Sequence record: OR805293.1 | Direction: 5' to 3' (one strand) | Length of the DNA stretch: 64,000 bases | Part shown: positions 1-64,000 of the stretch, piece after piece | How the letters are laid out: every line of letters starts with the position of its first letter | How positions within the stretch are numbered: position 1 is the first letter of the stretch | Position numbers and translations under genes: made by a program | The notes under the pieces: generated by a model | Databases searched by the model: none | What the model was told of the DNA's origin: nothing | The model's input: the letters and a program-made list of their open reading frames with translations, nothing else

Positions 1-1
1 C

Positions 2-346
2 CCTCTACACAAAATAGATATAACAGAAGTAATTAAATGGAAACAAATGATACTGCATTGCTTAAATAAAGGATTTTGGTGTACTTTAGATTTTGATATA
101 TGCAATTCTTCTGCAATTTTAGAAATGGATTTATCTAAGTATGATAAATTTATTCCTATTATAAGTGCAAAAATACCAAATATATCCGAATACAATAAAA
201 ACACTATATTAAAGATAGATGATATAGGTTTTGATGAAACTAACGAAGGAGTATGGTGTCATAAGTTAAACGATTTAAAAGATAATACCGTACATACTAG
301 CTGGGACAAATATACAGGAGATATTTCAATTGACGAAAAAAATTAA
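2..346 (+). CDS. hypothetical protein, 5' partial (frame open from window start)
   Basis: Frame open from nt 2 through ATG 47 to the stop at 346; overlaps next gene start. Confidence 0.6.
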   Translation, partial: PLHKIDITEVIKWKQMILHCLNKGFWCTLDFDICNSSAILEMDLSKYDKFIPIISAKIPNISEYNKNTILKIDDIGFDETNEGVWCHKLNDLKDNTVHTSWDKYTGDISIDEKN

Positions 347-635
347 TTATAGCAAAGTATATGAACCGAAAGGCGCACTATATAGAATTCGTCGCATTTC
401 TGACGGTGCATTTAGCACAGGGTCTTCCAGTCCGGCGTTTGTAACTTCTGGTCCGGGAAAAGTATTCAATACTTTAGGTAAACTTAGATCTCATCTTACT
501 ACTATTCGTAATAACCCGGTTTTACAAGACATATACAACGAATGTGAAATTGTTCAGTATGTAGAAGCTGACCAGCCAACATACACTCTAGCTGAACACA
601 CAGAATTACTTATACTTAAAAAGTTAACACAATAA
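330..635 (+). CDS. hypothetical phage protein
   Basis: ORF track; coupled to upstream ORF. Confidence 0.75.
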   Translation: MTKKINYSKVYEPKGALYRIRRISDGAFSTGSSSPAFVTSGPGKVFNTLGKLRSHLTTIRNNPVLQDIYNECEIVQYVEADQPTYTLAEHTELLILKKLTQ

Positions 636-640
636 CGCGC

Positions 641-669
641 TTTACTGCGCGTTAATTTGCGCGTATGCT
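641..669 (+). promoter_or_regulatory. sigma70-like promoter
   Basis: TTTACT-17-TATGCT. Confidence 0.5.
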
Positions 670-698
670 GCAAAAACATGTAACACTAGAGCTTATAT

Positions 699-1175
699 AT
701 GCTTATGCTTAAAAAGCTGTATAACGCAATTTATGCGTTCCTTAACGAACTTGCTTATATAAAATATATAAGATTCTATGTCTTCTTTAAATGTGTTCAT
801 AAGCATCATGTATCGGAAATACTTCTGTTAAGTAATCTAGCAGGTACGACTATAGGAGCATATAGATTTGAACGTCTCGGAAGCATGGATTATTGCACTA
901 TATCGATTGACATGCCACTCGACGAGGATTATTTTATTGCCTGTAATACAAAAGGAATTATTTCTGTAGCAAAATGTAATCTCATATCAATGAATTTTTA
1001 TGATTTTGGTACACAATTATCAAACTATTACTTTTTTAAATACGACAATACATCGAATGGTTCGTTTTTTGTGTATCCATCCAAAAATTATTTAGTACAT
1101 CCAGAAGTAATATCTTATATAAAGAAATATAATAATGAGAGTTTATATAAAAGAACAACGTATTTGCCGGGGTAA
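699..1175 (+). CDS. hypothetical protein (true start may be downstream)
   Basis: ORF track; 5' part lies in a GA/TC-poor promoter tract. Confidence 0.55.
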   Translation: MLMLKKLYNAIYAFLNELAYIKYIRFYVFFKCVHKHHVSEILLLSNLAGTTIGAYRFERLGSMDYCTISIDMPLDEDYFIACNTKGIISVAKCNLISMNFYDFGTQLSNYYFFKYDNTSNGSFFVYPSKNYLVHPEVISYIKKYNNESLYKRTTYLPG

Positions 1176-1374
1176 TGCCGAAATATACGATATAGTTATC
1201 AGACAGGAAGGTTATTTAGAATTTCTAGAAGAAACAGAAACAGAATACACAGGATTTCTAAATGTTGTTAAAATATACAAATGCACCGATGGGTATCAAA
1301 AACGAATTCATACAACAAAACAGAAGTTTTCTTTTCCGAAAGATTCTGACGAAATACTTATAATAGAATTATAG
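1135..1374 (+). CDS. hypothetical protein
   Basis: ORF track; overlaps upstream stop. Confidence 0.6.
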   Translation: MRVYIKEQRICRGNAEIYDIVIRQEGYLEFLEETETEYTGFLNVVKIYKCTDGYQKRIHTTKQKFSFPKDSDEILIIEL

Positions 1375-1384
1375 GAATTTCTGC

Positions 1385-1951
1385 ATGACTACAACTGAGG
1401 CAACTCTACTTAGTCTCGCTATCGCTGCAAGTTGTATGGTAGCAGACAAAATGTATTCTAAAGAATTTGAATACATTACTAACCTTAAAATAAAAGAAGA
1501 AAAACTAAAAGAAGAATTTGCTATAAATGATGAAGATAAAATAAAATCATACATAGCATTGTGTAAAAGAAGAAAGAATTGCAGGGCAGTAGCAGAAGCA
1601 ATATATTATGAAGCGCGTAGTGAATCTAGGATAGGAATGCAAGGTGTAGCATTTACGATATTAAATAGAGCCATGAATCCTACTAGATGGCCCAACACCC
1701 CGTACAGTGTGGTTTACTATAAATGCCAATTTAGTTATACTTGCGACGGCAGTAGAAAACAAGGTTTTAAAGAAAAAGATAAATGGGATTTAGCTAATAT
1801 AGTAGCATATAGGGCTATAAATAGACTATCTAGCGATCCCACCAACGGCGCTGATCATTATTATGCACCGCACAGAGTAAGCAAACCGTATTGGGCAAAG
1901 AAAATGAGAAAAACTGCCAAATTAGGTAATCATGTGTTTTATAAATCGTAA
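1385..1951 (+). CDS. cell wall hydrolase, SleB/Hydrolase_2 family
   Basis: Motifs AEAIYYEARSE, VAFTILNR, CQFS, DPTNGADHYY, PYWAK, GNHVFY; N-terminal hydrophobic segment. Confidence 0.92.
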   Translation: MTTTEATLLSLAIAASCMVADKMYSKEFEYITNLKIKEEKLKEEFAINDEDKIKSYIALCKRRKNCRAVAEAIYYEARSESRIGMQGVAFTILNRAMNPTRWPNTPYSVVYYKCQFSYTCDGSRKQGFKEKDKWDLANIVAYRAINRLSSDPTNGADHYYAPHRVSKPYWAKKMRKTAKLGNHVFYKS

Positions 1952-1966
1952 TGAGGGGATTATACT

Positions 1967-2197
1967 ATGGTATGCAAAACAATAACAAAAGAAATGTTTG
2001 AAATGCAATATAATATAAGAAACTATTCTACCGTTGCTCATATATATATTAGCACAAGAGCAAATATAATAGAAATATATTATAAAACCCCGTTTAACCA
2101 GGGCATAGTATTGCAAAATTATTACGTTAACGAAGAATGCGACCAATATATACAGTCTTGTAGATTATATAGGGAATATGAAAAAAATAGAATATAA
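1967..2197 (+). CDS. hypothetical protein
   Basis: ORF track; GAGGGG RBS upstream. Confidence 0.6.
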   Translation: MVCKTITKEMFEMQYNIRNYSTVAHIYISTRANIIEIYYKTPFNQGIVLQNYYVNEECDQYIQSCRLYREYEKNRI

Positions 2198-2477
2198 AAT
2201 AAATCTTTTAATCGAAGAAATAAAAGAGTTTAAAAGAACAAAAAAAGAACTCAATGAAGACCTAATGCAACATTATACAAAGTTCTATTCAGAACAAGTT
2301 AAAGATGTTTATTTTAGATCTTTAAATTTTAGACGAAATTCTGTAAAACAACTTATTAAACAATTGCATACAGTATGTAAACAAGCTAAAATAAAATTAC
2401 TTTATATTAAAGCTAAGTCTTCAACTAAACAGCAGAGGCAAAAATGTAATAAAGTAAACGTAACTAGACGAACATAA
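2178..2477 (+). CDS. hypothetical basic coiled-coil protein
   Basis: ORF track. Confidence 0.6.
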   Translation: MKKIEYKINLLIEEIKEFKRTKKELNEDLMQHYTKFYSEQVKDVYFRSLNFRRNSVKQLIKQLHTVCKQAKIKLLYIKAKSSTKQQRQKCNKVNVTRRT

Positions 2478-2493
2478 TATTTTGCGCTATACT
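2465..2493 (+). promoter_or_regulatory. sigma70-like promoter
   Basis: TAGACG-17-TATACT upstream of GC-rich gene. Confidence 0.65.
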
Positions 2494-2551
2494 GTATATC
2501 AAGCTAAGAAGCTTAACAAACAACATTAATACAACCGAGAGGTAATTTGCA

Positions 2552-2911
2552 ATGGCAAAAAGCTACGAAGAAGCATGGGCACTGGCAGAATTTCCCGAGC
2601 ACTCGAAGGTCGTCGATGGTCAAGTCGGCGGCGTGACCGAATACGTTCTCCAGGAAATCGACTCCTACTGCATCGTCGACAAGGACGGCAACAAGGTGTG
2701 GCTGAACATTCAGGGCAACATGCACCGCTTGCTCGGTCCGGCCACCCACATCAACGGGAAAAAGAAAAACGCCTGGGCAGTGGACGGTGACATCATCCGC
2801 ACCTGGGATGAATACGAAAAAGCCGTCGGCGACCGGGTGCCGAAAGAGCACATTATGATGCTCAAGCTTCAACACGGCGACGATCAGTTCGAGTTCGACA
2901 CCGACGACTAA
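2552..2911 (+). CDS. GC-rich hypothetical protein with an HRLxGPA motif
   Basis: GAGAGGT RBS, strongly C/G-ending codons, motif MHRLLGPATHING. Confidence 0.9.
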   Translation: MAKSYEEAWALAEFPEHSKVVDGQVGGVTEYVLQEIDSYCIVDKDGNKVWLNIQGNMHRLLGPATHINGKKKNAWAVDGDIIRTWDEYEKAVGDRVPKEHIMMLKLQHGDDQFEFDTDD

Positions 2912-2933
2912 ACCGGCGGCGAGTGCGCTCGGT

Positions 2934-2974
2934 TTATATAAAATAAGGGACTTTATGTCCCTTATTTTATATAA
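2934..2974. terminator. long perfect hairpin, probable bidirectional terminator
   Basis: TATATAAAATAAGGGAC-tttat-GTCCCTTATTTTATATA. Confidence 0.75.
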
Positions 2975-3097
2975 GAAATAAACAATAAATGACATTTTTA
3001 GTTGAATGTTGCTTGCAATCATGTATTTTTGAATATAATAATTAATGTAAAATATTAGTCGTTTCTGTAATTATATTTTCATAATAGGATATATAGT

Positions 3098-3706
3098 GTG
3101 TTCAAAAATGAATGTTTATTAGTAGGTGTGACTGAAGTTATTGCGAATATATTTTTATTTTCTAAATGTGTTTCTGAATGCAAACCAGCTGGCACATATG
3201 TAAGTAATCAATCTATAATCTTACGATGGTACTCAACTGGTATAGTAAGTGAAGTTATATATAATATCAAAATAGTGCCTTCTGTAAATAATAAATTATT
3301 TTTAAATACGATAACATGGTCTGATGGTCATTATGCCTACCAAGACATTAAAAAACCGACCAAAGTATCAGATGTATTACATACTAATAAATATGAAACT
3401 TCGTTTGCTATCCATTTTAAAAACATATCGTTTGATATGTTTATTCCTTTTATAGTAAAGGAAGTAAGAGAATGTCAATTTACAATACACGATCTACGGT
3501 ACATAACAACGATTCCCATAGGATCGCGAAATACCAATTATAAAATAATATCGTATGTAAATGATACAGATTTATGTAATGTACATTTTAGTGCCAGGAA
3601 TTACCTGTACTTTTCATTGACCACATATAATTATAATACTATATATAAACACACATTCAAAATATCAGAACAGTTTAGTATATGGGATATTGATGAAATA
3701 TGTTAA
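3098..3706 (+). CDS. hypothetical protein
   Basis: 202-aa ORF, AGGA RBS, GTG start. Confidence 0.7.
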   Translation: MFKNECLLVGVTEVIANIFLFSKCVSECKPAGTYVSNQSIILRWYSTGIVSEVIYNIKIVPSVNNKLFLNTITWSDGHYAYQDIKKPTKVSDVLHTNKYETSFAIHFKNISFDMFIPFIVKEVRECQFTIHDLRYITTIPIGSRNTNYKIISYVNDTDLCNVHFSARNYLYFSLTTYNYNTIYKHTFKISEQFSIWDIDEIC

Positions 3707-4308
3707 ATTTAAAAGAAATAAGAAAGTCTGAATACGGGAATATATTTGGAGTTAGCTATCTTATATATAACTGCAGACTTTCTAGTTTCGATGTAGTTCG
3801 AAATTCATGCATAATATGTTTTGAGAGCAATTTTTATAATTGTATAATTCATTCGTGCGAATTGGATTTATTTTATTATAAATATGGATCTTTAAATGAC
3901 GATCCAGAAAATAATATCTATCCTACTGAAATTAAATTATTAAATTCAAACAAATTAAAGAAGAATAGAATTTTTTATTCTTATATATCTATAATATCCA
4001 AAGCAAATGAGTTATACAAATATATTCCCTATATACTATCTAGGATTGCATCCAATTCTATCGTACTTCATAATTACAAAAACTTGAATATAGGTGATTA
4101 CGGCGGTTTTATACGTGTGTGGACATACTGGACTAATTCACACATACTCGGAGGACCTAATGTAAGTGTAAATAATTCGGCTATAACTGTTATATTTCCT
4201 AAGATCAATAAAACAGAATACAGCATGCCTGTAATAGAATCCTATAATTTGGTATTAGAAATAGATAAAAACTCTAATATAATTTTTCCGGTATTAATAA
4301 ATGAATGA
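3700..4308 (+). CDS. hypothetical protein, possible distant paralog of 3098..3706
   Basis: 202-aa ORF; weak shared IP[FY]I...H...IG pattern. Confidence 0.7.
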   Translation: MLNLKEIRKSEYGNIFGVSYLIYNCRLSSFDVVRNSCIICFESNFYNCIIHSCELDLFYYKYGSLNDDPENNIYPTEIKLLNSNKLKKNRIFYSYISIISKANELYKYIPYILSRIASNSIVLHNYKNLNIGDYGGFIRVWTYWTNSHILGGPNVSVNNSAITVIFPKINKTEYSMPVIESYNLVLEIDKNSNIIFPVLINE

Positions 4309-4780
4309 AACCATACAATCTCTCCGAAGAGAAATAGAATTATTAAAAGATCAAGGTCTAAAATTAAGACATATAAAAAATCCTTGTAAAAAATGTATGG
4401 GCTACGGAATTATTTGTTATGGATCTACTGCTATGTGGAACAGAGGTGCAGTCGGAGGGAATGCAATAACACCCGGCCGGTGCGATGCTTGCTGGGGTTC
4501 TGGTGATGAAGATAACCCGTGGGAAAATTTATTAGAATTAACAATTCAAAAAAGAACAATAGATACAATCTACAACTCTCTTAAATTGGATGGTTGGATA
4601 GAAGTAACGTCCGATACTGTATTTTTTAAAGGAAGTAACAGAGTTGTTACTAAATCTGGAAATATTTTATATGGATATAGAAGTTATTATAATGACAAAC
4701 AATTAATCTGCTACATCGAAGAACCTAATACTTCAATTAATTTAAAAATAACTAGTTGTGTTTTTATACAAAAGTGTTAA
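4301..4780 (+). CDS. DnaJ-type zinc finger (CxxCxGxG) protein
   Basis: CKKCMGYG and CDACWGSG. Confidence 0.7.
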   Translation: MNETIQSLRREIELLKDQGLKLRHIKNPCKKCMGYGIICYGSTAMWNRGAVGGNAITPGRCDACWGSGDEDNPWENLLELTIQKRTIDTIYNSLKLDGWIEVTSDTVFFKGSNRVVTKSGNILYGYRSYYNDKQLICYIEEPNTSINLKITSCVFIQKC

Positions 4781-4802
4781 AATGTAATATATTTAAAAAC
4801 TT

Positions 4803-5192
4803 TTGAGATTACCAATGTATAATTTCGAAAAGTTTATAACCGAGTATCTGTATAATAAAAAAGAGACAGAGCATTACGGGTATTTTTCTATATATAATTC
4901 TATTATTTTAAAGTGTATTTCTGGATGTTCAGATGAGCACTACGAATTTATTTCTAATTCTTTTATATCATATAAATGTAAAAAGAAATTAATAATAGAA
5001 TTTTCTGTTAAATCGAAAGATAACATATACCATTCCATTAAACTTGCAGCAAAATATCACTCTAAAACAAAAGAAAAGTTAGACACTATTACTAATGTGG
5101 ATAATTTATTTTTGTTTGAAACAAAAATAGGAATTATAGGTAATAATTTGTCTGTATATGTAGATTTAGGCGAAGTAGAATATATTGTATGA
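4803..5192 (+). CDS. hypothetical protein
   Basis: ORF track; ATGA overlap with next gene. Confidence 0.65.
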   Translation: MRLPMYNFEKFITEYLYNKKETEHYGYFSIYNSIILKCISGCSDEHYEFISNSFISYKCKKKLIIEFSVKSKDNIYHSIKLAAKYHSKTKEKLDTITNVDNLFLFETKIGIIGNNLSVYVDLGEVEYIV

Positions 5193-5815
5193 TATACAGT
5201 TCGCATGCAAACATATTTAGGTCTGTTGCAAATTCTCTTATTTTAGAAATTTATAAAATAAACATCTCTTTAGAAAAAATGATAGACGATGGACACGGCG
5301 ACATATTAGATAGACAAGTAGTTTGCAGGAAAGGAACTTGGTTTTCTAAAAATTATTATATAATTTCTTCTTCTGCAAAAGAATTAGTTTCTCTTTCACC
5401 TGCATTTGTAGAAATATCAAACATTACTGTATCTGCATATACTTCTGGCGCATTAAAAAATAACCCTTTATCTAAAATGAAGGGATTCGACAAATATATG
5501 CATAATGTAGGTGATGCGCTAACTGCAATTAATTCGTCTAAGCTTGCAAACAAACTATTTAAATCTATAGAAGAACAAAATATAATTGTTGCTAAAGGCA
5601 GGGAAGAATATGCTTTATCGCAAAGTTTAATAAAAGAAAATTGTCATACAAACAAAGGAATACAATATAAACAATTAGAAGAAATAATTAATACCTATAT
5701 ACGTCAATTGCCAGAACACTTACAACACGAAGCAAGAAACAGAATAAGAAAATCCGATAAGAAACTTAAATCTTTAATTAGTTACGCACAAGAACATAAC
5801 ATAACTTTTATATAG
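5189..5815 (+). CDS. hypothetical protein
   Basis: 208-aa ORF. Confidence 0.75.
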   Translation: MIYSSHANIFRSVANSLILEIYKINISLEKMIDDGHGDILDRQVVCRKGTWFSKNYYIISSSAKELVSLSPAFVEISNITVSAYTSGALKNNPLSKMKGFDKYMHNVGDALTAINSSKLANKLFKSIEEQNIIVAKGREEYALSQSLIKENCHTNKGIQYKQLEEIINTYIRQLPEHLQHEARNRIRKSDKKLKSLISYAQEHNITFI

Positions 5816-5825
5816 TGGAAATATA

Positions 5826-6155
5826 ATGAAAAATATAATTAAACATATTTTAGATTTTTATAACGGATTTTCCTATATAGTTCTATCAAACGTTATATTT
5901 CTTTTCAGTTGTATAGTAACTACAGTATTTCTGTGTTATGTGTCTAAATTAAATAATGTACAAAATTTGGTATCCGACTCGGTTTATACAACTATAGTAG
6001 TTTTGTATTGTATTATAGGTCTTCTATGTGGATTAAAAAGTTGTAAAATAATAGAATTGATAAAACCAGAGAAAAATATTGCAACTACTGTAGGTGTTAT
6101 AACCGGCATCGCCGTAGTGTTAGTTGCTATGTTGGGATGGATATATGCGGCGTAA
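5826..6155 (+). CDS. membrane protein
   Basis: Three hydrophobic segments. Confidence 0.7.
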   Translation: MKNIIKHILDFYNGFSYIVLSNVIFLFSCIVTTVFLCYVSKLNNVQNLVSDSVYTTIVVLYCIIGLLCGLKSCKIIELIKPEKNIATTVGVITGIAVVLVAMLGWIYAA

Positions 6156-7572
6156 TAGAAATCTTTCATCTTCTCATAGATTGATATCAAAAGTAGCCGT
6201 TAAGATTAAAATTCCCCATATGATGAGCGGGAAATTAAATGGAGCATTTGATCACTATTTTAGTAAGAATATAATAGCAGAGGATGCTGCTATCTGTAGA
6301 TGGGCAGGAGATAGCAAATATGCAGGAAGATCGTCGATATATTCTGACGATATACCCCGTCAATTAATACGCAACACTGCAGGAAATGTCTCAGGTTGCA
6401 CATCTTACACTAACAAAGTTATTATGAATTATAAAGAGGATGCCGGAATGACTCAAGTTAACAGAACCTACACACGTAATAGTAACGATATTGAGTTTTC
6501 TCTGGAAGAAGAATTCTCTAATGTCTTTAATGAATCGCCTATAAGAAAAACGTGGGTAGCATTTATAGATTGTAACACAAAGGCAGTAGAAGAAGCATTT
6601 AAAACTTGCCTAAGTAAAGAATCGTTTGATATAATCTCCAAAAAATATACAAATATAACATCTTATTCGTCATCTGATGCAGAGCGAGATGCAGACGTTG
6701 CATCTGAGGAAATTTGGGTAATAGGAAACGAAAAAGCAGCTATTTCTAGAATTACAGATATTTACGATAGTGTACGGTTTATGGTAATTTCTGCAAATGA
6801 TAGTTGTAATGTAGCTAGGTTTGTAGAAGAATTTGGAAAAGTATATGCAAATGCATATCCTAAAGTAAAAGAAGAAAAACCGGAAATTAATATTATTGTG
6901 GCTGATTCCCACGGTTATGATTTAGAGTCGTTTGACATGACTCCTCTGCAAAACATAGATGCCTTTATTGAAGAAAATTATAACGATGATTTTAAAGACA
7001 CATCTGAATATATAGTAGAAAAAATTATTAGTTCTAGTAAAGGTATAACACTCCTTCATGGCGAACGAGGAACTGGTAAAACTAATTTCATCCGATACAT
7101 TGCAAATAAAGCTAAAAAGAAGAAACTCATATATGTTCCTTCCGATATGGCTCCGGAGTTAGCCAGACCTCAGTTTGTCTCGTTTGTTATGAACCACAAA
7201 GATAGTGTGTTTATAGTAGAAGACGCAGAAAATATTCTCCGTCCTCGGGAAGGCGGCGGCAGTTCGGCAGTGTCTAACCTTCTTAACATGAGTGACGGTA
7301 TCCTAGGTGATGCTGTTCGGTGTCAGTTTATTTGTACGTTTAACTGTAAAATTTCAGAAATTGACAGTGCATTGACTCGTAAAGGTCGGTTAAATGCAGA
7401 GTATGAATTTAACAAATTAACAAAAGAAAAATCCCAAAATCTTTTAGACAAAAAATACGGAACAGGAACATATGTAGCAAAAGGCGAAATGACGCTAGCA
7501 GACATTTACAATATGGATAATCCTGACTTTAAAGTCCAACTTAAGAAACAAAAAATTGGTTTCGGGAACTAA
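6124..7572 (+). CDS. AAA+ ATPase (true start probably ATG 6448, after AGAGGA)
   Basis: Walker A GERGTGKT, Walker B VFIVEDAE, LLNMSDG, ICTFN, SRH IDSALTRKGRL. Confidence 0.9.
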   Translation: MLCWDGYMRRNRNLSSSHRLISKVAVKIKIPHMMSGKLNGAFDHYFSKNIIAEDAAICRWAGDSKYAGRSSIYSDDIPRQLIRNTAGNVSGCTSYTNKVIMNYKEDAGMTQVNRTYTRNSNDIEFSLEEEFSNVFNESPIRKTWVAFIDCNTKAVEEAFKTCLSKESFDIISKKYTNITSYSSSDAERDADVASEEIWVIGNEKAAISRITDIYDSVRFMVISANDSCNVARFVEEFGKVYANAYPKVKEEKPEINIIVADSHGYDLESFDMTPLQNIDAFIEENYNDDFKDTSEYIVEKIISSSKGITLLHGERGTGKTNFIRYIANKAKKKKLIYVPSDMAPELARPQFVSFVMNHKDSVFIVEDAENILRPREGGGSSAVSNLLNMSDGILGDAVRCQFICTFNCKISEIDSALTRKGRLNAEYEFNKLTKEKSQNLLDKKYGTGTYVAKGEMTLADIYNMDNPDFKVQLKKQKIGFGN

Positions 7573-7577
7573 ACAAT

Positions 7578-7841
7578 ATGCGTAGATATTTCATTGTATA
7601 TTTTTCACTGGTATTCATATTAGCTATATCCGGAATTATATATGCGTTGACATATGGATTTATGTTTGCCGGAAAAGAAAACTCTCCAGGGTATTCTAAT
7701 AGTAGGGATAATCTTATTAAAAATATGAATGAATTATTGGAACAACAAAAAGCACTAAATTTGGAAATAAAGGAATTAAATAAAGAAATTAATTCTACTA
7801 AAACTGAAATATCATCTAAATTACAAAATGTAGACACCTAA
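7578..7841 (+). CDS. membrane-anchored coiled-coil protein
   Basis: N-terminal TM segment plus heptad-rich C-terminus. Confidence 0.65.
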   Translation: MRRYFIVYFSLVFILAISGIIYALTYGFMFAGKENSPGYSNSRDNLIKNMNELLEQQKALNLEIKELNKEINSTKTEISSKLQNVDT

Positions 7842-7859
7842 TAGTAGTTTCTATATAAT

Positions 7860-7893
7860 AAAACAGGAGCATTAGGCTCCTGTTTTATTTTTT
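7860..7893. terminator. bidirectional intrinsic terminator between convergent genes
   Basis: AAAACAGGAGC-attag-GCTCCTGTTTT followed by T-run. Confidence 0.85.
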
Positions 7894-8624
7894 GAAATTT
7901 TAGTCATTATAGTATTATATAAATCATATGCACGTTTGATTATGCGTTTGTATGCTCTGGGGTTTTCGTTTTTAAGAAACATAATATAATTTATGTGTGC
8001 ATTTTCTATAAATGCATTTATAAATTCTTCTTTTGTTAAGACAGTTCCTTTTTTGTATAAAAAACTAAATTGATCTACAGTTTGTTCTAAAGCTTGACTT
8101 ATTCTTGCATTTATTTCGTATGATTGTCTATAATATGTATCTGAAGATGCCGGATCGTATCTTTTTATTTTTTCATTCTTAAACGGTTGTCCTTTATTTT
8201 TATCTAGTGCATGCCTTAACTCATGTACTATAGTTGAAACTACACTCTTGTTATTACTAAAAGAATTACCATAATAATGAGTATAAACATATATAGTATT
8301 AGATACTAAGTTGTATTCTCCTTTCTTTGCACCGTGTTGTCCGGAAATGTCAAACACTACCTGTATATCTTTAAATTCATTGTATAGATCATCGAATATA
8401 TCATCAGGAATTATATTTTTTAAAACAACAGTATAGGTACTTAACATTAATTGTACAGTCGGCCAATCGTAGTTTTTCAACAACAATTGATCTTCTATTT
8501 CTTCTCTGTGTTGCTTTAAATTGTTGAAATATGATATAGCGTTTGCTACACACATTTTTGCAATATTTTGAATAATCAGTTCTTCGTCTGAAGTTTCGAT
8601 TAAATTAATTTCGTTTAGTCGCAC
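7872..8624 (-). CDS. HExxH zinc-metallopeptidase-like protein (paralog 2)
   Basis: TIVHELRHALD ... YEINAR; N-terminus MRLNEI. Confidence 0.7.
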   Translation of the reverse strand: MRLNEINLIETSDEELIIQNIAKMCVANAISYFNNLKQHREEIEDQLLLKNYDWPTVQLMLSTYTVVLKNIIPDDIFDDLYNEFKDIQVVFDISGQHGAKKGEYNLVSNTIYVYTHYYGNSFSNNKSVVSTIVHELRHALDKNKGQPFKNEKIKRYDPASSDTYYRQSYEINARISQALEQTVDQFSFLYKKGTVLTKEEFINAFIENAHINYIMFLKNENPRAYKRIIKRAYDLYNTIMTKISKNKTGA

Positions 8625-9294
8625 GATTTTCTGCCCTTATCTTTAATGTAACATACAATTCGTAACATCTAGATACTATTCGTTTCCATACTTTTGGATT
8701 TTCTTTCTTTAAGTATGTAAGCTGATGACCTTTTGCGAATTTTTCTATATTATCTAGAAACCATTCTTTGGATGGTATTTCTTTTGAAGATCCCCAATAC
8801 TGCAAAAATATAACCTTAAGATCATTTAATAATTCGGCTATTCTTGCATTTATTTCGTATTTTTGATTTAAATATTCTTTATGTTTATCTGAATTGTTTG
8901 TATGTTTATATAATAATGGATTACCCTTAGAACTATCTAATGCATGTTGTAATTCATGAACTAAGGTATTTGTGTATGTTATATCATTTTTATATGAATC
9001 TGGACCTATATCAAAAAGTGCTATGAGATTTTTGCCATCAGTTCTTTGAATAAAAGCACCGTTGTATTGTTCTGGATGCTCATTCGCATACGGACGTATT
9101 ATTAAATCGGAAATATTATTTAAAACAGGATACTTATCGAAATATTCTTGTTTTATTAAATCTTTTAGTTTGTATGAATTGTATATTTTATTTTCTGCAT
9201 TCTTTTCTATAACAAACCATATTATTTTTGCAATAGTAGATAATATTATACTTTCGCTTGCCTTTTCTGTTAGATTAAATTCTAAAATTTTCAT
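8605..9294 (-). CDS. HExxH zinc-metallopeptidase-like protein (paralog 1)
   Basis: TLVHELQHALD ... YEINAR; N-terminus MKILEF. Confidence 0.7.
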   Translation of the reverse strand: MKILEFNLTEKASESIILSTIAKIIWFVIEKNAENKIYNSYKLKDLIKQEYFDKYPVLNNISDLIIRPYANEHPEQYNGAFIQRTDGKNLIALFDIGPDSYKNDITYTNTLVHELQHALDSSKGNPLLYKHTNNSDKHKEYLNQKYEINARIAELLNDLKVIFLQYWGSSKEIPSKEWFLDNIEKFAKGHQLTYLKKENPKVWKRIVSRCYELYVTLKIRAENRATKRN

Positions 9295-9300
9295 TATATC

Positions 9301-9495
9301 CTATCCGTTATGTTTCCAATACTGGATAGATTTTTCTTGTTTAGAAACCCAGTCTTTAGAAGGTTTTCCTTTACCCTCATAATATCTAAGGGGCTTCCCT
9401 GTCTTTTTAGAAACAAGTGCCCATTTTCCATTTATATGTTTTAATTCTTCGTCTAATTCTGACGATTCTAGTATGCATATTTCGGAAAGTTTCAT
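9301..9495 (-). CDS. small basic phage protein
   Basis: MKLSEI start; GKWALVSKKTGKPL...IQYWKH pattern. Confidence 0.7.
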   Translation of the reverse strand: MKLSEICILESSELDEELKHINGKWALVSKKTGKPLRYYEGKGKPSKDWVSKQEKSIQYWKHNG

Positions 9496-9526
9496 AATCT
9501 TTAATCCTGTATTATATGTATATGCT

Positions 9527-9552
9527 TATTTATCGCATTATATAACTAAATA
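9527..9552. promoter_or_regulatory. divergent TAAATA (T4-late-like) promoter candidates
   Basis: TAAATA on - strand at 9527-9532 and on + strand at 9547-9552 between divergent genes; another at ~21466. Common by chance in AT-rich DNA. Confidence 0.35.
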
Positions 9553-9580
9553 GTGTTATCTTGTAAAGGAGGAGTTTTCC

Positions 9581-10561
9581 ATGGGAAGACCTATTAAAAG
9601 CGATTGGTTTGGTGAAAGCGAAACGGGCCAACCTAAGTTAAGCATATATGCTAAGTTACCTGGTATGACTAATGCTGCCGAGGGTTTTATAGTAGCACAA
9701 AAAGGTACTCGTAAATATAAAGTAAACGTTAACGACACTATAGGCGATGTCTTTCTAGTTAATTCTAAATTAGCTGATTTAAATGAAGGCGAAGGGGTTA
9801 TATTCGTAGGCGAAGTAGATAGTGACATAACTGTTTCTAAAATACAACAATACGGATTAGTAGCAGTTAATTCCACTGGCGAAATTCAATTCGGCGGACA
9901 AACACAATGGGTAGTAGACGAAGAAACAGGATTACAACCTGATACTAGTTCTGTCCCGCAACCAAGTAATCAAACGTTGCTTGCAAATGCCAGTACTGCA
10001 TTTAAGAAAGAAAACGGAACATTATGGACTGGTTCGGGAATACCGGCATCAGGAATGTTAGTATCTAAAAATAATATAATTGAACTTGCATTGTCTGCAC
10101 ACTTGCGCGGTTCTGTTATTAACAGAAAAATAAACGACGACGGTTCGTATGATATATCTCTAACTTCTTCAACACAAGATTGGGCGTTTGACTATTGTGT
10201 AGGTATTGTATCGCCGGCAGTAACAGATATAACTACAGAATACGACGTTGTTCTTACTGCATATTGCAATTCAGAAGGTAAAGAACAAAACCCGGCTGTA
10301 TTTACTTTAGCAAAAGAAGATACATATGTATGGAAAAATACAGTTCTAGACGGAGATATTACTGACAGTGCATCCGATCCTGATAATCGGTGTGTTCAAA
10401 ATACTCTTAGATATACGTTCTTTAAAGATAATGTTGTGCCTCCAGTAGGTGAAGAAGATCCTATAGTAGGTACATTTATTATCAAATTAGAAGCAACCCA
10501 TAAAACTAACTTTAATACTGTTAGTGCAAAAATGATAGTTCGTGTAACAAAAGATTTTTAA
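9581..10561 (+). CDS. putative virion structural protein
   Basis: AAGGAGGAG RBS; beta-rich composition; TAAATA upstream; flanking terminator. Confidence 0.55.
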   Translation: MGRPIKSDWFGESETGQPKLSIYAKLPGMTNAAEGFIVAQKGTRKYKVNVNDTIGDVFLVNSKLADLNEGEGVIFVGEVDSDITVSKIQQYGLVAVNSTGEIQFGGQTQWVVDEETGLQPDTSSVPQPSNQTLLANASTAFKKENGTLWTGSGIPASGMLVSKNNIIELALSAHLRGSVINRKINDDGSYDISLTSSTQDWAFDYCVGIVSPAVTDITTEYDVVLTAYCNSEGKEQNPAVFTLAKEDTYVWKNTVLDGDITDSASDPDNRCVQNTLRYTFFKDNVVPPVGEEDPIVGTFIIKLEATHKTNFNTVSAKMIVRVTKDF

Positions 10562-10573
10562 TAAAATCTAAAC

Positions 10574-10606
10574 AAAGAAAAGCGCTTTTATATGCGCTTT
10601 TCTTTT
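10574..10606 (+). terminator. intrinsic terminator
   Basis: AAAGAAAAGCGC-ttttatat-GCGCTTTTCTTT. Confidence 0.8.
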
Positions 10607-10633
10607 GACACAGTTACTGTTTAATTGTATTAT
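10605..10633 (+). promoter_or_regulatory. sigma70 promoter
   Basis: TTGACA-17-TATTAT. Confidence 0.8.
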
Positions 10634-10664
10634 GCAACAACAAACCGTACAGTAGGATACTATC

Positions 10665-10907
10665 ATGCAAGAAATTATAGTGTACAGAAATCCGGTAGAA
10701 GCAGCGTTTTGGTCGAGCATGCAAGACGGAAATATTGTACTTTTTCTTGTGACATTTATGATTATGGCAGTATCATTAGTGGTAATGTTAGTAGCTCTGT
10801 ATAACACATTTGTTGTTAATAAACGGGTTCGCAATAAATGGATTTATGTTCCTGTTGTGTTAGGAATTTTAATTTCTATGATAACATGCTACAATCTATT
10901 TTTGTAG
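10665..10907 (+). CDS. small membrane protein
   Basis: Two TM segments; AGGA RBS. Confidence 0.75.
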   Translation: MQEIIVYRNPVEAAFWSSMQDGNIVLFLVTFMIMAVSLVVMLVALYNTFVVNKRVRNKWIYVPVVLGILISMITCYNLFL

Positions 10908-10919
10908 AACGAAAATCAA

Positions 10920-10947
10920 TAAAAAGGGCTTAAAGCCCTTTTTATTT
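10920..10947 (+). terminator. intrinsic terminator
   Basis: AAAAAGGGCT-taa-AGCCCTTTTT. Confidence 0.8.
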
Positions 10948-11023
10948 GTCTACGCATACCTTTAGCACAAAAATATTGTTTTATGCTATAATGTCCTTAC
11001 TATAATGTATTGAGAATATATCT

Positions 11024-12109
11024 ATGAATATTAATATATGGTATACTAACGTAGAACTACAAACAAAAACAAAGAAACAAGTACAGATTTGGCCTAAAAA
11101 AATTACTAGTCCCGAACCTTCCTACAGTTTTACAAATTGTGTAAGAAATGTACAAAACGTATTTGACGAAATACATATTTTAAAGGATATATCTATTAGA
11201 CACGGAAGTGCGAAAGTAATGCAAGCAGCAATATATATAAAAGAGATAGATATGTATGGCAGATTTGATCTGAGGGCAGAATCTCTTGTAGAACTTTTAC
11301 ATACAAAAAACATTTCTGTTTCGGAAGGTGTAATTAAAGGTAAGTTTTCATTTGATTTTAGTTCTAGTAGTTATAGAATTATTCCGGCAGATAATGTAAT
11401 TTCTGCCAGTGCAAAGAAAACTGCAAAAGAACTAATTCCATTTAGGGCATATAAAGATAAAGTAGGAAATTCCGTTATATACCTAGGGAAGGCATCAACT
11501 GAATGTGGCAAACAATTATTTTTGACAATCGACTTGCCTAATCATCAAGAAGAAAAAGGTCTAGCAAAAATGGCAGTAGATCTTGTAGGCGGAAGATATG
11601 CATGGTATATAAATTCTGATCATAATGTGTATAAGAACGAATTTGAAAAACTAAAATCATATGACGAAGACATGTACAATGTTATACTAAAATTAAAACA
11701 ATTAGATGTAGGTGATCTATCAAGTATATATGAAAAGTATTTCTTAAAGGCGTTTTATTATTGCACAAAAGAAGGACATCGTGTATTTGACCGCAGATTT
11801 GATGTAGCAACCGGGCGGACGCTAGGCACCGGAAGTTATCTATATAGACTGCAATATACAGTAGGTGTTCCTTCGTTGTATCAAGAAATTGACGATATTA
11901 GTGAAATGTTCGTCAGTAACGGAATTCCTGGAACATATGTAGCTATTCCCAAGAAATGGCTATCTTACAAATATATCAGTGCTAGCAACGCATTACCTTT
12001 ATACGTAGACTTTAAAAATAAAATCGTCCGTAAAACAACTGTAACTGATGAAATTAACCCATATGAATACGATGATAGTTTTATAAATGAAGTATTAAAT
12101 CATATATAA
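11024..12109 (+). CDS. hypothetical protein
   Basis: 361-aa ORF downstream of TGcTATAAT extended -10 (10984-10992). Confidence 0.85.
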   Translation: MNINIWYTNVELQTKTKKQVQIWPKKITSPEPSYSFTNCVRNVQNVFDEIHILKDISIRHGSAKVMQAAIYIKEIDMYGRFDLRAESLVELLHTKNISVSEGVIKGKFSFDFSSSSYRIIPADNVISASAKKTAKELIPFRAYKDKVGNSVIYLGKASTECGKQLFLTIDLPNHQEEKGLAKMAVDLVGGRYAWYINSDHNVYKNEFEKLKSYDEDMYNVILKLKQLDVGDLSSIYEKYFLKAFYYCTKEGHRVFDRRFDVATGRTLGTGSYLYRLQYTVGVPSLYQEIDDISEMFVSNGIPGTYVAIPKKWLSYKYISASNALPLYVDFKNKIVRKTTVTDEINPYEYDDSFINEVLNHI

Positions 12110-12173
12110 TTTATTTAATACGATACTAGACTATATACGGTATTCTTTTGTATGATATACAATGACAGTTGGG

Positions 12174-12344
12174 AATTTAAATGCTTTTTACAGTTGCTGC
12201 AAAGCATGCAAAATAACGCATACGTAAACAGCACAAAACACGCGCATAATGCGTTGTTTGTGTGCTTTGTGTATACTGCACTAGCATGCAAACTAGCATG
12301 CAAAATAACGCATTTTTGCAGCTATAACGCTAGGGGTACGCATT
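12174..12344. other. GA/TC-dinucleotide-free intergenic tract
   Basis: 171 nt with no GA and no TC. Confidence 0.85.
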
Positions 12345-12546
12345 CCTACAAATATAATAATTTGCTAGAATGATGTATATTTTTAAATTCTAAATTTAAC
12401 CTATCCTATAATATACATTACGGAAATGTTACAATTAAAAATTTTATTATCTCAGACTTTATGCACATTCAATCTTATAATACTATATTAAATACAAATA
12501 TATTTATTGATTTGCAAGTAACATTTAACAAACGGAGTATATTTTA

Positions 12547-12870
12547 ATGGTCTCTGTTAATATACCGTTAATTGTATCTAATAAAATATATAAAATGGAA
12601 TTTGAATATGGCAAGGATGATGTGTTATATTTGTGTATGTATAGTGACAATAATACATATCTACATAATATAATAGTCAATACAGAATTTTCTATGCTTT
12701 TTGTTCAATGTATGGGTAAAACTATACCACTAGAATCGATATTATATATCCAGTCAAATATAAAAACAATAAGTGTGACTGATGATTATGGCTGTATAAC
12801 CCTACATAACGATACATTTTGTTTATGTACTGGATATTTTCAGGAAAAAGTTAAATTTTTTGCAGATTAA
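12547..12870 (+). CDS. small AT-rich hypothetical protein
   Basis: ORF track; GGAG RBS. Confidence 0.6.
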   Translation: MVSVNIPLIVSNKIYKMEFEYGKDDVLYLCMYSDNNTYLHNIIVNTEFSMLFVQCMGKTIPLESILYIQSNIKTISVTDDYGCITLHNDTFCLCTGYFQEKVKFFAD

Positions 12871-12872
12871 AT

Positions 12873-13199
12873 ATGAATGAACAAATTATATTATGTTTTC
12901 AAGCATGCATTAATAAATTTGCCTACTTAGGAAACCCAAAAATAAGATTATTTAGAATCGGTAAAAGTGTCAAGATATCTGCACGGAATTATAATAATAT
13001 GGATATAGGTTCGTTTGACAGTAATTTGAAATTTTTATTATATATCGATAGTATCCAAGATATTGGAATATATGATGAAAATTTTATATTTTATATATCA
13101 ATAAATTCAGACGAAATATCATTTTTGGGTTCTACAGGTACAGCACAAGTAGATACTGAACTTGGAATTACTATATTCTTTACCCGCACCAAAACATAA
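12873..13199 (+). CDS. small hypothetical protein (ILxLQ family-like)
   Basis: IILCFQ start; LLYIDS in second half. Confidence 0.6.
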   Translation: MNEQIILCFQACINKFAYLGNPKIRLFRIGKSVKISARNYNNMDIGSFDSNLKFLLYIDSIQDIGIYDENFIFYISINSDEISFLGSTGTAQVDTELGITIFFTRTKT

Positions 13200-13208
13200 T
13201 CCTAAATT

Positions 13209-13466
13209 ATGATATTCATTGCACAGCGACTATTATATAACATAACATATAATAAAAATACAATACTGTTCGGTTGTTTTAATAGTGGATATTTTTTAAT
13301 TAATAGAAGAAGTGGTATTGGATTCTTATTTACAGATATATGTATGAAACGAATAAAATGCATTTATTTCATATTATATATTTCGCGTAATACTAATACT
13401 ATAGGCAAAGATGCAATCTATATTAAAGATTTAGAACTACTCAGAGCAATGCACATACTTCGATGA
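13209..13466 (+). CDS. small hypothetical protein (ILxLQ family-like)
   Basis: MIFIAQ start; ILYISRNT in second half. Confidence 0.55.
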   Translation: MIFIAQRLLYNITYNKNTILFGCFNSGYFLINRRSGIGFLFTDICMKRIKCIYFILYISRNTNTIGKDAIYIKDLELLRAMHILR

Positions 13467-13771
13467 ATATAAATTTAATACTGCTACTTCAAAGATGTAC
13501 GTCTGTAATAGGAGGATTCCAACGCGGCGGCGCAACACTTATCCATATTTATAGTGATTTTAATTTATCTGCTATAATGACGTTATACAAAAGAAGATGC
13601 AAATGCATTGTATTTACTGACATTTTGTTTAACGACATTAAAGACGGTTCTATAGATATCATTATCTATATAAGTAAGAATGCAAACCTAATACACGATA
13701 AATTTGCCTACATAGACACATCTGTTACAGATGAATCTTCTGTTCCTTTACACGATATGACAGGAATATGA
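13463..13771 (+). CDS. small hypothetical protein (ILxLQ family)
   Basis: LILLLQRCT start; IIYISKNA in second half. Confidence 0.6.
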   Translation: MNINLILLLQRCTSVIGGFQRGGATLIHIYSDFNLSAIMTLYKRRCKCIVFTDILFNDIKDGSIDIIIYISKNANLIHDKFAYIDTSVTDESSVPLHDMTGI

Positions 13772-14253
13772 ATAATCCTATATATAATTTTATACTTGCA
13801 AGACGAATATGCAAACGGTATAGAATAAAATTCAATCCTTTTGTAAAATTAGATACAGGAAGTTTACAAATAGATAACGCAGATAAAATAACAGTTAGCG
13901 TAAATGTATTTAATAGTAATTTTATACCTATATTTTGGCACGAAATAGGGCATTATATTCATCATACATTAGTTAATTATAAAATTTATTTAGATTACTA
14001 TACTCCTATTTGTCCTACACACGGGTATCTTTTATATAATAAGACACAAGATTTTTATAAATGTCTTTATTCCGAAATGTTTGCTAGTAGATTTGCACTA
14101 AAGGTATGCGGAGCAAAACATAAGAAATACCTCATAAAATGTTTTCACACATACACTTCTGCTGCATTTAAAACCAACATCGCCAGCCAATCCAAATTTA
14201 CAAGATTTGTAGATTTTGTAGAAAAACTTTCTAGAAAATTAGATAGATATTAA
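13768..14253 (+). CDS. HExxH metallopeptidase-like protein (ImmA/IrrE-like)
   Basis: FWHEIGHYIH ... SEMFASRFA. Confidence 0.6.
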   Translation: MNNPIYNFILARRICKRYRIKFNPFVKLDTGSLQIDNADKITVSVNVFNSNFIPIFWHEIGHYIHHTLVNYKIYLDYYTPICPTHGYLLYNKTQDFYKCLYSEMFASRFALKVCGAKHKKYLIKCFHTYTSAAFKTNIASQSKFTRFVDFVEKLSRKLDRY

Positions 14254-14256
14254 TAT

Positions 14257-14451
14257 ATGAACACTTATGATTATATAAGACAGAATAACGACAAAATAGT
14301 TACATTTGAAACCATATTACATATAAGCAGTAGAAGTAGAGTAATAAGACTGCATTACAATTTTAGTTATATTTTACAACGAATGTCTCTAATTCTACCA
14401 GATAAACGCGGGAACCTGGTAATTAAATACTTTTATTACCGAAGTGTATGA
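14257..14451 (+). CDS. small hypothetical protein
   Basis: ORF track. Confidence 0.4.
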   Translation: MNTYDYIRQNNDKIVTFETILHISSRSRVIRLHYNFSYILQRMSLILPDKRGNLVIKYFYYRSV

Positions 14452-14538
14452 AATATATTTCGTGTATATTATATAACTTTCTGTTCACTACTTATATAAA
14501 AGTACATTCCAAAAATATTGTAAATATAGTATAGTTTT

Positions 14539-14760
14539 CATATAAAAGTATGCGTATAATTTGCACATATAACGCAATAGCACAGCAACAAACAAAACGT
14601 AATAAAAAAATGTTGCAATAGCTTAAAAGTTTTAGTATAATAAGCACATAACAACGCAATACAGTTTACAAACAAAACGTAATAAAAAATGTTGCAATAG
14701 CTTAAAAGTTTTAGTATAATAAGCGTATAATGCAGCTTATATAACAAGTTAAAAACCCCT
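14539..14760. other. GA/TC-dinucleotide-free tract containing the tRNA promoters
   Basis: 222 nt with no GA and no TC (includes an internal duplication). Confidence 0.85.
14613..14720 (+). promoter_or_regulatory. tandem duplicated sigma70 promoters for the tRNA cluster
   Basis: Two copies of TTGCAA-tagcttaaaagttttag-TATAAT (14613-14641, 14692-14720), each with an upstream A-tract; period 79 bp. Confidence 0.85.
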
Positions 14761-14833
14761 CGGTAGCTCAGTTGGTTAGAGCGCGCGACTCATAATCGCT
14801 AGGTCACTGGTTCGAATCCAGTTCGAGGGACCA
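14757..14833 (+). tRNA. tRNA-Ile2 (CAT, lysidine type)
   Basis: Cloverleaf; anticodon arm GCGA-CT-CAT-AA-TCGC as in bacterial Ile2; CCA encoded. Confidence 0.85.
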
Positions 14834-14855
14834 ATTTTAAGATGTTGTGCTTTTA

Positions 14856-14940
14856 GCCCGAGTGGTGAAATTGGTAGACACAGGAGACTTAAAATCTCCC
14901 GCTTCGCAGCGTACCGGTTCGAGTCCGGTCTCGGGTACCA
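14856..14940 (+). tRNA. tRNA-Leu (TAA)
   Basis: Cloverleaf with long variable arm; CCA. Confidence 0.97.
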
Positions 14941-14990
14941 AACAAAAGATATAAATACTTAACAAGATAGGAAACTATTCTAAAATTAAA

Positions 14991-15066
14991 TGGCTAGTAG
15001 CTCAGTTGGTAGAGCAAGTGACTGTTAATCATTGGGTCGTAGGTTCGAGTCCTACCTAGCCAGCCA
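14991..15066 (+). tRNA. tRNA-Asn (GTT)
   Basis: Cloverleaf; TGGCTAG/CTAGCCA acceptor stem; CCA. Confidence 0.97.
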
Positions 15067-15092
15067 ATTACACTTTGTTGTATATTCAATAT

Positions 15093-15168
<76 letters not shown>

Positions 15169-15237
15169 ATTTTAAATAACATTTGTATCTAAAGAGATAC
15201 AATAGTCTAAATAAAATATTCATATAATGTTTCAAAC

Positions 15238-15314
15238 GGGACTTTAGCTCAGTTGGTTAGAGCGCGCGACTCATAATCGCTAGGTCACTGGTTCGAATCC
15301 AGTAAGTCCCACCA
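15238..15314 (+). tRNA. tRNA-Ile2 (CAT), second copy
   Basis: Body identical to 14757 copy; different acceptor stem GGGACTT/AAGTCCC; CCA. Confidence 0.85.
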
Positions 15315-15364
15315 ATTTTTATATACAAATCAAACTATACTTAAACTATATAATGAATGAATAT

Positions 15365-15449
15365 GCCCGGTTGGTGAAATCGGTAGACACAGGAGACTTA
15401 AAATCTCCCGACGAAAGTCGTGCCAGTTCGAGTCTGGCACCGGGCACCA
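15365..15449 (+). tRNA. tRNA-Leu (TAA), second copy
   Basis: Cloverleaf with long variable arm; CCA. Confidence 0.97.
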
Positions 15450-16391
15450 AACTCCTACAAAAGGAACATATTATAGTATGTTCCTTTTTTATTATGATAT
15501 TTTTATTATGAATGAAATAATGCATATATCTGCCAACACATACGTAATAGAATATCGCGTATTAAACAAGTTAGTAGTCACTATAAAAAATAATAGATAT
15601 TTTACATTATGGGTACATTTTGATATCGGTACATTTTCTATGGCATGGAAATACAATGCAATATAGAATTAAAAAATGAAATACATTATTAATTTACAAT
15701 ACTCAACAGAAGTAATATATATGCCGTGTTTCAACATAATATCGTTATGCGATAATAGATCTGTTACTATCCTTTCTATTACTATGATATTTAAGATAAG
15801 ATACTATTTGCATCCGATGTTCCGTTATATTCTATAATACATAATATTTTTATTGTAACAAATACCAGAAGTGCTTAGATAATATATAGCAATTCTGTTT
15901 ATTATCGATATTGCGGTATACTTAGTATTTCTTATTAACCGTATTACATAGAATAAAGAATGGAAAAAATTTTAACTATTTCACATAAAACATTAATATG
16001 TGAACTGTCGTTATTAAACTGGTCGAAATCCATAGTTTGTGCATATTCTGGCGAAATAATATGGTATGTTCGGTTGCATAAGAAATGTTATGTAGTACAG
16101 CTAAGATGATAATGAACTGTATTTTTTCCTATTCGTACTATTTAGAACGCATCGTATGTCATGCAAAAATCTACAAAGGGTTTGTAGTCAGTAAAAATAC
16201 TTTTTGTGAGAAATCCGTAATAGCTTTATACTTAATAAATAGTGGTAGTTATTTTCATAAATGTTATGTCGATCATTACTTAATTGTATAGATATATTTT
16301 AATAAAAATAGTTGACCGAACAAACAAAACAGTATATAATGTTACGCATATAAAGCATTATTACAAAGCTATCATTAGTTGCACAAGATAT

Positions 16392-16468
16392 GCGCTCGTA
16401 GCTCAGCTGGATAGAGCATCCGCCTTCTAAGCGGATGGTCGGGGGTTCGAATCCCTCCGGGCGCGCCA
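16392..16468 (+). tRNA. tRNA-Arg (TCT)
   Basis: Cloverleaf; CCA. Confidence 0.97.
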
Positions 16469-16488
16469 ATTTTAAAGAGTGTTGTGTT

Positions 16489-16719
16489 ATGCAAACAATA
16501 AGATTTGACATAAGACTTCTTCGTTATAGTATGAAACAAGGTTTCTGTTGCATAGGTAAAGATATATTTGAAGTGTGCAGAAAAACTCGGATCAGTCCAG
16601 GTCAGCTAAACTTACGAAAAAATTATATAGGACGAGTATTAATCGGAATTGATTCGAACTACAATCTGCACAATACCTGTTTAGTAGGCTGGACTCGCTA
16701 TAAAAATATTATAGTATAA
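16489..16719 (+). CDS. hypothetical protein
   Basis: First ATG after tRNA-Arg within ORF 16435..16719. Confidence 0.5.
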   Translation: MQTIRFDIRLLRYSMKQGFCCIGKDIFEVCRKTRISPGQLNLRKNYIGRVLIGIDSNYNLHNTCLVGWTRYKNIIV

Positions 16720-16736
16720 AAATTTATATTAATAAT

Positions 16737-16979
16737 ATGAATAGATGCAAAGAACATCTACAATACAGAACAATCAAAAAGCATACATTAACTTGTAGGA
16801 AATGCAAAGAGTTATCGTTACAAATAAAATTATTTTGGCTTCAACAACAAGCATTCAGTATTAGAACCGATACTAGCGGAATATACATATTCGATATTAA
16901 ATATAATTCTATTTACGTATACTCTGTAGCTTGGTATAATACAGAATTATACGGTAAAGGGAAAATAATTTTAGAATAA
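16737..16979 (+). CDS. small hypothetical protein
   Basis: ORF track. Confidence 0.45.
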   Translation: MNRCKEHLQYRTIKKHTLTCRKCKELSLQIKLFWLQQQAFSIRTDTSGIYIFDIKYNSIYVYSVAWYNTELYGKGKIILE

Positions 16980-17007
16980 ACATGTATATATAAGAGTACC
17001 TCAAATA

Positions 17008-17340
17008 ATGAATAATTATTCTAATGATACAGATATTCTAAAATGGATAAAGCGTAACAATAGAAAAAATGCACGTCTAATTTCATATATAGACGGAATA
17101 TATAATATTGTTTATTTCGATGGCGGAAAAGCAAGAGTTGGCATAGTAAAAGACAATATGCACTGCAGATACGGAATACATAGTCGTGGATCTATGTATT
17201 CGAAAGATATAATGAGCCTGTGGCAATCTAGTACAGGTTCGTGTTCGCCCGATGATGTAAAGATTATGCAAGATTATCTAGACGATAAATGCATACTTCC
17301 GGAATTTGATTTTTCTCAGATTAAAAATTTAAAATGGTAA
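17008..17340 (+). CDS. hypothetical phage protein
   Basis: 110-aa ORF with globular composition. Confidence 0.75.
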   Translation: MNNYSNDTDILKWIKRNNRKNARLISYIDGIYNIVYFDGGKARVGIVKDNMHCRYGIHSRGSMYSKDIMSLWQSSTGSCSPDDVKIMQDYLDDKCILPEFDFSQIKNLKW

Positions 17341-17363
17341 ATAATATAACAATATAGTTTTAT

Positions 17364-17440
17364 CGCAGGGTATGCAAGAGGTCTAAGCAGAAAGGCTCAT
17401 AACCTTTTTATCGTGGGTTCGAATCCCACCCCTGCAACCA
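17364..17440 (+). tRNA. tRNA-fMet-like initiator (CAT)
   Basis: C1:A72 mismatch; acceptor CGCAGGG/CCCTGCA; CCA. Confidence 0.85.
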
Positions 17441-17449
17441 GTTTTATAT

Positions 17450-17526
17450 CTAGGCATAGCTCAAGTAGGTAGAGCACTTGCTTTGGGAGCAAGAGGTTGG
17501 GGATTCGAGGTCTCCTGCCTAGACCA
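17450..17526 (+). tRNA. tRNA-Pro (TGG)
   Basis: Cloverleaf; CCA. Confidence 0.95.
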
Positions 17527-17535
17527 ATTTACTAT

Positions 17536-17608
17536 GCAGTCCTAGCTCAATTGGTAGAGCACTGTCCTTCCAAGTCAGATGTTACGGGTTCGAGTCCCGT
17601 GGGCTGCT
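17536..17608 (+). tRNA. tRNA-Gly (TCC), CCA not encoded
   Basis: Cloverleaf; discriminator T followed by CAA. Confidence 0.92.
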
Positions 17609-18337
17609 CAATATTCTAATATAATCGATGATTCGTGTAGTGGATAAATATGGAAGTATAGTTATACCATCTAATATAACGGTGCTGGAAATACAGGCAT
17701 ACACAACAGAGTTAGTGTATGTAAGAAAATCTCATTGTTTATGTTTATACATTCCTAATATAGGAAATTATGCTTTATGGTTTTTAGACAGATAGGATAA
17801 AAATATAAATCGATATTGTTCTGTTTAAGGAACCAACATTAAATGGCAGGTTGCATATTTAGACTCGATTTGTCTATTTTTCGTGAAAATGTATATAGTA
17901 TTTCTAGGTTGTCTTATACAAAATCTATATGTGTTTCAATAAAAACTAAACCGACAAGCAATAGAAGACAATTAGAAATATATGTTGTAGATAAAACAAC
18001 TGATTTTTTAGTTGCATGCAAATATTTTTAGCTTATCTATTTTGACTTGCCTTTAAAATAAATAACCATTATATATTTGATATAACAACTATTCTAAATA
18101 GAAATAAAACCATAAATACACATAATAACGGTGTGGATTTATGGAAAACATATTTAGGATATCTATTAATGCTAACGAAGGTATTATACGAATATCCCCT
18201 ACTTACTTTTTTAATGGTGTTTTTTATTCAAAGCATTTGAATATTTTTATAATAGATCCCGACGGATATCTAATAAGAAAAATATATACTTGTAGTACAT
18301 TCTTATGATGATTTCTTTTAAATATACAAAATAGCAT

Positions 18338-18366
18338 TTGACACAAGTATAATTATTTCGTATAAT
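18338..18366 (+). promoter_or_regulatory. consensus sigma70 promoter
   Basis: TTGACA-17-TATAAT. Confidence 0.9.
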
Positions 18367-18397
18367 AAGTGTATAAAATAACAAAAGAGAATTTTAA

Positions 18398-18757
18398 ATG
18401 ATTTCCAAAATTCAAATTGTATACGGAATATATCTTCCTACTGCTGATGCAAAAATTATATACGAAGACTCGGAATACGAATCTAATAAAATAAATAAAA
18501 ATATTAGATTATTTGCAAATGATGCATATTTAGAAGATAAGATTTTAGAAAATAAGGAATTCGAAGATAATCCCTATGTTCCGCACTTTTATGGTATTTT
18601 TTGTAAAGAATTCGATAATGACCAAAGTGCATACTTATATAATGTTCCCAAATCTTTTATAGATGAATATAATAATGTAGCTCCAGCTATTTTGGCTAGA
18701 CTCGGTTATTTAGATAGAGTTGCAGGAAAACAACATTGTAGAATAATCTACGAATAG
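18398..18757 (+). CDS. hypothetical protein
   Basis: ORF downstream of consensus promoter. Confidence 0.75.
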   Translation: MISKIQIVYGIYLPTADAKIIYEDSEYESNKINKNIRLFANDAYLEDKILENKEFEDNPYVPHFYGIFCKEFDNDQSAYLYNVPKSFIDEYNNVAPAILARLGYLDRVAGKQHCRIIYE

Positions 18758-18771
18758 AATTAACTAGTTTT

Positions 18772-18861
18772 GGAGAGGTGATAGAGTCTGGTTTATTATA
18801 CTAGTCTTGAAAACTAGCGGATCGAAAGGTCCCGTGGGTTCGAATCCCACCCTCTCCGCCA
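18772..18861 (+). tRNA. tRNA-Ser (TGA)
   Basis: Cloverleaf with long variable arm; CCA. Confidence 0.96.
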
Positions 18862-18866
18862 AATAT

Positions 18867-18956
18867 AGATACTTGACCGAGTGGCTTAAGGTGCTTCCCT
18901 GCTAAGGAAGTGAGTTTGAAAAAGCTCCGTAGGTTCGAATCCTACAGTATCTGCCA
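18867..18956 (+). tRNA. tRNA-Ser (GCT)
   Basis: Cloverleaf with long variable arm; CCA. Confidence 0.96.
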
Positions 18957-18962
18957 ACACAT

Positions 18963-18990
18963 AAGCGGAACAATTGTTCCGCTTTTTATT
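18963..18990 (+). terminator. intrinsic terminator after Ser tRNAs
   Basis: AAGCGGAAC-aatt-GTTCCGCTT followed by T-run. Confidence 0.85.
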
Positions 18991-19316
18991 AACCTAATAA
19001 ATGTTATTTTATAATGTTACTCATTATAAAACACAATAACAAAAATATCTTATAATACTAGTTTTGAAATTTCTAAAATAATTTGCAATGATATTTGTTT
19101 TAGTTATTATATAGAAAAAGATTACTAGACAAAGTATTATTGCAGATGTCAAATGCAATCAACTAATATTATTATCTAATTTAGCAAAATCAGAAAATAC
19201 TCATTTAAATCAGTATAGTATTACATTCTGGTATTTTCCATTAAAACAATAAATTTACAATTTTATTAATACACCGAGTATAGTATATTAAATATAAATC
19301 ACACGAGGTCACAGTT

Positions 19317-19532
19317 ATGAACAAACATTTCGATATAATTGCCGAACTTGAATATCCTACTTATACTGTACAAGTAAGGAAATATCGCGACGATGGTAGA
19401 TATGAGGTTGGTCAACAACCCAACGAGGGCGAGTATGTTGCACGCCACGAAAATTGCACTGCCGACGACGCCATCCGCGTACTATCTCACTACTGCACAG
19501 CAGCCCTTTATAAAATAAAGAAACAATACTAA
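19317..19532 (+). CDS. hypothetical protein
   Basis: GAGGT RBS; higher GC than flanks. Confidence 0.8.
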   Translation: MNKHFDIIAELEYPTYTVQVRKYRDDGRYEVGQQPNEGEYVARHENCTADDAIRVLSHYCTAALYKIKKQY

Positions 19533-19536
19533 TTAA

Positions 19537-19755
19537 ATGAGAATATTTGTTATGTGTACAGATGCCGGTCCTTCACCGGCATTTTGGCAAGAACTAAACT
19601 GCGGAATAACCTATGACACTAAAGATGCGTGTGGCGATTTCAGTGTTAATGACATATTCAATGTATTAGTAAAAAAAGTAAACATAGTGTTATGTGCGAA
19701 TGTGTCCAACTACGAGATATTAAGCTATTCTAGGTTCTTAAAATCATGCACATAA
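19537..19755 (+). CDS. hypothetical protein
   Basis: ORF track. Confidence 0.6.
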   Translation: MRIFVMCTDAGPSPAFWQELNCGITYDTKDACGDFSVNDIFNVLVKKVNIVLCANVSNYEILSYSRFLKSCT

Positions 19756-20018
19756 CTAACCTATGTAAACTATGTTCCATGTATCAATATCTCGAAATCA
19801 TCATGGAAAATCTGCAGGACAAAACAACATCAATTATAATTAGATTCGAAGTACCGACAGAGTATGGTAATATTTCGTCTTTCATATTTCATTTTAAAGT
19901 ACATAAGGAAACAACTAAAATAACTAATAATCTAAGTGATTATTCTAATAGAATAAATCATTTACATAACAGTTATATTAGATGGATTAATAACCCAAGA
20001 ATGAAACTTTATAAATGA
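19746..20018 (+). CDS. hypothetical protein
   Basis: ORF track. Confidence 0.45.
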   Translation: MHITNLCKLCSMYQYLEIIMENLQDKTTSIIIRFEVPTEYGNISSFIFHFKVHKETTKITNNLSDYSNRINHLHNSYIRWINNPRMKLYK

Positions 20019-20176
20019 TAAAAATATTTAAAATACAGATGCATTTAGAACATATAGTATATGATCATTTAGCTATATATACTATAGATTCATCATCATC
20101 AGCCATCGTTTTTATTAATTTAAATAATCCTAAACCCATATGGAACACTCATTATAAACATTAAAGAGAATAATGA

Positions 20177-20527
20177 ATGAACTTTGAGTATGTATTTAAA
20201 TTAATCAATCTACTAAAAGTTTCTAGTTCGATAGAATGTATTTCGTTATCTAAATTTTATAACGACTACGGCGTATATATAGAATACAAAAATAATAAAA
20301 AACTGCATCGCTTGTTAGACCATAACATTACTAGCCCAATCAACATTATAGAAGAAGAACTAGAACGCATAATTAGAATTTCTGCATCTAATGTGAAAAT
20401 ATCACCAGTGTACAATCGTGCTACCCAAAAAGAAATATTAAATATGTGGATAAATTATACATTAATTTGGCGAAGAACATTTTATTCTAGTGCATATACA
20501 ATGCAACCGTATTTGAAGGTAAAATAA
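20177..20527 (+). CDS. hypothetical protein
   Basis: ORF track. Confidence 0.6.
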   Translation: MNFEYVFKLINLLKVSSSIECISLSKFYNDYGVYIEYKNNKKLHRLLDHNITSPINIIEEELERIIRISASNVKISPVYNRATQKEILNMWINYTLIWRRTFYSSAYTMQPYLKVK

Positions 20528-20707
20528 ATGACAATAGACGAATTTCTAGAACAATTAGACTGTGCATGTACTGATGGCAATTGCATATTTCGCCCATCGC
20601 ATCGGAAAGGAATGGTAACTAACGGTGGTTGTAAGTGTATAATAGACAGAAATAAACACACTAATGTACTGAGGTATATTAATTTCTTAAAATCTAAAAT
20701 AAAATGA
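20528..20707 (+). CDS. small Cys-rich protein (59 aa, not in ORF track)
   Basis: MTIDEFLEQLDCACTDGNCIFRPSHRKGMVTNGGCKC...; abuts upstream stop and overlaps next ATG. Confidence 0.7.
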   Translation: MTIDEFLEQLDCACTDGNCIFRPSHRKGMVTNGGCKCIIDRNKHTNVLRYINFLKSKIK

Positions 20708-20922
20708 TAGATTACATCTTTAAATTAAGTTCCTATTGTTTAATTTTTATAGATTCATCACGCCATTATGGTGTACACTACGATCTGGCAGAATATTTTT
20801 CAGACGGTTCTATATGGTATAAATGGTCTTATGAGACCACTTCGCACAACGATACTCAGTATAATAAAGGAAAATACACAAAAAGTTTTATATACTTAAT
20901 GGAAGGAAAATATTCAGCATGA
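20704..20922 (+). CDS. small hypothetical protein
   Basis: ATGA-coupled at both ends. Confidence 0.55.
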   Translation: MIDYIFKLSSYCLIFIDSSRHYGVHYDLAEYFSDGSIWYKWSYETTSHNDTQYNKGKYTKSFIYLMEGKYSA

Positions 20923-21437
20923 AAGGGTATGATTTAATTAAAGAATATTATGGTACCCGGGTTGCTAAACGTTCCGGGATTCCGTTAATGAACCATATAG
21001 ATGAAGGTCTAAAAATTTTAGATACAATAAATTCTTCATACGAAGTAAAAGAAGCATTTTGTTTACATCCTTTGCTCCAAAATAACGAAGAATTTGAAAA
21101 TAACTATGATTTAGTAGTAAGCACAGGCGGCCTGGTAACAAAAAGTATTCTTCTTGCAATGGAATATAGACACAAAGCAAATACATATTTGTGTAAAAAA
21201 GAAACAGATCATTGGACAGTTGAATATGCATCTAAAAAAATAGGTCATATTATTCATCCTGTAAAAGAAATGCTAATAGCAGATAAGGTTCAAAATTTCA
21301 AAGATTTTAAAATATATCATAAAGACACCCACAAAAGATCTCATCAGTTATCTAAATATTTTAAAAATTGGCTAACAATCTTAGAAATATCTGACGTCGA
21401 CGCTAAAGATTTAGAACAAGTGTGTTATAAAGATTAA
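20919..21437 (+). CDS. HD-domain-like phosphohydrolase with degenerate HD motif
   Basis: PLMNHIDEG, CLHPLLQ, LIADKVQN resemble RelA/SpoT-type HD motifs. Confidence 0.5.
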   Translation: MKGYDLIKEYYGTRVAKRSGIPLMNHIDEGLKILDTINSSYEVKEAFCLHPLLQNNEEFENNYDLVVSTGGLVTKSILLAMEYRHKANTYLCKKETDHWTVEYASKKIGHIIHPVKEMLIADKVQNFKDFKIYHKDTHKRSHQLSKYFKNWLTILEISDVDAKDLEQVCYKD

Positions 21438-21498
21438 CACACATTAGATTTATAAATGCAATGCCACTAAATATCTTTAATTATGTAGGAGATATATT

Positions 21499-22137
21499 AT
21501 GTGGCAACAGCGTTGGGCATTAGTTGGAGACTCTATCCAGGCATGGGTATTAGAAAATAGTAATAGTGGTATTATTCCGAGGGCAGATAAACTCACTGCA
21601 TCTATGATACCGTTTAAAGTAAACGCATCTATACAGAACGTGTCTGTCCCGGGCATGCGTTTAGCAAAAGGAACTGATCCTAGTGATCCGTTTGATATTT
21701 CTTCATTAAGCAAATTACATGGATTTTTCGGGTTAAACGGAGTTGTGTGTACATTAGGTACAAATGACTACGGAAGTCCATATGTAACTACAGTCGATTA
21801 TTTTCATGCTTTAACTGATTTTTTGAATGCAGCAATATCGTTAACCATACCTGTTGTAATTGTTTCGCCTATATGGCGACAAGATAAGGATACATCTGTA
21901 TTAAAATACGACGGAACGACTAATGTACTTGCAGATTTTCAAAATACAGCACAATGGGTTACTTCACTTGTTTCTGCTAATAATAGTAATGTCTATTTTA
22001 TAGATGGGAAACAAGCACCTGTCCAAAATGCAACATATTTTGGTGATGGATTGCATTTAAATGCTGCCGGACATGCTAAGTTTTGCACATGGTTAGTAAA
22101 TGAAATGAAATCCAAAAATCTTTGGCAACAATATTAA
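21499..22137 (+). CDS. SGNH/GDSL hydrolase (esterase)
   Basis: Blocks LVGDSI, NVSVPG, LGTND, DGLHLNAAGH; AGGAG RBS. Confidence 0.9.
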   Translation: MWQQRWALVGDSIQAWVLENSNSGIIPRADKLTASMIPFKVNASIQNVSVPGMRLAKGTDPSDPFDISSLSKLHGFFGLNGVVCTLGTNDYGSPYVTTVDYFHALTDFLNAAISLTIPVVIVSPIWRQDKDTSVLKYDGTTNVLADFQNTAQWVTSLVSANNSNVYFIDGKQAPVQNATYFGDGLHLNAAGHAKFCTWLVNEMKSKNLWQQY

Positions 22138-22138
22138 T

Positions 22139-22170
22139 AAAACATTGCCCGCTAATGCGGGCAATGTTTT
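22139..22170 (+). terminator. intrinsic terminator
   Basis: AAAACATTGCCCGC-taat-GCGGGCAATGTTTT. Confidence 0.85.
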
Positions 22171-22243
22171 ATTGTATTTTTATTTTTCTTATGCTATTAT
22201 ACAAATAATAAATAATGGACGTTTAATAACAAGGAAATGTTTT

Positions 22244-22474
22244 ATGAGTTCAGAATTTGATATAGATGACAGCGGACTTGCTGAAACCCACGAACAAATT
22301 GTAGAAAAAGCTGTAAGTAAAATACGAAAAGAAATGGCAAGAAATTCTGGCTATACCGAATGTATAGATTGCGGAGAAGAAATAGGAGAAGAAAGAAAAC
22401 GTATACTGCCAAGCGCAACAAAATGTGTGGAATGCCAGTCGTTGTTTGATCTGAGAAATAAGTTATACAAATGA
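22244..22474 (+). CDS. DksA/TraR C4-type zinc finger protein
   Basis: CIDCGEEIGEERKRILPSATKCVECQ; 76 aa from ATG 22244 after AAGGAA. Confidence 0.9.
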   Translation: MSSEFDIDDSGLAETHEQIVEKAVSKIRKEMARNSGYTECIDCGEEIGEERKRILPSATKCVECQSLFDLRNKLYK

Positions 22475-23294
22475 ATCTATCATTATTATGTAAATTATCT
22501 AGAGTAGTTAGAAATAGTACAATCGTTATTTCTATTGAATATTCTAATTTTTTTATTTCCATTTTTAATAAAATATATAGTTTAATAAGAATTGATATTG
22601 CTTCTAATTTAGTTACATGTTGCTTATCACCGACTGTTATAAACCTATTATCGTTTTGTATAGAAGAAAGAAATGAAAATAAATCTAAAAAAGATAATAA
22701 CACTAAACAAACTTAGTTGAACATTATAAGATTATATTTAGAAAACAAATATAACCCGAATGTCTCTAATTACATCATAACGTATTAATAGATATAATAT
22801 ATTAAGAATCTAAGCAATAAATATTTGCATATAAGAAGGATTCTAATATGTCATATAATCCAAATTTCAATACCTCTATTATAGGATTATCGTATAATTC
22901 TATAAAATTACATATAGTAGAACATGTACAAAAAGACATAAAAGGTAATACAGTTTACATTATATCATTTGTAAATGATTTTGGATTTATTTTTGCTAAA
23001 GTAAAAACTAAATATGATCCTAAAACTGTCTTATAATGCACGCCAAATATGCATAGAACCAAGTACCATATATACATGTATATGGGTCCGGGGAGAAAAG
23101 GGGATAGTTTTGTATAGACGTATGATTTATGATACAAAATCGATGAGTATAGGCAATTATGATTATACAACTTATATTTCGCATGAAATAGGGGGCTTAG
23201 GCTGGACCAGTTATAAGAATTTAAAAAAATGCTAGATTTCGTTGCTATAAAACAGTATACTAAACACTCAACACATTAACTAGCAGAGGTAAAC

Positions 23295-23444
23295 GTGGAT
23301 AATATCAAATCGTGCAAATGCGCACATGATTTCCAGGACAGTGTGTACGGCAAAGGTAATCGTGTGCATAACGTGTTTACTAAGGGATATCGTTGCACCG
23401 TTTGCGGTAAAGAAGTTATTACTTCTTCCACTGGCAAGAAGTAA
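23295..23444 (+). CDS. small zinc-binding protein (49 aa, not in ORF track)
   Basis: GAGGT RBS, GTG start; CKCAHDFQDSVYGKGNRVHN...RCTVCG; own promoter and terminator. Confidence 0.8.
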   Translation: MDNIKSCKCAHDFQDSVYGKGNRVHNVFTKGYRCTVCGKEVITSSTGKK

Positions 23445-23450
23445 AATATA

Positions 23451-23476
23451 AAAAAGGGCACACTGTGCCCTTTTTT
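23451..23476 (+). terminator. intrinsic terminator
   Basis: AAAAAGGGCAC-act-GTGCCCTTTTT. Confidence 0.85.
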
Positions 23477-23566
23477 AATAGTAAGAAACAAAGTAAGTCA
23501 TGCATTCAACTATCCATATTATACACTGTGCATTCTAATACACAGTGTATTGTTGCGAGTAATTAA

Positions 23567-23788
23567 ATGTCAACGACGCCTAGGGGAAAGAAAACTAAAA
23601 TAACATGCAATAATATAGAATGTAATAATGTATTCGAAGTAAGAATTGCCGATGTTAAAAGAGGTTGGGGACTATATTGTTCTAAGTCTTGTAAACAAAC
23701 TGCACAAGAGCAACAACGGCAAATGATAAAAAAATTATCCGGAGAACATTTGTTACCGAAGAATAAGCGAAGAAAAAAGTATTGGTAA
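23567..23788 (+). CDS. small zinc-finger protein
   Basis: CNNIEC ... RGWGLYCSKSC. Confidence 0.7.
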   Translation: MSTTPRGKKTKITCNNIECNNVFEVRIADVKRGWGLYCSKSCKQTAQEQQRQMIKKLSGEHLLPKNKRRKKYW

Positions 23789-23962
23789 GAGGTATAGTAT
23801 GAATTTAATACTAAACTATTCAATTTGTGCAAATACTACAGCTATAACTTTTTATATTTTCGGATTAAACATTAAAAAGGCATGGGTATACGTTACAAAG
23901 TCAGATAAGTATGGTAGGTATTTGTACGTATCTCAAGACGGATGTATGGGTGTCTTTCCTGA

Positions 23963-24259
23963 ATGGCAAATATAATTAAAATGAAACCGGTATTGTACTA
24001 TGTAGGTGATAATCCCAAAGGGGCATTTTTGTGCGAAATTTATGGCAAGGAATACCCATTTATCAATAATGAAACTAGATTTATTAAAGTTAATTCTATT
24101 TTTTATATATCTTTTATATCTGCTAAGTATACATATATAAAATTTCTAGTTAGATATAGATTTGTTACATGGAGGTTATACGACACTGATATTTATATTT
24201 CCTTTAGTAGAGCTATGACATCCGTTGAGCGGGAAATTAATAAAATAAGAGGAATTTAA
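23963..24259 (+). CDS. hypothetical protein
   Basis: ORF track. Confidence 0.55.
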   Translation: MANIIKMKPVLYYVGDNPKGAFLCEIYGKEYPFINNETRFIKVNSIFYISFISAKYTYIKFLVRYRFVTWRLYDTDIYISFSRAMTSVEREINKIRGI

Positions 24260-24395
24260 AAAATGCGTTATTTTGCACGTTTGCATTATGCTATACGCAA
24301 GTTTGCAATAACGTGCAAACGCATGTATAACGCTAATACAGCTAACAATACAGTGCATAAAAACATGTACAGCATACTAGCGTTACAACGCATAT
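24253..24395. other. GA/TC-free (also GG/CC-free) tract with promoter TTGCAA-17-TATAAC (24303-24331)
   Basis: 143 nt with no GA, TC, GG or CC. Confidence 0.85.
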
Positions 24396-24562
24396 CGTTG
24401 AACTATAAATGTATATATATCTGGAGCAATATGGTATTCTTGTCAGTCACTACTGATGATACCTTAACTACATATCATATATATAGAAAAAGTTTAAGAA
24501 CTGGTTTAGAATCGTGTAATTTTTCTTATGTACTTGGATTAGTTATGAAGGAAGGATATTAG
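24365..24562 (+). CDS. small hypothetical protein (ILxLQ family)
   Basis: MYSILALQRI start; the upstream ORF extension is the promoter tract. Confidence 0.5.
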   Translation: MYSILALQRISLNYKCIYIWSNMVFLSVTTDDTLTTYHIYRKSLRTGLESCNFSYVLGLVMKEGY

Positions 24563-24564
24563 GT

Positions 24565-25176
24565 TTGATTAAGTTAGTAAAACCCATTGCATATTATGGA
24601 CAGAAATTTGGTATCGCTGTTTCGGGCGGTATTGATTCTATGGTTGCATTGTCCTTCTTAAAGAAATATCCACAAAATAACTTCGATGTCTTTCATGTAA
24701 ACCACGGATCGGAGTATGATATCAAAGCAGAGCAATTTGTGAGAGATTATTGCAGCGACAATAAAATAAATTGCCATGTATACTGCATTAACACAAAAAA
24801 ACCAAAAGGTTGTAGTTGGGAAGAACATTGGCGAAACGAACGATATAAATTTCTTCACTCTCATGAATTAGAAATCATGACTGCACATACACTAGACGAC
24901 AACGTAGAGACGTGGTTGTTTTATAGTATGCACGGTTCGCCTCGTATCATTCCGTATCGGAAAAAAAATGTCATCCGACCGTTTATGCTTACTACAAAAA
25001 ACGAATTTAAAAAATATGCGAAAAGTAATGGTGTACAATGGTTAGAAGATCCTAGTAACCGAGACACCAATTTTAATAGAAATCAAATTCGACATAATAT
25101 AATTCCTCAAGCACTTAAAGTAAATCCAGGATTGTTTAAAGTGATTGCAAAAAAAGTAAGAGAAGAGAATGAATAA
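24565..25176 (+). CDS. tilS: tRNA(Ile)-lysidine synthetase, N-terminal catalytic domain only
   Basis: PP-loop AVSGGIDS, HVNHG, RNERYKFL, TAHTLDDNVET, IRPFM, WLEDPSN, RNQIRHNIIP. Confidence 0.93.
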   Translation: MIKLVKPIAYYGQKFGIAVSGGIDSMVALSFLKKYPQNNFDVFHVNHGSEYDIKAEQFVRDYCSDNKINCHVYCINTKKPKGCSWEEHWRNERYKFLHSHELEIMTAHTLDDNVETWLFYSMHGSPRIIPYRKKNVIRPFMLTTKNEFKKYAKSNGVQWLEDPSNRDTNFNRNQIRHNIIPQALKVNPGLFKVIAKKVREENE

Positions 25177-25284
25177 ACGTTTACTTTTAACAATGTTTGT
25201 TATTTCTATTCAAGCGAGGAATTATTATATAATACCATATGCCGGTATTAAAAATAAACTTGTGTTTATTTTATCTAGTAGCAA

Positions 25285-25632
25285 ATGAATACTATAATAA
25301 CGCTAAGTGCTTTGCAGGAAACAATACAAAGAGACGAATGGTCAGACCGCTATCATTTTGTTATTAAAGATAGGTATGGTAGTGATATATTGTATTGTAT
25401 AGAATACGAAAATTCATTACAGTCGTGGTTTATAGACTATACATATAACAATAGTTTGATATACTTAGATATATTTAAAATTCAGCTATTAACACAAAAA
25501 ATATCATCTTATACTAGTAACAGAACAGTAGTATTATTATCAGACAGTATCTCGAATGTAATTTTATATTACGAAATAGCAAATGATAGTATTAGTAGTA
25601 AAAATTATTCATCCGAAATAGTATTAACATAA
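25285..25632 (+). CDS. array small protein
   Basis: ORF track; family-like. Confidence 0.55.
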   Translation: MNTIITLSALQETIQRDEWSDRYHFVIKDRYGSDILYCIEYENSLQSWFIDYTYNNSLIYLDIFKIQLLTQKISSYTSNRTVVLLSDSISNVILYYEIANDSISSKNYSSEIVLT

Positions 25633-25845
25633 CTGAATGTATTTTAGTATAAGACCATAACGCACCCATTTGCATTTAAATTCCAAACTAAAACTATAAC
25701 CTCTTTATGTATATTCTTATTATTGCAATTCTAGTAAAATCTGTACAACTATTACTGAGTTAGATGTACAGGACAAAGAACAGCAAAATGCTTGACTATC
25801 CATTCGTGTTAGGTTAATTTAACAAAATTATATAAGGTATTTTAA

Positions 25846-26178
25846 GTGTTTATCATTAAATTACAAAGCAATTGTGACAAAATAGAAATAGATAACTCAA
25901 AATACAATTACGGGTTTTTTATTGTTAACTCAGAAAACATGAAAGTATTCCATTACAGTAACAAAGAATCGTCTTTGTATTCTATGTTTGCAAAAAATCT
26001 ACATATCAATGTATTTTTGGTGTCTACCTTGTGTTGTATTATATGTTTCGACTATCCTACTTTATACTTAGAAATGGAATCAAACCGTGCAGTAGCATTA
26101 GGTATAAATCCATGTTTCTTAAATATAGATGTACAAGGTTCTCGGTTCCATAATTGGGATCCGATGTGTTTTGTATAA
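25846..26178 (+). CDS. array small protein
   Basis: MFIIKLQSNC start. Confidence 0.6.
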   Translation: MFIIKLQSNCDKIEIDNSKYNYGFFIVNSENMKVFHYSNKESSLYSMFAKNLHINVFLVSTLCCIICFDYPTLYLEMESNRAVALGINPCFLNIDVQGSRFHNWDPMCFV

Positions 26179-26226
26179 ACATGTGATATAATTTGTGTTT
26201 AGTCATTTCTTAAATAAGGTATCGAA

Positions 26227-26568
26227 ATGAAAGAAAACAATATACTAGAAATGCAAGCAGGATGCTCAAACGTGGCTGTTATAGGTAACAGTGTTATAAG
26301 TATAGAAGGATTATATGACAAACCAACAAAAACATTAAACTTTTTTGTAAGATATAATTTAAACCATGATTCAGAGTACTTATCATACATTTACACATTT
26401 AAAAATGATATATGTGTACTGTCTTTATCTAGTAAATGTTTTATGATTAAAATAGCCCCAGAGGTGTATTATAAAACTAGATCTGTATGTATTATTAATA
26501 ATATAGGAAGTGGATTGTTATATAGTTACAAAAATCACACATGGGCTCGGACATGCGTTCTAATATAG
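26227..26568 (+). CDS. array small protein
   Basis: NILEMQAGC start. Confidence 0.6.
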   Translation: MKENNILEMQAGCSNVAVIGNSVISIEGLYDKPTKTLNFFVRYNLNHDSEYLSYIYTFKNDICVLSLSSKCFMIKIAPEVYYKTRSVCIINNIGSGLLYSYKNHTWARTCVLI

Positions 26569-26900
26569 AAAAAATTTATTATATTTCTAAAAATACACGA
26601 AGTATAAAGGTAATGGACCATACAATCACTATATGGTCGTTATATATTTCACCTAATATTACTATAATTTTATGGGCAACTAATTTAACTACAGGATTAT
26701 GTACCTTAAAATATAAAAATGAATTCAAAATAGATTTATTTAAATTAGTCAATACAGTGTATTATATAGAAAACAAATATAGAAACAGCACATATGTATT
26801 AAATGATGTATTGCACAATACTATATGCTCTGTGGGTATATTAAGACCCCGTATTGCAGATGAAGTATATTGCAGATATAGAATATCGTATGTCAGCTAA
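26541..26900 (+). CDS. array small protein
   Basis: ORF track. Confidence 0.55.
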   Translation: MGSDMRSNIEKIYYISKNTRSIKVMDHTITIWSLYISPNITIILWATNLTTGLCTLKYKNEFKIDLFKLVNTVYYIENKYRNSTYVLNDVLHNTICSVGILRPRIADEVYCRYRISYVS

Positions 26901-27049
26901 CATTACATATATTGTATCAATTACTGCTAGATGCACATCTATATATGAAGATGCGTATAGTGATTTCGTTATATTTTGTATAGCAGATGTATTTGGTAGT
27001 TATATAATTCAATATATGACAGAACGCAACAATAGGTTTATAGCTGTAT

Positions 27050-27358
27050 ATGAATATACATTTTCTACAATATGATATGTCTGATTCAAGTATATTATGC
27101 AATATAACAAGATATTCGTATACAATAAGACTGAGTCATTTTGTTATATCCGGAATGGGTAGGCCTATAACAAAAGTTGTATCCAGTATACTGTGTACTC
27201 CTATTCATATAATAGATGTGTGTAATGTTTCGCATCGTGCAAGAGATACGATTTTTTCGTACAATGACACCCAATTACGCAGTTCTTTGCATTTGTTTTC
27301 TATATCATTTTGGAAGTTAAAAGCATATACTATGATAAACGTATCCTACATAATATGA
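27050..27358 (+). CDS. array small protein
   Basis: MNIHFLQ start. Confidence 0.5.
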   Translation: MNIHFLQYDMSDSSILCNITRYSYTIRLSHFVISGMGRPITKVVSSILCTPIHIIDVCNVSHRARDTIFSYNDTQLRSSLHLFSISFWKLKAYTMINVSYII

Positions 27359-27849
27359 TATTTCAAAAACCATTTATAGAATTAAATAGTATCCCAGATT
27401 ACACTCATCCGGGCGGATTTGCATACCAACGAAAAAATCATATACACGAAGGCGTAGACCTTTATTGTAAAAATAAAGAACCTGTGTTTACAATGTTATC
27501 GGGTAAAGTAGTTAATATAATAAAAGATTTTACAGGACCGGGGTGCGGAACACCTTGGTGGAATAAAACAAGTGCAATAGTAATAGAAGACGTATTCGGT
27601 GTATGGGTATACGGCGAAATATTAGTAGGAAATTGGATTAACATAGGAGATACTGTACCAGCTGGAACATGTATCGGCAGAGTAGAACAAGTGTTAAAAA
27701 AGAACAAAGGACGTCCTATGTCTATGCTTCACGTAGAACGATATACAAAAGGAACTACAAATTCTATTGGATTATGGCAATTAAATACTAGCAGACCTGA
27801 AAATTTATTAGATCCAACACCTTTGTTACGGCGTATCATAAATGAATAA
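27355..27849 (+). CDS. M23-family (LytM-like) peptidase
   Basis: HEGVDLY (HxxxD), MLHVE, LDPTPLL; ATG 27355 overlaps upstream stop. Confidence 0.85.
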   Translation: MIFQKPFIELNSIPDYTHPGGFAYQRKNHIHEGVDLYCKNKEPVFTMLSGKVVNIIKDFTGPGCGTPWWNKTSAIVIEDVFGVWVYGEILVGNWINIGDTVPAGTCIGRVEQVLKKNKGRPMSMLHVERYTKGTTNSIGLWQLNTSRPENLLDPTPLLRRIINE

Positions 27850-28183
27850 TATATTATATATTCAGAATTTTATAAGAAGTAGAAAATTAGAAGCAGAATA
27901 CGGATGTATAGTTACCATTAATAATAATACAGGAGCTAGAGAATTTACAGCATATCATCTCAAAAACTGGCATAATTGTTCATTTATATCCTATAATAAT
28001 TGCAGTATAGATATTATTGCATTATGTAACCATACACACACGATAGCATATGGAGCAGATAATGCAAGTTTTATAATAAAAAATAATAACAGAAATATAC
28101 TACTGTCAGTAGTTGGTACGAATATGACATATTCGTCTTGTTATTCATCTTCTGTAATTATAAATATTTCTGTTTTATTATAA
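27842..28183 (+). CDS. array small protein
   Basis: MNNILYIQ start. Confidence 0.6.
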   Translation: MNNILYIQNFIRSRKLEAEYGCIVTINNNTGAREFTAYHLKNWHNCSFISYNNCSIDIIALCNHTHTIAYGADNASFIIKNNNRNILLSVVGTNMTYSSCYSSSVIINISVLL

Positions 28184-28184
28184 A

Positions 28185-28508
28185 ATGAATTTAATATTTT
28201 GTATAGCTAGCATTGATAATATACAAATAGGTATAGACCGGTCAATCGGACATATAAACAATATAATATATATTCGAACTAGCCCCTCTAATGATATAAT
28301 CAAATATATAACAGAAGTAAAATATGGTAAAACAGTATCACTTATGTTAAATCTCGATACATCAGTATTTAAAGAATTATTTATTTTTATTTTGTCATGT
28401 AAATGTAAACACATCACTGAACTAAGAATATACGATAAAGTAGTATTTTATTTTTATTCTGATAACAGAAGATCTTTAACAGATTTGTTATATTACATAG
28501 GTCAGTGA
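28185..28508 (+). CDS. array small protein
   Basis: MNLIFCI start. Confidence 0.55.
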   Translation: MNLIFCIASIDNIQIGIDRSIGHINNIIYIRTSPSNDIIKYITEVKYGKTVSLMLNLDTSVFKELFIFILSCKCKHITELRIYDKVVFYFYSDNRRSLTDLLYYIGQ

Positions 28509-28620
28509 CAGTACATTTACAGAAAAATATAATATCTTATGTATTATTCATTATAAAAACTCTGTTGTGTTATTAAGTGTTGTATGTTAGTGTGCAAGTT
28601 AATTAAATGCGGAACACCAA

Positions 28621-28914
28621 ATGGATATTATTCTTTTTATATCAAATAATACATACTATATAATATCAACGAGTAATAGCACATTCTTATTATACAGATT
28701 TGATCAAAAATGTATCTATGTTGCAACAAAAAATCTTAATTCACATCCGGTAGTGATAGACGACGGAAGTAATGGCTGGGGGACAATATATGAGATTCCC
28801 GCACTAGTTCAGTTTTACACAGATATTTTTAAATTTTCTGTGCATCACGAATTAATTCAAATATATGTGCTCACAAAAGTAGGTCAATTTTTCTCTAAGA
28901 TTGTTACTTACTAA
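28621..28914 (+). CDS. array small protein
   Basis: MDIILFISNNT start. Confidence 0.6.
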   Translation: MDIILFISNNTYYIISTSNSTFLLYRFDQKCIYVATKNLNSHPVVIDDGSNGWGTIYEIPALVQFYTDIFKFSVHHELIQIYVLTKVGQFFSKIVTY

Positions 28915-29236
28915 TATAATTGTACAATACATAGGTAATTTGATGGACAATATATTTTATATTTCGTACGAGATAGCTAGTTGCCGGTATTCTAGTCCAA
29001 CTACATTTCAATTAATTAATAAACACAATAGAGAATTTTATGCAATACGTTTGGCTGCAGGATACCCAAGCGACATTTTCGATTTTGATTGGAAACAAAA
29101 AATCTTATTAACGTCTAAATATTGTAATAAGCTTTTATTTCTTATTAGTAGAGAAAAGATACAGGTAACTACCAAGTTAAGGATATTTTATTGCCTTAGT
29201 AACGTATCTGCTAAATCGGATCAAGTTACACTATGA
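28901..29236 (+). CDS. array small protein
   Basis: ORF track. Confidence 0.5.
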   Translation: MLLTNIIVQYIGNLMDNIFYISYEIASCRYSSPTTFQLINKHNREFYAIRLAAGYPSDIFDFDWKQKILLTSKYCNKLLFLISREKIQVTTKLRIFYCLSNVSAKSDQVTL

Positions 29237-29457
29237 ATATCATACCATTAATTTTAATTAGTGTATACTAGTTATTGTGACACTATTAAATATGTCAATT
29301 AGATAAAATAAATTATTAATGAAAAATCTATTTCCTACCGGATGCATATTTAATATATTGGTATTATCTTATCACACAGATACAATATATGCTGCATGTT
29401 ACTCAGATTGTCGTGTTATTGCACTAAACAGTTATTATACATACTATATACCTTTAA

Positions 29458-29718
29458 ATGACTAAATTAATACTTACAATTTCTATTAATACCAAACAGA
29501 TAGCATTATTAAACGATGTTGTGCATTTTCGAAATTATAATAAAGCGGTATACTTTATAAATTTTTTATCTAAATCTAAGTCATTAATTATTGTGGACGA
29601 GTTAATAACAGATAGTTTTATTATCTTTTATATAAGTGAAAATTGTTCCGAAATTTATGTCACCCCTAGATATGCTTTTATATGTAATTTCGATGGGGTT
29701 GGGTTTTTTAGATCATAA
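29458..29718 (+). CDS. array small protein
   Basis: LILTISINT start. Confidence 0.55.
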   Translation: MTKLILTISINTKQIALLNDVVHFRNYNKAVYFINFLSKSKSLIIVDELITDSFIIFYISENCSEIYVTPRYAFICNFDGVGFFRS

Positions 29719-29749
29719 CTAGTTGTGTTAATTAGGATAACTATACTTA

Positions 29750-30043
29750 ATGAAATATGATTTTATATTACATATGAGTAATAACACAAATTGTATTATA
29801 TTCGACACAAGTATTACCTTTGTTGACAACAAAGGTATATTCTTTTATAAAATAATACCAATACACTTGCATGGTATGTGTAATTTTCCTTATATAGATA
29901 ACAGTTGGTCAAACTATATTTCATTACCTATAATTATACAATATTATACAAATAAACTGGTATATTTACCGTCTATTATACTTTTTCGTCAAAATAAATC
30001 TAATATATCAGCAGATACTGTATTTCGTACAAATATGTTATGA
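29750..30043 (+). CDS. array small protein
   Basis: DFILHMSNNT start. Confidence 0.6.
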   Translation: MKYDFILHMSNNTNCIIFDTSITFVDNKGIFFYKIIPIHLHGMCNFPYIDNSWSNYISLPIIIQYYTNKLVYLPSIILFRQNKSNISADTVFRTNML

Positions 30044-30321
30044 ACGATGAATTAATACTATTGTTAAGTAAAGAGACTTATATAACTTCATTTTCTCATA
30101 ACTGTGTAGACTTGTTCAGCGCTGCTGGAATTATATTTTATAGCATATCTATACCATACATGGGTTCCCGTGCTGCTAGCAGAATACATCATTTATATTT
30201 GTGTGTGTTTACACTATCTCCTTTTATAATACAATCATTTTGTCGTGTAATATTCGATAATAAGTATACAATTGGCATAGCACATAATGGCACACTTATA
30301 TGGAAAGGTCTTTACCAATAA
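30040..30321 (+). CDS. array small protein
   Basis: ELILLLSKET start. Confidence 0.6.
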   Translation: MNDELILLLSKETYITSFSHNCVDLFSAAGIIFYSISIPYMGSRAASRIHHLYLCVFTLSPFIIQSFCRVIFDNKYTIGIAHNGTLIWKGLYQ

Positions 30322-30390
30322 CTTTTTCAGTTGCTATAACATGCACAATGTGCAATAATAAAAAACAATGTGCAATTGTGAATAAAATAC

Positions 30391-30696
30391 ATGAATATTA
30401 TCATTAACATTCAAGCATCAACATCCGAAATCTTCTTTGATACAGACTGTATCTCGTTAATGACTAGCTTAAGCGGTTATGTTCTTTCGATAAACCGAAG
30501 AACAGGAAAAGGCGCAGTTGTACTTCATAACATAAAGTTAGATTCCATATATCGTATTCTACTATTACAGCACACAACTACATCACTTGTTGTATGGGGT
30601 GCTATAGACATTAAAGTATCATTTAAAGACATAGCCGATGAATACATTTTCCTTGCTATAGGAAGAAGATATTATCACGGCGAATGGTTAAAATAA
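30391..30696 (+). CDS. array small protein
   Basis: MNIIINIQAST start; ILLLQHTT in second half. Confidence 0.65.
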   Translation: MNIIINIQASTSEIFFDTDCISLMTSLSGYVLSINRRTGKGAVVLHNIKLDSIYRILLLQHTTTSLVVWGAIDIKVSFKDIADEYIFLAIGRRYYHGEWLK

Positions 30697-30965
30697 TTCT
30701 GACTATGCATAAAATTTATTATGACGAAATTTTAGAAATATCTAATAAAGCTAGATTAATTGTAATTTATTCTGGCATATGTTCTATATACGCAAAACCT
30801 TCTGTTTATTATAATGTAAATTATAACTTTTATAGTAATCCATTTAGTTTGTGGAATAGGGCAGTATTTATAGCATCTAAACAATGCGGGTACATAGCAT
30901 TCACTGATAACCGGGTGCGTATATTAACTGATAAAAAAATAATGTGGTATTATAATTATCTATAA
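30684..30965 (+). CDS. array small protein
   Basis: ORF track. Confidence 0.5.
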   Translation: MVKIILTMHKIYYDEILEISNKARLIVIYSGICSIYAKPSVYYNVNYNFYSNPFSLWNRAVFIASKQCGYIAFTDNRVRILTDKKIMWYYNYL

Positions 30966-30980
30966 GGTATAGATCGAAAA

Positions 30981-31289
30981 ATGGTATATAAAATACCGAA
31001 CGACAAGTGTATGTTGTTAATATTTCTGAGTAGTATAGCTGATACTATATCTATAGAAATCAGTTTTAGAAAAAGAATTAGAAAATGTTTGTACACACTA
31101 AAAATATACAAAGGTGATAACAATTGCATATTTATAAATGGCGTACTATTATTTAAAAAAGTTATATGTAACGATATGATAATTCCTATTTTGATACAAT
31201 CAGTCACAAGATCAATATCAATGCATAACGACTTCTTAGAAGTATTTTCTAACAAATATTATTTGACGTTATTTAGAAAAATGACATAG
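30981..31289 (+). CDS. array small protein
   Basis: ILIQSVT in second half. Confidence 0.5.
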   Translation: MVYKIPNDKCMLLIFLSSIADTISIEISFRKRIRKCLYTLKIYKGDNNCIFINGVLLFKKVICNDMIIPILIQSVTRSISMHNDFLEVFSNKYYLTLFRKMT

Positions 31290-31309
31290 TCTTAAATGGG
31301 CAAAAATGC

Positions 31310-31561
31310 ATGATTGTTATACTTCTTTCACACTTTACACATGAACTAAATGCACAGTTTAATGAATTAGAACTTACTGTGTATGGTAATAGATTAGCGC
31401 AAATATATCCAACAGCATTTATAGATACTAACATTCTATGGCATTATATGAGTAAACCTAATTTCTTACTATTTTATATTTCTAATAATGCAAAAACGAT
31501 AAAATTAAACCATTCGCCCCGAATATTATTATATAACTCTCCCATACCTCACTATATTTAA
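31310..31561 (+). CDS. array small protein
   Basis: ILLSHFT start; FYISNNA in second half. Confidence 0.55.
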   Translation: MIVILLSHFTHELNAQFNELELTVYGNRLAQIYPTAFIDTNILWHYMSKPNFLLFYISNNAKTIKLNHSPRILLYNSPIPHYI

Positions 31562-31593
31562 AAAGATAAGTAGCTGAACTATCATTTAAACAG

Positions 31594-31950
31594 TTGTTGT
31601 ACAGAAACTCTTTTAATGAGCAGGTTAATGTCCATCTAAACCCTATGTGCAACCTACCATTTATTATATCAAGTAATTCCCACAAACTAATCTACGGACA
31701 GTATTTTAACAATACAAGAGGTCCAGGCATATACATTGCTAATATAAATGGATTTGTGTTTCTATACTCAGTTGTTACTATTTCTAATTTTCAAATATGT
31801 TTTAGTATGCTTAACGAAATAGATCCTTTGTATTTGCAATACAAATGCGATTCAATAAAAACAATAAACACACTTATGTATTATAGACTAAATGTCAATT
31901 CATTACTTAATACAATGTTATGTAAAGAATATTATGAATTTAATACTTGA
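31594..31950 (+). CDS. array small protein
   Basis: LYLQYKC in second half. Confidence 0.5.
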   Translation: MLYRNSFNEQVNVHLNPMCNLPFIISSNSHKLIYGQYFNNTRGPGIYIANINGFVFLYSVVTISNFQICFSMLNEIDPLYLQYKCDSIKTINTLMYYRLNVNSLLNTMLCKEYYEFNT

Positions 31951-32218
31951 ATTATTAAGAAACACTAGTAAAATCATACCGCTTGATGGTCTAAATGCTG
32001 CTAGATTTATTCTTGTAAATACCCATTATATAAAAATAGCATCTTTTTGTTTATCATTTTCTACATGGACCTGCCAGACATTTTTAAGTATAAACCAGTT
32101 TCAAATGTCAGAATCTACGTTAGTTATCATATCTAATAAAATAAAGAAGATCAAAAGAGTAAAAAAATCATACGCTTTAGTTTTTGACGAATCATATATT
32201 CTGTTGAAAATCAAATGA
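31934..32218 (+). CDS. array small protein
   Basis: MNLILELLRNT start (ATG 31934). Confidence 0.55.
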   Translation: MNLILELLRNTSKIIPLDGLNAARFILVNTHYIKIASFCLSFSTWTCQTFLSINQFQMSESTLVIISNKIKKIKRVKKSYALVFDESYILLKIK

Positions 32219-32469
32219 TAATACATATCTCACATTTAACACATATAATAAGTGTATATTCTAAATATATAATCGTTACTAATAAAGCTAATGAAATTAT
32301 ACTTTGCAATTACATATATAACCAAACTAAAATTTACATTAGCAAATTATTACTAAATATCGATTTAATCTGTTATATTCAACATAACACAAAAACTATT
32401 AGTTATCCCATTGTACATAGCCATTTTCTAGCGTATCCATATCTTTGCAATAATGCCTTGGTTGTATAA
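32215..32469 (+). CDS. array small protein
   Basis: ICYIQHNT in second half. Confidence 0.6.
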   Translation: MIIHISHLTHIISVYSKYIIVTNKANEIILCNYIYNQTKIYISKLLLNIDLICYIQHNTKTISYPIVHSHFLAYPYLCNNALVV

Positions 32470-32471
32470 TT

Positions 32472-32759
32472 ATGGATTTTATTTTCCTACTACAACATAA
32501 CACTTCTATTATATTATTTAATAATATATCATATGGTAGTATAGAATTATACACAAAAGACGAAGTTCCAGTATTAGACATAGAAATATCAAATTCTATG
32601 TACATATATCAAGGTAATTTTAATGACAAAACTGCAATACTCCATCTACAGCAAAATACACACCAGATACAAATAGATATAGATATTATAAAAATGAGAA
32701 ACATGTACTATAAAGACATTTATTATATTGTATTACATGGATTATATGGATTATATTAA
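32472..32759 (+). CDS. array small protein (recent duplicate A)
   Basis: MDFIFLLQHNT ... ILHLQQNT. Confidence 0.7.
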   Translation: MDFIFLLQHNTSIILFNNISYGSIELYTKDEVPVLDIEISNSMYIYQGNFNDKTAILHLQQNTHQIQIDIDIIKMRNMYYKDIYYIVLHGLYGLY

Positions 32760-32825
32760 ACTTATCTCCGCAGAAGTAAATCAAATATATCCATATCTTG
32801 TCAACAATACTTTGGTTATATAATT

Positions 32826-33107
32826 ATGGATTTTATTTTCCTACTACAACATAACACTTCTATTATATTATATCGTAATAGTATTATAGAATTATACACA
32901 GAAGACGAAATGCCAGTAATAGACATAGATATAACAAATTCTATGTTCATATATCTAGGTATTTTTAATGACAAAACTGCAATACTCTATCTACAACAAA
33001 ATACACACACGATACATAAAGAATCATCAAATTCTTATTATATGATAAGAATGAGAAATATGTACTATAAAAACATTTATTATATTATAACACATGGATT
33101 ATATTAA
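32826..33107 (+). CDS. array small protein (recent duplicate B)
   Basis: MDFIFLLQHNT ... ILYLQQNT. Confidence 0.7.
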   Translation: MDFIFLLQHNTSIILYRNSIIELYTEDEMPVIDIDITNSMFIYLGIFNDKTAILYLQQNTHTIHKESSNSYYMIRMRNMYYKNIYYIITHGLY

Positions 33108-33378
33108 ACTTATCTCTTCAGAAGTAAATCAAATTAAAAAATCCACCCACCCCGGTGGCACCCGCAACGGCTTAACACTATATAACGTACATGACCAACC
33201 TATAATAGAAATAAAGATCCAAAAAATAATATCCCGTGCATATGTGCGTGCAAACTACGATAAGTTGTGTAACGAAATTTGCATTCTTTATATACAAAGT
33301 CAAACAACTTCAATATCTACCACACGGAACTCACTAGTAATCTTTACTTCCCACTATATAGTTCACTCTATCATATGA
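33094..33378 (+). CDS. array small protein
   Basis: ILYIQSQT in second half. Confidence 0.65.
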   Translation: MDYIKLISSEVNQIKKSTHPGGTRNGLTLYNVHDQPIIEIKIQKIISRAYVRANYDKLCNEICILYIQSQTTSISTTRNSLVIFTSHYIVHSII

Positions 33379-33647
33379 ACCTAATCCCCGCACTGCAACA
33401 TAAAACTAGATATATATCCCAATTTGATACTACTTATCGTTTAATTAACTCAGATAGAAAATGCTTTTATCTTATAACACGCAAGAACAAAAAGACCACA
33501 GTAGACATAGACTATAATATCTTCAATGATATTTTCGGTATATTACATTTACAGTCTAAAACACATATACTAAGACGTTCATATAACGTAATACAAGTAC
33601 ATGATGTATATTCTAATTTAACACATTTTGCCATAGCTCGGCAATAA
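33375..33647 (+). CDS. array small protein
   Basis: MNLIPALQHKT ... GILHLQSKT (ATG 33375). Confidence 0.65.
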   Translation: MNLIPALQHKTRYISQFDTTYRLINSDRKCFYLITRKNKKTTVDIDYNIFNDIFGILHLQSKTHILRRSYNVIQVHDVYSNLTHFAIARQ

Positions 33648-33653
33648 CCATAA

Positions 33654-33935
33654 ATGAAATTTATTATAACATTACAATCATACACAACTACAATACAGTT
33701 TCTAACTAATGATTTTATATTATATTCTGATAGAAATAGATTATTAGAATTAGGTATATACAATAACAAATTCAACTGTTACATACATATCAATAATTTT
33801 AATAATAACAATATAATCATGTGTTATCTTCAGCATATAATTTATACAATACACATTCATCCCTTTGTTTTATCGATGTGTAATAGTAATTGGTTATCAG
33901 TTAATACAAAATGTTATTCAAGAAGACTTTACTAA
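33654..33935 (+). CDS. array small protein
   Basis: MKFIITLQSYT ... CYLQH. Confidence 0.65.
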   Translation: MKFIITLQSYTTTIQFLTNDFILYSDRNRLLELGIYNNKFNCYIHINNFNNNNIIMCYLQHIIYTIHIHPFVLSMCNSNWLSVNTKCYSRRLY

Positions 33936-33974
33936 AGCAATGAAGATGAATGATAGAAATCACTACACTATAAC

Positions 33975-34370
33975 TAATGAGTGATAATACTCTAATAGAT
34001 AGAAACTATAGTGTACAAATAATGAGTGATAATACTAATAGAAGCTATAGTATACAAATAATGAGTGATACCAATAGATGGTGAATAATGAGTGATACTG
34101 AGTGATACTAATAAGATAGTGATAGTGTACAAATAATGAGTGAATTATATAGTACATATTTCGGTGAATACTGATATAATATCAATAGATAGCTATAGTG
34201 TACAAATAATGAATGATAATACTAATAGATAGTGATACTGACAGATAGCTATAGTGTACAAATAATGAGTGATAATACTGATAGATACTAATACTAATAC
34301 TGATACTAATAGATAGCTATAGTGTACAAATAATGATTGAATTATGTAGTACATATTTCGGTGAACCCTA
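33975..34370 (+). repeat. iteron-like modular direct-repeat array (candidate replication origin)
   Basis: CTATAGTGTACAAATAATGA-type copies at 34006, 34045, 34120, 34193, 34249, 34317; TGAATTATRTAGTACATATTTCGGTGAA at 34141 and 34338. Confidence 0.85.
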
Positions 34371-34394
34371 ACATCACCAAAGAAAGAAGGACCA

Positions 34395-34600
34395 AAATTT
34401 TGGAAATCTTGCTCTATAGGTCCCATTCATTTTCTTCCCAGTTACATTTATATTCTTTCCATTTCTAACCATTTTTATAGATTTTTTTTGGAAAAATCCG
34501 TTTTCTGCTATATAGGTCCCTCCTTATAAAATATAAGTTCTTTTTCAATAAAAAATATTTTTTTTTGAAAATTTCCAATTCTTGCTATATAGGCCGGTTT
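34395..34600 (+). repeat. three spaced TGCT[AC]TATAGG[TC]C motifs after T/A tracts
   Basis: Copies at 34408, 34505, 34581. Confidence 0.7.
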
Positions 34601-34743
34601 CATTATATATTCCCGTTTGCATAACATATACGGAATATAGTATGCTATACGTATATAAACCGTGACTCTAGACAACTCACTTACTGTACGCTTGTTAATA
34701 TAATTCCATTTCGTAGTATAACGTATATACAGGAAAACTAGTT

Positions 34744-35016
34744 ATGGATCTGATACTATTTCTTCAACATAGTACTGTAGAGATGGACTATAGTGAATGG
34801 TACATTCGTCTTAACAACAAGAATGAAAAGCATATAGCTATGATTACAGATAACGGTCTTAGACTGTATTATAGAAATATCAATGGCTTACTTGGTATTC
34901 TTCACTTACAATACTGTAATTATGATTTTTTATTCAGGTATATGGGCAGTTATATTTCTTTTACATTTGTTAATAATAATAGGTTTGTACATGAAACATA
35001 TGCTGATTTGAAATAA
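34744..35016 (+). CDS. array small protein
   Basis: MDLILFLQHST ... GILHLQYC. Confidence 0.7.
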   Translation: MDLILFLQHSTVEMDYSEWYIRLNNKNEKHIAMITDNGLRLYYRNINGLLGILHLQYCNYDFLFRYMGSYISFTFVNNNRFVHETYADLK

Positions 35017-35019
35017 TAT

Positions 35020-35325
35020 ATGGATTTCATACTATTACTTCAATCTCATTGCAATGAGATTGTATATACCAAACAAATCATTGATATGCTCAATGCGCAT
35101 AATAGGCAGTTCGTATATGGAATTACGTTGCCTATGGGAAGAAAACATGTATCATATGATGCATATTGTTTGTATAATAATTTATGTGATGTGATAGGAT
35201 TATTGCATATGCAATCTATTCTATCATTAATAGAAGTTAAACATTTAAAATCATTTTCTGGTAAAACAGATATTATTGTTAATATGGTGTTTGCTAACGG
35301 TTTTCTTCAATATGCTATATTCTAA
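35020..35325 (+). CDS. array small protein
   Basis: MDFILLLQSHC ... GLLHMQS. Confidence 0.7.
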   Translation: MDFILLLQSHCNEIVYTKQIIDMLNAHNRQFVYGITLPMGRKHVSYDAYCLYNNLCDVIGLLHMQSILSLIEVKHLKSFSGKTDIIVNMVFANGFLQYAIF

Positions 35326-35341
35326 TAGTTGTGTCTAATAC

Positions 35342-35626
35342 ATGGACTTAATATTATTATTTCAGTCTCGTTGTTGTAAGATTTGGTATTCAGATTATAT
35401 TATAGATATGATCGACTATAGTGATTATACTATAGTATCATTACTACGCCCGCCGAATGGGCGTATGTATGCCTATTGTTCGTGTAACAATATAAACAAC
35501 GAAATTAGTATAATGCATTTGCAGAATAGCATACATTCATTACAAATAAGTTATAGTACCCGTTCTATAATGTGTCGTATGACTAATGTGTATGAAGATC
35601 TAATTCAATATATTAGTATACTTTAG
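35342..35626 (+). CDS. array small protein
   Basis: MDLILLFQSRC ... IMHLQNS. Confidence 0.7.
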   Translation: MDLILLFQSRCCKIWYSDYIIDMIDYSDYTIVSLLRPPNGRMYAYCSCNNINNEISIMHLQNSIHSLQISYSTRSIMCRMTNVYEDLIQYISIL

Positions 35627-35628
35627 TA

Positions 35629-35904
35629 ATGTATTTTATCTTGTTTATACAGAAATTGTGTTGTTCGATTAGAAGGGCTTCACATGGATTTGATATTTTT
35701 GATACAAATGAAGTAGCATATTCATTAATAGATCATCATGGTTTCAGTATGAAACATTTCGTTTCATACTCTGTTATAAATGATGTAATAGGAATTATAC
35801 ATTTACAAGTGCATACAAATAAGTTATATTTTCTTCATGAAAAACATCAAATGGATATGATTTGTTTTCTAGATAGTAAAGGCGGTCATTTTTTTAGTTT
35901 GTAG
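35629..35904 (+). CDS. array small protein
   Basis: MYFILFIQ ... GIIHLQVHT. Confidence 0.65.
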   Translation: MYFILFIQKLCCSIRRASHGFDIFDTNEVAYSLIDHHGFSMKHFVSYSVINDVIGIIHLQVHTNKLYFLHEKHQMDMICFLDSKGGHFFSL

Positions 35905-35916
35905 AGGGCAGAATTT

Positions 35917-36180
35917 GTGCTATTAATATTAATGCTTCAGCGTAATGTTGAATGGATTCTTTATATTGAATACGAAATTCGACTTGTTCTGCCCGATTAT
36001 AACACGTTATATTGTTTTCCAATTTATAAACAGAAAATTAATGGGTATCTAAATTGCTTTGTTATTAATGACATTGTAGGTATGTTTTATTTACAGTACA
36101 ATTGTAATGTTATATCATTTGATAGATTTAATGTTTTTATGATACTAAACCGCAATGACATAATAATTTATGGCCGGTGA
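35917..36180 (+). CDS. array small protein
   Basis: LILMLQRN ... GMFYLQYNC. Confidence 0.6.
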   Translation: MLLILMLQRNVEWILYIEYEIRLVLPDYNTLYCFPIYKQKINGYLNCFVINDIVGMFYLQYNCNVISFDRFNVFMILNRNDIIIYGR

Positions 36181-36476
36181 CTAGTATGGATATTATATTA
36201 ATCCTTAGCAATGAAGTTATAAGAATACAAGGTTGTTTTTATGATATAGAAACTTTACAAATAAGGTTCTTCAATAAATACGACTCAATATATTTTTGTA
36301 ATAAAATGGGAGGATTTGTTAACTATAAAACATTTCCTAATGAACTACTAAGTATAATTCATTTGCAGCAGAATACACACAGGTTAATAACACACAGTAA
36401 ATGTATATTTTTTGATAGTGTGGATTTTATTTCTATTCACTGGGAGACTTTGTTTGACACAAACGAATATGTATAA
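36177..36476 (+). CDS. array small protein
   Basis: MDIILILSNE ... IIHLQQNT. Confidence 0.65.
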   Translation: MTSMDIILILSNEVIRIQGCFYDIETLQIRFFNKYDSIYFCNKMGGFVNYKTFPNELLSIIHLQQNTHRLITHSKCIFFDSVDFISIHWETLFDTNEYV

Positions 36477-36720
36477 TGATATGAATTATATATTACTAAT
36501 TAGTAACCAGTCTAAATATATTTCGTTGAAGGCACTTGGATTAACTGTAAACACACGTGAACCAAGGTTAACTCATTATATTATATTTTAAATATGAACG
36601 AAGAATATGATATATTATATTTGTCTAATAATACTATGCAAATAACATTTCACTTTTCAGTATATTGTTTTTATGATAAAACTCGTAGTATTATATATTG
36701 TCAATAAGACAGAAATATAA

Positions 36721-37035
36721 ATGGATTTAATATTAACACTTCAACATAAAACTGTGCTAATATCTCAGTTTAGTGCATTATTTGTATTTCAAAATATAAA
36801 CAGTGATACTATATTTTGTTTGGATATAGGTAAACATGTATATTATTTTGAAATAATATTCAGGTTATATAATAATAAGAATGGCATGGTGTATTTGCAA
36901 CATGCCATTAATTCTATTAAGTTTACCCTTAGTTTATATTATCATACAATTCATGGATATTCTAGTATGCCATCTATATATATGTATGATAAAAAATATG
37001 CTATTGTACACGTACCATATGTTAGGAATACTTAA
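36721..37035 (+). CDS. array small protein
   Basis: MDLILTLQHKT ... MVYLQHA. Confidence 0.7.
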   Translation: MDLILTLQHKTVLISQFSALFVFQNINSDTIFCLDIGKHVYYFEIIFRLYNNKNGMVYLQHAINSIKFTLSLYYHTIHGYSSMPSIYMYDKKYAIVHVPYVRNT

Positions 37036-37334
37036 TGGATCTTATATTATACATTCAGTACAGTGCTCATAAAATAGAAACTGTTTATAAATCATATCTA
37101 TTTTATAGTAATAACTATTCACTTTATTACAGACTGTCTGTATATAAGAGATTATTGGTACCATCGGGTAGTGAATCATATGCAAGGGCTTCGGCTGAAT
37201 ATTCTGCTATTACAGACAAAATAGGAATTATACACTTACAATCGAAAACACACGCAATATTATTTGTTATAGACAGTATGTGCATTCACGACAAATCGTA
37301 TCAAACACTCCATTATATTATACTAAGGTCATAA
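37035..37334 (+). CDS. array small protein
   Basis: MDLILYIQYS ... GIIHLQSKT. Confidence 0.7.
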   Translation: MDLILYIQYSAHKIETVYKSYLFYSNNYSLYYRLSVYKRLLVPSGSESYARASAEYSAITDKIGIIHLQSKTHAILFVIDSMCIHDKSYQTLHYIILRS

Positions 37335-37433
37335 TGTTTATAAGTTTTATTCCGCCTGTTGCAATGTTGATACGACTACAATCAAATCTACATATTATCT
37401 GTTTTGATTCTGTTTATGATAGTATAGTGTTTT

Positions 37434-37715
37434 GTGATAAAGACTACGACGAAATACATTGCTGCTTATGGTAGCGTGTTTGCATTTAACGCAAAAACAT
37501 GTTATACAGTATTGTTTGTTGAGTATTTTGACATTGTTGTTTCTAAAAATCTTTTATATAAAGGATTAATATGCATAATATATTTAAATTATCATATTGT
37601 ACAAATATGTTTAAATTTAAAATATTATGGGATCAAAAAGTATACCTATGCTCGTTTATGTCATTGCGGTATACTACCCTATATATTTCTGCAGGTCGTA
37701 TCAGATAAATGGTAA
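37434..37715 (+). CDS. array small protein (possibly degenerate)
   Basis: ORF track. Confidence 0.4.
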   Translation: MIKTTTKYIAAYGSVFAFNAKTCYTVLFVEYFDIVVSKNLLYKGLICIIYLNYHIVQICLNLKYYGIKKYTYARLCHCGILPYIFLQVVSDKW

Positions 37716-40600
37716 CAAATATATTAGAATTAATGTATGTATGTCACCATACATATAATATAACAACTGACAGCTACTATAACATTTTCTTCTTAAATAA
37801 AAATAATAAAATTATCTTTGTTGTGTATTAAAACAAATGGGAATATTTCTCTTATCACGCAATACTTGTTATATTTGTGTTATACATGTCAGACGCATTG
37901 TATACAAGATTAAAATGTATGACAGACATGGCAATTATGTGTTTACAATTAATGTTATCTAAGAACATATTAAATTATATAGAATTTGGTTGTATGTAAT
38001 ACTGTTTAATAATGGCAACAGATATTGATAAAATAACATACATTTCATTTAACTCATGCTATATATCAGTTAATCGTTTTGGTGTTATTATATATTATGA
38101 GTACGGTAGGTTGATTTTATATGATGATACCCCCGGGATTATATAAGAACGTATTCTACATACAGTATAATGTACGTCATATAAGCATATATTATTTTGA
38201 TGCATGTGAATGTAATATATTACAAGTAGAATGCAATAATTTTCTTACTCTAACATATAAATTAAATGAAAAAACCAATAAGTAATGTGGTTGAATTATC
38301 GTTTAATACGCACTGGTTTAATACCAATTATATAGCTAGTGCTCACTGTTTAATACTTTATAATGCGTCGTCATATCCTATACATTATGTTCGTTTACAC
38401 ACAAACAAGCGTTAACACTTATGTCGCCGGTATCAATTTATAATATAGTTTGTATTCAACACTATCTTAATAGATGGTATACTAGAATATCCACAACAGG
38501 TATTAATGTGTATTCAGATTCATATGTTAGAATTAGAATAAATGTTCATAAATAAAAATATTATAAATTATGATATATTGCAGGTATCTTCATGCGCACA
38601 TATAATAGATTCATCGCTATGTAGCACGTATCTATTAGCATGCATTTATAATAGTAATGAAAAAATTATTATAATTAGTGTTGCATATCTAAGATGAATG
38701 GTATAAAAGATATAATAGAATTTTCATCGCATGCATACGAAATATGTGCCAATACAGCAAGACTTAGAGATATAGTATACTACTCAATACTCATAAAGGC
38801 AAAAGACGGTCTTGCATTTTATATGGTAGACTCGTTTGCATATATAACATGACCAGTATCCTTGAATGTTCTTACAATACTTCTAATATTATGTTTCGTT
38901 TTTGTAAAAACAGTGATATTTTAGTTGTGAACTTTCTAAACAAAAATGATGACATACATTTCATTGTAATAATTAGATACAAATATACATATCGTTAATT
39001 ACTAATACATAAGAGAGTAATAAATGAATAGAGCAGCAAAGAAAAATGTTTCTATATTTGTTATTCAGAATCATACTTTTAGAGTTCATGTTGTACGATA
39101 TGATCCTGCGAGAATTTCAATATATCTCTCACTTGTACATAATTGTGTTGCATCTTAAGAACTATATCTGTATAATGTAGGTTACATTTGCATGTATAGG
39201 ATTATCTTTCATATAATATATGCTTATTAACTATACGACATGTATTGAATTACTTTATAGTATTGTATGATTCGTAAAAATATAGTTCTAATATCACATA
39301 ACACGTCAAAAATAATATTAGAAAGAAGAACAAGCAAAGTATTACGTGTTTCTATATTTAAATCAATCGGAAAATACTACTACCATTATTATACAACGTG
39401 TGGGAAACTATAATGCAAGATCATCATTTCACTACACTGTTGTATATGTCTAATCGTGCAGATAGAATAAAGATTTTCCGACAGCCTTCCTGTCTTATTG
39501 TATATATTAAGTCAGGTATGTTATATATTAATAAACAATTCTTAAAATGTTAGAATATATAGATACTCTCAAATATAATTACATTTTAACTGTATGCAGC
39601 GGTGTAGAGTCTATATCATTTGAATCATTTACTAGATCAGTGATATCAGTTTCCATAATATATAATAATATTACTATCTTTCCGTGCCAAACTACACGAA
39701 CTATACTGTATGGTGTATAATCTTATTTTTATTTCTTTTAATGTTTCTTTAATTAGTTTTTCTATTTTTAATAAAACATTCGAAGTTTATATTTATGGAA
39801 AAATGTTATTGGTAATTTATTATACAGGACTGTATATATGTTAGATATATTGCTACGGTTCCAACGCAGAGTGGATACAATTAAGGTGGAGTTAATATGG
39901 CGTCACTTGCATTTTTATGAAAAAGCCGGCGAGGAGTTAGAGTTATTTCATATTATATTTCTGCCGCCCGATCACCGAAGTATTAATTAACAAAAACAAG
40001 TTGTATTTTTCGGCATAAAAATTTATGAATAAAGATACAAACAAAGAATCACCTATTATTAAAGAATTATATTTTATATTAAGATTGTAAGTAAAATAAA
40101 ATACTTTTAGAATCTAAAACTAAAATGATCGATTGGGTATTTAAATTGTCTGCTAGTTGCTACGAAATAGACGGACAACACAGTGAGTCAATAAGAATAT
40201 ATAATTCATATTGTCTTTTAGGAACTATACAATGTTATTGTGCTCAGTTAAAAATAAATTTATATAAATTTTAATATTGTGGGAAGAATTCTTTTAAATA
40301 GGCATACTATATGAATGATCTATTACACTACCAACTCACATTACGTTCCATATCTTTGCAGAAAGCTCTTTTTAAGTCAGGCAATGTGTATTACATTCTA
40401 ATTGAACGTAACGACAGCGGTAGGTATTCCCGAGATGTAAAAATACTTAAATGATATGCGTATATTTGTAATATCACAAAATTGTATGACTATCAGACTT
40501 TTTTATCATACATATTTCGTTAAAGATGTAAATTATGATTCAATTTGTGTATTATATAAAACGAATAGCAGAATTGTAATACATCCGAGTTTTACAGTAG
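37710..40600 (+). pseudogene. zone of fragmented array paralogs
   Basis: ~2.9 kb with no ORF >=60 aa but with family-like fragments, e.g. MVTNILELMYVCHHT at ~37709 (frameshifted) and MIDWVFKLSASC at ~40125. Confidence 0.6.
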
Positions 40601-40792
40601 ATGAATATATTCGATCTGTCTTATAATTCTTCATTTATTTTGATGAAATCGAATAGAATATACATTAGTGATAATAACAATTATTGTGTGGGAGCTACAT
40701 ATGTATTACCTGCAATAACGAAATATATACATCAAATATTCCATGTAAACGCTGCAATATATAGATTTTTAGATACAAGTATACTAGTATGA
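40601..40792 (+). CDS. short array-like protein
   Basis: ORF track; ATGA-coupled. Confidence 0.45.
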   Translation: MNIFDLSYNSSFILMKSNRIYISDNNNYCVGATYVLPAITKYIHQIFHVNAAIYRFLDTSILV

Positions 40793-40977
40793 AATTCAAT
40801 ATATTTAAATTGCAAAGAAGATGTCACATTATAAATTGTCATTTTTATGACATTCTTAGATTTTCAAAACCTACATATTTTCGAGATGCTGATAGAATAA
40901 CTATATTTTCATTAATAGGTACTAATAGTATCAGAATTTACGAGGATATGTATAAAGGATATGCACAAACCATATGA
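40789..40977 (+). CDS. short array-like protein
   Basis: NIFKLQRRC start. Confidence 0.45.
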   Translation: MKFNIFKLQRRCHIINCHFYDILRFSKPTYFRDADRITIFSLIGTNSIRIYEDMYKGYAQTI

Positions 40978-41258
40978 TTGAAATATTAATATTTTCGAGT
41001 GCTAGTGATTATATTAGTATAAGACATGATATGGCACGGCTATATAATCTTAATGGTGTTAGTGAATTAATATTTGTATCAAAACCATACAAATATATTA
41101 TATTAACTAATTTAAAAAATCATATAGGTATATTCTGTATTTCAAATATAATAAGCAAAAGGGTGATGGGAGATATTACTAGTAACGAATGTTGGGCTTA
41201 TCCTTGGCCTCCAGATACTGGCATAGATGTATATATTAATTTCCTGTATAAAAATTGA
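40974..41258 (+). CDS. array small protein
   Basis: EILIFSSAS ... GIFCISN. Confidence 0.55.
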   Translation: MIEILIFSSASDYISIRHDMARLYNLNGVSELIFVSKPYKYIILTNLKNHIGIFCISNIISKRVMGDITSNECWAYPWPPDTGIDVYINFLYKN

Positions 41259-41289
41259 TGAGCTTTCTACTAAACACACAATATAACCA

Positions 41290-41317
41290 TAGACAAATAA
41301 GTACATTATGCTAATAT
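41290..41317 (+). promoter_or_regulatory. sigma70-like promoter
   Basis: TAGACA-16-TAATAT with extended -10 TG. Confidence 0.65.
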
Positions 41318-41323
41318 ATGCAT

Positions 41324-41740
41324 GCTTACTAAACAGTTACTTGTTAAGTAAGTTAAAAAGTCTGTAACAGTGATGTTACAGGATACACAGGCAAATACGG
41401 TTGGAAGATGCTGTGTAAAGAACAAATATCCAGCTCATTCCTAGGCATTATAGCCTACACAATATACTTGAATGGGCATAAAAACTTCCAAAGAACCTTC
41501 GAAATTTTCTCATAGGATAGTGTATTAGAAGGAATGCACTATCAGGAAGCTGTAGGTGATGGTTGCTATCCCAGACAGTCCTTTCTAAAATACTTTAATA
41601 TGATATAAAGTTCTATGCAACCGTATACATGCTGTAAGATATTAGATTACACCATGTATTAAACGTAAAAGCAAAACCTTCAGTTAGTAATCTCGCAGTG
41701 AAGGGGGTAGGTGAGTGCTACCCAAACTCAACAAACAACT
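41324..41740 (+). ncRNA. candidate structured ncRNA or long 5' leader (ncRNA-1)
   Basis: No ORF >=60 aa; promoter; multiple stems (see findings). Confidence 0.5.
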
Positions 41741-41766
41741 AATGGTCTAGAAAAGGTATAGTATAC

Positions 41767-42174
41767 ATGCAACATACTCACATTCGTTTCTACAACGAAG
41801 AAACTCAACAGATCGATAACCGCCGTGGCGCTACTGTTGCCTGGGAAACCGCCGGCAACAAGATCCGTATTTCCGTAGCAGCATGTTCGGAAATGGATAA
41901 CTTCAACCGCAAGACCGGACGTGAACATGCTGCTAGCCGTCTCGAAAGTGGCGACTACATCGAGTTTAACGGCACCGAACTTCTTAATGCACAGATGTCT
42001 TCTGTAAGTCATGTGCAGTCTGAAGGTCTCGTTCGTGCTATGTGCTTCTTGCTAGCACAAGGCAAAGGCGATCTATATTACCCGGCAAGCGAAGGTCAGC
42101 TTCGCAGCGAAGCCGAGTGCAATAGCTACAACGCTCTCGAGTACCTGAAACACCAGATGGGCATTCATCAGTAA
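41767..42174 (+). CDS. GC-rich hypothetical phage protein
   Basis: AAGGT RBS; motif AACSEMDNFNRKTGR; host-like codons. Confidence 0.85.
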   Translation: MQHTHIRFYNEETQQIDNRRGATVAWETAGNKIRISVAACSEMDNFNRKTGREHAASRLESGDYIEFNGTELLNAQMSSVSHVQSEGLVRAMCFLLAQGKGDLYYPASEGQLRSEAECNSYNALEYLKHQMGIHQ

Positions 42175-42187
42175 GTATTCGGCCATT

Positions 42188-42230
42188 CGGAATTGCGATT
42201 TAGGTTTTGGAATTCTAAATCGCAATTCCG
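42188..42230. terminator. 16-bp perfect hairpin
   Basis: CGGAATTGCGATTTAG-11 nt-CTAAATCGCAATTCCG. Confidence 0.55.
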
Positions 42231-42415
42231 GTTTCCAAATTCAATTTTAGGCACAAACTCGGATCCGCATTTGCATTTTGCATTTACATTTTGTGTTCTG
42301 AGTGTATATGCAAAATGCAATCGCGCATGTTGTCGATGCATTGGCTAATCTTTTATTTTTGATAGTTTAGAAAAGATTAAGAACAGAAACTATCTGTAAA
42401 TTAATAAAAATAACA

Positions 42416-42444
42416 TTTACATTACATACACATATGCATATACT
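42416..42444 (+). promoter_or_regulatory. sigma70-like promoter
   Basis: TTTACA-17-TATACT. Confidence 0.75.
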
Positions 42445-42450
42445 ATATAC

Positions 42451-42728
42451 AAGTTATGCGCTGTTGCATACGTAAATACCTCCTATGTTGTTTAGATATG
42501 TCGATTCTGGTATAACCAGATAGACCTAAGGATGATGCTAGTGATTCCTTAGTATTGTATATTCTAGCTGAGTATAAAGAGTAAGGGGCTTTATACAAAT
42601 AACAATTCCCTAGGCAAGATATACCGCTCCGTTGTGCTGACGAGCATAATTTGCCCAGATACAGAGCACGTGACTGGTCTGAGGAGCATTTATATCAGAA
42701 AGGCAGACTTATGTTTGCCTTTCTTTTT
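42451..42728 (+). ncRNA. candidate ~275-nt structured ncRNA (ncRNA-2)
   Basis: Bounded by promoter and terminator; no credible ORF; several stems and a possible pseudoknot. Confidence 0.65.
42697..42728 (+). terminator. intrinsic terminator
   Basis: AGAAAGGCAGAC-ttat-GTTTGCCTTTCT followed by TTTT. Confidence 0.85.
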
Positions 42729-42742
42729 GAGCAAATATTCTC

Positions 42743-42786
42743 TTATTCATTTCCTTATTCATTTCCTTATTCATTTCCTTATTCAT
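42743..42786 (+). repeat. 12-bp tandem repeat TTATTCATTTCC x3.7
   Basis: Direct reading. Confidence 0.9.
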
Positions 42787-42790
42787 CTCT

Positions 42791-42930
42791 ATTTCATTTG
42801 TTATTGCAAATAAGAATTAGTCTTATTTGCGTTTGTAATTTCATTTGTTATTGCAAATAAGAATTAGTCTTATTTGCGTTTGCAACGAAAAAGAATATGC
42901 AAATAATAACTAATCTTATTTGCATTTGCA
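42791..42930. promoter_or_regulatory. cluster of three palindromic boxes (GCAAATAAGA-N5-TCTTATTTGC)
   Basis: 45-bp perfect direct repeat 42791-42835/42838-42882, third box at 42898-42924. Confidence 0.75.
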
Positions 42931-43095
42931 CTGCCTATTATATGGATTGGTAGCATACTTGGAAATGGATAGTAAATAAGTAGTTGATTTGTTTATAAAT
43001 TTTAATTCTATATCGTACTGATTGACCTTGCTATATATAGCTCGCGCGCGTATACAAGATGGTAAAAAATAATTTAAAAATATTTTAAAAAATGC

Positions 43096-43219
43096 TTGAC
43101 TTTCCATTACTACGACCTTAAAGTGCGAACTGTAGACGCAGTGTGTAGAGCGCTACATAGTAAGCAACGCAGAAAGTAAACAAAAAATGCTTGACGCAAT
43201 GCAAACTAGGCTCTACACT
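43096..43219 (+). promoter_or_regulatory. tandem sigma70 promoters
   Basis: TTGACT-17-TAAAGT (43096-43124) and TTGACG-17-TACACT (43191-43219), both preceded by AAAAAATGC. Confidence 0.75.
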
Positions 43220-43302
43220 GTATACAAGCTTAAGGGGTAAGTGCCCCGAAAGTGTAGTAAGTAAACAACATAATCCTTCCATCAGCTACAGAGGTATACA
43301 AC

Positions 43303-44007
43303 ATGTCCGTACATATCACTCGTCAACGTACCGACAAACAGCACGTCCTGGCACTGGCAATCAACGGCGTGGTCATCGGCCAGACTATGGCTACTTACAC
43401 CACCCCGAGCAAGCGCACCTGGTCGGCGACCGCTGAAGTCGAACTGGCAGACGGCACCGTCGTACAGTTCGAGCAGAAAGAAGTGTTCAGCGCGATCCGC
43501 ATCACCCGCGAAATCGAGCAGGCGCTCGACGGCAAGGAACTGGCGGCCAAGTACACCCCGGAACCGAAAGTTCCCGGGCAGAAGGGTCCGAAACCGCTCA
43601 CCGACGAAAGCCGGCTCAGCAACGCGATCGCGATCGTCAAGGCGGCCATCACCCACACCGGCTTCGACGAAGCTACCCTGGTGTTCGACGGGGTCGACAA
43701 GGCCAACTTCGAGCAGAACAGCACCTCCGTCGGCAACAAGCTGCGTCGCCTGGGCTTCGTCTTCGAACTCGGCGCCGGCAAGGCGAATAGCGGCAAGGGC
43801 TTCCTGATCAACCGCAAAGCGCAGGCCGAGGCAGAAGCTGCCGAACGCAAGGCCAAGCGCGATGCCGAGAAGAAGGAACGCGAAGAAAAAGCGGCGGCTG
43901 CCAAGCGCGAAGCTGACGAACGCAAGGCCAAGCGCGAAGCCGAACGCGCTGAAAAGGTCGCTGAAAAGAACGCAGCGATCGCCGGGGCAGCGCAGGAAAG
44001 CAAGTAA
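43303..44007 (+). CDS. very GC-rich protein with Ala/Lys/Glu/Arg-rich C-terminal tail; paralog of 62563..63018
   Basis: GAGGT RBS; host-like codons; shared NGVV.GQ...VQF.Q..VFSAIRI domain. Confidence 0.9.
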   Translation: MSVHITRQRTDKQHVLALAINGVVIGQTMATYTTPSKRTWSATAEVELADGTVVQFEQKEVFSAIRITREIEQALDGKELAAKYTPEPKVPGQKGPKPLTDESRLSNAIAIVKAAITHTGFDEATLVFDGVDKANFEQNSTSVGNKLRRLGFVFELGAGKANSGKGFLINRKAQAEAEAAERKAKRDAEKKEREEKAAAAKREADERKAKREAERAEKVAEKNAAIAGAAQESK

Positions 44008-44022
44008 TTGCCCAACTGCGCC

Positions 44023-44052
44023 GAAAGGGGAGCAAATTGCTCCCCTTTCTTC
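44023..44052 (+). terminator. intrinsic terminator
   Basis: GAAAGGGGAGCA-aat-TGCTCCCCTTTC. Confidence 0.85.
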
Positions 44053-44620
44053 ATGACCATATAATCTATATACTACTGTGTCTTTAACTATATTTTCTAT
44101 ATCAGCTAGTTTGTATGCAATAACTTGGTATTCTATGCCAGCGACACAATGCTGTTATATAGACATAATAACACGCGACGCTGATATTTTTATAACCTAT
44201 CCATTTTATAATAACATACTTGTATCTAAAATTATTTCTAATACAATACCTGTAGGAAGTTATGAACACTATATTAGAGATATGTCGTGGAATAAGAAAT
44301 GATCATATAACAGTCAATAATTTTACATATGACTACTATCTAGAGGTAAACACACCTGTGTTTTCTTTAATGATAATTATTCCAACAGTTCCTATATTAG
44401 ACAATACTTGCATTACTTTTATAAAAAAGTATTAATATGAATATATTCTTTATATCAAACAGTCTATCTAATATACTATATCATAAAGCTTATGATATAC
44501 ATATGATAGATATTAATATTAATAATTCTACTTCTATTTGGCTTACATATTCTTTCAATATTGCTAAGGTATCATTTAAATATATTATCTAATTCATTTT
44601 CTTATTGTATGAATTGTAAT

Positions 44621-44689
44621 TGCAAATTACTCTTATTTGTAATTGCATATAAACAATCAGTTGCTATTAAAAGTATTTGCTGTTAATAT
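44621..44689 (+). promoter_or_regulatory. palindromic box plus sigma70 promoter
   Basis: TGCAAATTACTCTTATTTG, then TTGCTA-17-TAATAT (44661-44689). Confidence 0.6.
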
Positions 44690-44973
44690 ATTATATAACA
44701 GTGCAATTGATATTTTAAAATACAGTGTGCAATACATCTTACATGTATTAAAATTTGTGTGTTACTTATTTTGCATTAATGATTAATATACCTCTCATAC
44801 AGTACAAAACTCATACTATAAACAATTTGTTCGGGCGATCGTTCTCAAAATGTATACAAGTGCGAGATGACAATCTAATTTTACTTGTTAGTTTTTATAT
44901 AGAAGGTTCTAAATATAGAAAATTTGTATATAACAACCAATGCCTTGCCAATGCCTTGAAGGGATTTTAGTAT

Positions 44974-45240
44974 ATGCAAACAACAATCGTTAATGCCCTA
45001 AAATCTATTAATGTAAAGTATTCGGATATATTTTACACAAATGGTAATTTGTGTAATACCGTTACAATACGAAATATTCGCAAAAATGGTAAATTAGATT
45101 CGGCAGAACAAATCAATGTAGAATCAGTTGTGAGCAATTATTTGATTCAAAAAGATTTAAATTTGCCCTTTTCTATTCAGTGGGCAAATAATGATTGTTG
45201 CGAAGAGTATACTACACTTATTCTCTTCTTCAGAAAATAG
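44974..45240 (+). CDS. hypothetical protein
   Basis: ORF track. Confidence 0.65.
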   Translation: MQTTIVNALKSINVKYSDIFYTNGNLCNTVTIRNIRKNGKLDSAEQINVESVVSNYLIQKDLNLPFSIQWANNDCCEEYTTLILFFRK

Positions 45241-45413
45241 TGTATGATTAGATTAAAAAGATATGTTCAATTGCATAGCATATACAGATTGTCTTACTAT
45301 GCGCACAACATACATTTTAGCAAAACAAAGAAGATAATGCTTTACGTAGGAAACGCAGGTCCCGTACCCGTAACATGACAGTATATAGCGTTAAAATGTG
45401 CATTTTTTGCACG

Positions 45414-45533
45414 ATTTTGCGGGGTATGCGTTACAAGCAATACACACATACTGCTTTTAAAATGCATGCTTACATGCGCTTTGTAGGGGGTTTAAAACAT
45501 GCTTAAATTAGTTACCACTGTGCTATACAACGT
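45414..45533. other. GA/TC-free tract
   Basis: 120 nt with no GA and no TC. Confidence 0.8.
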
Positions 45534-45711
45534 CTGTGTAGCTTCGTTGATAATGATTGTGTTTGTATGTGGTATAAATTTAGTAATGTATATAGATAAC
45601 AATACTGCCAATAATCCAGTTGTTATCTTTATTTCCCTTCTATCGGTTATTTGGGGTGTTGCGCGGTTAAGCTATATGTTTGTTACTATCCAATTTCAGT
45701 CCAAGAAATAA
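45499..45711 (+). CDS. small membrane protein
   Basis: AGGGGG RBS; two TM segments. Confidence 0.65.
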   Translation: MLKLVTTVLYNVCVASLIMIVFVCGINLVMYIDNNTANNPVVIFISLLSVIWGVARLSYMFVTIQFQSKK

Positions 45712-45726
45712 AAGTATTGGTAACAT

Positions 45727-46068
45727 ATGATAGATAAAAATGGAAATACAGAAGACTTTGATTTTGATAATGCATGCACTATAACTGATCTGTCTGTTCC
45801 TCTTCAGCAAAAAATACAATCATATAAATTAAATAAAATATTGGTTATGGTTGCAATCCTTAAATATTCGAATATAAAACAAGAAATTGGATGTTTCGCT
45901 ATCATATGGGATCATATAATAAAAATAACTGTTGAAGTAAAATGCAATCCGTATGCAGAAACACACATACTCATGCATGCGCATGTATTTTCTAATTCCG
46001 ATTCATGTACTCATAGTGTATTGCTGAATTACAGAAACAAATATTTACCCACTAATTATTATAATTAA
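45727..46068 (+). CDS. hypothetical protein
   Basis: ORF track. Confidence 0.55.
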   Translation: MIDKNGNTEDFDFDNACTITDLSVPLQQKIQSYKLNKILVMVAILKYSNIKQEIGCFAIIWDHIIKITVEVKCNPYAETHILMHAHVFSNSDSCTHSVLLNYRNKYLPTNYYN

Positions 46069-46069
46069 T

Positions 46070-46474
46070 ATGGAAGATATTCTTAAAATTGCCAAACTAA
46101 TCGGGTACGTAAACATACATGCAAATAAACATTTTCAGTATGGTTTTAACAAAGATATGGAACATGTATGTGTTAGTGCTAAGAGTAGGACAAGTATAAA
46201 GGGAATAAAATACCTTTATGTAGTAATGAATATATATTATATATATTGCCAGCAAGAAAGTGTTGCTGTTATATTAAACGAAGTAAACACTGATGAAATG
46301 CCTGTATTAGACAATCTTTATGCTAAGCTCAATGATTTAGTTACACATAAATCTGTTATAAAATTTAAATATACAGAAATAACACAAGAACAAATAGATT
46401 TGTTGAATAATAGTGAAAGATATATAGTATATTTTGACTCTAATTTAGAATACGGAATAGCTTCGTTTTATTAA
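46070..46474 (+). CDS. hypothetical protein
   Basis: ORF track. Confidence 0.65.
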   Translation: MEDILKIAKLIGYVNIHANKHFQYGFNKDMEHVCVSAKSRTSIKGIKYLYVVMNIYYIYCQQESVAVILNEVNTDEMPVLDNLYAKLNDLVTHKSVIKFKYTEITQEQIDLLNNSERYIVYFDSNLEYGIASFY

Positions 46475-46487
46475 TTTTGAGGAATAT

Positions 46488-46685
46488 ATGAAAAAACAAA
46501 CAGGATTTACAGATTGGCCATTGATTAGTTTGGGTACAATTATTATCTTGTGTGTATGGGTACTAATTCTACAATACACAGAAATAAATGTACTAGAAGA
46601 AAAATGTAACAAAGTAGGTGGTATTTTTAATAACACCGTTTGCATACGGTCAGATGCAGTTATTAATTTAGATAAGGTAAAATAA
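46488..46685 (+). CDS. small membrane-anchored protein
   Basis: GAGG RBS; one TM segment. Confidence 0.7.
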   Translation: MKKQTGFTDWPLISLGTIIILCVWVLILQYTEINVLEEKCNKVGGIFNNTVCIRSDAVINLDKVK

Positions 46686-46686
46686 A

Positions 46687-46944
46687 ATGCCAAAACTTTA
46701 CGTTAACAAAAAACATGATACCATTTATCTTCAATTAGATCATTTCTCATCTAATACTGTATCTCCAATTAATTATAACGAAGATGTAGAATATGTAATT
46801 GATAGGATCCGTAGTCTGCATAAATCCGGCTTCGGATTTAGTCATATGAATACTCTGCAAGAATATCTTACGGCAAGAACAGAACAGGATAAGAAGTTTA
46901 AGCTTAAAGTAGAAGACTTCGAAGTAGTATCATTTAAGATTTAA
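46687..46944 (+). CDS. hypothetical protein
   Basis: AAGGT RBS. Confidence 0.75.
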   Translation: MPKLYVNKKHDTIYLQLDHFSSNTVSPINYNEDVEYVIDRIRSLHKSGFGFSHMNTLQEYLTARTEQDKKFKLKVEDFEVVSFKI

Positions 46945-46965
46945 AATTATACATAATCAAAGTAT

Positions 46966-46994
46966 TTGACATTTGATGTGTATACTAGTATAAT
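46966..46994 (+). promoter_or_regulatory. consensus sigma70 promoter
   Basis: TTGACA-17-TATAAT. Confidence 0.9.
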
Positions 46995-47000
46995 TTGCTC

Positions 47001-47625
47001 ATGCTGTCGTAACAGCTACTTTGTTCCATTCACAAGCAGCTCTGTTCCATTATTGGATATTGGTAGTAGAAACTATCCCCATCGTGCCCACAGTATTGTT
47101 CTGTTAGAGACAGGTTAAAGCATACAAAAGTGGGTTATTTAAATTATGATTTTGGGTGCTGAAGTATAGTCGTTAGACAAGGATATGTCTAATGTTGCAA
47201 AGGACTATGCGAAACGTATTATATATCTTATCCGATATTAGATATGTAATAAAAGGATGAAGCTCTGGTAGAAACAGAGTGTAATTCTTGCTTGTATTTC
47301 GCACGAATATACAAAAGAATATACACACCAACTTCAGCATTGATGTAAATTTTCTAGCATAGGTATATAACATCGATGTTCCGGGATTCATTGGAAACAA
47401 TGAGAGAATGATGTAATCTGAGGAAAAAGGTCCCCGCCTCGTCCATATTACGAAATGGTTTTGAGTACTTATGCCCTCGTCCTATATTGGCATATGGGTT
47501 TTATATTTCTCCCGTAATTACGGGAGAATATAATTTCCTGAACCTACTTGGAAATGGACGCTTCTGATGTGCTTCGCACATCATCTAAGGGCCTTCACCC
47601 TTACCGCTAAGAGCAAGAGCAAAAG
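47001..47625 (+). ncRNA. candidate ~600-nt highly structured ncRNA (ncRNA-3)
   Basis: Consensus promoter; no + strand ORF >=60 aa; nested multibranch stems (see findings). Confidence 0.7.
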
Positions 47626-47860
47626 CAATATAATTACAAATAAGAATTAATTATTGTTTAGTTTTATCGTAATGAATATGAAGATAAAAACTAAACAATA
47701 ATTCACATGTAGCGTTAGCTACTGTGAATATCTACTATAGTATTAACCATATATGTATACAAGGGCATAATATGACTATTACTTGTTGACAATATGATAT
47801 GTGTGTTACACTGCATAAATCAAATGTACATTACAATGTTTTGATTATTAGGAACATACT

Positions 47861-48445
47861 ATGTCATTTTCTTTGACTGCTGCTATTAATCGATACACTA
47901 GTCTAATAGAAGAAAATTTCAAAATAAATTATCTGAGGCAGTTTGAGTCAGGATATATCTCGTATAAATTACTAAGAAATAAAGCACTCCTGCATACCGA
48001 AATATCACATGGACTTGATTACATAAAGGTAATTATTTCTTATACATATGTAGAAAATAATGTCGAATTAGATATCAAATCATCTATTGTACATTCGTAT
48101 ATTTCTACTACTGATTGCTCTAAATTTAAAGTAGGAGATATAAAAACGTTTTACGATTCAGTTCCTCGTGGAAATGTTTTTAATATTAAAGAGAATACTC
48201 AAGTTAGCTGGTCAACAGCTAATATTGGAATTTACGAGAATCCGTTTAATCTTAATTATATCTCGAACAATAAGTATATTCGATTAGAAACAGGAGACAT
48301 ATTTGTCTATATTAATGATAGTATGGTAAATGAACTACAAGAACATATGCATGTTCATTCTATATGTACTAACAAAACAAAGAAGTTTTATGTAAGAGAA
48401 ATTGATTTGAATATGCTACATTACAAAAAACACATTATGGAATAA
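47861..48445 (+). CDS. hypothetical protein
   Basis: AGGA RBS; 194 aa. Confidence 0.75.
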   Translation: MSFSLTAAINRYTSLIEENFKINYLRQFESGYISYKLLRNKALLHTEISHGLDYIKVIISYTYVENNVELDIKSSIVHSYISTTDCSKFKVGDIKTFYDSVPRGNVFNIKENTQVSWSTANIGIYENPFNLNYISNNKYIRLETGDIFVYINDSMVNELQEHMHVHSICTNKTKKFYVREIDLNMLHYKKHIME

Positions 48446-48448
48446 AGA

Positions 48449-48997
48449 ATGAACTACAAAGCATTAGAAGTATTTTATTTCTTTCTAGAACATTACAAGG
48501 TAAATCCAGTAGCCGATTTGGAATTTAAATTCGAACCCTCGGGTAGTGATGATCAATCTAAGCGCAAGTCATCACTGTCGTTTGTTAAACGCATTGGTGT
48601 TCTTACTCCTTCATTTAACGAATTATACGAAGTTCAGAATCGATTCATGACAGATCTTCGAGAAATGAATGTAGTATATAAGATAGGATTTAATTATAAT
48701 GCATTCAACGTATTAGCACCTTTGTATGCAAGATATGAAAAGAATGTAAAAGAATTTCGTCGACTTTTAAAGAAATACTCAAATTTCAACGAAGTAACAG
48801 AATATTACAAAAAAGCCAACAACATGTTACCGGACAATGTATACGAAACAATGAAGGAAGATTTTTCATTGTTTAACGACGTTACTACAAAGAGGTTATC
48901 TGAAATAAAACTTTGTTATCCTAATTGGCAAGTATGGGATTCTGAACATCCCAACTGGGAAACAATAAATCAACTTTATAAGAATGCAAAGAAATAA
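48449..48997 (+). CDS. hypothetical protein
   Basis: 182 aa. Confidence 0.8.
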   Translation: MNYKALEVFYFFLEHYKVNPVADLEFKFEPSGSDDQSKRKSSLSFVKRIGVLTPSFNELYEVQNRFMTDLREMNVVYKIGFNYNAFNVLAPLYARYEKNVKEFRRLLKKYSNFNEVTEYYKKANNMLPDNVYETMKEDFSLFNDVTTKRLSEIKLCYPNWQVWDSEHPNWETINQLYKNAKK

Positions 48998-49006
48998 TGC
49001 ATATTT

Positions 49007-49117
49007 AGAAAGGGAATTATAATTCCCTTTCTTTTTGGATCTATATTAGCAAATGCTAATTAATCTTATTTGCACAAATTTAATCCTATTGTGTTTTCTA
49101 TTTTGAAGTGCTACATT
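49007..49117 (+). promoter_or_regulatory. terminator + palindromic box + promoter module
   Basis: Hairpin 49007-49036; box 49049-49075; TTGTGT-17-TACATT (49089-49117) with TG. Confidence 0.65.
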
Positions 49118-49155
49118 ACATGTAGTTGCATAAAACTATATACAGGAGAAATGAT

Positions 49156-49704
49156 ATGTGGGATATCAAAGAAGGGGATGATATCGAAGTCGAAGCAGTT
49201 ATGGATGAACGAAGCTATGAGTGGACCGGCAAGTTACGTATCATTCAGTATCGGACCCTTCAATCAGCTCAGTGGCGTGTTATTATCAATATAGTAGAAT
49301 TTTGGAGTCATTCTACTGAAAGTATACTGAACGAACTTGGTATAGAAGCTAAACACATCACTAAAGGATATGCTACACTTAGTATGGTTCGTTTCCCGGA
49401 TGTTGATTACCTATTTAGTGTAACACCCGATAATGCAGATTATGTAACTGTTAACCACAGTGCAGTAGATATTTCTGACAGTTGGTTTGTTGCAAAAAAC
49501 ATAAAAGCAGTTATGTATCATTTGGGATCTGAAATTCAGCTCACTCCGTGGTTTGTGCGTAAAGATAGTAGTGAGTCAAATTTCAATTGTATTGATCGAT
49601 TAGTAGCTCTAGTGAAAGAGAATACTGATGTTGACACGTATCAGTACATTAAAGTAGGTTGTCCTGAGGACAAGTCATTTTACTTTGCGTGGATAGACAA
49701 ATAA
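49156..49704 (+). CDS. hypothetical protein
   Basis: AGGAG RBS, ATG 49156. Confidence 0.75.
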   Translation: MWDIKEGDDIEVEAVMDERSYEWTGKLRIIQYRTLQSAQWRVIINIVEFWSHSTESILNELGIEAKHITKGYATLSMVRFPDVDYLFSVTPDNADYVTVNHSAVDISDSWFVAKNIKAVMYHLGSEIQLTPWFVRKDSSESNFNCIDRLVALVKENTDVDTYQYIKVGCPEDKSFYFAWIDK

Positions 49705-49830
49705 TTCGTTTGCTATACGTACTAATACGTTGTATACTGTTAGTACGTATAGTAGAAGTAACATATAACGTTTTGAGTTAAGGGAACCATAACATAAAAA
49801 AGAATTTGAATTGAGGTGCCCTACGAGTAG

Positions 49831-50325
49831 GTGTTCGAGATGGAGCAAATAGTGAATATGCGAGAAGTGACATTTCTTTCCGCAGTGGATGCCAGCAAGA
49901 TCGAGACGCCGAGCAACGTCATCAGCATCGGCAGCAAGGGTGATTGGTATGCCTTTGCCTGCGATCACAAGCGCGTTCTGCGGCTGGAGTTTGATGACGT
50001 AGACGGATACGTGGGAAGCGATGGCTTTCGAGTGTTCAGCCACATTGACGCCAAGCAGATCCACGACTTCGTGAACGAGTGTGGTGATGAACCGATCATT
50101 GTTCACTGCCAAGCAGGCATGAGCCGATCCGCTGCGGTTGCCAAGTTCCTAGCTGACAAGCGCGGCTACACCTTGAACCTGTCGAAGCCTTGCTTAGGCA
50201 CTACACAATTCTACAACCGCCACGTCTACGGAACGTTGAACCTCAACAACGCCGAAAGCATGAGCGCCTATTACGCAGAGATGGAGCTAGCCGACCGGAC
50301 GCGTGGCCATCCAAAGGAGTCCTGA
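49831..50325 (+). CDS. protein-tyrosine/dual-specificity phosphatase-like protein
   Basis: Active-site CX5R motif IIVHCQAGMSRSAAVA; upstream LEFDD acid loop. Confidence 0.88.
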   Translation: MFEMEQIVNMREVTFLSAVDASKIETPSNVISIGSKGDWYAFACDHKRVLRLEFDDVDGYVGSDGFRVFSHIDAKQIHDFVNECGDEPIIVHCQAGMSRSAAVAKFLADKRGYTLNLSKPCLGTTQFYNRHVYGTLNLNNAESMSAYYAEMELADRTRGHPKES

Positions 50326-50327
50326 TC

Positions 50328-50627
50328 ATGCCTGACATGAGAGAAGAGTTTGAAGCCGCAATCTTTGCGGAAGTGAATGAACAGCGGGCTGCTGAAGGTG
50401 AATTTGTCCTTCAGCATCCAGAAGGGCTATTTGCCCGCGATGACGATGGCTCCTACTTGATCCGTTGGGTCAAGAGCGCATGGTGGGCCTGGCAAGCCAG
50501 CCGCGCAGCTCTGAGAGTGGAGTTGCCGAAACCTCACCCTGCATTTGAGTACGCACCTAGAGCCAAGGTTTTCAATATAACTGACGTTGAGGTAGCCCTC
50601 CAGCAAGCCGGAATCGAGGTGAAGTGA
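50328..50627 (+). CDS. hypothetical protein, temperate-phage-like
   Basis: AAGGAG RBS, ATG 50328; MREEFEA...AWWAWQASRAAL pattern. Confidence 0.75.
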   Translation: MPDMREEFEAAIFAEVNEQRAAEGEFVLQHPEGLFARDDDGSYLIRWVKSAWWAWQASRAALRVELPKPHPAFEYAPRAKVFNITDVEVALQQAGIEVK

Positions 50628-50774
50628 ATGAGAACGCCCATCTTCATCGGCGGATCAATTGGCATAGGAATCGCCTATCTGATGAATCCTGAATATCCCG
50701 CTATCGCGCTTGCAATGGTGTTTAGCGCGGGTACCTCATTGTTCATTCACTATCTATCTGAGGTATGGCCATGA
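50628..50774 (+). CDS. small membrane protein (48 aa, not in ORF track)
   Basis: GAGGT RBS; coupled at both ends; two hydrophobic segments. Confidence 0.55.
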   Translation: MRTPIFIGGSIGIGIAYLMNPEYPAIALAMVFSAGTSLFIHYLSEVWP

Positions 50775-50845
50775 CCGACCACGCAGAGCTGCGGAGGCTG
50801 GCTAAAGAAGTGATCCGAATTGAACGAAATGAGGATGCAGCATGA
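50771..50845 (+). pseudogene. 24-aa Ead/Ea22-like N-terminal remnant
   Basis: MTDHAELRRLAKEV...; ATGA-coupled on both sides. Confidence 0.45.
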
Positions 50846-51378
50846 GCATTGACTGGACCAAGGCACCAGAGGGTGCGACGCACTACCAACCGGAATCACG
50901 CGGCTTCCATGCGGCATGGTTCCGACTTCAAGGGGGGAAGGCTCGCGAAATGTGGGTCGTGAGACCCAGCCGCGCGCTTGAGCACATCATCGATCCGACT
51001 GTCTTCGACGAGAGCATGCAGAACCTGATCGCCCGCCCCGTAGAACCTGCCACCTGGAACGGCCAGGGCCTGCCGCCGGTTGGCCTGATGGTGGAGTGGA
51101 AGGCAGGCCTTGATCACGACTGGCAGCGCGTAACCGTGCTTGCCTACGCCAATGGCGACGCGTGGTTTCAGCCCGAGGATGGCCCGTCTTTCATCGTCGG
51201 CAACCCGGCAAACTTCAGGCGTATCCGCACCCCCGAGCAGTTGGCCGCCGAGGAGCGGGAAAAGGCGATTAATCAGATGATTTCTGATGCTGGATACGTA
51301 GATCCGAAGATTGGCACATTTGTGGCTATGCGCAATCTCTACGACGCCGGCTACCGGCGCCGGGAGGAAGGGAAATGA
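50842..51378 (+). CDS. hypothetical phage protein
   Basis: MSIDWTKAPEGATHY; W.G.GLPPVG; LYDAGYR patterns. Confidence 0.8.
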   Translation: MSIDWTKAPEGATHYQPESRGFHAAWFRLQGGKAREMWVVRPSRALEHIIDPTVFDESMQNLIARPVEPATWNGQGLPPVGLMVEWKAGLDHDWQRVTVLAYANGDAWFQPEDGPSFIVGNPANFRRIRTPEQLAAEEREKAINQMISDAGYVDPKIGTFVAMRNLYDAGYRRREEGK

Positions 51379-51641
51379 GCAGACTGACAGCTGAGCAATC
51401 CCGTGACATAGCGCGAGCGAAAGACGATGTCGATACTATCCTCAACGACATCGCCAAATCAGCCGCAGAAGGAAAGTACGTGTACACTACCCGCGCCTAT
51501 GGGTTCGGCACAGGCGGCGGACGGCGCAGCGACGCGATCCTCAAAGTGTTGCGTAGCCTCGGCTACGACTGTGCGGTGCATGCTGAGGGACGCCAGTCTG
51601 TTGACCTGTGGCTTGAAGTGAAATGGGGAGACAAGCCATGA
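51375..51641 (+). CDS. hypothetical protein
   Basis: ATGA-coupled; GGAAGG RBS. Confidence 0.75.
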   Translation: MSRLTAEQSRDIARAKDDVDTILNDIAKSAAEGKYVYTTRAYGFGTGGGRRSDAILKVLRSLGYDCAVHAEGRQSVDLWLEVKWGDKP

Positions 51642-52057
51642 CTAACAACCCCGGAGATTCAAAAATGATCGTAGAAAACGCCAAGCAAGCTGCCGAAGAC
51701 TTCAAAACTTCCATGGCTAAGATTTTTCCGAATTACATCGCCAGGGCGTCGGTTTCCGATAACCTTGGTCCGGCGATGACAATTTCGTTTGCGAATGTCG
51801 GTTGCGCTTCCGAAGCCCCGAACAGCATTCTGATAAATGCGAGCGGTTACATGCGCTTTATGATGCATTTGTGTGACAATTGCGGGAATGTATTGCCAGA
51901 AGGTTCGCCGGTAGAAATTGAGCTGCTAATGTGGTCTATCCCCTGTCGTTCGGAAGTAATCAAGTTCCGCAAGATCAAGGGCAAGACACCAGCCGAAGCT
52001 ATGCAAAAGCTAGTCAAGTGGTTTGAAAAAAACGCCGAAGCTATCCGGGGTCTGTAA
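51638..52057 (+). CDS. hypothetical protein
   Basis: GGAG RBS, ATG 51638. Confidence 0.75.
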   Translation: MTNNPGDSKMIVENAKQAAEDFKTSMAKIFPNYIARASVSDNLGPAMTISFANVGCASEAPNSILINASGYMRFMMHLCDNCGNVLPEGSPVEIELLMWSIPCRSEVIKFRKIKGKTPAEAMQKLVKWFEKNAEAIRGL

Positions 52058-52081
52058 TGGTCTCCACGTAGGACACGCAGA

Positions 52082-52483
52082 ATGAACATTGTGTTGGACA
52101 AATTGCTGTTTGGCGGTTTCATCGACCAGCAGCGCAATGAACTTGCCCAGCAACAACTGAATCGGTTGTTTGCCAAGTACGGTGAGCCGAAGATTGGTAT
52201 CACACGGGCATGCTTTCTATCTAAGCATTACGTCCTGAAGTTCCCGATTAATGACAGGGGTGAGCGGTGCAACGATTGGGAAGGTAGCTGTTCCGGCAGC
52301 TACTTGGCACGCGGACGCTGGCTAGAAATCGGAGGCTTCATTTGTGTCATGCAAGAGCGTTTGGTTGAAGTGGATTGGAAGAACAACACCCATGCAAACT
52401 TTCCTGATTGGGTAGGCAGCATAGATTGTGGTCAAGTCGGCTACGATAAACATGGCGTTCTGAAAGCGTATGACTTCGGGTGA
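52082..52483 (+). CDS. compact protein-kinase-like protein
   Basis: GITRACF, YVLKFP (catalytic Lys), N.WE, MQERL, DCGQVG, terminal YDFG. Confidence 0.5.
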   Translation: MNIVLDKLLFGGFIDQQRNELAQQQLNRLFAKYGEPKIGITRACFLSKHYVLKFPINDRGERCNDWEGSCSGSYLARGRWLEIGGFICVMQERLVEVDWKNNTHANFPDWVGSIDCGQVGYDKHGVLKAYDFG

Positions 52484-52486
52484 AGC

Positions 52487-52678
52487 ATGACCATCAATTT
52501 GTTTGTCGTCAACATAAAGAACGAACCTATCCCAACCGACCACAAGTCGATACTCCGCTATCTTGGCCTTAGCCTGCACACGCAAGGCCGTCGTGTATCT
52601 GCCAAATTCAGCAGCGGTAAGTTGAAGCTGAACAACTACAACATCGAATTTTTTCACATGGCGGAGATGATTCCATGA
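52487..52678 (+). CDS. hypothetical protein
   Basis: ORF track; coupled to next gene. Confidence 0.65.
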   Translation: MTINLFVVNIKNEPIPTDHKSILRYLGLSLHTQGRRVSAKFSSGKLKLNNYNIEFFHMAEMIP

Positions 52679-53211
52679 CCGACACCAACAAAATAAAAAA
52701 GCTAGCAAAACTGGACGAGATCGACAGGCTCAGGGCAGAGCGAGACGCCGCCCTGGCCAGGGTCGTAGAGCTGGAACGCGGCAAGGTCTACGTCGAAGCC
52801 CGGCAATGCGACGAGTGCCAGCATGTCGGGATCAACGATTCCGCCACGGTCGTGGCTGCCTGCCACGAATGCGATTGGACCGGACCAGAGCCAGAAGAGG
52901 ATAAGTGCCCCGGTTGCCAGAGGGAGAATTGCATGGCCGCAGCCTGCCCGCAGTGTGGCGCCCGATATGTCCTTGTTGCCAGCGAAGAGATAGCCGCCCC
53001 TGTAGCCCAGGCTCAGCACAGCGTGCCAGAGGAATGGCACTGCATGCTAGCGAATCTTCAGTGGCACTACGAGCCGTATGACGATCACTACCACCGTGAC
53101 CAGGGCTTCTATTGCCCGGTCTGTGGCGGTGAGAAGGACGAAGGGCACAAGCAGGGTTGCAACCTGGCCAAGTTGATCGCCACTGCCGACCTCAAAGAAG
53201 ACAAGAAATAA
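52675..53211 (+). CDS. chimeric Ead/Ea22-like protein with Cys-rich zinc-binding repeats
   Basis: MTDTNK, DEIDRLRAERDAALARV, several CxxC motifs. Confidence 0.7.
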   Translation: MTDTNKIKKLAKLDEIDRLRAERDAALARVVELERGKVYVEARQCDECQHVGINDSATVVAACHECDWTGPEPEEDKCPGCQRENCMAAACPQCGARYVLVASEEIAAPVAQAQHSVPEEWHCMLANLQWHYEPYDDHYHRDQGFYCPVCGGEKDEGHKQGCNLAKLIATADLKEDKK

Positions 53212-53237
53212 AATTCTAAATTACTCGAACAAACATA

Positions 53238-53483
53238 ATGGGAGCAGCATACATGAGCCTCAAATATAACGGATATGTCTTTAACATCGGTATCCTTGGC
53301 CAAAACGAAGCTATCAGTGAATACGCCTATCCCACCGATGATCCCGAAAGTGATAAAAAGAAAGCTTTTTTGACTGCAATGGCAAAATTCGTCGAATCAG
53401 ATGATTTCGAGAAATTTACTAATCAAATGTATAACAATTTCTCGATTAATGTTCAAGCACTAGTTTCTACGTCTACAGAGTAA
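53238..53483 (+). CDS. hypothetical protein
   Basis: GGAG RBS before internal ATG. Confidence 0.65.
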   Translation: MGAAYMSLKYNGYVFNIGILGQNEAISEYAYPTDDPESDKKKAFLTAMAKFVESDDFEKFTNQMYNNFSINVQALVSTSTE

Positions 53484-53676
53484 ATTATCAGTATTGATGC
53501 TGATATAGACTATTACAGCTTCTTGTATCAGCATCAATACTGCAAAAAATAAAGAATAATTAATTCCAGTTCTTTGTTCCTGTATTAAGTGACAATAAAG
53601 AAGGCATAACTACTTTGTCTTTGATGCTAAGTAGTAATTATCTTATGATAACTACAAGAATATCAACGAAAAATAA

Positions 53677-53853
53677 ATGAACATCTTAAAACATATATAT
53701 TGGGCTGTGCGTTATGGTGATTGGAATATAGGATGGGATCCGACCTGGGGTAGCAAACCCAATGAACCTTTTATTTGGTGTAAGCCGATATATTATGACG
53801 GACATCATTGCTACCTGCGAGTAGGCTACTTTTGGATAGGAGTAACATACTAA
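53677..53853 (+). CDS. small Trp/Tyr-rich protein (58 aa, not in ORF track)
   Basis: MNILKHIYWAVRYGDWNIGWDPTWG... Confidence 0.55.
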   Translation: MNILKHIYWAVRYGDWNIGWDPTWGSKPNEPFIWCKPIYYDGHHCYLRVGYFWIGVTY

Positions 53854-54094
53854 CATTTGCAATATATCTATAAAAGAATATATTAGTAACACAGTTGTTA
53901 AATTGCAAACACTAATTAATCTTATTTGCATTTGCTATCTTGTATAATAGAAACGACTTCTAAACATGGATATGAGATGGAAAATTTAGATAGGATCTCT
54001 GTTACAAATTTTTGAGTTACAATACATAGTAGTTTTGCTATTATGTGTTTATAGAAGTTTAATAACAGAACTAAAACATAAAGGATTGTCTGTC

Positions 54095-54436
54095 ATGAAA
54101 AGTTACGCAAAGTTTTATGTAGGAACAAACATATATGATGCTGAAGTGCCGGATTTAGACATAAACATGCCAGATGCAGAACTTTTCGAAGTAGCATTGC
54201 ATCAAATGGCAGTACAGTGGTCTAGCACTGCCGGGCATCCGCATCACAAGGATGCAATGCGTAAAGACGGCAAGGTAGCCCGGAGTAAAGAACGGGTGTA
54301 TATTCGCGGCAACGGCTGGTCCATTTCGTTGCATAGTCCCGAATTTGTAGAAAAACATTCGGCATACATTGCCGCAGCGGAGTGGAAACTACTAACAGAT
54401 TTGCTTGTGTTTGACACCTGCTGGAACGCTAATTAG
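54095..54436 (+). CDS. hypothetical protein
   Basis: AAGGA RBS, ATG 54095. Confidence 0.75.
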   Translation: MKSYAKFYVGTNIYDAEVPDLDINMPDAELFEVALHQMAVQWSSTAGHPHHKDAMRKDGKVARSKERVYIRGNGWSISLHSPEFVEKHSAYIAAAEWKLLTDLLVFDTCWNAN

Positions 54437-54463
54437 TAATTCTCTTTATACAGGAGAACAGTA

Positions 54464-54796
54464 ATGAATAATATCAGTGTAAGAAATATGCGTTATATTG
54501 TACGTGGTTTTGTTACTCATGCAATTGCCCGGGGTTATTCAGTTTCCGTTTATGAAGGGGGCGATTGGGCGATCGAGAAGAGTACTTCTGTAAAAGATAT
54601 TATGAATTCTATCATGTCTACCGACAGTGATACATTCTGTATTTATAATGCAGAGAAGGTGAAGGTAGGTCATGTGTATTGCATTTATTGCAATAGTGAT
54701 TACGAAGTTATTGCAGATTACACCGATTCACCTCTTATTCAATCGATTCTCGTCGAAGCTCTACGCAGAGCAGATCGAATAGAAGAACTGAGCTGA
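54464..54796 (+). CDS. hypothetical phage protein
   Basis: AGGAG RBS. Confidence 0.85.
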   Translation: MNNISVRNMRYIVRGFVTHAIARGYSVSVYEGGDWAIEKSTSVKDIMNSIMSTDSDTFCIYNAEKVKVGHVYCIYCNSDYEVIADYTDSPLIQSILVEALRRADRIEELS

Positions 54797-54798
54797 GA

Positions 54799-54829
54799 AA
54801 AAGAAGCAGGAATAATTCCTGCTTCTTTT
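54799..54829 (+). terminator. intrinsic terminator
   Basis: AAAAGAAGCAGGAAT/ATTCCTGCTTCTTTT. Confidence 0.85.
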
Positions 54830-54901
54830 GTATGTTACAAGTTAAACAAGATTAATTTGCATTTGCTATGTAATAATATTTTCTATTGAATTAAATATTA
54901 C

Positions 54902-55138
54902 ATGTGTTACTATATGCACAATGCTGTTAAACAAAGCGATAAATTAATAGCTATGGCAAATAAATTACATATCATCTGTGCAAAATGTGGTAGCACTCTT
55001 ATAAACATAAAAATACCAAAAGTATGTGCAGATGATCTATTGAATGTAGTATATTTTTCGTGCGAAAACTGTAAGGAACTTACAGGTATATACGAATGGG
55101 CAGAAACAAATAATCGCAAAGTAGTTGACGATAGGTAA
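54902..55138 (+). CDS. small zinc-ribbon protein
   Basis: CAKCG ... CENC. Confidence 0.6.
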   Translation: MCYYMHNAVKQSDKLIAMANKLHIICAKCGSTLINIKIPKVCADDLLNVVYFSCENCKELTGIYEWAETNNRKVVDDR

Positions 55139-55145
55139 GAAGTAA

Positions 55146-55451
55146 ATGGAAGCATATACAGATTGCCCTATCCTAATGATCGGTGATGCTCCGCACGAAG
55201 AAGCACCTATAAGAAAAATAATTATAAAAGGTTATGATTTTAAATATATCTGGGCAGTATACCATTATATGGATTTAATTCCTATAAGGGTTCAGATAAA
55301 ACGCTGTTATGTGTACGAAACTCCGGGTAGAGTAGGTTATGTAAAATCTATTAGAGAAGAAGTATTAAGAAAACGCAAAAAGAAACAACGTGACATATAT
55401 GAATACGATACATATCAAGATGAAGACGATTTTTGGAAAGGAATGTATTAA
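55146..55451 (+). CDS. hypothetical phage protein
   Basis: AYTDCPI..IGD....APIR pattern. Confidence 0.7.
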   Translation: MEAYTDCPILMIGDAPHEEAPIRKIIIKGYDFKYIWAVYHYMDLIPIRVQIKRCYVYETPGRVGYVKSIREEVLRKRKKKQRDIYEYDTYQDEDDFWKGMY

Positions 55452-55452
55452 A

Positions 55453-55746
55453 ATGCATAATACCCGTATTGTTGTTCGACTCAATGTTATCACTCCTATT
55501 TCAACTGCTAATGGCGTTGTAGTTGATTCGGTAGTCCGCGGGCATCGAGCAGGCATTAAGCAAGGCAAACAAATGTATCATGTTTATTCTATTCAAACAG
55601 GCGAGTATCTCGGTTTGAAATCAGAAGACGACGTAAGTGAAATTAAACCGTCTTCGTATGAAGAATTTCTTACTCCGAGAACACTTACTTCAAACGAAGT
55701 AGAACAAGTTAAATCTTCTTTCGAATGGTACGAAGCTAACATTTGA
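55453..55746 (+). CDS. hypothetical protein
   Basis: AAGGA RBS, ATG 55453. Confidence 0.7.
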   Translation: MHNTRIVVRLNVITPISTANGVVVDSVVRGHRAGIKQGKQMYHVYSIQTGEYLGLKSEDDVSEIKPSSYEEFLTPRTLTSNEVEQVKSSFEWYEANI

Positions 55747-55749
55747 TAT

Positions 55750-55778
55750 AAAGGGGGAATAATTCCCCCTTTATTTTT
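55750..55778 (+). terminator. intrinsic terminator
   Basis: AAAGGGGGAAT/ATTCCCCCTTT. Confidence 0.85.
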
Positions 55779-55815
55779 CTTTTATAAACATAAATAATTC
55801 GCATTTGCACCGAAG

Positions 55816-55945
55816 ATGCTTTATAACGCATAAATTTACATAGCTAATACATACATATTGCTAACGTTAAAAAGCGCATTATATAGCTTATAATTGCATA
55901 TTGTGCAATGCATTTGTTGGTGTTATATTAAACATGCGCAACAAT
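55816..55945. other. GA/TC-free tract
   Basis: 130 nt with no GA and no TC. Confidence 0.8.
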
Positions 55946-55981
55946 CAACTATACAAAAACATTTATTATGGAGATACAACA

Positions 55982-56272
55982 ATGAAAAATACACTGTGTC
56001 TCGTTGCATTTTTGGGTCTCACAGTAATAGCTCATACTTATGCAGCAGATTCTGCAAATAAAGATGTGAGCACCCTCATTATGGAACAGGATCTAGAAAC
56101 ATATCTAAATGAAGAGTTTGGATTAACAGGGAAAGTTAATTGCAATAATGCTGTTAACGGAATGTTCGAGTGTGTCATGCACGACGGACAAAAGAAATAC
56201 ATGTTTGCATGTAATGCAGAAGACAGTGTATGCATAGTAGTATCTGTCCCGATTAAAGGAATTCGGTTATGA
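55982..56272 (+). CDS. secreted or periplasmic small protein with signal peptide
   Basis: GGAG RBS; MKNTLCLVAFLGLTVIAHTYA signal-like sequence; Cys pairs. Confidence 0.75.
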   Translation: MKNTLCLVAFLGLTVIAHTYAADSANKDVSTLIMEQDLETYLNEEFGLTGKVNCNNAVNGMFECVMHDGQKKYMFACNAEDSVCIVVSVPIKGIRL

Positions 56273-56457
56273 AAAAAGCTCTTTCAAGTGTAATAGGTAT
56301 CATTGTTCTGTTACTAGGCGTATTTATGGTAGATAATCCTACAATAGGATTAATGCTAGGAGGGTTAGTAGGTAGTTATATTTTCAGCATAGGCGGAGTA
56401 ATTCTATGTGTTATATCGTTTATGATATTTGCACTTGCCTTTGTTGAGATGAAATGA
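56269..56457 (+). CDS. small membrane protein
   Basis: AAGGA RBS; two TM segments. Confidence 0.7.
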   Translation: MKKALSSVIGIIVLLLGVFMVDNPTIGLMLGGLVGSYIFSIGGVILCVISFMIFALAFVEMK

Positions 56458-56610
56458 ATGCTTATTTAAGTAAATGCATAAACAGGTAACTGTATAAAGA
56501 ATAAGGAAAGATTAGATCTTGTCTGTAATAGTTATATATTTTTCAATGTAATATTCTTCATTTTCATTGCATGTGTTACAAATTAGATCACAAAAAGTTT
56601 TAAAATTCAG

Positions 56611-56639
56611 TTTACAGCATGCATAGTTTTACGTATTAT
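56611..56639 (+). promoter_or_regulatory. sigma70-like promoter
   Basis: TTTACA-17-TATTAT. Confidence 0.7.
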
Positions 56640-56645
56640 AAACAC

Positions 56646-57130
56646 ACAAAGCAATACAGCATAACGCATTGTAAGCAACACTAAACGGGAGACACCGTCC
56701 CGCAAGCAGCCCGCCCGCGATGTTCGCGGGCTGCGGCAAACAGGTGTACAAGGTCTAGTAACGTGGAAGGCGCAGCATACCTTTCCTTAAATCGGAAATC
56801 GGTCAATGACGTACCTGCCCCTGGACACTGCTAGACCTTGCTGCTACAGGCGGGACAGCTACAAAGGTACACTGTATGTATCTATGCTTTACCCCGCTTT
56901 GTAGCAGGTCTTAAAACGGTCTACTGGCATATGCCTTAGTGCTAGTAGGAATCATTAACCTAAAACTATTATATGCTTCCTGGAGGTGAAGAGTATGCCG
57001 CCGCAGCATTAAATATACATTATGATGATGATAATTATGAATGCCGAAACACCGCTTCGATTCGTTTAAAAGACAGATGTCTGAATCGAATGTTTTTGGG
57101 CAAAAAGGTCCCTTAGATGGGATTTTTTTG
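56646..57130 (+). ncRNA. candidate ~480-nt GC-rich structured ncRNA (ncRNA-4)
   Basis: Bounded by promoter and terminator; long stems; no + strand ORF >=60 aa. Confidence 0.7.
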
Positions 57131-57216
57131 CGGCTGTTAACTAGCAAACGCGAATTAATCTTATTTGCAATTTAAGAAAAATACCAGTTGACTGTAGCTT
57201 GTTAACATAGTACATT
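57101..57216 (+). promoter_or_regulatory. terminator + palindromic box + promoter module
   Basis: Hairpin 57101-57130; box 57144-57169; TTGACT-17-TACATT (57188-57216). Confidence 0.7.
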
Positions 57217-57245
57217 TAACTCATAAATCCGCAGGAGTAGCAGTT

Positions 57246-57413
57246 ATGTCGCTGAAAAAGAAACTTTTAAATTCTGTGCAGATTAAATATTTCGGCAACA
57301 TTTATACTTACATTTATGATGCCGTTCATGACGTTATTTATTTCGATAACCAGCAAATGTCTTATGCCGAATTTGAAGAGGCAGTAGACTGTAAGCTAGG
57401 AGAAGTTCTGTGA
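57246..57413 (+). CDS. small protein (55 aa, not in ORF track)
   Basis: AGGAG RBS; stop overlaps next start. Confidence 0.7.
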   Translation: MSLKKKLLNSVQIKYFGNIYTYIYDAVHDVIYFDNQQMSYAEFEEAVDCKLGEVL

Positions 57414-57685
57414 ATGAATATGTTGATACACACAGAGCTAAAAGAATACTAATAATTTCTTCTATATGTTTTTTTGTAACTGGCATTCTGATAGGATACA
57501 GCCTAGCGTCGAATTCTGAGTCTGCTTCGTTATATATGCAGTATAAGGAACTTGTAAAGTCTTGCGAAGCAGAATTGCCAAGAAATGAAAATTGCCAAGT
57601 AATCGTATATGCTATACCAACACCCGAAGTAGAAGAAGAGAAACTAGAAATACAAACAATTCTTAGAGGGGTCGAAATAAAATGA
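57410..57685 (+). CDS. membrane-anchored small protein
   Basis: One TM segment; coupled. Confidence 0.7.
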   Translation: MNEYVDTHRAKRILIISSICFFVTGILIGYSLASNSESASLYMQYKELVKSCEAELPRNENCQVIVYAIPTPEVEEEKLEIQTILRGVEIK

Positions 57686-57918
57686 GCGTATACTGTAATT
57701 GCATAGCATGCGGTGGAGATGATCCGTATGCTGTATGTGAAAATGTGTTAATGGATATCCAAAAGCACAAATATAATACTGGTCCCAGCTGGGGGCTGGT
57801 AGTTGCGGCAGTATTGTGTTTGGTAGGAATGGGATTAGCAGGTAACGCAGCACTATCTGATAAAAAAGAAACACCGTGCGAAACTACACAACAAAAACAA
57901 GAGGTGTATAATGAGTAA
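57682..57918 (+). CDS. small membrane protein with Cys motif
   Basis: CNCIAC; one TM segment. Confidence 0.65.
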   Translation: MSVYCNCIACGGDDPYAVCENVLMDIQKHKYNTGPSWGLVVAAVLCLVGMGLAGNAALSDKKETPCETTQQKQEVYNE

Positions 57919-58117
57919 CAAAACAACAGACATGCTGGTAGATGAATTTCTGTGCGAGCGTGCATCTTTTTCTCCGTTTAGCGAAGGTGTTCATGCAGCT
58001 AAACTAGGGCAGAAATATACAGACTGCCCGTATACCAAAAATGAGCCGTATGAACGTAACGAATGGATTCGAGGACATCAAATGTGGCATGATTATTCTG
58101 TTCAACAATACAAATAA
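57911..58117 (+). CDS. hypothetical protein
   Basis: GAGGT RBS; G...CPY...WIRG pattern. Confidence 0.75.
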   Translation: MSNKTTDMLVDEFLCERASFSPFSEGVHAAKLGQKYTDCPYTKNEPYERNEWIRGHQMWHDYSVQQYK

Positions 58118-58132
58118 TATTCAGAGGATATT

Positions 58133-58336
58133 ATGAAGAAACTATCTATGTGCGATTTTGCCAAATGGAAGGCAAACTATTACAGCACTAATAAATCCGG
58201 TCAGCCACTCCGGCTAGGACAAGCATTTATTAACGAATTTTCCGAACAGGGTGATATGCCTCAGCCAAATCTATATTATGAAGAAGATAATGCAACTGCT
58301 GAGCTTATCATTCTAGAAAAATACATTATGTACTAA
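58133..58336 (+). CDS. hypothetical phage protein
   Basis: GAGG RBS; LRLGQAFIN motif. Confidence 0.75.
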   Translation: MKKLSMCDFAKWKANYYSTNKSGQPLRLGQAFINEFSEQGDMPQPNLYYEEDNATAELIILEKYIMY

Positions 58337-58346
58337 GGAAGTAGTA

Positions 58347-58541
58347 ATGTATCTTGCACACCTATTCGCTTTGGTCCCGTCTATGTTTGCAGTATTAATT
58401 AATGCTATCTTTATTAAATACGGTTTGGGACCTGCTTCTATAATAGTATTTATGGCCTTAGTTGTAACTGTAACAGGAATTGGGTCTGTAATAGATATGA
58501 TGCGTGCATTGTCTGAAGTAGACAATATTATTGATAGATAG
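58347..58541 (+). CDS. small membrane protein
   Basis: AAGGA RBS; two TM segments. Confidence 0.7.
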   Translation: MYLAHLFALVPSMFAVLINAIFIKYGLGPASIIVFMALVVTVTGIGSVIDMMRALSEVDNIIDR

Positions 58542-58866
58542 TATTTATGTATGCATAAGAGAACTTATGAAACTCAACGAAGTTACTACAATTTCTGATC
58601 TAGACAATATTCCTGTCACTGACAAATTTATAGTTGTCGGCGAAGATATGGTAGGTCTTGCTTTTATCGATAACGATGGAAAGTTAAATGATGGATTCTT
58701 TTTTGAGTGTACTTATACTCAGAATAAGGAACAAATATTTAAAGCTGTTCAACATTTAAAAAAACAAGTAGATGAATTAAATAATTGTAATAAAGAGAAA
58801 GTTATAGCACATATCATGCGAGCTCCTGAGTTTGCATATGTTTGGGTATACTTTGAACAAAAATAA
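58531..58866 (+). CDS. hypothetical protein (start possibly downstream)
   Basis: ORF track. Confidence 0.65.
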   Translation: MIDSIYVCIRELMKLNEVTTISDLDNIPVTDKFIVVGEDMVGLAFIDNDGKLNDGFFFECTYTQNKEQIFKAVQHLKKQVDELNNCNKEKVIAHIMRAPEFAYVWVYFEQK

Positions 58867-59148
58867 TAGTTCTATATTTTTTGATATATGCAAACGCAAA
58901 TAATTAGAATTTGCAGAACCTGTTACAAACTTTCTGTTTATATAAAATACAATCATGCTATAATAGTTTATAATAAAAATGTAAGCATATAGCACCAAAA
59001 GAACAAAGATGAAGTTCATTCTTTGTCTAAAGATTAAGTTTGCTGAGAATTTTGATAAGAAACTTCAACTGCTAGATATTATATCAATAGTGCATTTATC
59101 ATGCATTGAACAGAAAAGAAGTACTCTTTTATCTACGAGGAAAAGCAA

Positions 59149-59364
59149 ATGAAATACAAAATCATTCTTCAAAACCGTAGCAATGGTGTTGTCGCTGAAT
59201 TTTCGGTAGATAACGAAATTAACCCCGAGATCATGGATACTTCTATTATTGTTCATGAAGGGACATCGTATATGTTTACTGGCCAGCGCGGTTCTTACTA
59301 CGATATCCTTTATTTTAGTGAAATATATAAGACTATTAACACGACAGACTTGTCGTTGCTATAA
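59149..59364 (+). CDS. hypothetical protein
   Basis: GAGG RBS. Confidence 0.75.
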   Translation: MKYKIILQNRSNGVVAEFSVDNEINPEIMDTSIIVHEGTSYMFTGQRGSYYDILYFSEIYKTINTTDLSLL

Positions 59365-59437
59365 CAGAAAACGCTTTACAATAGCTCTAAATGTGCTATT
59401 ATGTAGTTGTACATAAAACAACGCAGGAGATTATATC

Positions 59438-59635
59438 ATGCGTAGCACACTCGGAGTAGAACATGCATCGAGAGAAATTCTTTCTGCATGGGTTGATGTA
59501 ATGCAGCAACTCAACTGTGAGCATTTCTATAGCGAACTGAAAGACAATGCAGTTCGCTTAGATTTACAGGAATATATGTATACTGAACGTCTCGTTCAGT
59601 ATTATACAGATCTTCCAGTCACTAATGCTGGTTGA
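59438..59635 (+). CDS. hypothetical protein
   Basis: AGGAG RBS. Confidence 0.75.
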   Translation: MRSTLGVEHASREILSAWVDVMQQLNCEHFYSELKDNAVRLDLQEYMYTERLVQYYTDLPVTNAG

Positions 59636-59665
59636 TGCCTTCGCCGGGCGTGAACTACATTTATT

Positions 59666-59777
59666 AGGAAAGGGGTTTTAAGCCCCTTTCCTTTTGATTG
59701 TTAAGTGTAAGTGCAAATTAATCTTATTTGCTTGTTACAATTTAGTTCTTGAATTCACACATAATAGTATGTATAGT
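59666..59777 (+). promoter_or_regulatory. terminator + palindromic box + promoter module
   Basis: Hairpin 59666-59695; box 59707-59731; TTGAAT-17-TATAGT (59749-59777). Confidence 0.7.
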
Positions 59778-59814
59778 TTTAATATATAAGATACCAACAT
59801 GCGAGGTTGTAAAA

Positions 59815-60267
59815 ATGAAACTTCATAATATGAATGGTAATATTTTTATTCGGTTTGAAGTAGATACTTCGTCGGATAATTTTGTAGAAAAAGTTTACGA
59901 AGAAATTATGCAGCTTCCTGCAAAATTGTATTTCGAGAAGATAGAACGTAGAACTTGGTTCTGTAGCTTTTACACAGGCTACGACGAATTGGTAGAATTC
60001 GTTAATGAAATAAAAGACAGAGTTAGTTCAGAAGGTGTTTTCTTTGACAGGCCATTGCAGCTAACTCTTATCAATTCGGGCGGGGTAGAAGTAAATATTT
60101 CCGATATAGAACCAGATCTTCACTATCTTTTTGATAACGATATTACAACTACAAAACTTATCTCTATGGAAGGATCGTGCAATATGGTAGATTTGCTCAT
60201 GTGCGAATGGGTACCTATTAACATTCGTACTTCTATTGCTAAGGCATTTACTGACAAATTTTTGTAA
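59815..60267 (+). CDS. hypothetical protein
   Basis: GAGGT RBS, ATG 59815. Confidence 0.75.
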   Translation: MKLHNMNGNIFIRFEVDTSSDNFVEKVYEEIMQLPAKLYFEKIERRTWFCSFYTGYDELVEFVNEIKDRVSSEGVFFDRPLQLTLINSGGVEVNISDIEPDLHYLFDNDITTTKLISMEGSCNMVDLLMCEWVPINIRTSIAKAFTDKFL

Positions 60268-60359
60268 TAAAATACCTGTTGACGCATATAGCAATATGCG
60301 CAATAATATGCACGAAAGCAAGAACAGATCCAAATAACCTTTTTATAAGAGATTATATT

Positions 60360-61007
60360 ATGTCTAAGTATCTTTCTTTTAGCGTAAACGTAGACATGGA
60401 CAACACTGGTCTGTTGAAATGGTTGCGTCCTACCACCGGTCGGTTGGATGGATTCGAAGAGAGTGTTAAAAACTTCGTTTCTTCTTTCCGCTCAGTCGAG
60501 TCGAGCCCTACGGTGTTTCAAGTTTACGATGACGATGATCAGCCGTTGCAAGTAAGCAACATGAGCTGCTTCTTCCGATACTTTCCGGTGTATGGTATGT
60601 GCCTTGCACCGGGTTCGATGGTCAGGGAACAATATCGTCGGGAGATCCTCGACTACACTACTGACGAGTTCTGTTCATTCAGTAACTACTTCAGTGACGG
60701 CAAGGCCATCCGCGGCGGGGCAGTCTTGTGGTGGGATGTAGAGAAAGACTTGGTATGGTCTGTTAGTCCCGAATTGATTCGCCTTGTATATGCCCGCTTG
60801 CAAAGTGATATGGACATCGGGTGGTATCATCTCGGGCAAGAAGTTATGGCTGTAGTTCCCCTTCGTTCGTATCCCAACGATGTTGCCCGATGGAAATATG
60901 TACAAGGTAATATCTGCGGCATCGACGATCAAGTGAGCATTCGCAGCAATGTCGACGGTCGAGTCACCCGGCTTAATTGGGAATACATCGTGACCCAAGG
61001 GGGATAA
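60360..61007 (+). CDS. GC-enriched hypothetical protein
   Basis: ATG 60360; GC rises sharply at the start codon. Confidence 0.8.
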   Translation: MSKYLSFSVNVDMDNTGLLKWLRPTTGRLDGFEESVKNFVSSFRSVESSPTVFQVYDDDDQPLQVSNMSCFFRYFPVYGMCLAPGSMVREQYRREILDYTTDEFCSFSNYFSDGKAIRGGAVLWWDVEKDLVWSVSPELIRLVYARLQSDMDIGWYHLGQEVMAVVPLRSYPNDVARWKYVQGNICGIDDQVSIRSNVDGRVTRLNWEYIVTQGG

Positions 61008-61008
61008 T

Positions 61009-61236
61009 ATGGGCGGTCTTGCTAATATAGTTGCATTCATAGCTTCTATTGTTGCAATTGTTACTGGAAATATCTGGTATTTTATCGCACTGTTGCTATG
61101 CACAGCATTTATGTCGCCCGAACGAAAAGGATCATTAATTGATGTATTTTCGGTCATTGTCGGGATTGGTGCTATATTTAACGGAGACATTGCATGGGGC
61201 ATAGTGTTCATAGCATTAGTGATAATAGTTAAATAG
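61009..61236 (+). CDS. small membrane protein
   Basis: Four short hydrophobic segments; GGGGGA RBS. Confidence 0.7.
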   Translation: MGGLANIVAFIASIVAIVTGNIWYFIALLLCTAFMSPERKGSLIDVFSVIVGIGAIFNGDIAWGIVFIALVIIVK

Positions 61237-61265
61237 AAAGGAAGGGGGTTTAACCCCTTCCTTTT
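61237..61265 (+). terminator. intrinsic terminator
   Basis: AAAGGAAGGGG/CCCCTTCCTTT. Confidence 0.85.
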
Positions 61266-61671
61266 ATTGTAGGTGTTAAATGTCATCAATTTTTTATCTT
61301 AGCAAATGGACAGAATACATAGTAATTTTAAACAATAAGAGAATAAGGTTAAGTACAGCGAAATATTCTATAGGATATGTATCACTAGAAACACCTCGTC
61401 GCACATTTTACTGGACACTTTTTAAATGAAATACAATAATCATATCTAATTAGCTACCTACATTTATATCAAAAACCATTCTATGAAATATATTTCCTAA
61501 ATCATATTACAAAAGTTATATTTGAATTTCGGATTCATATCTCAACCTTGCATTGCAATATAAAATGCGAATATGAGTGTGCTATATGTATTTGCATATG
61601 CATGTACATACGCATAAACGTATTAAGAAATACAATTTATTTTATCCTATACAATTATCTTTAATACCTAT

Positions 61672-62016
61672 ATGTTGTTTGATAATAAAAGTATAATAAG
61701 TAAAAGATATTATCCATTGTATAATGGTTTTAATATATTTCGCTGTAGTGTTGGATTTATATATTTTTCATATGATAAAATGTCATTTATTCACGACATA
61801 TTCATGCAAACCATTTCGTTGTTCCTTATGACGTTATTATTGTTTTTACTTATAACTCCGTTATATTATATAGGATTGAAAAATCCAGTCAATATAACTA
61901 CATTTGTTTCGTGTTTAATAATAACCATTCTTATAACAAGTTATTATTTTATGTCAGTTTTGACTTATATATTCTGTATTACTGTTCAGTCAATAATTTA
62001 TAAAAGAAAGAAATAA
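61672..62016 (+). CDS. hydrophobic hypothetical protein
   Basis: ORF track; very AT-rich. Confidence 0.4.
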   Translation: MLFDNKSIISKRYYPLYNGFNIFRCSVGFIYFSYDKMSFIHDIFMQTISLFLMTLLLFLLITPLYYIGLKNPVNITTFVSCLIITILITSYYFMSVLTYIFCITVQSIIYKRKK

Positions 62017-62028
62017 TTTAGTTTCTTT

Positions 62029-62094
62029 TTCATTATCTTTTTCATTATCTTTTTCATTTTCATTATCTTTTTCATTTTCTTTATCTTTTATCAT
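62029..62094 (+). repeat. 12-bp tandem repeat TTCATTATCTTT (3 exact copies plus variants)
   Basis: Copies at 62029, 62041, 62059; variant at 62071. Confidence 0.85.
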
Positions 62095-62213
62095 TGCAAA
62101 TACAAATAATAATTATTCTTATTTGCATTTAGTGATGTAAATAATTCTTATTTGTAATTGCGATTAATTCTTATTTGCTACAATAGATAGAATAAGAATA
62201 ATTCACATTTGCA
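62095..62213. promoter_or_regulatory. cluster of four palindromic boxes or half-boxes
   Basis: CAAATAATAAT-T-ATTCTTATTTG (62103-62125); TTCTTATTTG at ~62146 and ~62168; inverted AATAAGAAT at 62191. Confidence 0.7.
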
Positions 62214-62369
62214 ATGCCGCTAAAAGCGCTGTAAGCGCTGTATGTTGCGTAGTAATGCTAAGCAATGCATTAGTACAGCTACGCGCACAAACGCTGTTAT
62301 ATGCGCTTGTAGCGCGTTTTAGGGCCCATGCGCATGCGTACACCTGTAGCTTTACATAGCAAAATGCAG
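62204..62369. other. GA/TC-free tract
   Basis: 166 nt with no GA and no TC; GpC-rich. Confidence 0.85.
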
Positions 62370-62498
62370 AAAAGACGTCGTCTATTGACGTGCCTGTCTT
62401 AATAGAAATATACAATTGTACAATACCTGTGAAATCCTACACACTACAGACATGCAAACAAGCAATGTGCTTGCAAGCATAAAAGTTTTTAAAAAGTA

Positions 62499-62527
62499 GT
62501 AGACATTGTGTAGCATCCCTAGTAAGC
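62499..62527 (+). promoter_or_regulatory. sigma70-like promoter
   Basis: TAGACA-17-TAAGCT. Confidence 0.6.
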
Positions 62528-62562
62528 TACACACACATAAACAACACAACGGAGTACAAGCT

Positions 62563-63018
62563 ATGTCTAATGTAAGCATCCCTGCAGTAACGGTAGAGAA
62601 CATCGGCACCCTGCGCATTGTGCGCACCGCTAACAAGGAGGTCGGAAGTGTGCTCGACCTAAAAGTTAACGGGGTAGTAGTAGGGCAAGCTTTCCCGCTC
62701 TACAGCACAAAAACCCAGCGTAGCTGGAACGCAAGCATGCACGCTACCGTTAACGGTGTAGAGGTGCAGTTTGCACAGGAAGGCGTGTTCAGTGCAATCC
62801 GCATTGCACGGGCGTTCGAGGATGCAGTAAAGCATGCCGTTAGCAACGGCGAGCAAGGGCAACCCCTCCCCGCGCCGGCGGCGCAGTCCGATGCCCCGGC
62901 AACGGCAGAAGCGCAAGCAGAAGCCCCGGCGGCGCAGACCGAGGATGCGCCGGAGACCCTGGCAGCCGAAGCTAAGCCCGCCCGCAAAGGCGGCAGCAAA
63001 GGCGGCAGCAAAAAGTAA
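62563..63018 (+). CDS. very GC-rich protein with Ala/Pro linker and basic tail; paralog of 43303..44007
   Basis: GGAG RBS, ATG 62563; NGVVVGQ...VQFAQEGVFSAIRI; ends KPARKGGSKGGSKK. Confidence 0.88.
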   Translation: MSNVSIPAVTVENIGTLRIVRTANKEVGSVLDLKVNGVVVGQAFPLYSTKTQRSWNASMHATVNGVEVQFAQEGVFSAIRIARAFEDAVKHAVSNGEQGQPLPAPAAQSDAPATAEAQAEAPAAQTEDAPETLAAEAKPARKGGSKGGSKK

Positions 63019-63172
63019 GCGCTGCTAACACAGGAAAGGGGCAACTGCCCCTTTCCTTTTATGTCCTAGTTGTAAATGCAAATTAATCTTATTTGCATTT
63101 GCACAAGTCATTCTCCTGTTGCATTACTGCTTTAAGATGTTAGTATATATGTAGCTATACGGAGTAATTGCT

Positions 63173-63324
63173 ATGAAGCGCAAGTACCTAAAGGCACAGT
63201 TCGAGCATGTTAGTGCCAAGCTCGCCTGCAGCGTATGTTCGAAGAACTCGGTTGCAAGCCCGATGCTTGCTCTGCTAGCATGTACGAGGATAAGACGCAC
63301 ATCACATTAGCCTGGAGCAAGTAA
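63173..63324 (+). pseudogene. small gene apparently carrying a 1-nt frameshift
   Basis: GGAG RBS plus MKRKYLKAQFEHVSAKL, then a second frame QRMFEELGCKPD...AWSK* abutting the next ATG. Confidence 0.45.
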
Positions 63325-63615
63325 ATGGATATGTCGATTGTGAACAAGCGCTTCGAGAAAGAACTAGCGCTGTTTAATGTCGAAGTTCTCGGTAAGCGCA
63401 CAGTGAATCATATAACGAAACCGAACATCGAAGTTTCGTTCAAACTAAAGGGTCATACTACTGAAGAAGAGATGACCACTGTTACTCAGCTCGCACGTCC
63501 CATTATGGAGTATGTAAGCGGACGTAGGGTGGTCTGGGCACACACCAGTCTTTGGCGTGCAATGAAAGACGACCTCGAAGTAGCAGTGCTGACAATGAAG
63601 TTATCCAAACAATAA
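63325..63615 (+). CDS. hypothetical protein
   Basis: GGAG RBS; ends before terminator. Confidence 0.75.
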   Translation: MDMSIVNKRFEKELALFNVEVLGKRTVNHITKPNIEVSFKLKGHTTEEEMTTVTQLARPIMEYVSGRRVVWAHTSLWRAMKDDLEVAVLTMKLSKQ

Positions 63616-63770
63616 GAGATAGGGGCAACTGCCCCTTTCCTTTTATGTCCTAGTTGTAAACGCAAATTAATCTTATTTGCATTTGCACAAGTCAATCTCC
63701 TGTTGCATTACTGCGGTAAGATGTTAGTATGTGTTTAGCAGTAACACATAACTAGCAGGAGCAATAGACA

Positions 63771-64000
63771 ATGGCTAAAGTATTGCATGTTGACAGCATC
63801 GGCAACATCGCCGAAATGTTTACATCTGTAGACCTCGATAGCGCCTTGTTGTACGCAATCAAGCGCTGTGCAATGATGGGCAAGGTTAATGTTGTTGGTC
63901 CCAACGCTCCTGTGTTTGCTATCCACTACGACGCACTGACAGCGTACGACGTGCAGTGGCGCCTCATTCCTCCGGGCTGCGGCGTTACCGTGTACGTCAT
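63771..64000 (+). CDS. hypothetical protein, 3' partial
   Basis: AGGAG RBS, ATG 63771; frame open to window end. Confidence 0.75.
   Translation, partial: MAKVLHVDSIGNIAEMFTSVDLDSALLYAIKRCAMMGKVNVVGPNAPVFAIHYDALTAYDVQWRLIPPGCGVTVYV

Follow-up and report, generated by a model that had tools for sequence, protein, structure and literature searches.

Two look-alike modules stand in the early region of a Pseudomonas jumbo phage, each with a repeat array, a cluster of palindromic boxes, promoter-like sites, a GC-rich gene, and a terminator. What do these modules have in common, and do the encoded proteins regulate the boxes ahead of them? The window analyzed, a stretch of 64,000 nucleotides, comes from Pseudomonas phage Deifobo, a PA5oct-like jumbo phage, and is 95-97% identical to PA5oct. 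Both modules lie in the Deifobo early region, whose PA5oct counterpart is the terminal repeat. In this orthologous region of PA5oct, gp34-gp105 are highly transcribed at 5 min by the host RNA polymerase, and PA5oct growth is sensitive to rifampicin (PMC7318152). The two genes, here called A and B, are kept in 11 of 11 PA5oct-like genomes.

Layout of the two modules

Module A has its 5' boundary at the terminator of an upstream non-coding RNA, at the position where the PA5oct ncRNA001 annotation stops. Its features are as follows.

42697..42728, + strand: intrinsic terminator of the upstream non-coding RNA (PA5oct ncRNA001), hairpin AGAAAGGCA...TGCCTTTCT then a T run, read in the sequence
42742..42786, + strand: 12-mer tandem repeat CTTATTCATTTC, 3.8 copies, 100% matches (Tandem Repeats Finder)
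42806..42923, no strand: three 25-bp palindromic boxes with a predicted Fur-family operator core, GCAAATAAGAATTAGTCTTATTTGC twice plus one variant
43096..43219, + strand: predicted tandem sigma-70-type promoters, TTGACT-17-TAAAGT and TTGACG-17-TACACT, 9/12 matches each
43303..44007, + strand: gene A, 234 aa, open reading frame, GC 0.61, GC3 0.76
44023..44049, + strand: gene A terminator hairpin, GAAAGGGGAGCA / TGCTCCCCTTTC, read in the sequence

The array has no G on the + strand; PA5oct has 72 bp more in this tract, whose length thus differs among relatives. The boxes (42806-42830, 42853-42877, and 42899-42923) have 1, 1, and 3 core mismatches of 18, and the exact 25-bp palindrome occurs twice, compared with no occurrence in 100 shuffles. 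The predicted promoters, at 43096-43124 and 43191-43219, are unchanged in PA5oct, and a distant locus with an A-type gene (L007) has homologous predicted tandem promoters, TTGACC and TTGACG. The gene A terminator was missed by the scan because its T run is short. The array, boxes, tandem promoters (43096 and 43191), gene, and hairpin described for module A in the first-pass annotation were all found in place.

Module B has a parallel order of elements.

62024..62095, + strand: 12-mer tandem repeat TCTTTTTCATTA, 5.9 copies, 85% matches (Tandem Repeats Finder)
62105..62209, no strand: four boxes with a predicted Fur-family operator core, starting at 62105, 62134, 62157, and 62191
62204..62369, + strand: spacer of 166 nt in which GA and TC dinucleotides are absent (200 shuffles gave at most 111 nt)
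62416..62528, + strand: tandem promoter-like sites, TTGTAC-18-CACACT (62416-62445) and TAGACA-17-TAAGCT (62500-62528), read in the sequence
62563..63018, + strand: gene B, 151 aa, open reading frame, GC 0.60, ortholog PA5oct EST35_0086
63032..63057, + strand: gene B terminator, AGGAAAGGGGCAACTGCCCCTTTCCT plus a T run, found by the scan

This array also has no G on the + strand and shows GATAAT hexamers on its reverse complement; in PA5oct, its unit sequence and copy number differ. The box cluster is conserved in PA5oct except for a single base, with 1, 4, 4, and 2 mismatches to the 19-bp core in the four boxes. In both aligned upstream regions, the indels relative to PA5oct fall within the 12-mer arrays. 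Purines and pyrimidines alternate for 17 nt within the spacer (62327-62343), and its RNA folding is modestly good (z -2.15). Its lack of GA, which had been reported, holds over a length greater than in any of the shuffles.

The array, box cluster, gene, and terminator of module B were likewise recovered, but its promoter had been called strong. The site at 62500 has 8/12 consensus matches and is missing from the scan list, so consensus matching does not support that description. Both promoter-like sites, which have a leader hairpin between them, score under the scan threshold of 9/12; better-matching homologs occur at four other loci (L005, L011, L012, and L013). The hairpin GAAAGGGG given as part of module B is present, and it recurs at 49007, 55748, 59666, 61243, and 63621, making it a general terminator type of the region and not a twin-specific element. 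A single box, at 63075-63093, comes after the gene B terminator.

We compared the two upstream regions with shuffled sequences. The repeat-plus-box blocks are colinear and gave a local alignment score of 78, compared with 25.8 +/- 4.5 for 300 dinucleotide shuffles (maximum, 41; z 11.7); by this measure, the two blocks are homologous. The spacer, promoter, and leader parts showed no difference from shuffles (z 2.3), so the proposed upstream similarity applies to the repeats and boxes and not to the remainder.

The proteins share 48% identity across 61 residues (BLASTP E 2e-16), in agreement with the paralogy proposed for them. Their genes have a GC content of 60-61%, compared with about 30% in the surroundings. 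They had been singled out as the most GC-rich genes in the window, which is true only of the pair taken jointly: gene A has 61% and gene B 60%, while 50842-51378 has 61% and 52675-53211 has 59%. Codons of both genes are host-like and GC-rich, as judged from GC3 and general Pseudomonas codon preferences. The gene A ortholog, PA5oct EST35_0038, is annotated "structural protein, ESI-MS/MS"; the annotation of the B ortholog, EST35_0086, has no mass spectrometry note. The earlier description of the proteins as early and abundant is supported by the 5-min transcription in PA5oct (PMC7318152), the mass spectrometry of the A ortholog, and the codon content; for abundance, the literature and the codons are suggestive.

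A phage protein family and its loci

In protein A, the N-terminal family domain spans residues 1-78 and the disordered linker residues 80-99; an alpha/beta domain follows at 100-170, and a charged helix of ~60 residues makes up 171-233. In protein B, an N-domain (about 1-95) is followed by an acidic Ala/Pro/Glu linker with a net charge of -7 and the tail KPARKGGSKGGSKK with a net charge of +5; its overall pI is 6.7, that is, the protein is not basic as a whole. A search for further paralogs and their upstream architecture identified a third Deifobo copy, C, at 193157-193555 of the phage genome, 6 kb past the window end. The three Deifobo paralogs are 33-48% identical to one another. Among 1.84 billion representative proteins, the family search gave 18 matches, 16 of them genuine and all of phage or metagenome origin; no cellular homologs were found among these representatives or in a word search.

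The 16 members are built alike: a beta-sheet-plus-helix domain at the N terminus is joined by a disordered, acidic linker to a Lys/Gly/Ser tail. Conservation is high in the N-domain (TQRxW and GVFSAxRI), and the tail ranks second in conservation. One member (P0019), the only such homolog, has a GRP AT-hook core. The family has no matches in Pfam, PHROGs, or NCBIfam, and none in the PDB by sequence or fold. Structural analysis of the shared domain, as the first-pass annotation had proposed, delineated a beta-sheet-plus-helix N-domain but no match to a known fold. No recognizable nucleic acid-binding fold was detected in the N-domain (best Z, 5.3, below the usual noise level; Foldseek E >= 0.04), and the family proteins matched no helix-turn-helix, Fur fold, or solved DNA-binding fold. 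Signatures of HU/IHF, H-NS/MvaT, Fis, Lrp, and Dps were not found in A or B in Pfam, PHROGs, NCBIfam, or the PDB.

The layout of the cassette recurs in distant uncultured phages. It begins with a terminator, a G-free pyrimidine tract, 3-4 palindromic boxes, and a 170- to 300-bp spacer, and continues with predicted tandem sigma-70 promoters, a strong ribosome-binding site, a GC-rich open reading frame, and a terminator. For example, at locus L012, the gene comes after a terminator, a CT-rich tract, four boxes, a ~290-bp spacer, and two predicted promoters; L009, L010, and L011 are constructed in the same way. At L007, a terminator, a 160-nt G-poor tract, and predicted tandem TTGAC promoters precede the A-type gene, and this box core is absent. 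Gene GC content exceeds that of the flanks by 9-26 points at every locus checked (0.56-0.65 versus 0.33-0.47 at six loci outside the window), and this excess is kept across eight loci whose proteins are merely 22-40% identical.

Palindromic boxes and the identity of their binder

The box core is AATAAGAATNATTCTTATT, 19 bp. With up to 4 mismatches, it occurs 19 times in the window, compared with a shuffle mean of 6.0 (maximum, 15). Across the 288-kb genome, 17 of 19 forward and 2 of 2 reverse matches lie within 166.8-194.6 kb, and the other 2 forward matches are weak, with 3 mismatches each; the reversed-core control gave 0 and 1 matches. The core equals the classical Fur box consensus GATAATGATAATCATTATC (PMC4506495) at 13 of 19 positions, and 5 of 7 positions per half of the 7-1-7 form TAAGAATnATTCTTA are common with TGATAAT.

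We classed the core as Fur-type from the genes beside its exact copies in at least 120 bacterial genomes, where it adjoins Fur-family, iron-uptake, and rubrerythrin genes. Among the matches listed, 139 open reading frames stand by exact copies, including those for FUR (20), rubrerythrin (11), ZIP transporter (7), ECF sigma (7), iron-type binding proteins (5), TonB receptor (4), FeoB (4), and FTR1 (3); the same matches include no Pseudomonas genome with an exact copy. Going by these neighbors, the core is an operator type used by bacterial Fur-family regulators, so A and B are probably not its binders. No FUR homolog was found in Deifobo. The 25-bp palindrome has outer GC pairs that the phage conserves and the bacterial sites do not, and host Fur may therefore not be the box binder either.

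The first-pass annotation had cast A and B as the regulator of a box regulon. In that account, the paralogs A, B, and C would bind the palindromes sequence specifically, autoregulate, and govern all boxed early promoters. Clusters of at least three boxes precede the family genes at Deifobo A and B, L009, L011, and L012, the outer GC pairs are unexplained by Fur-family sites, and the conserved N-domain could dimerize on a palindrome. Box clusters accompany 2 of 3 Deifobo family loci and 5 of 6 B/C-type loci, so a specific link between boxes and family is possible. Nonetheless, we find this account improbable: no DNA-binding fold or motif was recognized in the N-domain, a bacterial Fur-family operator has the identical core, and three paralogs diverged to 33-48% identity would be unusual for one operator specificity. 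Boxes and box clusters also lie upstream of unrelated early genes, including a 5-6-box cluster at Deifobo 188964-189216, whereas the family gene at L013 has no box inside 1 kb and L007 lacks this core. A and B may still bind DNA through the Lys-rich tail.

Detection of the A ortholog in PA5oct virions by mass spectrometry (PMC7318152), together with charged tails suited to contact with packaged DNA, raises the idea that A and B are virion-internal proteins. They would be ejected with the DNA and shield the incoming genome, like P1 Dar or T4 internal proteins, and early synthesis would refill the pool. We regard this as unlikely, as only A was detected, and PA5oct structural genes are transcribed in the middle and late periods while A and B are early (PMC7318152). 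With 93 virion-associated proteins given for PA5oct (PMC7318152), abundant contaminants are plausible, and carry-over of A as a very abundant protein could explain its detection. The composition of the genes, twice as GC-rich as their surroundings, and the promoters and terminator that each possesses recall the morons of lambdoid and other phages, single genes that carry a promoter and a terminator of their own and differ from their neighbors in base composition. If A and B were such genes, lately captured from the host or a GC-rich phage, the likeness of the modules would be generic intergenic furniture; terminator-box-promoter cassettes are indeed generic and duplicated (e.g., 63034-63155 and 63618-63739). 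However, the family is old in the phage lineage, with three paralogs and no cellular relatives, and the A and B repeat-plus-box blocks are specifically colinear. Recent capture also leaves unexplained a GC excess maintained across diverged lineages and the presence of the genes in every PA5oct-like genome. We rejected recent import on these grounds and consider a moron origin very improbable.

A proposed early-expression cassette and its possible role

On balance, we lean toward the view that Deifobo has three copies of an early-expression cassette that is old and vertically inherited, that modules A and B are two of these, and that every copy drives one member of a small, phage-specific family. 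Selection for host-preferred codons would keep the genes GC-rich, and such codons would allow a high protein yield within minutes, at a time when phage tRNAs are not yet important. The terminator and G-free tract upstream would keep read-through out of the cassette. Host Fur or some phage factor would bind the box arrays, which would tune or protect the promoters from upstream and would not be operators of the encoded proteins. The family proteins may act stoichiometrically: the folded N-domain may serve assembly, while the tethered Lys/Gly/Ser tail most likely touches a polyanion, probably AT-rich phage DNA. Such contact would account for A traveling with the packaged genome.

Parts of this arrangement resemble known systems. 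T4 gp32 and SSB are analogues in build, since there, too, a disordered linker connects a folded domain to a short charged tip, but the charges of the family are reversed relative to SSB (acidic linker and basic tip). LUZ24 Mip (PMC4635203, PMC8501957), from the group of early phage proteins that act on host nucleoid proteins or coat the DNA, is, likewise, small, early, and abundant, and its phage has DNA of much higher AT content than the host. The family has no sequence or fold similarity to Mip, gp32, or SSB.

Composites of terminator, box, and predicted promoter also occur at 49007-49077, 59666-59777, 63032-63155, and 63621-63739, and those at 63034-63155 and 63618-63739 are 93% identical over 122 nt. 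They are like the PeSL cassettes of T4-type phages (PMC2839356, PMC4122927), terminator-plus-early-promoter composites that separate small early genes of a variable region, and, like these, are duplicated as units and bound gene cassettes. Unlike PeSLs, the Deifobo composites have a palindromic Fur-type box between terminator and promoter, and before the family genes this box is multiplied to 3-4 copies with a variable 12-mer array ahead. The boxes share with Fur boxes the 19-bp AT-rich 9-1-9 palindrome, exact copies of which stand at bacterial iron-uptake and Fur-family genes, and a position upstream of, not over, promoters in AT-rich DNA. They differ in that Deifobo is a virulent phage without a Fur gene and in that its palindrome is 25 bp long and includes outer GC pairs absent from the bacterial sites. 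Upstream arrays of Fur boxes activate by displacing H-NS at E. coli ftnA and Salmonella hilD (PMC3788343, PMC3089636).

A bolder proposal, to which we give little credence, is that host Fur operator arrays set, by host iron status, the dose of a new DNA-coating or counter-silencing protein, or else that the family is a new beta-sheet DNA-binding fold that takes over Fur-type operators and competes with Fur. In the first case, the protein would join a beta-sheet domain of no known class to an AT-hook-like tail by a tether and would keep very AT-rich phage DNA free of MvaT/MvaU.

Paralogous cassettes and their conservation

The first-pass annotation described twin modules, each made up of a 12-mer repeat, a cluster of palindromic boxes, a strong promoter, a gene for a GC-rich protein with a basic tail, and a terminator. 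This observation holds up: the twin modules are genuine paralogous cassettes. Their features are listed here in window coordinates, where position 1 is Deifobo 124001.

42742-42786: 12-mer array of module A (3.8 copies, 100%)
42806-42923: box cluster of module A (three 25-bp palindromes)
43096 and 43191: tandem promoters of module A
43303-44007 (+): gene A
62024-62095: 12-mer array of module B (5.9 copies, 85%)
62105-62209: box cluster of module B (four matches to the 19-bp core)
62416 and 62500: promoter-like sites of module B
62563-63018 (+): gene B

Both arrays were detected by Tandem Repeats Finder. Two of the module A palindromes are exact copies of GCAAATAAGAATTAGTCTTATTTGC, a sequence that occurred 0 times in 100 shuffles. 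The tandem promoters of module A match the consensus at 9 of 12 positions. In module B, the site proposed at 62499 is present (TAGACA-17-TAAGCT) but is a poorer promoter than claimed, matching at 8 of 12 positions and absent from the promoter scan list. Both ORFs translate cleanly, and their products are paralogous (E 2e-16, 48% identity over 61 residues). A hairpin of the GAAAGGGG type ends both genes, and it serves as the general terminator of the region beyond modules A and B. Tested against dinucleotide shuffles, the claimed upstream similarity held in part. The alignment of the repeat-plus-box blocks (42737-42930 with 62020-62213) runs colinearly for about 175 nt and scores 78, versus 25.8 +/- 4.5 in the shuffles, but the spacer-promoter-leader parts do not stand out (z 2.3). 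We dropped an RNA structure common to both spacers, as the B spacer folds modestly well (z -2.15) and the A spacer does not (z +1.16). Rfam returned nothing beyond 12 tRNAs.

The Deifobo GenBank record carries no + strand gene at either locus and instead has the antisense ORFs Deiofobo_0305, 0366, and 0367 over genes A and B, at 43395-44060 (-) and 62382-63044 (-). In favor of the + frames are the PA5oct annotation, which draws on RNA-seq and mass spectrometry data, the existence of distant homologs, the GC3 values, and the signals for promoters, ribosome binding, and termination.

Bases 42600-46600 and 61500-64000 match Deifobo (OR805293.1) at 100% identity, and ten further records of PA5oct-like jumbo phages (genus Wroclawvirus) are 95-97% identical over them. 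Deifobo and PA5oct hardly differ in their boxes, spacers, and promoters. They do differ in the 12-mer arrays: array A is 72 bp longer in PA5oct, and array B differs in unit sequence and number, so that composition (no G on the + strand) is kept and sequence is not. Transcribed directly past an intrinsic terminator, G-free, C-containing RNA would be a suitable place for Rho to load and catch read-through.

More distant relatives retain the same layout. At L012, a distant B-type locus, a terminator is followed by a short CT-rich tract, four boxes (the first a perfect AATAAGAATAATTCTTATT), and a spacer of ~290 bp with parts recognizably homologous to module B. After the spacer come a TTGTAC-type promoter, a leader hairpin, TAGACA-17-CATAAT, an AGGAGT ribosome-binding site, and the gene. 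At loci L011, L009, and L010, three boxes lie 290-400 bp upstream, and the promoter block is that of L012; locus L013 keeps the promoters with 0 boxes within 1 kb. On L007, a contig encoding an A-type member, the gene is preceded by a terminator resembling 42697-42728, a ~160-nt G-poor pyrimidine tract where module A has its 12-mer array, and tandem TTGACC and TTGACG promoters homologous to those at 43096 and 43191. L007 has zero sites matching the 19-bp core and carries TGCAAAT/ATTTGCA motifs farther upstream. The cassette layout of this three-member family predates the PA5oct group, and its conservation in distant relatives, with multi-box arrays, is a new finding.

Other sequence features were observed in the same region. 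Alternating purine-pyrimidine runs across the whole window number 15, versus 7.9 expected (maximum 17), a count that is not significant; since this count is not above shuffles, only their recurring position is of note. In five family loci, the stretch between boxes and promoters holds a GC-containing run of 14-39 nt (window 43043-43056 and 62327-62343; L007 2207-2245; L011 383-404; L013 1084-1099). Six window tracts of 120-222 nt lack both GA and TC dinucleotides (14539-14760, 12174-12344, 62204-62369, 24253-24395, 55816-55945, and 45414-45533), the longest such tract in 200 shuffles being 111 nt; they appear to coincide with noncoding, promoter-rich, or ncRNA regions. A 122-nt terminator-box-promoter cassette is duplicated at 63034-63155 and 63618-63739 (93% identical), flanking a small gene and resembling T4-type PeSL elements.

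A GC-rich protein family with basic tails

A third paralog, C (145 amino acids), is encoded about 5 kb beyond the window end at Deifobo 193145-193582 (L005 1489-1926; stored protein match, 193157-193555), with the tail KKGSSKKRKEAQPEA. It is preceded by one box, 189 bp upstream, and closely followed by two more, and is without a 12-mer array. Among 50,697 phage genomes, the family is encoded by 11 PA5oct-like records only. A word-index homolog search returned orthologs only. Further homologs came from 1.84 billion representative proteins searched with a profile built from A and B; the search gave 18 matches, of which we retained 16, all of 100-250 amino acids and of phage or metagenome contig origin. 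The two rejected matches, P0016 and P0020, are long proteins built of repeats, in P0020 of the RTX type. Paralog C was not among the inputs to the profile and fold analyses.

All members share an N-terminal domain of ~90 residues (conserved NG..VG, Y.T.TQR.W, and GVFSA.RI), an acidic Ala/Pro/Glu-rich linker, and a short Lys/Gly/Ser-rich tail (KPARKGGSKGGSKK, PARKGSGKGSSKK, KGKKGSKK). In protein B, the net charges of these parts are +2, -7, and +5, respectively. The tail of one metagenome homolog, P0019, KRGPGRPRIKK (PAKRGPGRPRIKKS), holds the GRP core of an AT-hook; the other tails are Lys/Gly/Ser-rich without this core. The A-type members, A and P0014 (from contig L007), additionally have a disordered Pro/Lys-rich stretch, an alpha/beta domain (residues 100-170), and a charged helix of ~60 residues.

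For the shared domain, AlphaFold2 predicted five or six strands in an antiparallel sheet and then one helix, with a pLDDT of 78 when two sequences were used and about 90 with 19, but no named fold could be assigned. Pfam, PHROGs, and NCBIfam gave zero matches for family proteins, and a profile search of PDB sequences gave none below E 0.7. In the PDB, Foldseek reached E 0.39 at best with the N-domain model and 0.038 with full-length A; ThermoDBP-RP2 and leviviral coat proteins headed the lists at TM scores of 0.15-0.38, and we treated these matches as not significant. Foldseek against BFVD matched only the phage's own paralogs. The best VIA-align score for the N-domain, Z 5.3, was under the usual noise level, and the list for full-length A was filled by its C-terminal helix. 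ESM Atlas scores were all 0.80 or lower.

The family stands out by its base composition. Gene A is 61% GC (GC3 76%) and gene B is 60% (GC3 63%), in surroundings of 25-35%. They had been called the most GC-rich genes of the window; they are indeed GC-rich, but the genes at 50842-51378 and 52675-53211 are equally so. The excess recurs at L005, L007, L009, L011, L012, and L013 (gene GC 0.56-0.65 versus 0.33-0.47 for the rest of the locus), including paralog C (0.59 versus 0.33 in the flanks). The proteins of these loci are 22-40% identical to A, which, together with the lack of cellular family members, makes it unlikely that the genes were recently imported from a GC-rich source; a lasting pressure toward GC-ending codons explains them more simply. 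Gene A prefers CTG, ACC, GGC, CGC, ATC, and GAA, which are codons of well-expressed Pseudomonas genes. Both the family and the persistence of its GC excess are new.

Separately, 49831-53211 holds seven or eight early genes of 46-61% GC, flanked by AT-rich neighbors. The first (49831-50322) has a subthreshold match to a dual-specificity phosphatase (E 9.7e-6, 25.9 bits versus a cutoff of 33.5), and the remaining genes of the block have zero Pfam matches.

The boxes and their candidate binders

To place the boxes, we searched the 288-kb genome with TAATTAATCTTATTTGCA, allowing up to 3 mismatches, and found 19 forward and 2 reverse matches, versus 0 and 1 for a reversed control pattern. Apart from two weak (3-mismatch) forward matches, all lie within 166.8-194.6 kb. 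Single boxes sit 12-14 bp past a terminator and about 20 bp ahead of a -35 hexamer.

Thirteen of the 19 positions of the core, AATAAGAATNATTCTTATT, agree with the classical Fur consensus (PMC4506495). An exact-core scan of one genome per prokaryote species found matches in at least 120 genomes, many of them GC-rich proteobacteria. Ten neighbor genes picked from the proteobacterial matches included three TonB-dependent receptors, one FeoB, one FTR1 iron permease, and one iron-type binding protein. Among the matches listed, 139 ORFs flank the exact core, and the commonest families among them are FUR (20), rubrerythrin (11), flavin reductase (8), ZIP (7), ECF sigma (7), iron-type binding proteins (5), TonB receptors (4), FeoB (4), and FTR1 (3). 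These gene families indicate that Fur-family regulators across bacteria use the palindrome as an operator. Thus, judged by sequence, the phage boxes are Fur-family operators. The comparison of the box core with adjoining genes in bacterial genomes is new, as is the difference in the outer flanks described below.

The first-pass annotation had suggested that proteins A and B bind the boxes and regulate their own genes. Clusters of at least three boxes are rare, and most precede family genes (modules A and B, L009, L011, and L012), as autoregulation would predict. However, the core is of a bacterial operator type, and A and B lack any known DNA-reading fold. Family genes also occur without a 19-bp core nearby (L013 and L007), and the larger of two clusters past the window end precedes an unrelated gene:

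Deifobo 188964-189216 (L134 964-1234): five or six sites, no family gene adjoining
Deifobo 189672-189716 (L134 1672-1716): two sites, no family gene adjoining

We therefore consider autoregulation improbable; the binder of the boxes is probably a protein other than A and B. No FUR-family protein was found in the phage, although the control run of this search recovered the family from all 14 reference genomes. The most economical candidate from these sequence comparisons would be the host Fur. Another candidate is a phage factor that covers more DNA: the phage palindrome spans 25 bp, with strong conservation of the outer G and C in the phage, whereas these positions are not conserved at the bacterial exact-core sites (G 0.20-0.24 and C 0.16 among the matches listed).

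If host Fur is the binder, two arrangements of sites bear comparison with known Fur systems. The box arrays do not overlap the promoters but precede them by 170-300 bp, a position shared with Fur sites at E. coli ftnA, where Fur activates by displacing H-NS, and at Salmonella hilD, where it also acts (PMC3788343, PMC3089636). DNA of 25-30% GC within Pseudomonas would be a natural target of MvaT/MvaU, which we offer as a lead, not a result; MvaT/MvaU are countered by at least one Pseudomonas phage (PMC4635203, PMC8501957). In addition, a weak promoter-like site overlaps the last box of each module:

42880-42907: TTGCAA-16-AATAAT, -10 within the last box of module A
62175-62202: TTGCTA-16-AATAAT, -10 within the last box of module B

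This is the layout of a classical Fur-repressed promoter, although such matches are common in AT-rich DNA.

Early expression and possible wiring to the host

The PA5oct counterpart of the region sits within a 39-kb direct terminal repeat. Most genes of the repeat from gp34 to gp105 are highly transcribed at 5 min, and almost all early transcription comes from the + strand (PMC7318152). Rifampicin abolishes PA5oct production, which indicates that early transcription depends on host RNA polymerase (PMC7318152).

Proteins A and B are very probably abundant early products, and protein A, at least, gets into the virion: its PA5oct ortholog, EST35_0038, is annotated as a structural protein (ESI-MS/MS). 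Our best guess is that A and B act stoichiometrically, gripping a polyanion, probably phage DNA, through the tethered basic tail.

Deifobo was isolated as a relative of Paride, which replicates on deep-dormant P. aeruginosa, and their group is the only one known to do so (PMC10761892). This ability makes expression in the first minutes, and its wiring to host regulators, of practical interest. The A/B family is among the most strongly signaled early products, with tandem promoters, host-like codons, three paralogs, and a cassette kept in distant relatives, yet it has no annotation. Its conserved link to multicopy Fur-type operators offers a cheap and concrete way to ask whether a lytic phage reads the iron sensor of its host.

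Follow-up and report, generated by a model that had tools for sequence, protein, structure and literature searches.

What is the function of a short, near-palindromic sequence that recurs in one part of the genome of Pseudomonas phage Deifobo, a PA5oct-like jumbo phage? The window considered here is a stretch of 64,000 nt (OR805293.1), corresponding to bases 124001-188000 of the phage. In this window AATCTTATTTGCA occurs six times exactly, always on the plus strand, and 24 times if up to two mismatches are allowed, compared to 7.4 expected occurrences; a count of 24 was reached in none of 100 shuffles. An iterated 33-nt matrix detected 19 sites above a threshold of 21 bits (top score among 50 shuffles: 20.5), all within 42806-63656. 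Since the matrix was trained on the very sites it scores, the exact-word counts are the cleaner test. A first-pass annotation had listed copies of the motif and had seen none before 42.8 kb, and both statements hold. For two copies that it took as weak the scores are 28.0 bits (54845) and 22.4 bits (55790), and its inverted copy at 47636 does carry the core on the minus strand, as a half site only. The genome-wide scan that it proposed, performed on seven pieces covering the Deifobo genome, yielded 22 sites above 21 bits in one zone of 28 kb and none in the remaining 260 kb. Likewise, 26 of the 30 genomic occurrences of the 9-mer TCTTATTTG fall into this zone. The 27-bp near-palindromic DNA box is real and previously undescribed, and it belongs to the early region of a Pseudomonas jumbo phage.

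The box-bearing zone (window 42.8-70.6 kb, 9.7% of the 288-kb genome) extends beyond the window, to about 70.6 kb. It lies within the long terminal repeat (~39 kb), the first 8 kb of which lack boxes and G+C-rich terminators; at 44-64 kb, 33 terminator-like sites are present versus 13.9 expected. According to the PA5oct paper, transcription of that phage depends on the host RNA polymerase (rifampicin) and its promoters are sigma70-like, and the terminal-repeat genes gp34-gp105 (PA5oct ~7.2-39 kb) are highly transcribed early genes. The PA5oct equivalents of the boxes span ~8.6-36.4 kb, and the Deifobo box zone coincides with this highly transcribed early gene set of PA5oct. The genes downstream of the boxes are ORFans: ten of them had no informative Pfam or PHROG match, and none of the ten was iron-related.

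The invariant frame of the box is GCAAA-N15-TTTGC (11 of 13 genomic occurrences in the zone), which encloses an asymmetric core, TAATCTTATTTGCA or AATTCTTATTTGCA. The palindrome is imperfect, and the core is mostly directed at the promoter, with exceptions. Among the copies the sequence is kept and hairpin pairing is not; the pairing register varies, and some copies barely pair (z of −0.5 and −1.2). This favours a double-stranded protein-binding site, and the box probably is such a putative site, acting as double-stranded DNA. Binding by a protein is inferred. A comparable geometry is found in phage phi29, where the p4 sites ahead of the late promoter A3 are inverted repeats whose arms lie 15 bp apart; the p4 dimer contacts RNA polymerase alpha to activate at a promoter with a weak −35, and represses other promoters. 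The inverted repeat with 15-bp spacer upstream of a promoter is common to both, but the sequence differs, p4 has a handful of sites versus about 25 boxes, and no p4-like protein was identified in this analysis. The operators of P1 C1 and RK2 KorB, global regulators of mobile elements, are dispersed repressor sites with known binders. There, too, one short operator serves many transcription units, near promoters or distant from them, whereas the Deifobo boxes are putative sites confined to one 28-kb zone.

Isolated copies show a fixed order of GGGG..CCCC terminator, 8-15 nt, box, 15-22 nt, sigma70-like −35 and TG-extended −10. Single boxes and modules in the window are the following:

44615..44641, plus strand: isolated box, 32 bits; predicted −35 TTGCTA at 44661
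47635..47647, minus strand: half site only, core with 2 mismatches
49007..49117, plus strand: module with terminator 49007-49032, box 49048-49074 and predicted promoter 49089-49117 (TG-extended −10)
53904..53948, plus strand: box 53904-53930 adjoining an extended −10 (TGTATAAT); box centred at ~−38
54841..54913, plus strand: weak box 54841-54867, core half promoter-distal; predicted promoter 54886-54913
55748..55809, plus strand: terminator 55748-55774, then weak box 55783-55809
57143..57216, plus strand: box 57143-57169; predicted promoter TTGACT-17-TACATT at 57188-57216
58889..58964, plus strand: variant box 58889-58915, ends conserved, centre different; predicted promoter 58937-58964
59666..59777, plus strand: module with terminator 59666-59692, box 59706-59732 and predicted promoter 59749-59777
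63032..63155, plus strand: module with terminator 63032-63057 and box 63071-63097 plus an extra TTTGCA
63118-63146, plus strand: predicted promoter of the preceding module, GTTGCA-17-TGTTAGTAT
63155..63618, plus strand: gene cassette between two direct module copies
63618..63740, plus strand: second module copy with terminator 63621-63636, box 63655-63681 and predicted promoter 63702-63730

That boxes often follow a terminator had been noticed before and applies to the copies at 49049, 55776, 59707, 63072 and 63656; the same order is found outside the window at 64376 and 70582. The distance from the last TTTGC to the predicted −35 was 15-22 nt in 14 of 16 modules and in 8 of the 10 sequence-distinct ones, compared to 18.5% of random anchors (p ~4e-5). 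The promoters are consensus matches in AT-rich DNA, and there 31% of random anchors likewise have one within 75 nt. The box centre thus lies at about −60 to −70 relative to the predicted start, and the conserved position claimed in the first-pass annotation holds for predicted promoters. Since several modules are paralogous copies they are not independent, and the constant spacing may partly reflect inheritance. Over the range of −60 to −70 the centre varies with no obvious helical phase, unlike in strict class I activator sites, and some boxes are placed otherwise (53905 at ~−38; 64376 and 65687 more than 100 nt upstream).

What the annotation had missed is that terminator, box and promoter together make up a composite cassette of the PeSL (promoter-early stem-loop) type known from T4-type phages (Arbiol, Comeau & Krisch 2010, PMC2839356; Comeau et al. 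2014, PMC4122927). In both systems a small cassette combines a stem-loop terminator (GGGG..CCCC) with a sigma70-like early promoter whose −35 is preceded by an AT-rich stretch. The repeats lie in ORFan-rich plastic regions, on either side of cassettes that one close relative has and another lacks, a pattern that fits homologous recombination between the copies. In Deifobo, however, a specific 27-bp near-palindrome in a fixed GCAAA-N15-TTTGC frame forms the upstream stretch and is found in clusters of 3-4 as well. The Deifobo cassettes are located in the terminal repeat of a Pseudomonas jumbo phage and have no sequence homology to the PeSLs of RB49 and phi1. The box could also act with no dedicated factor: like an UP element, it might be contacted by the alpha C-terminal domains of the host RNA polymerase. 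T4 early promoters carry AT-rich upstream regions, and the box, too, is AT-rich and immediately precedes the −35 of early promoters. An AT-rich upstream region is likewise a feature of T4-type PeSLs (PMC4122927, PMC2839356). We nevertheless regard a factor-free role as decidedly improbable: the UP window covers −59 to −38 and most of the box (~−78 to −50) lies upstream of it, the conserved G/C positions and two-fold frame of the box are unlike the A/T-tract UP consensus, and clusters and promoter-distant copies would be left unexplained.

Two clusters of 3-4 boxes are each preceded by a 12-bp tandem repeat and followed by a high-GC paralogous gene:

42742..42786, plus strand: 12-bp tandem repeat (CTTATTCATTTC, 3.8 copies) immediately ahead of box cluster 1
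42805..42924, plus strand: box cluster 1, three 27-mers (42805-42831, 42852-42878, 42898-42924)
43303..44007, plus strand: high-GC gene (234 aa) of a family with beta domain plus basic tail, behind cluster 1
62024..62095, plus strand: 12-bp tandem repeat (TCTTTTTCATTA, 5.9 copies) immediately ahead of box cluster 2
62095..62213, plus strand: box cluster 2, four boxes, overlapping or adjacent, in both orientations
62563..63018, plus strand: high-GC gene (151 aa) behind cluster 2 with a ~350-bp leader, paralogous to the 43303 gene

The first two boxes of cluster 1 are the most nearly palindromic copies, and the leader of ~370 bp between this cluster and the 43303 gene contains two TTGAC promoter-like sites. 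The 62563 and 43303 proteins (48% identity over 61 aa) belong to an uncharacterised family with a third copy outside the window; the earlier pointer to them was useful, as they are paralogs with a box cluster ahead of each. The PA5oct ortholog of the 43303 gene, EST35_0038, was detected in virions by mass spectrometry. This recalls the T4 internal-protein loci cited in PMC2839356, in which PeSL-like elements flank variable genes whose protein products are encapsidated and injected. Both are variable paralogous families of an early region with one virion member and flanking repeated regulatory elements, but the Deifobo family has no homology to the T4 proteins, which are injected, and is known only as a virion member in PA5oct.

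The family itself may bind the box, with the clusters as autoregulatory operators. A box or cluster precedes a family gene at six loci in five sequences (Deifobo three times, L125, L127, L158), the L126 cluster is degenerate, the tails are basic (KGGSKGGSKK, KGKKGSKK, one GRP-type), and the PA5oct ortholog is in the virion although its gene lies in the early region. Because boxes are common throughout early regions, their co-occurrence with family genes is weak evidence. The confident structural model (pLDDT ~94, residues 10-100) had no PDB fold match, no DNA-binding family match or DNA-binding fold was detectable, the family genes of L155 and L280/L281 lack an upstream cluster, and in L280-L284 and L156 no box exceeds 14 bits, which makes this quite unlikely. 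Still harder to accept, and very unlikely in our view, are clusters that serve as iteron-type replication or partition sites, with single boxes as secondary sites of the same protein. The pairing of tandem repeats with repeated boxes would fit, as would L267, where an iteron-like array is followed by a conserved C-rich element, also found behind the box at window-equivalent 67263 and in L125, and then by an A-rich stretch. Against this stand some 20 single copies, one per intergenic region and beside promoters; the vicinity yielded no initiator or ParB-like gene, and the phage replication genes are located elsewhere.

The box had also been read as a host Fur site, defining an iron-responsive phage regulon or Fur-titrating decoy clusters. 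The Fur box (GATAATGATAATCATTATC) is likewise an AT-rich palindrome, its 7-1-7 form shares the AAT-N-ATT centre with the perfect palindromic version of the phage box, and a single copy, at 62105, matches 14 of 19 positions. Typical boxes match 10-12 of the 19 consensus positions, which is background: AT-rich windows of Deifobo average 10.5, and 14% of them reach 12. The Fur consensus does not include the informative positions of the box (TTTGCA ends, TCTTA), most copies precede the promoter and do not cover it, the genes behind them are ORFans with nothing iron-related among the ten tested, and unrelated environmental samples have yielded contigs on which the box is conserved. The Fur reading is not supported by this comparison and is extremely unlikely.

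Divergent, GC-richer phage contigs (L125, L155, L158, L126, L127) have the same boxes, clusters and layout, with a box after a terminator and before a promoter and a cluster of 3-4 boxes before a family gene. Between Deifobo and L125, aligning DNA consists almost only of boxes and terminators (92-96% over 25-29 bp). In near-identical relatives boxes are no better conserved than their flanks (mismatches of 3.0% versus 3.2%), and conservation across phages could reflect cassette mobility, not constraint. Modules of at least 120 bp are repeated at 92-97% identity (63032-63155 versus 63618-63740), with copies in Callisto and L158. The cassette at 63155..63618 is missing in PA5oct and Paride and has a rearranged form in Callisto, and breakpoints of cassette indels among close relatives fall at modules (63146/63155-63618, 64401, 65110, 65633/65708, 70626). 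The repeated modules, the indel breakpoints and a conservation no better than that of the flanks also speak for a box with no dedicated binder, which would simply be the best-kept part of a repeated, mobile terminator-promoter linker, serving as recombination homology, its copies kept alike by duplication, gene conversion and horizontal cassette spread. We consider this pure PeSL reading unlikely, if worth keeping in view: the copies at 57144, 49049, 53905, 59707 and 44616 share the box alone with other copies while their flanks differ, homology needs no two-fold symmetric frame with fixed N15 spacing, a linker role hardly accounts for clusters of 3-4 boxes in both orientations, and the breakpoints of the 49.8-53.7 kb block lie away from boxes.

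We therefore favour, at a probability of roughly 55%, the view that the box is a conserved upstream element of repeated terminator-box-sigma70 promoter cassettes, serving both as the site of a dimeric protein and as recombination homology. Such cassettes (G/C-stem intrinsic terminator, box, predicted host sigma70-type promoter with TG-extended −10) punctuate the ORFan-rich early region in the long terminal repeat of PA5oct-like jumbo phages. A dimeric, sequence-specific protein would bind the two ~13-bp half sites and, from ~60-70 bp upstream of the start, set output or timing of early promoters used by the host RNA polymerase. Activation or recruitment appears most probable, although the choice over repression, like the nature of the binder (a host factor, an immediate-early product or a virion-delivered protein), is our inference. 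The anatomy agrees with the sites for a phage-encoded activator or nucleoid protein suggested by the first-pass annotation, which remain the leading idea as putative sites. As whole modules of ~100-120 bp are repeated, they would supply homology for gain, loss and swap of gene cassettes. The boxes belong to shuffle-prone regulatory cassettes that are gained and lost between close relatives, as with PeSLs.

A dispersed palindromic box of 27 bp, which had been proposed in the first-pass annotation, is real, and both word counts and a genome-wide matrix search bear this out. The 13-mer AATCTTATTTGCA occurs six times exactly in the window, every time on the + strand, and with up to two mismatches it was found 24 times versus 7.4 expected. 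A 33-nt matrix gave 19 sites above 21 bits in the window, ranging from 42806 to 63656 (best of 50 shuffles: 20.5). When the whole genome of Deifobo was scanned with this matrix in seven pieces, all 22 sites above 21 bits were located at 166.8–194.7 kb of Deifobo. This zone (42.8–70.6 kb in window coordinates) makes up 9.7% of the genome, and none of the sites was found in the remaining 260 kb. Since the matrix was refined on the same sites that it scores, word counts are the cleaner statistic; the 9-mer TCTTATTTG is present 30 times in the Deifobo genome, 26 of these inside the zone. Mismatches among PA5oct, Paride and Callisto amount to 3.0% in the box versus 3.2% in the flanks, these relatives being too similar to show constraint. 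No account of the box was found in the searchable PA5oct and Wroclawvirus papers, and no upstream element is mentioned where PA5oct promoters are analysed in print (main text and preprint).

The window shows 100% identity to bases 124001–188000 of Deifobo (OR805293.1), a P. aeruginosa jumbo myovirus of the PA5oct type (Wroclawvirus). Identity across the region is 96–97% for PA5oct, MIJ3, Paride, Callisto and others. Window position 34375 corresponds to position 1 of PA5oct, where the direct terminal repeat of ~39 kb has its left end, and the boxes are therefore inside the terminal repeat. The PA5oct paper describes host RNA polymerase dependence (rifampicin) as well as sigma70-like promoters, and names the terminal-repeat genes gp34–gp105 as the early genes with high transcription. 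In PA5oct coordinates the box zone extends over ~8.6–36.4 kb, inside the gp34–gp105 block (~7.2–39 kb) that was reported to be highly transcribed at 5 min. Neither boxes nor G+C-rich terminators occur in the first 8 kb of the terminal repeat (34.4–42.3 kb). A repeat array at 33975–34340 (units of 39, 56 and 68 bp) adjoins the terminal-repeat start on the left; the equivalent stretch is labelled 'CRISPR' in the Paride record, but the array is more reminiscent of repeats for packaging or at the boundary of a terminal repeat. Twelve tRNA genes (Met x3, Leu x2, Ser x2, Asn, Thr, Arg, Pro, Gly) are clustered at 14757–18956, matching the description in the PA5oct report, and these were the only Rfam matches over the whole window.

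The 13-N-13 palindrome of the first-pass annotation holds for the best copies (42805 and 42852), but the general form is GCAAA-N15-TTTGC, which occurs 13 times in the genome, including 11 times in the zone. Spacers of 9 and 21 between GCAAA and TTTGC are likewise enriched, because TTTGCA is often doubled. One half of the box is usually a core, TAATCTTATTTGCA or AATTCTTATTTGCA, and the opposite half varies around ATT(T/C)GC(A/G)TTTGCA. The core half mostly faces the promoter; it is promoter-distal at 54834, at 67263 and in two modules of the metagenome contig L125. When the copies were folded as single strands, the stem register varied: the copy at 42805 forms a 10 bp stem with a 5-nt loop and that at 63071 a 13 bp stem with a 7-nt loop, and the copies at 57143 and 49048 pair at their ends only (z -0.5 and -1.2). 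A hairpin or cruciform element was rejected, since base pairing is not kept across copies. Conservation of the sequence without conservation of pairing points to a putative double-stranded protein site rather than a hairpin.

Isolated copies are part of compact modules. In these, G/C-stem terminators of the AGGAAAGGGG..CCCCTTTCCT type, the stem being followed by a T run, lie 8–15 nt upstream of the box (49007, 55748, 59666, 63032 and 63621), and 33 terminator-like sites were counted at 44–64 kb versus 13.9 expected. Downstream, the last TTTGC is followed after 15–22 nt by a -35-like hexamer and after another 16–18 nt by the TG-extended -10 of a predicted promoter. The 15–22 nt spacing was found in 14 of 16 modules of Deifobo and its relatives, copies that are paralogous and not independent, and in 8 of 10 when paralogous modules are counted once; promoter matches from random anchors fall into this range in 18.5% of cases (p ~4e-5). 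The box centres thus lie at about -60 to -70 from the starts predicted by consensus promoter matches, in agreement with the earlier estimate. The copy at 53905 is the only one abutting a -10 (TGTATAAT), with its centre at ~-38, and for 64376 and 65687 the top-scoring promoter is more than 100 nt downstream of the box. Within the 15–22 nt there is no clear 10–11 bp phasing of box and predicted -35. Sites of class I activators (CRP-type) occupy one helical face, with centres at about -61.5, -71.5 and so on. We consider it unlikely that the box is a linker to which no protein binds, and improbable that it is an UP-like element.

The resemblance to Fur boxes was not borne out, as the 19-bp match is at the level of AT-rich background: the boxes agree with 10–12 of 19 consensus positions (one copy with 14), while the background has a mean of 10.5 and reaches 12 in 14% of cases. 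In addition, the informative positions of the box are outside the Fur consensus, and most box centres are at ~-60 to -70 and not over the promoter, which is wrong for a repressor. With regard to an iron link, all box-downstream genes tested are ORFans without an informative family. Among ten box-downstream proteins, nine had no PHROG match and one matched only a family of unknown function, and the sole Pfam match of the ten was under the gathering cut-off. Binding of Fur to the boxes is hardly credible. The RsaL operator of P. aeruginosa has the 15-bp consensus TATGnAAnTTnCATA (PMC5314801); by eye, its ATTTGCAT half alone resembles the box and the TATG half is missing. Other candidates were also rejected by eye: a sigma54 promoter (GG missing at -24), the T4 MotA box (its distance to the -10 does not fit), the TyrR/PhhR box (wrong spacing), and Fis, IHF, Lrp and LacI-family operators.

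T4-type PeSLs are composites of a stem-loop and a sigma70 promoter with an AT-rich part 5' of the -35; they are dense in ORFan-rich regions and recombine, which leads to insertion, deletion or swap of genes (PMC2839356, PMC4122927). The Deifobo modules are alike in their adjacent GGGG..CCCC-type stem-loop terminator, in their concentration in an ORFan-rich plastic region (all sites at 42.8–70.6 kb) and in copies that flank indels between close relatives. As to the sigma70-like early promoter that PeSLs contain, Deifobo has predicted promoters, which are consensus matches with a TG-extended -10 at a non-random distance from the box. Most rearrangements between relatives are in the box region. 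A Deifobo cassette at 63155–63618, missing in PA5oct and Paride and rearranged in Callisto, sits between two direct copies of a whole module (63032–63155 and 63618–63740), and further breakpoints are at most ~50 bp away from boxes (64401, 65110, 65633/65708 and 70626). In the high-GC block (49.8–53.7 kb), breakpoints do not coincide with boxes. Judged from the indels, the module copies are at the same time substrates for recombination. Islands of 45–55% GC in the ~30% GC genome were observed at 43040–44050, 49700–53500 and 62215–63030; positions 49838–50000 are 91–93% identical to the temperate Pseudomonas phages JBD44, JBD88b, Ab17 and Shamal, and the 49.8–53.7 kb block differs among Deifobo, PA5oct, Paride and Callisto. 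Sequence comparison suggests that the GC-island genes were acquired from GC-rich Pseudomonas phages or hosts.

Two box clusters (cluster 1, 42805–42924; cluster 2, 62095–62213) are built alike, with a terminator, a 12-bp tandem repeat, 3–4 boxes, a 350–370-bp leader and a high-GC gene. The genes encode paralogous proteins of 234 and 151 aa (48% identity over 61 aa, E 2e-16), and a third copy lies on L002, the Deifobo stretch that reaches past the window:
42742–42786, 12-bp tandem repeat, cluster 1
62024–62095, 12-bp tandem repeat, cluster 2
43303–44007, high-GC gene behind cluster 1, promoter-like sites in leader
62563–63018, high-GC gene behind cluster 2, promoter-like sites in leader
L002 29146–29583, third family copy, beyond the window, preceded by a single partial box

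Among 1.8 billion proteins, 14 represent the family, each made up of a conserved ~90-aa N-terminal domain, then a linker rich in Pro, Ala and Glu, and lastly a basic tail of short length. AlphaFold, with 14 sequences, predicted five strands and one helix for residues 10–100 (pLDDT ~94). Foldseek with this confident model gave no PDB match (best E 0.3) and among viral models (BFVD) the paralogs alone; a shallow model likewise had no PDB match and gave the paralogs alone in BFVD. Pfam and PHROGs gave nothing above threshold for the paralogs, and a word-based search with the 234-aa protein found its PA5oct ortholog alone, which was detected in virions. That the family protein itself binds the boxes is improbable. 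The combination of tandem repeats and boxes would fit iteron or partition sites, yet an initiator gene is not recognisable and most boxes are single and linked to promoters, and we regard this reading as very improbable. An annotated 'DNA binding protein' (L002 29812–30228) matched PHROG 624 only and no Pfam family, and nothing suggests a connection with the box.

The Deifobo record places antisense ORFs (Deiofobo_0305, 0366/0367 and 0391) over the high-GC genes:
43395–44060, - strand, antisense ORF
62382–63044, - strand, antisense ORF
L002 29047–29469, - strand, antisense ORF
The high-GC genes themselves read on the + strand, which is backed by mass spectrometry in PA5oct and by homologs in other sequences, and the antisense ORFs are probably annotation errors. 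A second conserved element with CAATTGTACA (core palindrome TACAATTGTA) precedes the start codons of short family genes by 98–156 nt; it was found in every lineage seen, is missing 5' of the 43303 gene, and could serve as a promoter or operator of the family itself:
62413–62422, CAATTGTACA element
L002 29048, same element
L125 3606, same element
L127 1189, same element
L155 1531, same element
L156 227, same element
A TTTGCAT tandem (42267–42293, 3.6 copies) lies 5' of 42471–42706, the equivalent of PA5oct ncRNA001, which is abundant, has no ORF and ends at the terminator immediately 5' of cluster 1. Rfam gave no match for this stretch, and a similar sequence is also found 5' of the family gene on contig L280.

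Family members were traced to metagenome contigs, five of which (47–51% GC) carry the box; L125 and L155 are from one sample, and L158 and L126 from one study:
L125 4–30 and 470–498, box between terminator and promoter
L155 1–15, box between terminator and promoter
L158 3625, 4344, 4930 and 5886, box between terminator and promoter
L125 3181–3300, box cluster 5' of family gene
L158 2722–2820, box cluster 5' of family gene
L127 286–430, box cluster 5' of family gene
L126 206–330, box cluster 5' of family gene (degenerate)
The clusters of L125 and L127 are preceded by a pyrimidine-rich repeat. Boxes and terminators are almost the sole stretches in which Deifobo and L125 DNA align, and L158 has genes in common with Deifobo at 75–86% identity and one module spaced identically to the 63072 module. 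The link between box and family is not universal: the family gene P0004 in L155 has no upstream cluster, and on contigs of more distant members (L280/L281, L282–284 and L156) no box scores more than 14 bits. L280 has a TGCAAAT..ATTTGCA palindrome with a different spacer, together with TTTGCAT repeats. Pattern scans of IMG/VR gave single chance matches for an exact 14-mer and unrelated coding repeats for a degenerate 19-nt pattern. A metagenome scan for two cores 10–40 nt apart mostly picked up tandem repeats with no relation to the box. The family is encoded at none of the 120 loci, and only contig L267 looks related. In three unrelated contexts, a single box or an array of boxes is followed by a C-rich element of the tgtctcccccgcccc type:
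L002 27320–27360 (window-equivalent ~67320), C-rich element
L125 3330–3350, C-rich element
L267 395–425, C-rich element, between a long iteron-like array (5') and an A-rich stretch (3')

We read the box as the upstream element of PeSL-like cassettes and a putative site for a dimeric DNA-binding protein at early host-polymerase promoters, with a probability of about 0.55. This reading is based on the two-fold frame, the fixed spacing and the place just 5' of promoters, and also on the clusters with both orientations, the conservation in divergent phages and the lack of conserved pairing. The putative protein would activate early promoters, or shut the same promoters off later; activation is the more likely mode, because the -35 elements are weak and early expression is very high. 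The binder may be a host protein, a product of the initial 8 kb of the repeat, which lack boxes, or a virion component. Virion mass spectrometry also found the PA5oct orthologs EST35_0048 (46488–46685) and EST35_0051 (48449–48997), both early-region genes, and several particle-associated proteins are therefore encoded in the early region; these might be ejected together with the DNA. It is improbable that a virion-packaged member of this new family (a beta-domain without a PDB fold match, plus the basic tail) is delivered with the DNA, binds the boxes and switches the full set of terminal-repeat early promoters on, or at a later stage off, with the clusters at the family's genes as autoregulatory operators. 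If true, the phage would bring along, inside the capsid, a sequence-specific transcription factor of its own that drives early transcription by the host polymerase.

PA5oct-like phages have been proposed as jumbo-phage models and therapy candidates, and Paride reportedly kills dormant cells. These phages have roughly 100 early ORFan genes. One conserved putative operator that marks the highly expressed early region would provide a handle for finding the regulator, and the box would let the early regulon be defined by sequence alone. The cassettes would be portable terminator-operator-promoter parts usable in Pseudomonas. The idea of mobile regulatory cassettes (PeSLs) would reach past T4-type phages into the terminal repeat of a jumbo phage, and PeSL-like cassettes may account for the host-like, high-GC genes slotted into a 30% GC genome.

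Follow-up and report, generated by a model that had tools for sequence, protein, structure and literature searches.

A conserved non-coding locus of Pseudomonas phage Deifobo belongs to a three-copy family of large structured RNAs in Wroclawvirus

ROOL (RF03087) and GOLLD (RF01998), which form RNA-only multimers, resemble the locus described here in size range, phage-borne location, number of hairpins and unknown function. The closest described RNA is ncRNA004 of phage PA5oct (EST35_0353, "putative lncRNA"), a 619-nt transcript at MK797984 246116-246734 recovered by RNA-seq at 0.02-0.08% of phage reads and presented without reported paralogues or structure (Lood et al. 2020, PMC7318152). In the PA5oct record, which was curated with RNA-seq, ncRNA001, ncRNA002 and ncRNA004 are annotated and 12810-13720, the PA5oct counterpart of the present locus, is left empty. 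The window analysed, a 64,000-nt stretch of OR805293.1, comes from the 288-kb genome of Pseudomonas phage Deifobo (Wroclawvirus, a PA5oct-like jumbo phage), in which a gene-free gap of 0.9 kb separates gp49 (end 46944) from gp50 (start 47861) within the early, Watson-strand, highly transcribed gp34-gp105 block (PMC7318152). Two paralogous loci lie at 117.3 kb and 235.3 kb of the same genome; the locus in the gap is referred to as copy C, the paralogues as copies A and B, copy A being 99.2% identical to ncRNA004 across 619 nt. Copy C, so far unannotated, belongs to a new family of structured non-coding RNAs of Wroclawvirus, which are large (about 0.6-1.2 kb). One copy was already known as a transcript, but there is no earlier description of the family, of its four-armed conserved core or of what it does.

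Copy C shares with ncRNA004 three sequence blocks (93-100%), the four-way junction, the order of hairpins, a TTGACA-17 promoter, the + strand and a similar length, whereas the remainder is unalignable and RNA-seq support and a defined 3' end belong to ncRNA004 alone. Copy C in turn is distinguished by its place in the early terminal-repeat region, its perfect -10 box and an (ARN)7 tract. A discrete transcript during infection is known for copy A only (PMC7318152); its RNA-seq 5' end falls 13 nt downstream of the equivalent predicted start, and its 3' end ~20 nt past the GC hairpin equivalent to 47501-47533. The abundance proposed in the preliminary description finds no support: the PA5oct annotation is empty at the position of copy C, and ncRNA004 reads are scarce. 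PA5oct ncRNA001 and ncRNA002 have equivalents at window 42471-42706 and 56658-57112, being non-coding, in the same early region, on the + strand and behind sigma-70-type promoters, but they differ from copy C in their canonical GC-stem/U-run terminators and their abundance (1-5% of phage reads). Kinship with these two RNAs was considered and rejected: only short words are shared, such as an 11-mer with the ncRNA002 terminator, and no shared fold was seen.

The preliminary description placed a perfect consensus promoter ahead of the locus, and both hexamers and the 17-nt spacer are found exactly there (Table 1). This 12/12 match is the sole one in the 19 kb scanned (40000-59000), and across 10 genomes both hexamers are invariant while the spacer and flanks vary. 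Low variation begins at about 47001, with 46997 and 46998 variable and 47001-47030 invariant. The unit itself is real, but its proposed end at 47625 is too short, with conservation reaching ~47739: downstream of 47581, the first variable position is 47740, and gp50 has a promoter-like site of its own (47786-47812) within the variable stretch. Among 13 genomes, 17 of 716 columns vary in 47001-47716 (2.4%), against 6 of 56 just upstream and 16 of 144 in 47717-47860, that is ~11% in adjacent non-coding DNA, and the changes are located in loops or preserve pairs. In the seven flanking genes, 12.2% of third and 3.9% of second codon positions are variable. Copy C evolves as slowly as the second codon positions of its neighbouring genes and is under strong purifying selection.

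Table 1. Features of copy C and its promoter, in window coordinates.
Feature	Position	Strand	Remarks
Sigma-70 promoter TTGACA/17 nt/TATAAT	46966..46994	+	TTGACA 46966-46971, TATAAT 46989-46994
Predicted transcription start (A, 7 nt past -10 box)	47001	+	Inferred from promoter geometry
Whole conserved non-coding unit	47001..47739	+	Low column variation
5'-terminal hairpin GCUGU-CGUA-ACAGC	47003..47016	+	Invariant, 13 genomes
Block 1	47035..47088	+	100%/49 nt vs copy A; 96%/54 nt vs copy B
Conserved 5' core, four-way junction	47036..47162	+	Shared fold, compensatory changes; ~125 nt
P1	47037-47040/47158-47161	+	Core stem
H2	47046-47057	+	Core hairpin
H3	47062-47077	+	Core hairpin
Long arm P4	47078-47085/47146-47156	+	Core
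Long arm P5	47086-47091/47130-47135	+	Core
Apical hairpin of long arm	47100-47114	+	Core
Block 2	47133..47161	+	26-29 nt, identical in all three copies
Hairpin with AAGGA-containing loop	47171..47194	+	Copies A, B: collinear, other stems, same AAGGA loop core
12-bp hairpin, one U.G pair	47217..47251	+	Sole variant 47238, in loop
Block 3	47252..47280	+	AAAGGAUG, then hairpin CUCUG-GUAGAAA-CAGAG; 91-93% identical in copies A, B
Hairpin of block 3	47262-47280	+	Recurs with changed stems in paralogues
Bulged hairpin	47292..47314	+	All three variants fit fold
6-bp hairpin, GAAA tetraloop	47388..47403	+	Inside 158-nt invariant stretch (13 genomes)
Motif GAGG...CCCGCCUC	47420..47440	+	Similar motifs at collinear place in copies A and B
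GC-rich 14-bp hairpin with U-rich tail, terminator-like	47501..47533	+	Flagged by terminator scan
8-bp hairpin, hypervariable 3-nt loop	47565..47583	+	Compensatory A-U/C-G change
6-bp hairpin UAAGGG-CCUUCA-CCCUUA	47586..47603	+	Invariant
Seven consecutive A-R-N triplets	47609..47629	+	Predicted unpaired; copy C only
Long AT-rich hairpin	47649..47703	+	17-bp perfect arms, ~20 bp total, without U tract
Terminal 12-bp hairpin	47701..47729	+	Copies A, B closed by collinear hairpins

All 11 Wroclawvirus records carry all three copies, and in Deifobo the paralogue blocks collinear with copy C span 117333-117590 and 235491-235861. In PA5oct (MK797984) copies C, B and A occupy 12866-13605, 75832-77027 and 246100-246860, respectively. 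The copies are related through blocks of 96-100% identity inside otherwise unalignable sequence; blocks 1, 2 and 3 keep the same order at 93-100% identity, block 3 falling to 91%. Homology of copy C to ncRNA004 covers the 5' core with the blocks in order, and a blastn alignment of the PA5oct RNA with copy C reaches 80.5% identity across 128 nt (E = 3.7e-28). A covariance model, built from the same sequences as those it finds, picks out three loci in each genome, no more and no fewer, with scores of 138-174 bits; the match ranked next reaches 19 bits. Every copy is immediately preceded on the + strand by a sigma-70-type promoter of its own, which in copy B is the same perfect consensus and in copy A reads TTGACA-17-TAAACT. 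No conserved partner protein gene was found beside the copies, and the genes downstream of the three are unrelated. The earlier statement that the RNA cannot be assigned to any class is now wrong in one respect: copy C is a paralogue of PA5oct ncRNA004.

Within block 1 only 47051 and 47053 vary, both in the H2 loop; block 2 supplies the 3' sides of P1 and P4 as well as the unpaired UAUUUAAAUU, and the hairpin loop of block 3 repeats GUAGAAAC of H3. The 49 nt at 100% identity could reflect gene conversion instead of function. An H2-loop variant specific to copy C of PA5oct is absent from PA5oct copy A, and there is therefore no concerted evolution at that site.

The core of copy C folds into the same four-way junction as its paralogues, with compensatory changes between copies. 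Single-sequence minimum free energy prediction returns the identical four-way topology independently in all three paralogues, and the minus strand of the core reaches -19.8 kcal/mol vs -30.4 for the plus strand, with loss of the topology. RNAalifold on the core yields 40 pairs, 10 of them compensatory. Once the alignment is fitted to the model, 99% of cells are paired and double-sided changes affect 11 pairs; shuffles give 5.0+-1.6 (none of 500 reaches 11) and slid controls 0-3. These counts represent three independent lineages only and an alignment partly fitted to the model. Phage phi30-3 carries a private double change, C47089-G47132 to U-A, over a distance of 43 nt, and several A-U/G-U alternations would be C.A mismatches if read on the other strand. 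On this comparison, the outer stems of the almost invariant core covary across the three copies. The preliminary description overlooked this most conserved part (47035-47162). It proposed instead a multibranch fold around a helix at 47157/47331, which conflicts with the covariation-supported P1 over the shared bases 47158-47161; the helix (47157-47165/47331-47339) has no counterpart in copy A.

The helices previously listed, this one included, are all present at their places as exact complements, except TATTATATATCT/AGATATGTAATA, which contains one U.G pair. Structure above chance holds for the local hairpins, as indicated by z = -5.2 for 47649-47703 and by recurrence in the paralogues, and does not hold for the long-range helices; by our own estimate, ~1.7 perfect 9-mer inverted repeats are expected in 700 nt of such composition. 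Folding energy was discarded as proof of structure, being weak evidence and unremarkable against the rest of the genome: z is -6.25 vs shuffles and only -1.1 for 47001-47650 vs the rest of the window after GC correction, and the best-folding window, 47126-47775, ranks 1/195 at z = -2.45.

Downstream of the core, all copies carry hairpins in a matching order whose sequences have diverged. In the bulged hairpin of copy C, 47298 U>A can pair with U47308, 47301 is a loop position and 47306 A>G leaves a U.G or C-G pair. The terminator-like hairpin loses its bulge in the 4 genomes that lack T47506; its collinear equivalents in copies A and B have CCC/GGG tips on stems that differ. At pair 47567/47581, 8 genomes have C-G, 4 have C.U and 1 has A-U, around loop alleles TTC, GAA, AAA and TTT. 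The long AT-rich hairpin (dG -17 kcal/mol) is a putative RNase III site; long hairpins occupy the collinear position in copies A and B, where the stems covary and the 32-nt apex is identical. The 5'-terminal hairpin is a putative 5'-end stabiliser. The A-R-N tract, a possible Hfq distal-face site, has no equivalent in copies A and B, and runs of at least 7 triplets occur only 7 times on the + strand of the 288-kb genome. No canonical terminator precedes gp50, and read-through into gp50 is therefore possible: the 3' hairpins have no U tracts, and the hairpin at 47501-47533 has a weak U-rich tail, yet conservation goes on for 200 nt more.

Searches of the window, the locus, the core alone and both paralogues against Rfam 15, at the gathering score and at E up to 10, gave nothing credible for any of the three copies. 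The matches are at chance level (RT-14 at 23 bits vs a cut-off of 48; miRNA or snoRNA models), the core alone has no match at all, and 6S, tmRNA, RNase P, group I/II introns, riboswitches, T-box, pRNA and self-cleaving ribozymes are among the unmatched classes. ARAGORN detected no tRNA or tmRNA. The ROOL and GOLLD models do not match copies A, B or C even at E up to 10, and unlike these RNAs the family has three diverged copies per genome and is confined to one genus, in a phage of a Gram-negative host. In IMG/VR, JGI metagenomes and GTDB genomes no homologue outside Wroclawvirus was found. The IMG/VR search (a flanking protein, four exact motifs and one gapped motif) returned nothing bar a chance match in a 69% GC contig; a JGI 20-mer match, which falls within a radical-SAM-like gene on a contig of 61% GC, was judged to be chance, and a 23-nt match from the GTDB 20-mer search, in a Lentisphaeria MAG, is not recognised by the covariance model. 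The flanking proteins gp50 and Deiofobo_0153 have near-identical relatives only, among 5.8 billion proteins. Among the protein-sponge RNAs of Pseudomonas (RsmY/RsmZ for RsmA, CrcZ for Hfq/Crc), the conserved AAGGA in a hairpin loop and AAAGGAUG of block 3 resemble RsmA sites, and the A-R-N tract of copy C resembles Hfq/CrcZ motifs; copy C differs from these RNAs in having no Rfam match. The scaffold, sponge or ribozyme role suggested earlier is conjectural, and a sponge of the CsrA/RsmA type is not supported by motif density, GGA motifs numbering 10 in 740 nt vs 8.7+-2.5 in shuffles (P = 0.37), with 2-4 predicted unpaired.

The reading of the locus as a non-coding, + strand structured RNA with its own promoter is supported. 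The Deifobo, Paride and PAC2 annotations would instead have it encode one or more small proteins, which is extremely unlikely: automatic annotation places 30-55-aa ORFs here, and the PA5oct record has two tiny CDSs inside copy B, but the ORFs called differ from genome to genome and strand to strand. As previously noted, no + strand ORF of at least 60 aa exists between gp49 and gp50, and the sole ORF, a 50-aa TTG ORF, begins inside the -35 box. The small ORFs have no Pfam or PHROG matches, a 1-nt indel segregates in copy C, metagenome gene callers call no gene at the locus, and the frame starting at the block 2 ATG stays open for 7, 14 or 50 codons depending on the copy, the conserved blocks keeping no open frame across the paralogues. 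It is also very unlikely that selection acts at the DNA level, with sites for recombination, packaging or a DNA-binding protein, or on a mobile repeat homogenised by gene conversion, the transcript being incidental. The compensatory changes keep a one-strand fold whose G-U/A-U alternations would be mismatches in duplex DNA or on the other strand, every copy has a correctly oriented promoter and one is a detected RNA (PMC7318152), and the failure of the PA5oct H2-loop variant to reach copy A speaks against homogenisation. What would suit such an element are the 100% identical blocks beside unalignable sequence, the loop alleles (TTC/GAA, AAA/TTT) resembling DNA template switching, and a genome rich in homing endonucleases.

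Each copy could alternatively mark a replication origin, its transcript forming an R-loop or primer in AT-rich DNA and the core recruiting or positioning the replication machinery, which we regard as fairly unlikely. Like ColE1 RNA II and T4 oriE, oriF and oriG, the locus combines a strong promoter with a non-coding transcript, several hundred nt long, that would continue into AT-rich DNA, and as in T4 there are several such loci per genome. Three dispersed copies are expected of a cis-acting element, and at the end of each a long AT-rich hairpin gives way to AT-rich DNA, which after copy A is very AT-rich for ~750 nt and contains direct repeats. The replication genes of the phage are T4-like, an RNase H-like protein is reported for PA5oct (PMC7318152), and a primer would be consistent with how little ncRNA004 is present at steady state. 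Gene orientation switches from minus to plus exactly at copies A and B; copy C is not at a strand switch, and only ~120 nt of AT-rich DNA follows it. No iterons are common to the three loci, and GC skew was rejected as origin evidence, merely tracking gene strand and giving no independent signal. The T4 transcripts from oriF and oriG are not known to have or need a conserved RNA fold. In contrast to ColE1 RNA II and T4, no antisense partner is evident here; PA5oct early transcription is reported to come almost exclusively from the Watson strand (PMC7318152). A cis-acting leader, in which the RNA would be the 5' part of the downstream mRNA (gp50 onward for copy C) and act by put-like antitermination, attenuation at the GC hairpin or a ligand- or protein-sensing junction, is unlikely as well. 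The HK022 put RNA, a cis-acting antiterminator of ~70 nt with two stem-loops, is likewise structured and encoded directly downstream of early promoters, but the units of the present family measure 740-1200 nt, and copy A exists as a discrete transcript. The absence of a canonical terminator before gp50, the riboswitch-like conservation of the core (invariant junction, covarying stems), the terminator-like GC hairpin kept in position in all copies and the placement of each copy directly behind a promoter and upstream of + strand genes would suit a leader. Against this, copy A of PA5oct is a 619-nt RNA with the next + strand gene ~1 kb further on, copy B precedes only one 150-aa gene, the genes downstream of the three copies have nothing in common, gp50 has its own promoter-like site, and the 350-800 nt that separate the GC hairpin from the core would make a long expression platform.

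Copy C is very probably a functional structured RNA of the three-copy Wroclawvirus family. In the mechanism we favour, host RNA polymerase would make the RNA early in infection, the terminal hairpin would protect its 5' end, and either the GC hairpin (47501-47533), as a leaky terminator, or the long AT hairpin (47649-47703), as a cleavage site, would set the 3' end. The invariant junction, the repeated GUAGAAAC loops and the unpaired UAUUUAAAUU would form a platform binding one protein or complex, of phage or host, and the RNA would work as a scaffold or decoy. The diverged bodies may give each copy its own timing or extra partners; the (ARN)7 tract of copy C, for example, could bind Hfq. A trans-acting platform role of the core is plausible and proposed tentatively, and for the functional three-copy family and the platform mechanism taken jointly the balance is about even. 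A further, improbable extension would make the three RNAs the RNA subunits of a new phage ribonucleoprotein, or an RNA-only assembly, with the junction engaging a central host machine (RNA polymerase, the ribosome, the degradosome or Hfq) for takeover of the cell.

The analysis turns an empty 0.9-kb gap into a defined gene, linked to an RNA already detected by RNA-seq, and unites three loci per genome in one RNA family whose covariation-supported core is absent from Rfam, making it a would-be new Rfam entry. Spurious small-ORF calls are corrected in at least 5 GenBank records. Few large phage RNAs are known (ROOL and GOLLD, for example), and the Wroclawvirus family adds to them, offering a testable object with three loci, a conserved 125-nt core and compensatory-mutation designs. 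PA5oct-like phages are phage-therapy candidates, and most genes of Paride and its relatives are without known function; these phages, Deifobo included, are the only ones reported to replicate in deep-dormant P. aeruginosa (PMC10761892). If the ribonucleoprotein reading is true, the RNAs could contribute to Paride-type replication in dormant Pseudomonas aeruginosa.

Copy C, the locus under study (window 47001 to about 47739), is a non-coding, plus-strand RNA that has its own promoter, is under strong constraint and contains a core supported by covariation. The segment 46900-47900 is 100% identical to Pseudomonas phage Deifobo OR805293.1 170900-171900 (Deifobo position minus 124000 gives the window position) and shares 97.8-98.9% identity with the nine other sequenced Wroclawvirus phages (PA5oct, MIJ3, Paride, Ettore, Cassandra, Callisto, PAC2, phi30-2 and phi30-3). 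The PA5oct counterpart lies at about 12.8-13.7 kb, in the gp49/gp50 gap within the 39-kb terminal repeat, whose genes gp34-gp105 are reported to show high early transcription by host RNA polymerase, almost exclusively on the Watson strand (PMC7318152). The promoter proposed in the preliminary description, TTGACA-17-TATAAT, was found at 46966-46994 as the sole 12/12 consensus match in 19 kb scanned, and the lack of a long plus-strand ORF was likewise borne out, with just a 50-aa TTG ORF, starting inside the -35 box, between gp49 and gp50. The gp50 gene is unusually variable among the ten phages (89 of 582 columns; 39, 18 and 32 at codon positions 1, 2 and 3), a sign of selection that is weak or diversifying; its product matches nothing in Pfam, and its relatives in 5.8 billion proteins are all near-identical.

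Four independent Logan contigs, from four sequencing runs, break at window 47059/47088, with L021 ending at 47088, L022 at 47081, and L026 and L027 starting at 47059. These breaks, an assembly artefact within or at the end of a block common to the three copies, pointed to a repeated stretch no shorter than 31 nt and thereby revealed the paralogues. Searching the Deifobo genome, rebuilt from five pieces and the window, for collinear blocks identified two further plus-strand loci, copies A and B, sharing three blocks with copy C, between which the sequence is unalignable. Copy A is PA5oct ncRNA004 (99.2% identity over 619 nt), annotated as 'putative lncRNA; Annotation based on RNA-Seq data', while the PA5oct record carries two tiny CDS calls in copy B and no feature at copy C. 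Each copy has a promoter of its own, TTGACA-17-TATAAT for copies B and C and TTGACA-17-TAAACT for copy A. All three are present in 11 of 11 records, with identities of 98.9-100% (A, B) and 97.8-100% (copy C query), and a covariance model of the core picks out three loci, no more, in each genome (138-174 bits), the next best match scoring 19 bits. Comparison of the flanks of the three copies revealed no paralogous protein genes. Following copy A, Deifobo 118035-118780 (L030:18035-18780) is an extremely AT-rich stretch of about 750 nt with two copies of the direct repeat TCATTTTGTGATTTTAATTTAAA and only tiny, doubtful ORFs, possibly an origin or a cluster of promoters.

Features of the locus, its paralogues and a recurrent motif (window positions unless Deifobo is named)
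Feature	Position	Strand	Description
gp49	ends 46944		upstream neighbour
gp50	47861-48445		downstream neighbour
Copy A	Deifobo 117281-118035	+	collinear shared blocks
Copy B	Deifobo 235335-236530	+	collinear shared blocks
Block 1	47035-47088	+	100% over 49 nt vs copy A; 96% over 54 nt vs copy B
Block 2	47133-47161	+	100% vs copies A and B
Block 3	47252-47280	+	91-93% identity
P1	47037-47040/47158-47161	+	four-way junction stem
H2	47046-47057	+	four-way junction hairpin
H3	47062-47077	+	four-way junction hairpin
P4	47078-47085/47146-47156	+	long arm of four-way junction
P5	47086-47091/47130-47135	+	long arm, which also has apical hairpin
Downstream element 1			hairpin with AAGGA loop
Downstream element 2			block 3, hairpin loop repeating GUAGAAAC of H3
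Downstream element 3			GAGG...CCCGCCUC motif
Downstream element 4	47501-47533 (copy C)		GC-tipped terminator-like hairpin
Downstream element 5			long AT-rich hairpin; identical 32-nt apex on covarying stems in copies A and B
Downstream element 6			closing hairpin
CAAATAAGAATTA/TTAATCTTATTTG sites	42807-42912, 44627, 47637, 49060, 53916, 57155, 59718, 62103-62211, 63083, 63667

The 5' cores of copies A, B and C, each folded on its own, all adopt one four-way junction; the minus strand of the core reaches -19.8 vs -30.4 kcal/mol for the plus strand, and the junction architecture is lost. RNAalifold on the cores yields 40 pairs, 10 with compensatory changes. The model-fitted alignment, which is biased towards the model and represents three independent lineages only, has 99% of cells pairing and 11 pairs altered on both sides, vs 5.0±1.6 in shuffles, none of the 500 reaching 11, and 0-3 with partners slid 1-3 columns. 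Covariation involves P1, P5 and the inner stems, with H2, H3 and P4 invariant; P5 is CCCAC/GUGGG in copy C, UGUUAA/UUAACA in copy A and CCUUU/AAAGG in copy B. The 'large structured ncRNA' of the preliminary description holds, and the abundance, fold and function put forward there are conjectural; what had been observed stands up, though the most telling portion of it went unnoticed. On the 3' side of the core, the order of elements is kept in all three copies and the stems have diverged. The RNA-seq 3' end of copy A falls about 20 nt past the GC-tipped hairpin, and copy C carries an (ARN)7 tract at 47609-47629, a kind of run that occurs seven times in the genome.

Across 13 genomes (ten isolates and three metagenome contigs retrieved via the gp49 protein), 17 columns (2.4%) of the RNA body 47001-47716 are variable. 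Third codon positions of seven flanking genes are 12.2% variable (103/843) and second positions 3.9%; adjoining non-coding DNA varies at 6/56 columns just upstream and 16/144 in 47717-47860. The constrained stretch runs from the predicted start, A47001, to near 47739. Sorted on the structure predicted from the Deifobo sequence alone, 8 of the 17 columns are unpaired and 5 pair-preserving, the latter including C47089-G47132 to U-A, a double change at sites 43 nt apart that only phi30-3 carries. Furthermore, 47298 U>A makes pairing with bulged U47308 possible, deletion of T47506 eliminates a bulge, and at pair 47567/47581 one genome has A-U, eight have C-G and four have C.U. Read on the minus strand, the changes break pairs, e.g. 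C.A in 12 of 13 genomes. The loop of hairpin 47565-47583 carries at 47573-47575 the alleles TTC, GAA, AAA and TTT, two reverse-complement pairs, as would be expected if template switching at the inverted repeat had inverted the loop.

Every helix listed in the preliminary description is present at the coordinates given there, and the folding energy of the 710-nt RNA is -193 kcal/mol (z = -6.25 vs dinucleotide shuffles; minus strand, z = -5.6). Folding energy alone is little proof, since a GC-corrected scan of the whole window places 47001-47650 just 1.1 sd below expectation; its best segment is 47126-47775 (rank 1/195, 2.45 sd). By our own estimate about 1.7 perfect 9-bp inverted repeats are expected per 700 nt at the locus composition, and the long-range helices therefore carry no significance by themselves. 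The helix 47157/47331, described there as enclosing several stems, occupies P1 bases, has no counterpart in copy A and is probably no part of the native fold. Folding also far exceeds the GC-based prediction at 59151-60126 and 34776-35750 (residual z about -2.1 to -2.45), as at the locus studied.

The proposed search of Rfam 15 matched no family to copy A, B or C, even at E up to 10, and a tRNA/tmRNA scan of the locus found none. No relative outside Wroclawvirus was detected in IMG/VR, JGI metagenomes, GTDB genomes, GenBank phages or, via neighbouring genes, the 5.8-billion-protein set. A 23-nt exact block 2 match in a Lentisphaeria MAG (CAIKZE010000271.1; L035:3866-3888) lacks block 1 and any covariance-model match, and is probably due to chance. 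An RsmA sponge is not supported, as GGA motifs occur at chance density. A literature search on jumbo phages, non-coding RNA and covariation returned nothing, and the passages of Lood et al. 2020 (PMC7318152) that were covered mention neither paralogues nor a fold of ncRNA004.

Counterparts of PA5oct ncRNA001 (42471-42706, 99% identical) and ncRNA002 (56658-57112, 92%) have near-consensus promoters (42416-42444 and 56611-56639) and canonical GC-stem/U-run terminators, and are unrelated in sequence to copies A, B and C. There are 26 occurrences of the motif CAAATAAGAATTA or its complement TTAATCTTATTTG vs 10.4 expected, mainly in early intergenic DNA; the motif forms tandem hairpins GCAAATAAGA-ATTAG-TCTTATTTGC past ncRNA001, and may be a terminator, operator or repeat element. 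Stretches of 52-56% GC (43000-43999 and 50000-52999) in a 33% GC genome suggest, from composition, horizontally acquired genes. A cluster of 12 tRNA genes spans 14757-18953, the number reported for PA5oct (PMC7318152). The ncRNA003 feature in PA5oct MK797984 (L034), 103065-103668, is 604 nt long and overlaps CDS EST35_0169, whereas Table 1 of the PA5oct paper gives 103065-103368 (PMC7318152); either the record or the table must contain a misprint. A second unannotated gap, of about 980 nt, at MK797984 29139-30120, corresponding to the window's last ~200 nt and beyond, is the only one in the PA5oct early terminal repeat exceeding that at copy C.

Copy C is very probably a functional structured RNA of the ncRNA004 family. 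Counting against this are its absence from the RNA-seq-curated PA5oct annotation and the share of ncRNA004, only 0.02-0.08% of phage reads (PMC7318152); a 2018 PA5oct preprint lists five ncRNAs, the fifth of which may be copy B or copy C. That small proteins are encoded at the locus is extremely improbable: the frame opened by the block 2 ATG is 7, 14 or 50 codons long, depending on the copy, the conserved blocks have no common frame, and the small ORFs that some GenBank records annotate are discordant between records and match no family. A DNA-level or selfish repeat would fit the identical blocks and loop inversions, but is highly improbable given strand-specific compensatory pairing, which it does not fit.

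A role as origin-associated or primer RNA is unlikely; gene orientation switches from minus to plus at copies A and B, and every copy has AT-rich DNA after it, but copy C fits less well and GC skew is uninformative. Quite unlikely, too, is a cis-acting leader or antiterminator, which the lack of a canonical terminator between copy C and gp50 would suit, though copy A forms a discrete RNA and there is no kinship among the genes downstream of the three copies.

A trans-acting binding platform is our tentative proposal, held at rather less than even confidence. Host sigma-70 polymerase would make the RNA early, hairpin 47003-47016 would protect its 5' end, and the 3' end would arise by leaky termination at 47501-47533 or processing at 47649-47703. 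The invariant junction would serve as a binding platform for one partner, and the variable bodies may contribute copy-specific features such as the (ARN)7 tract. The RNA family comprises three diverged copies, one a detected transcript, and copy C is a new, unannotated member of this undescribed family, whose sole annotated member is PA5oct ncRNA004.
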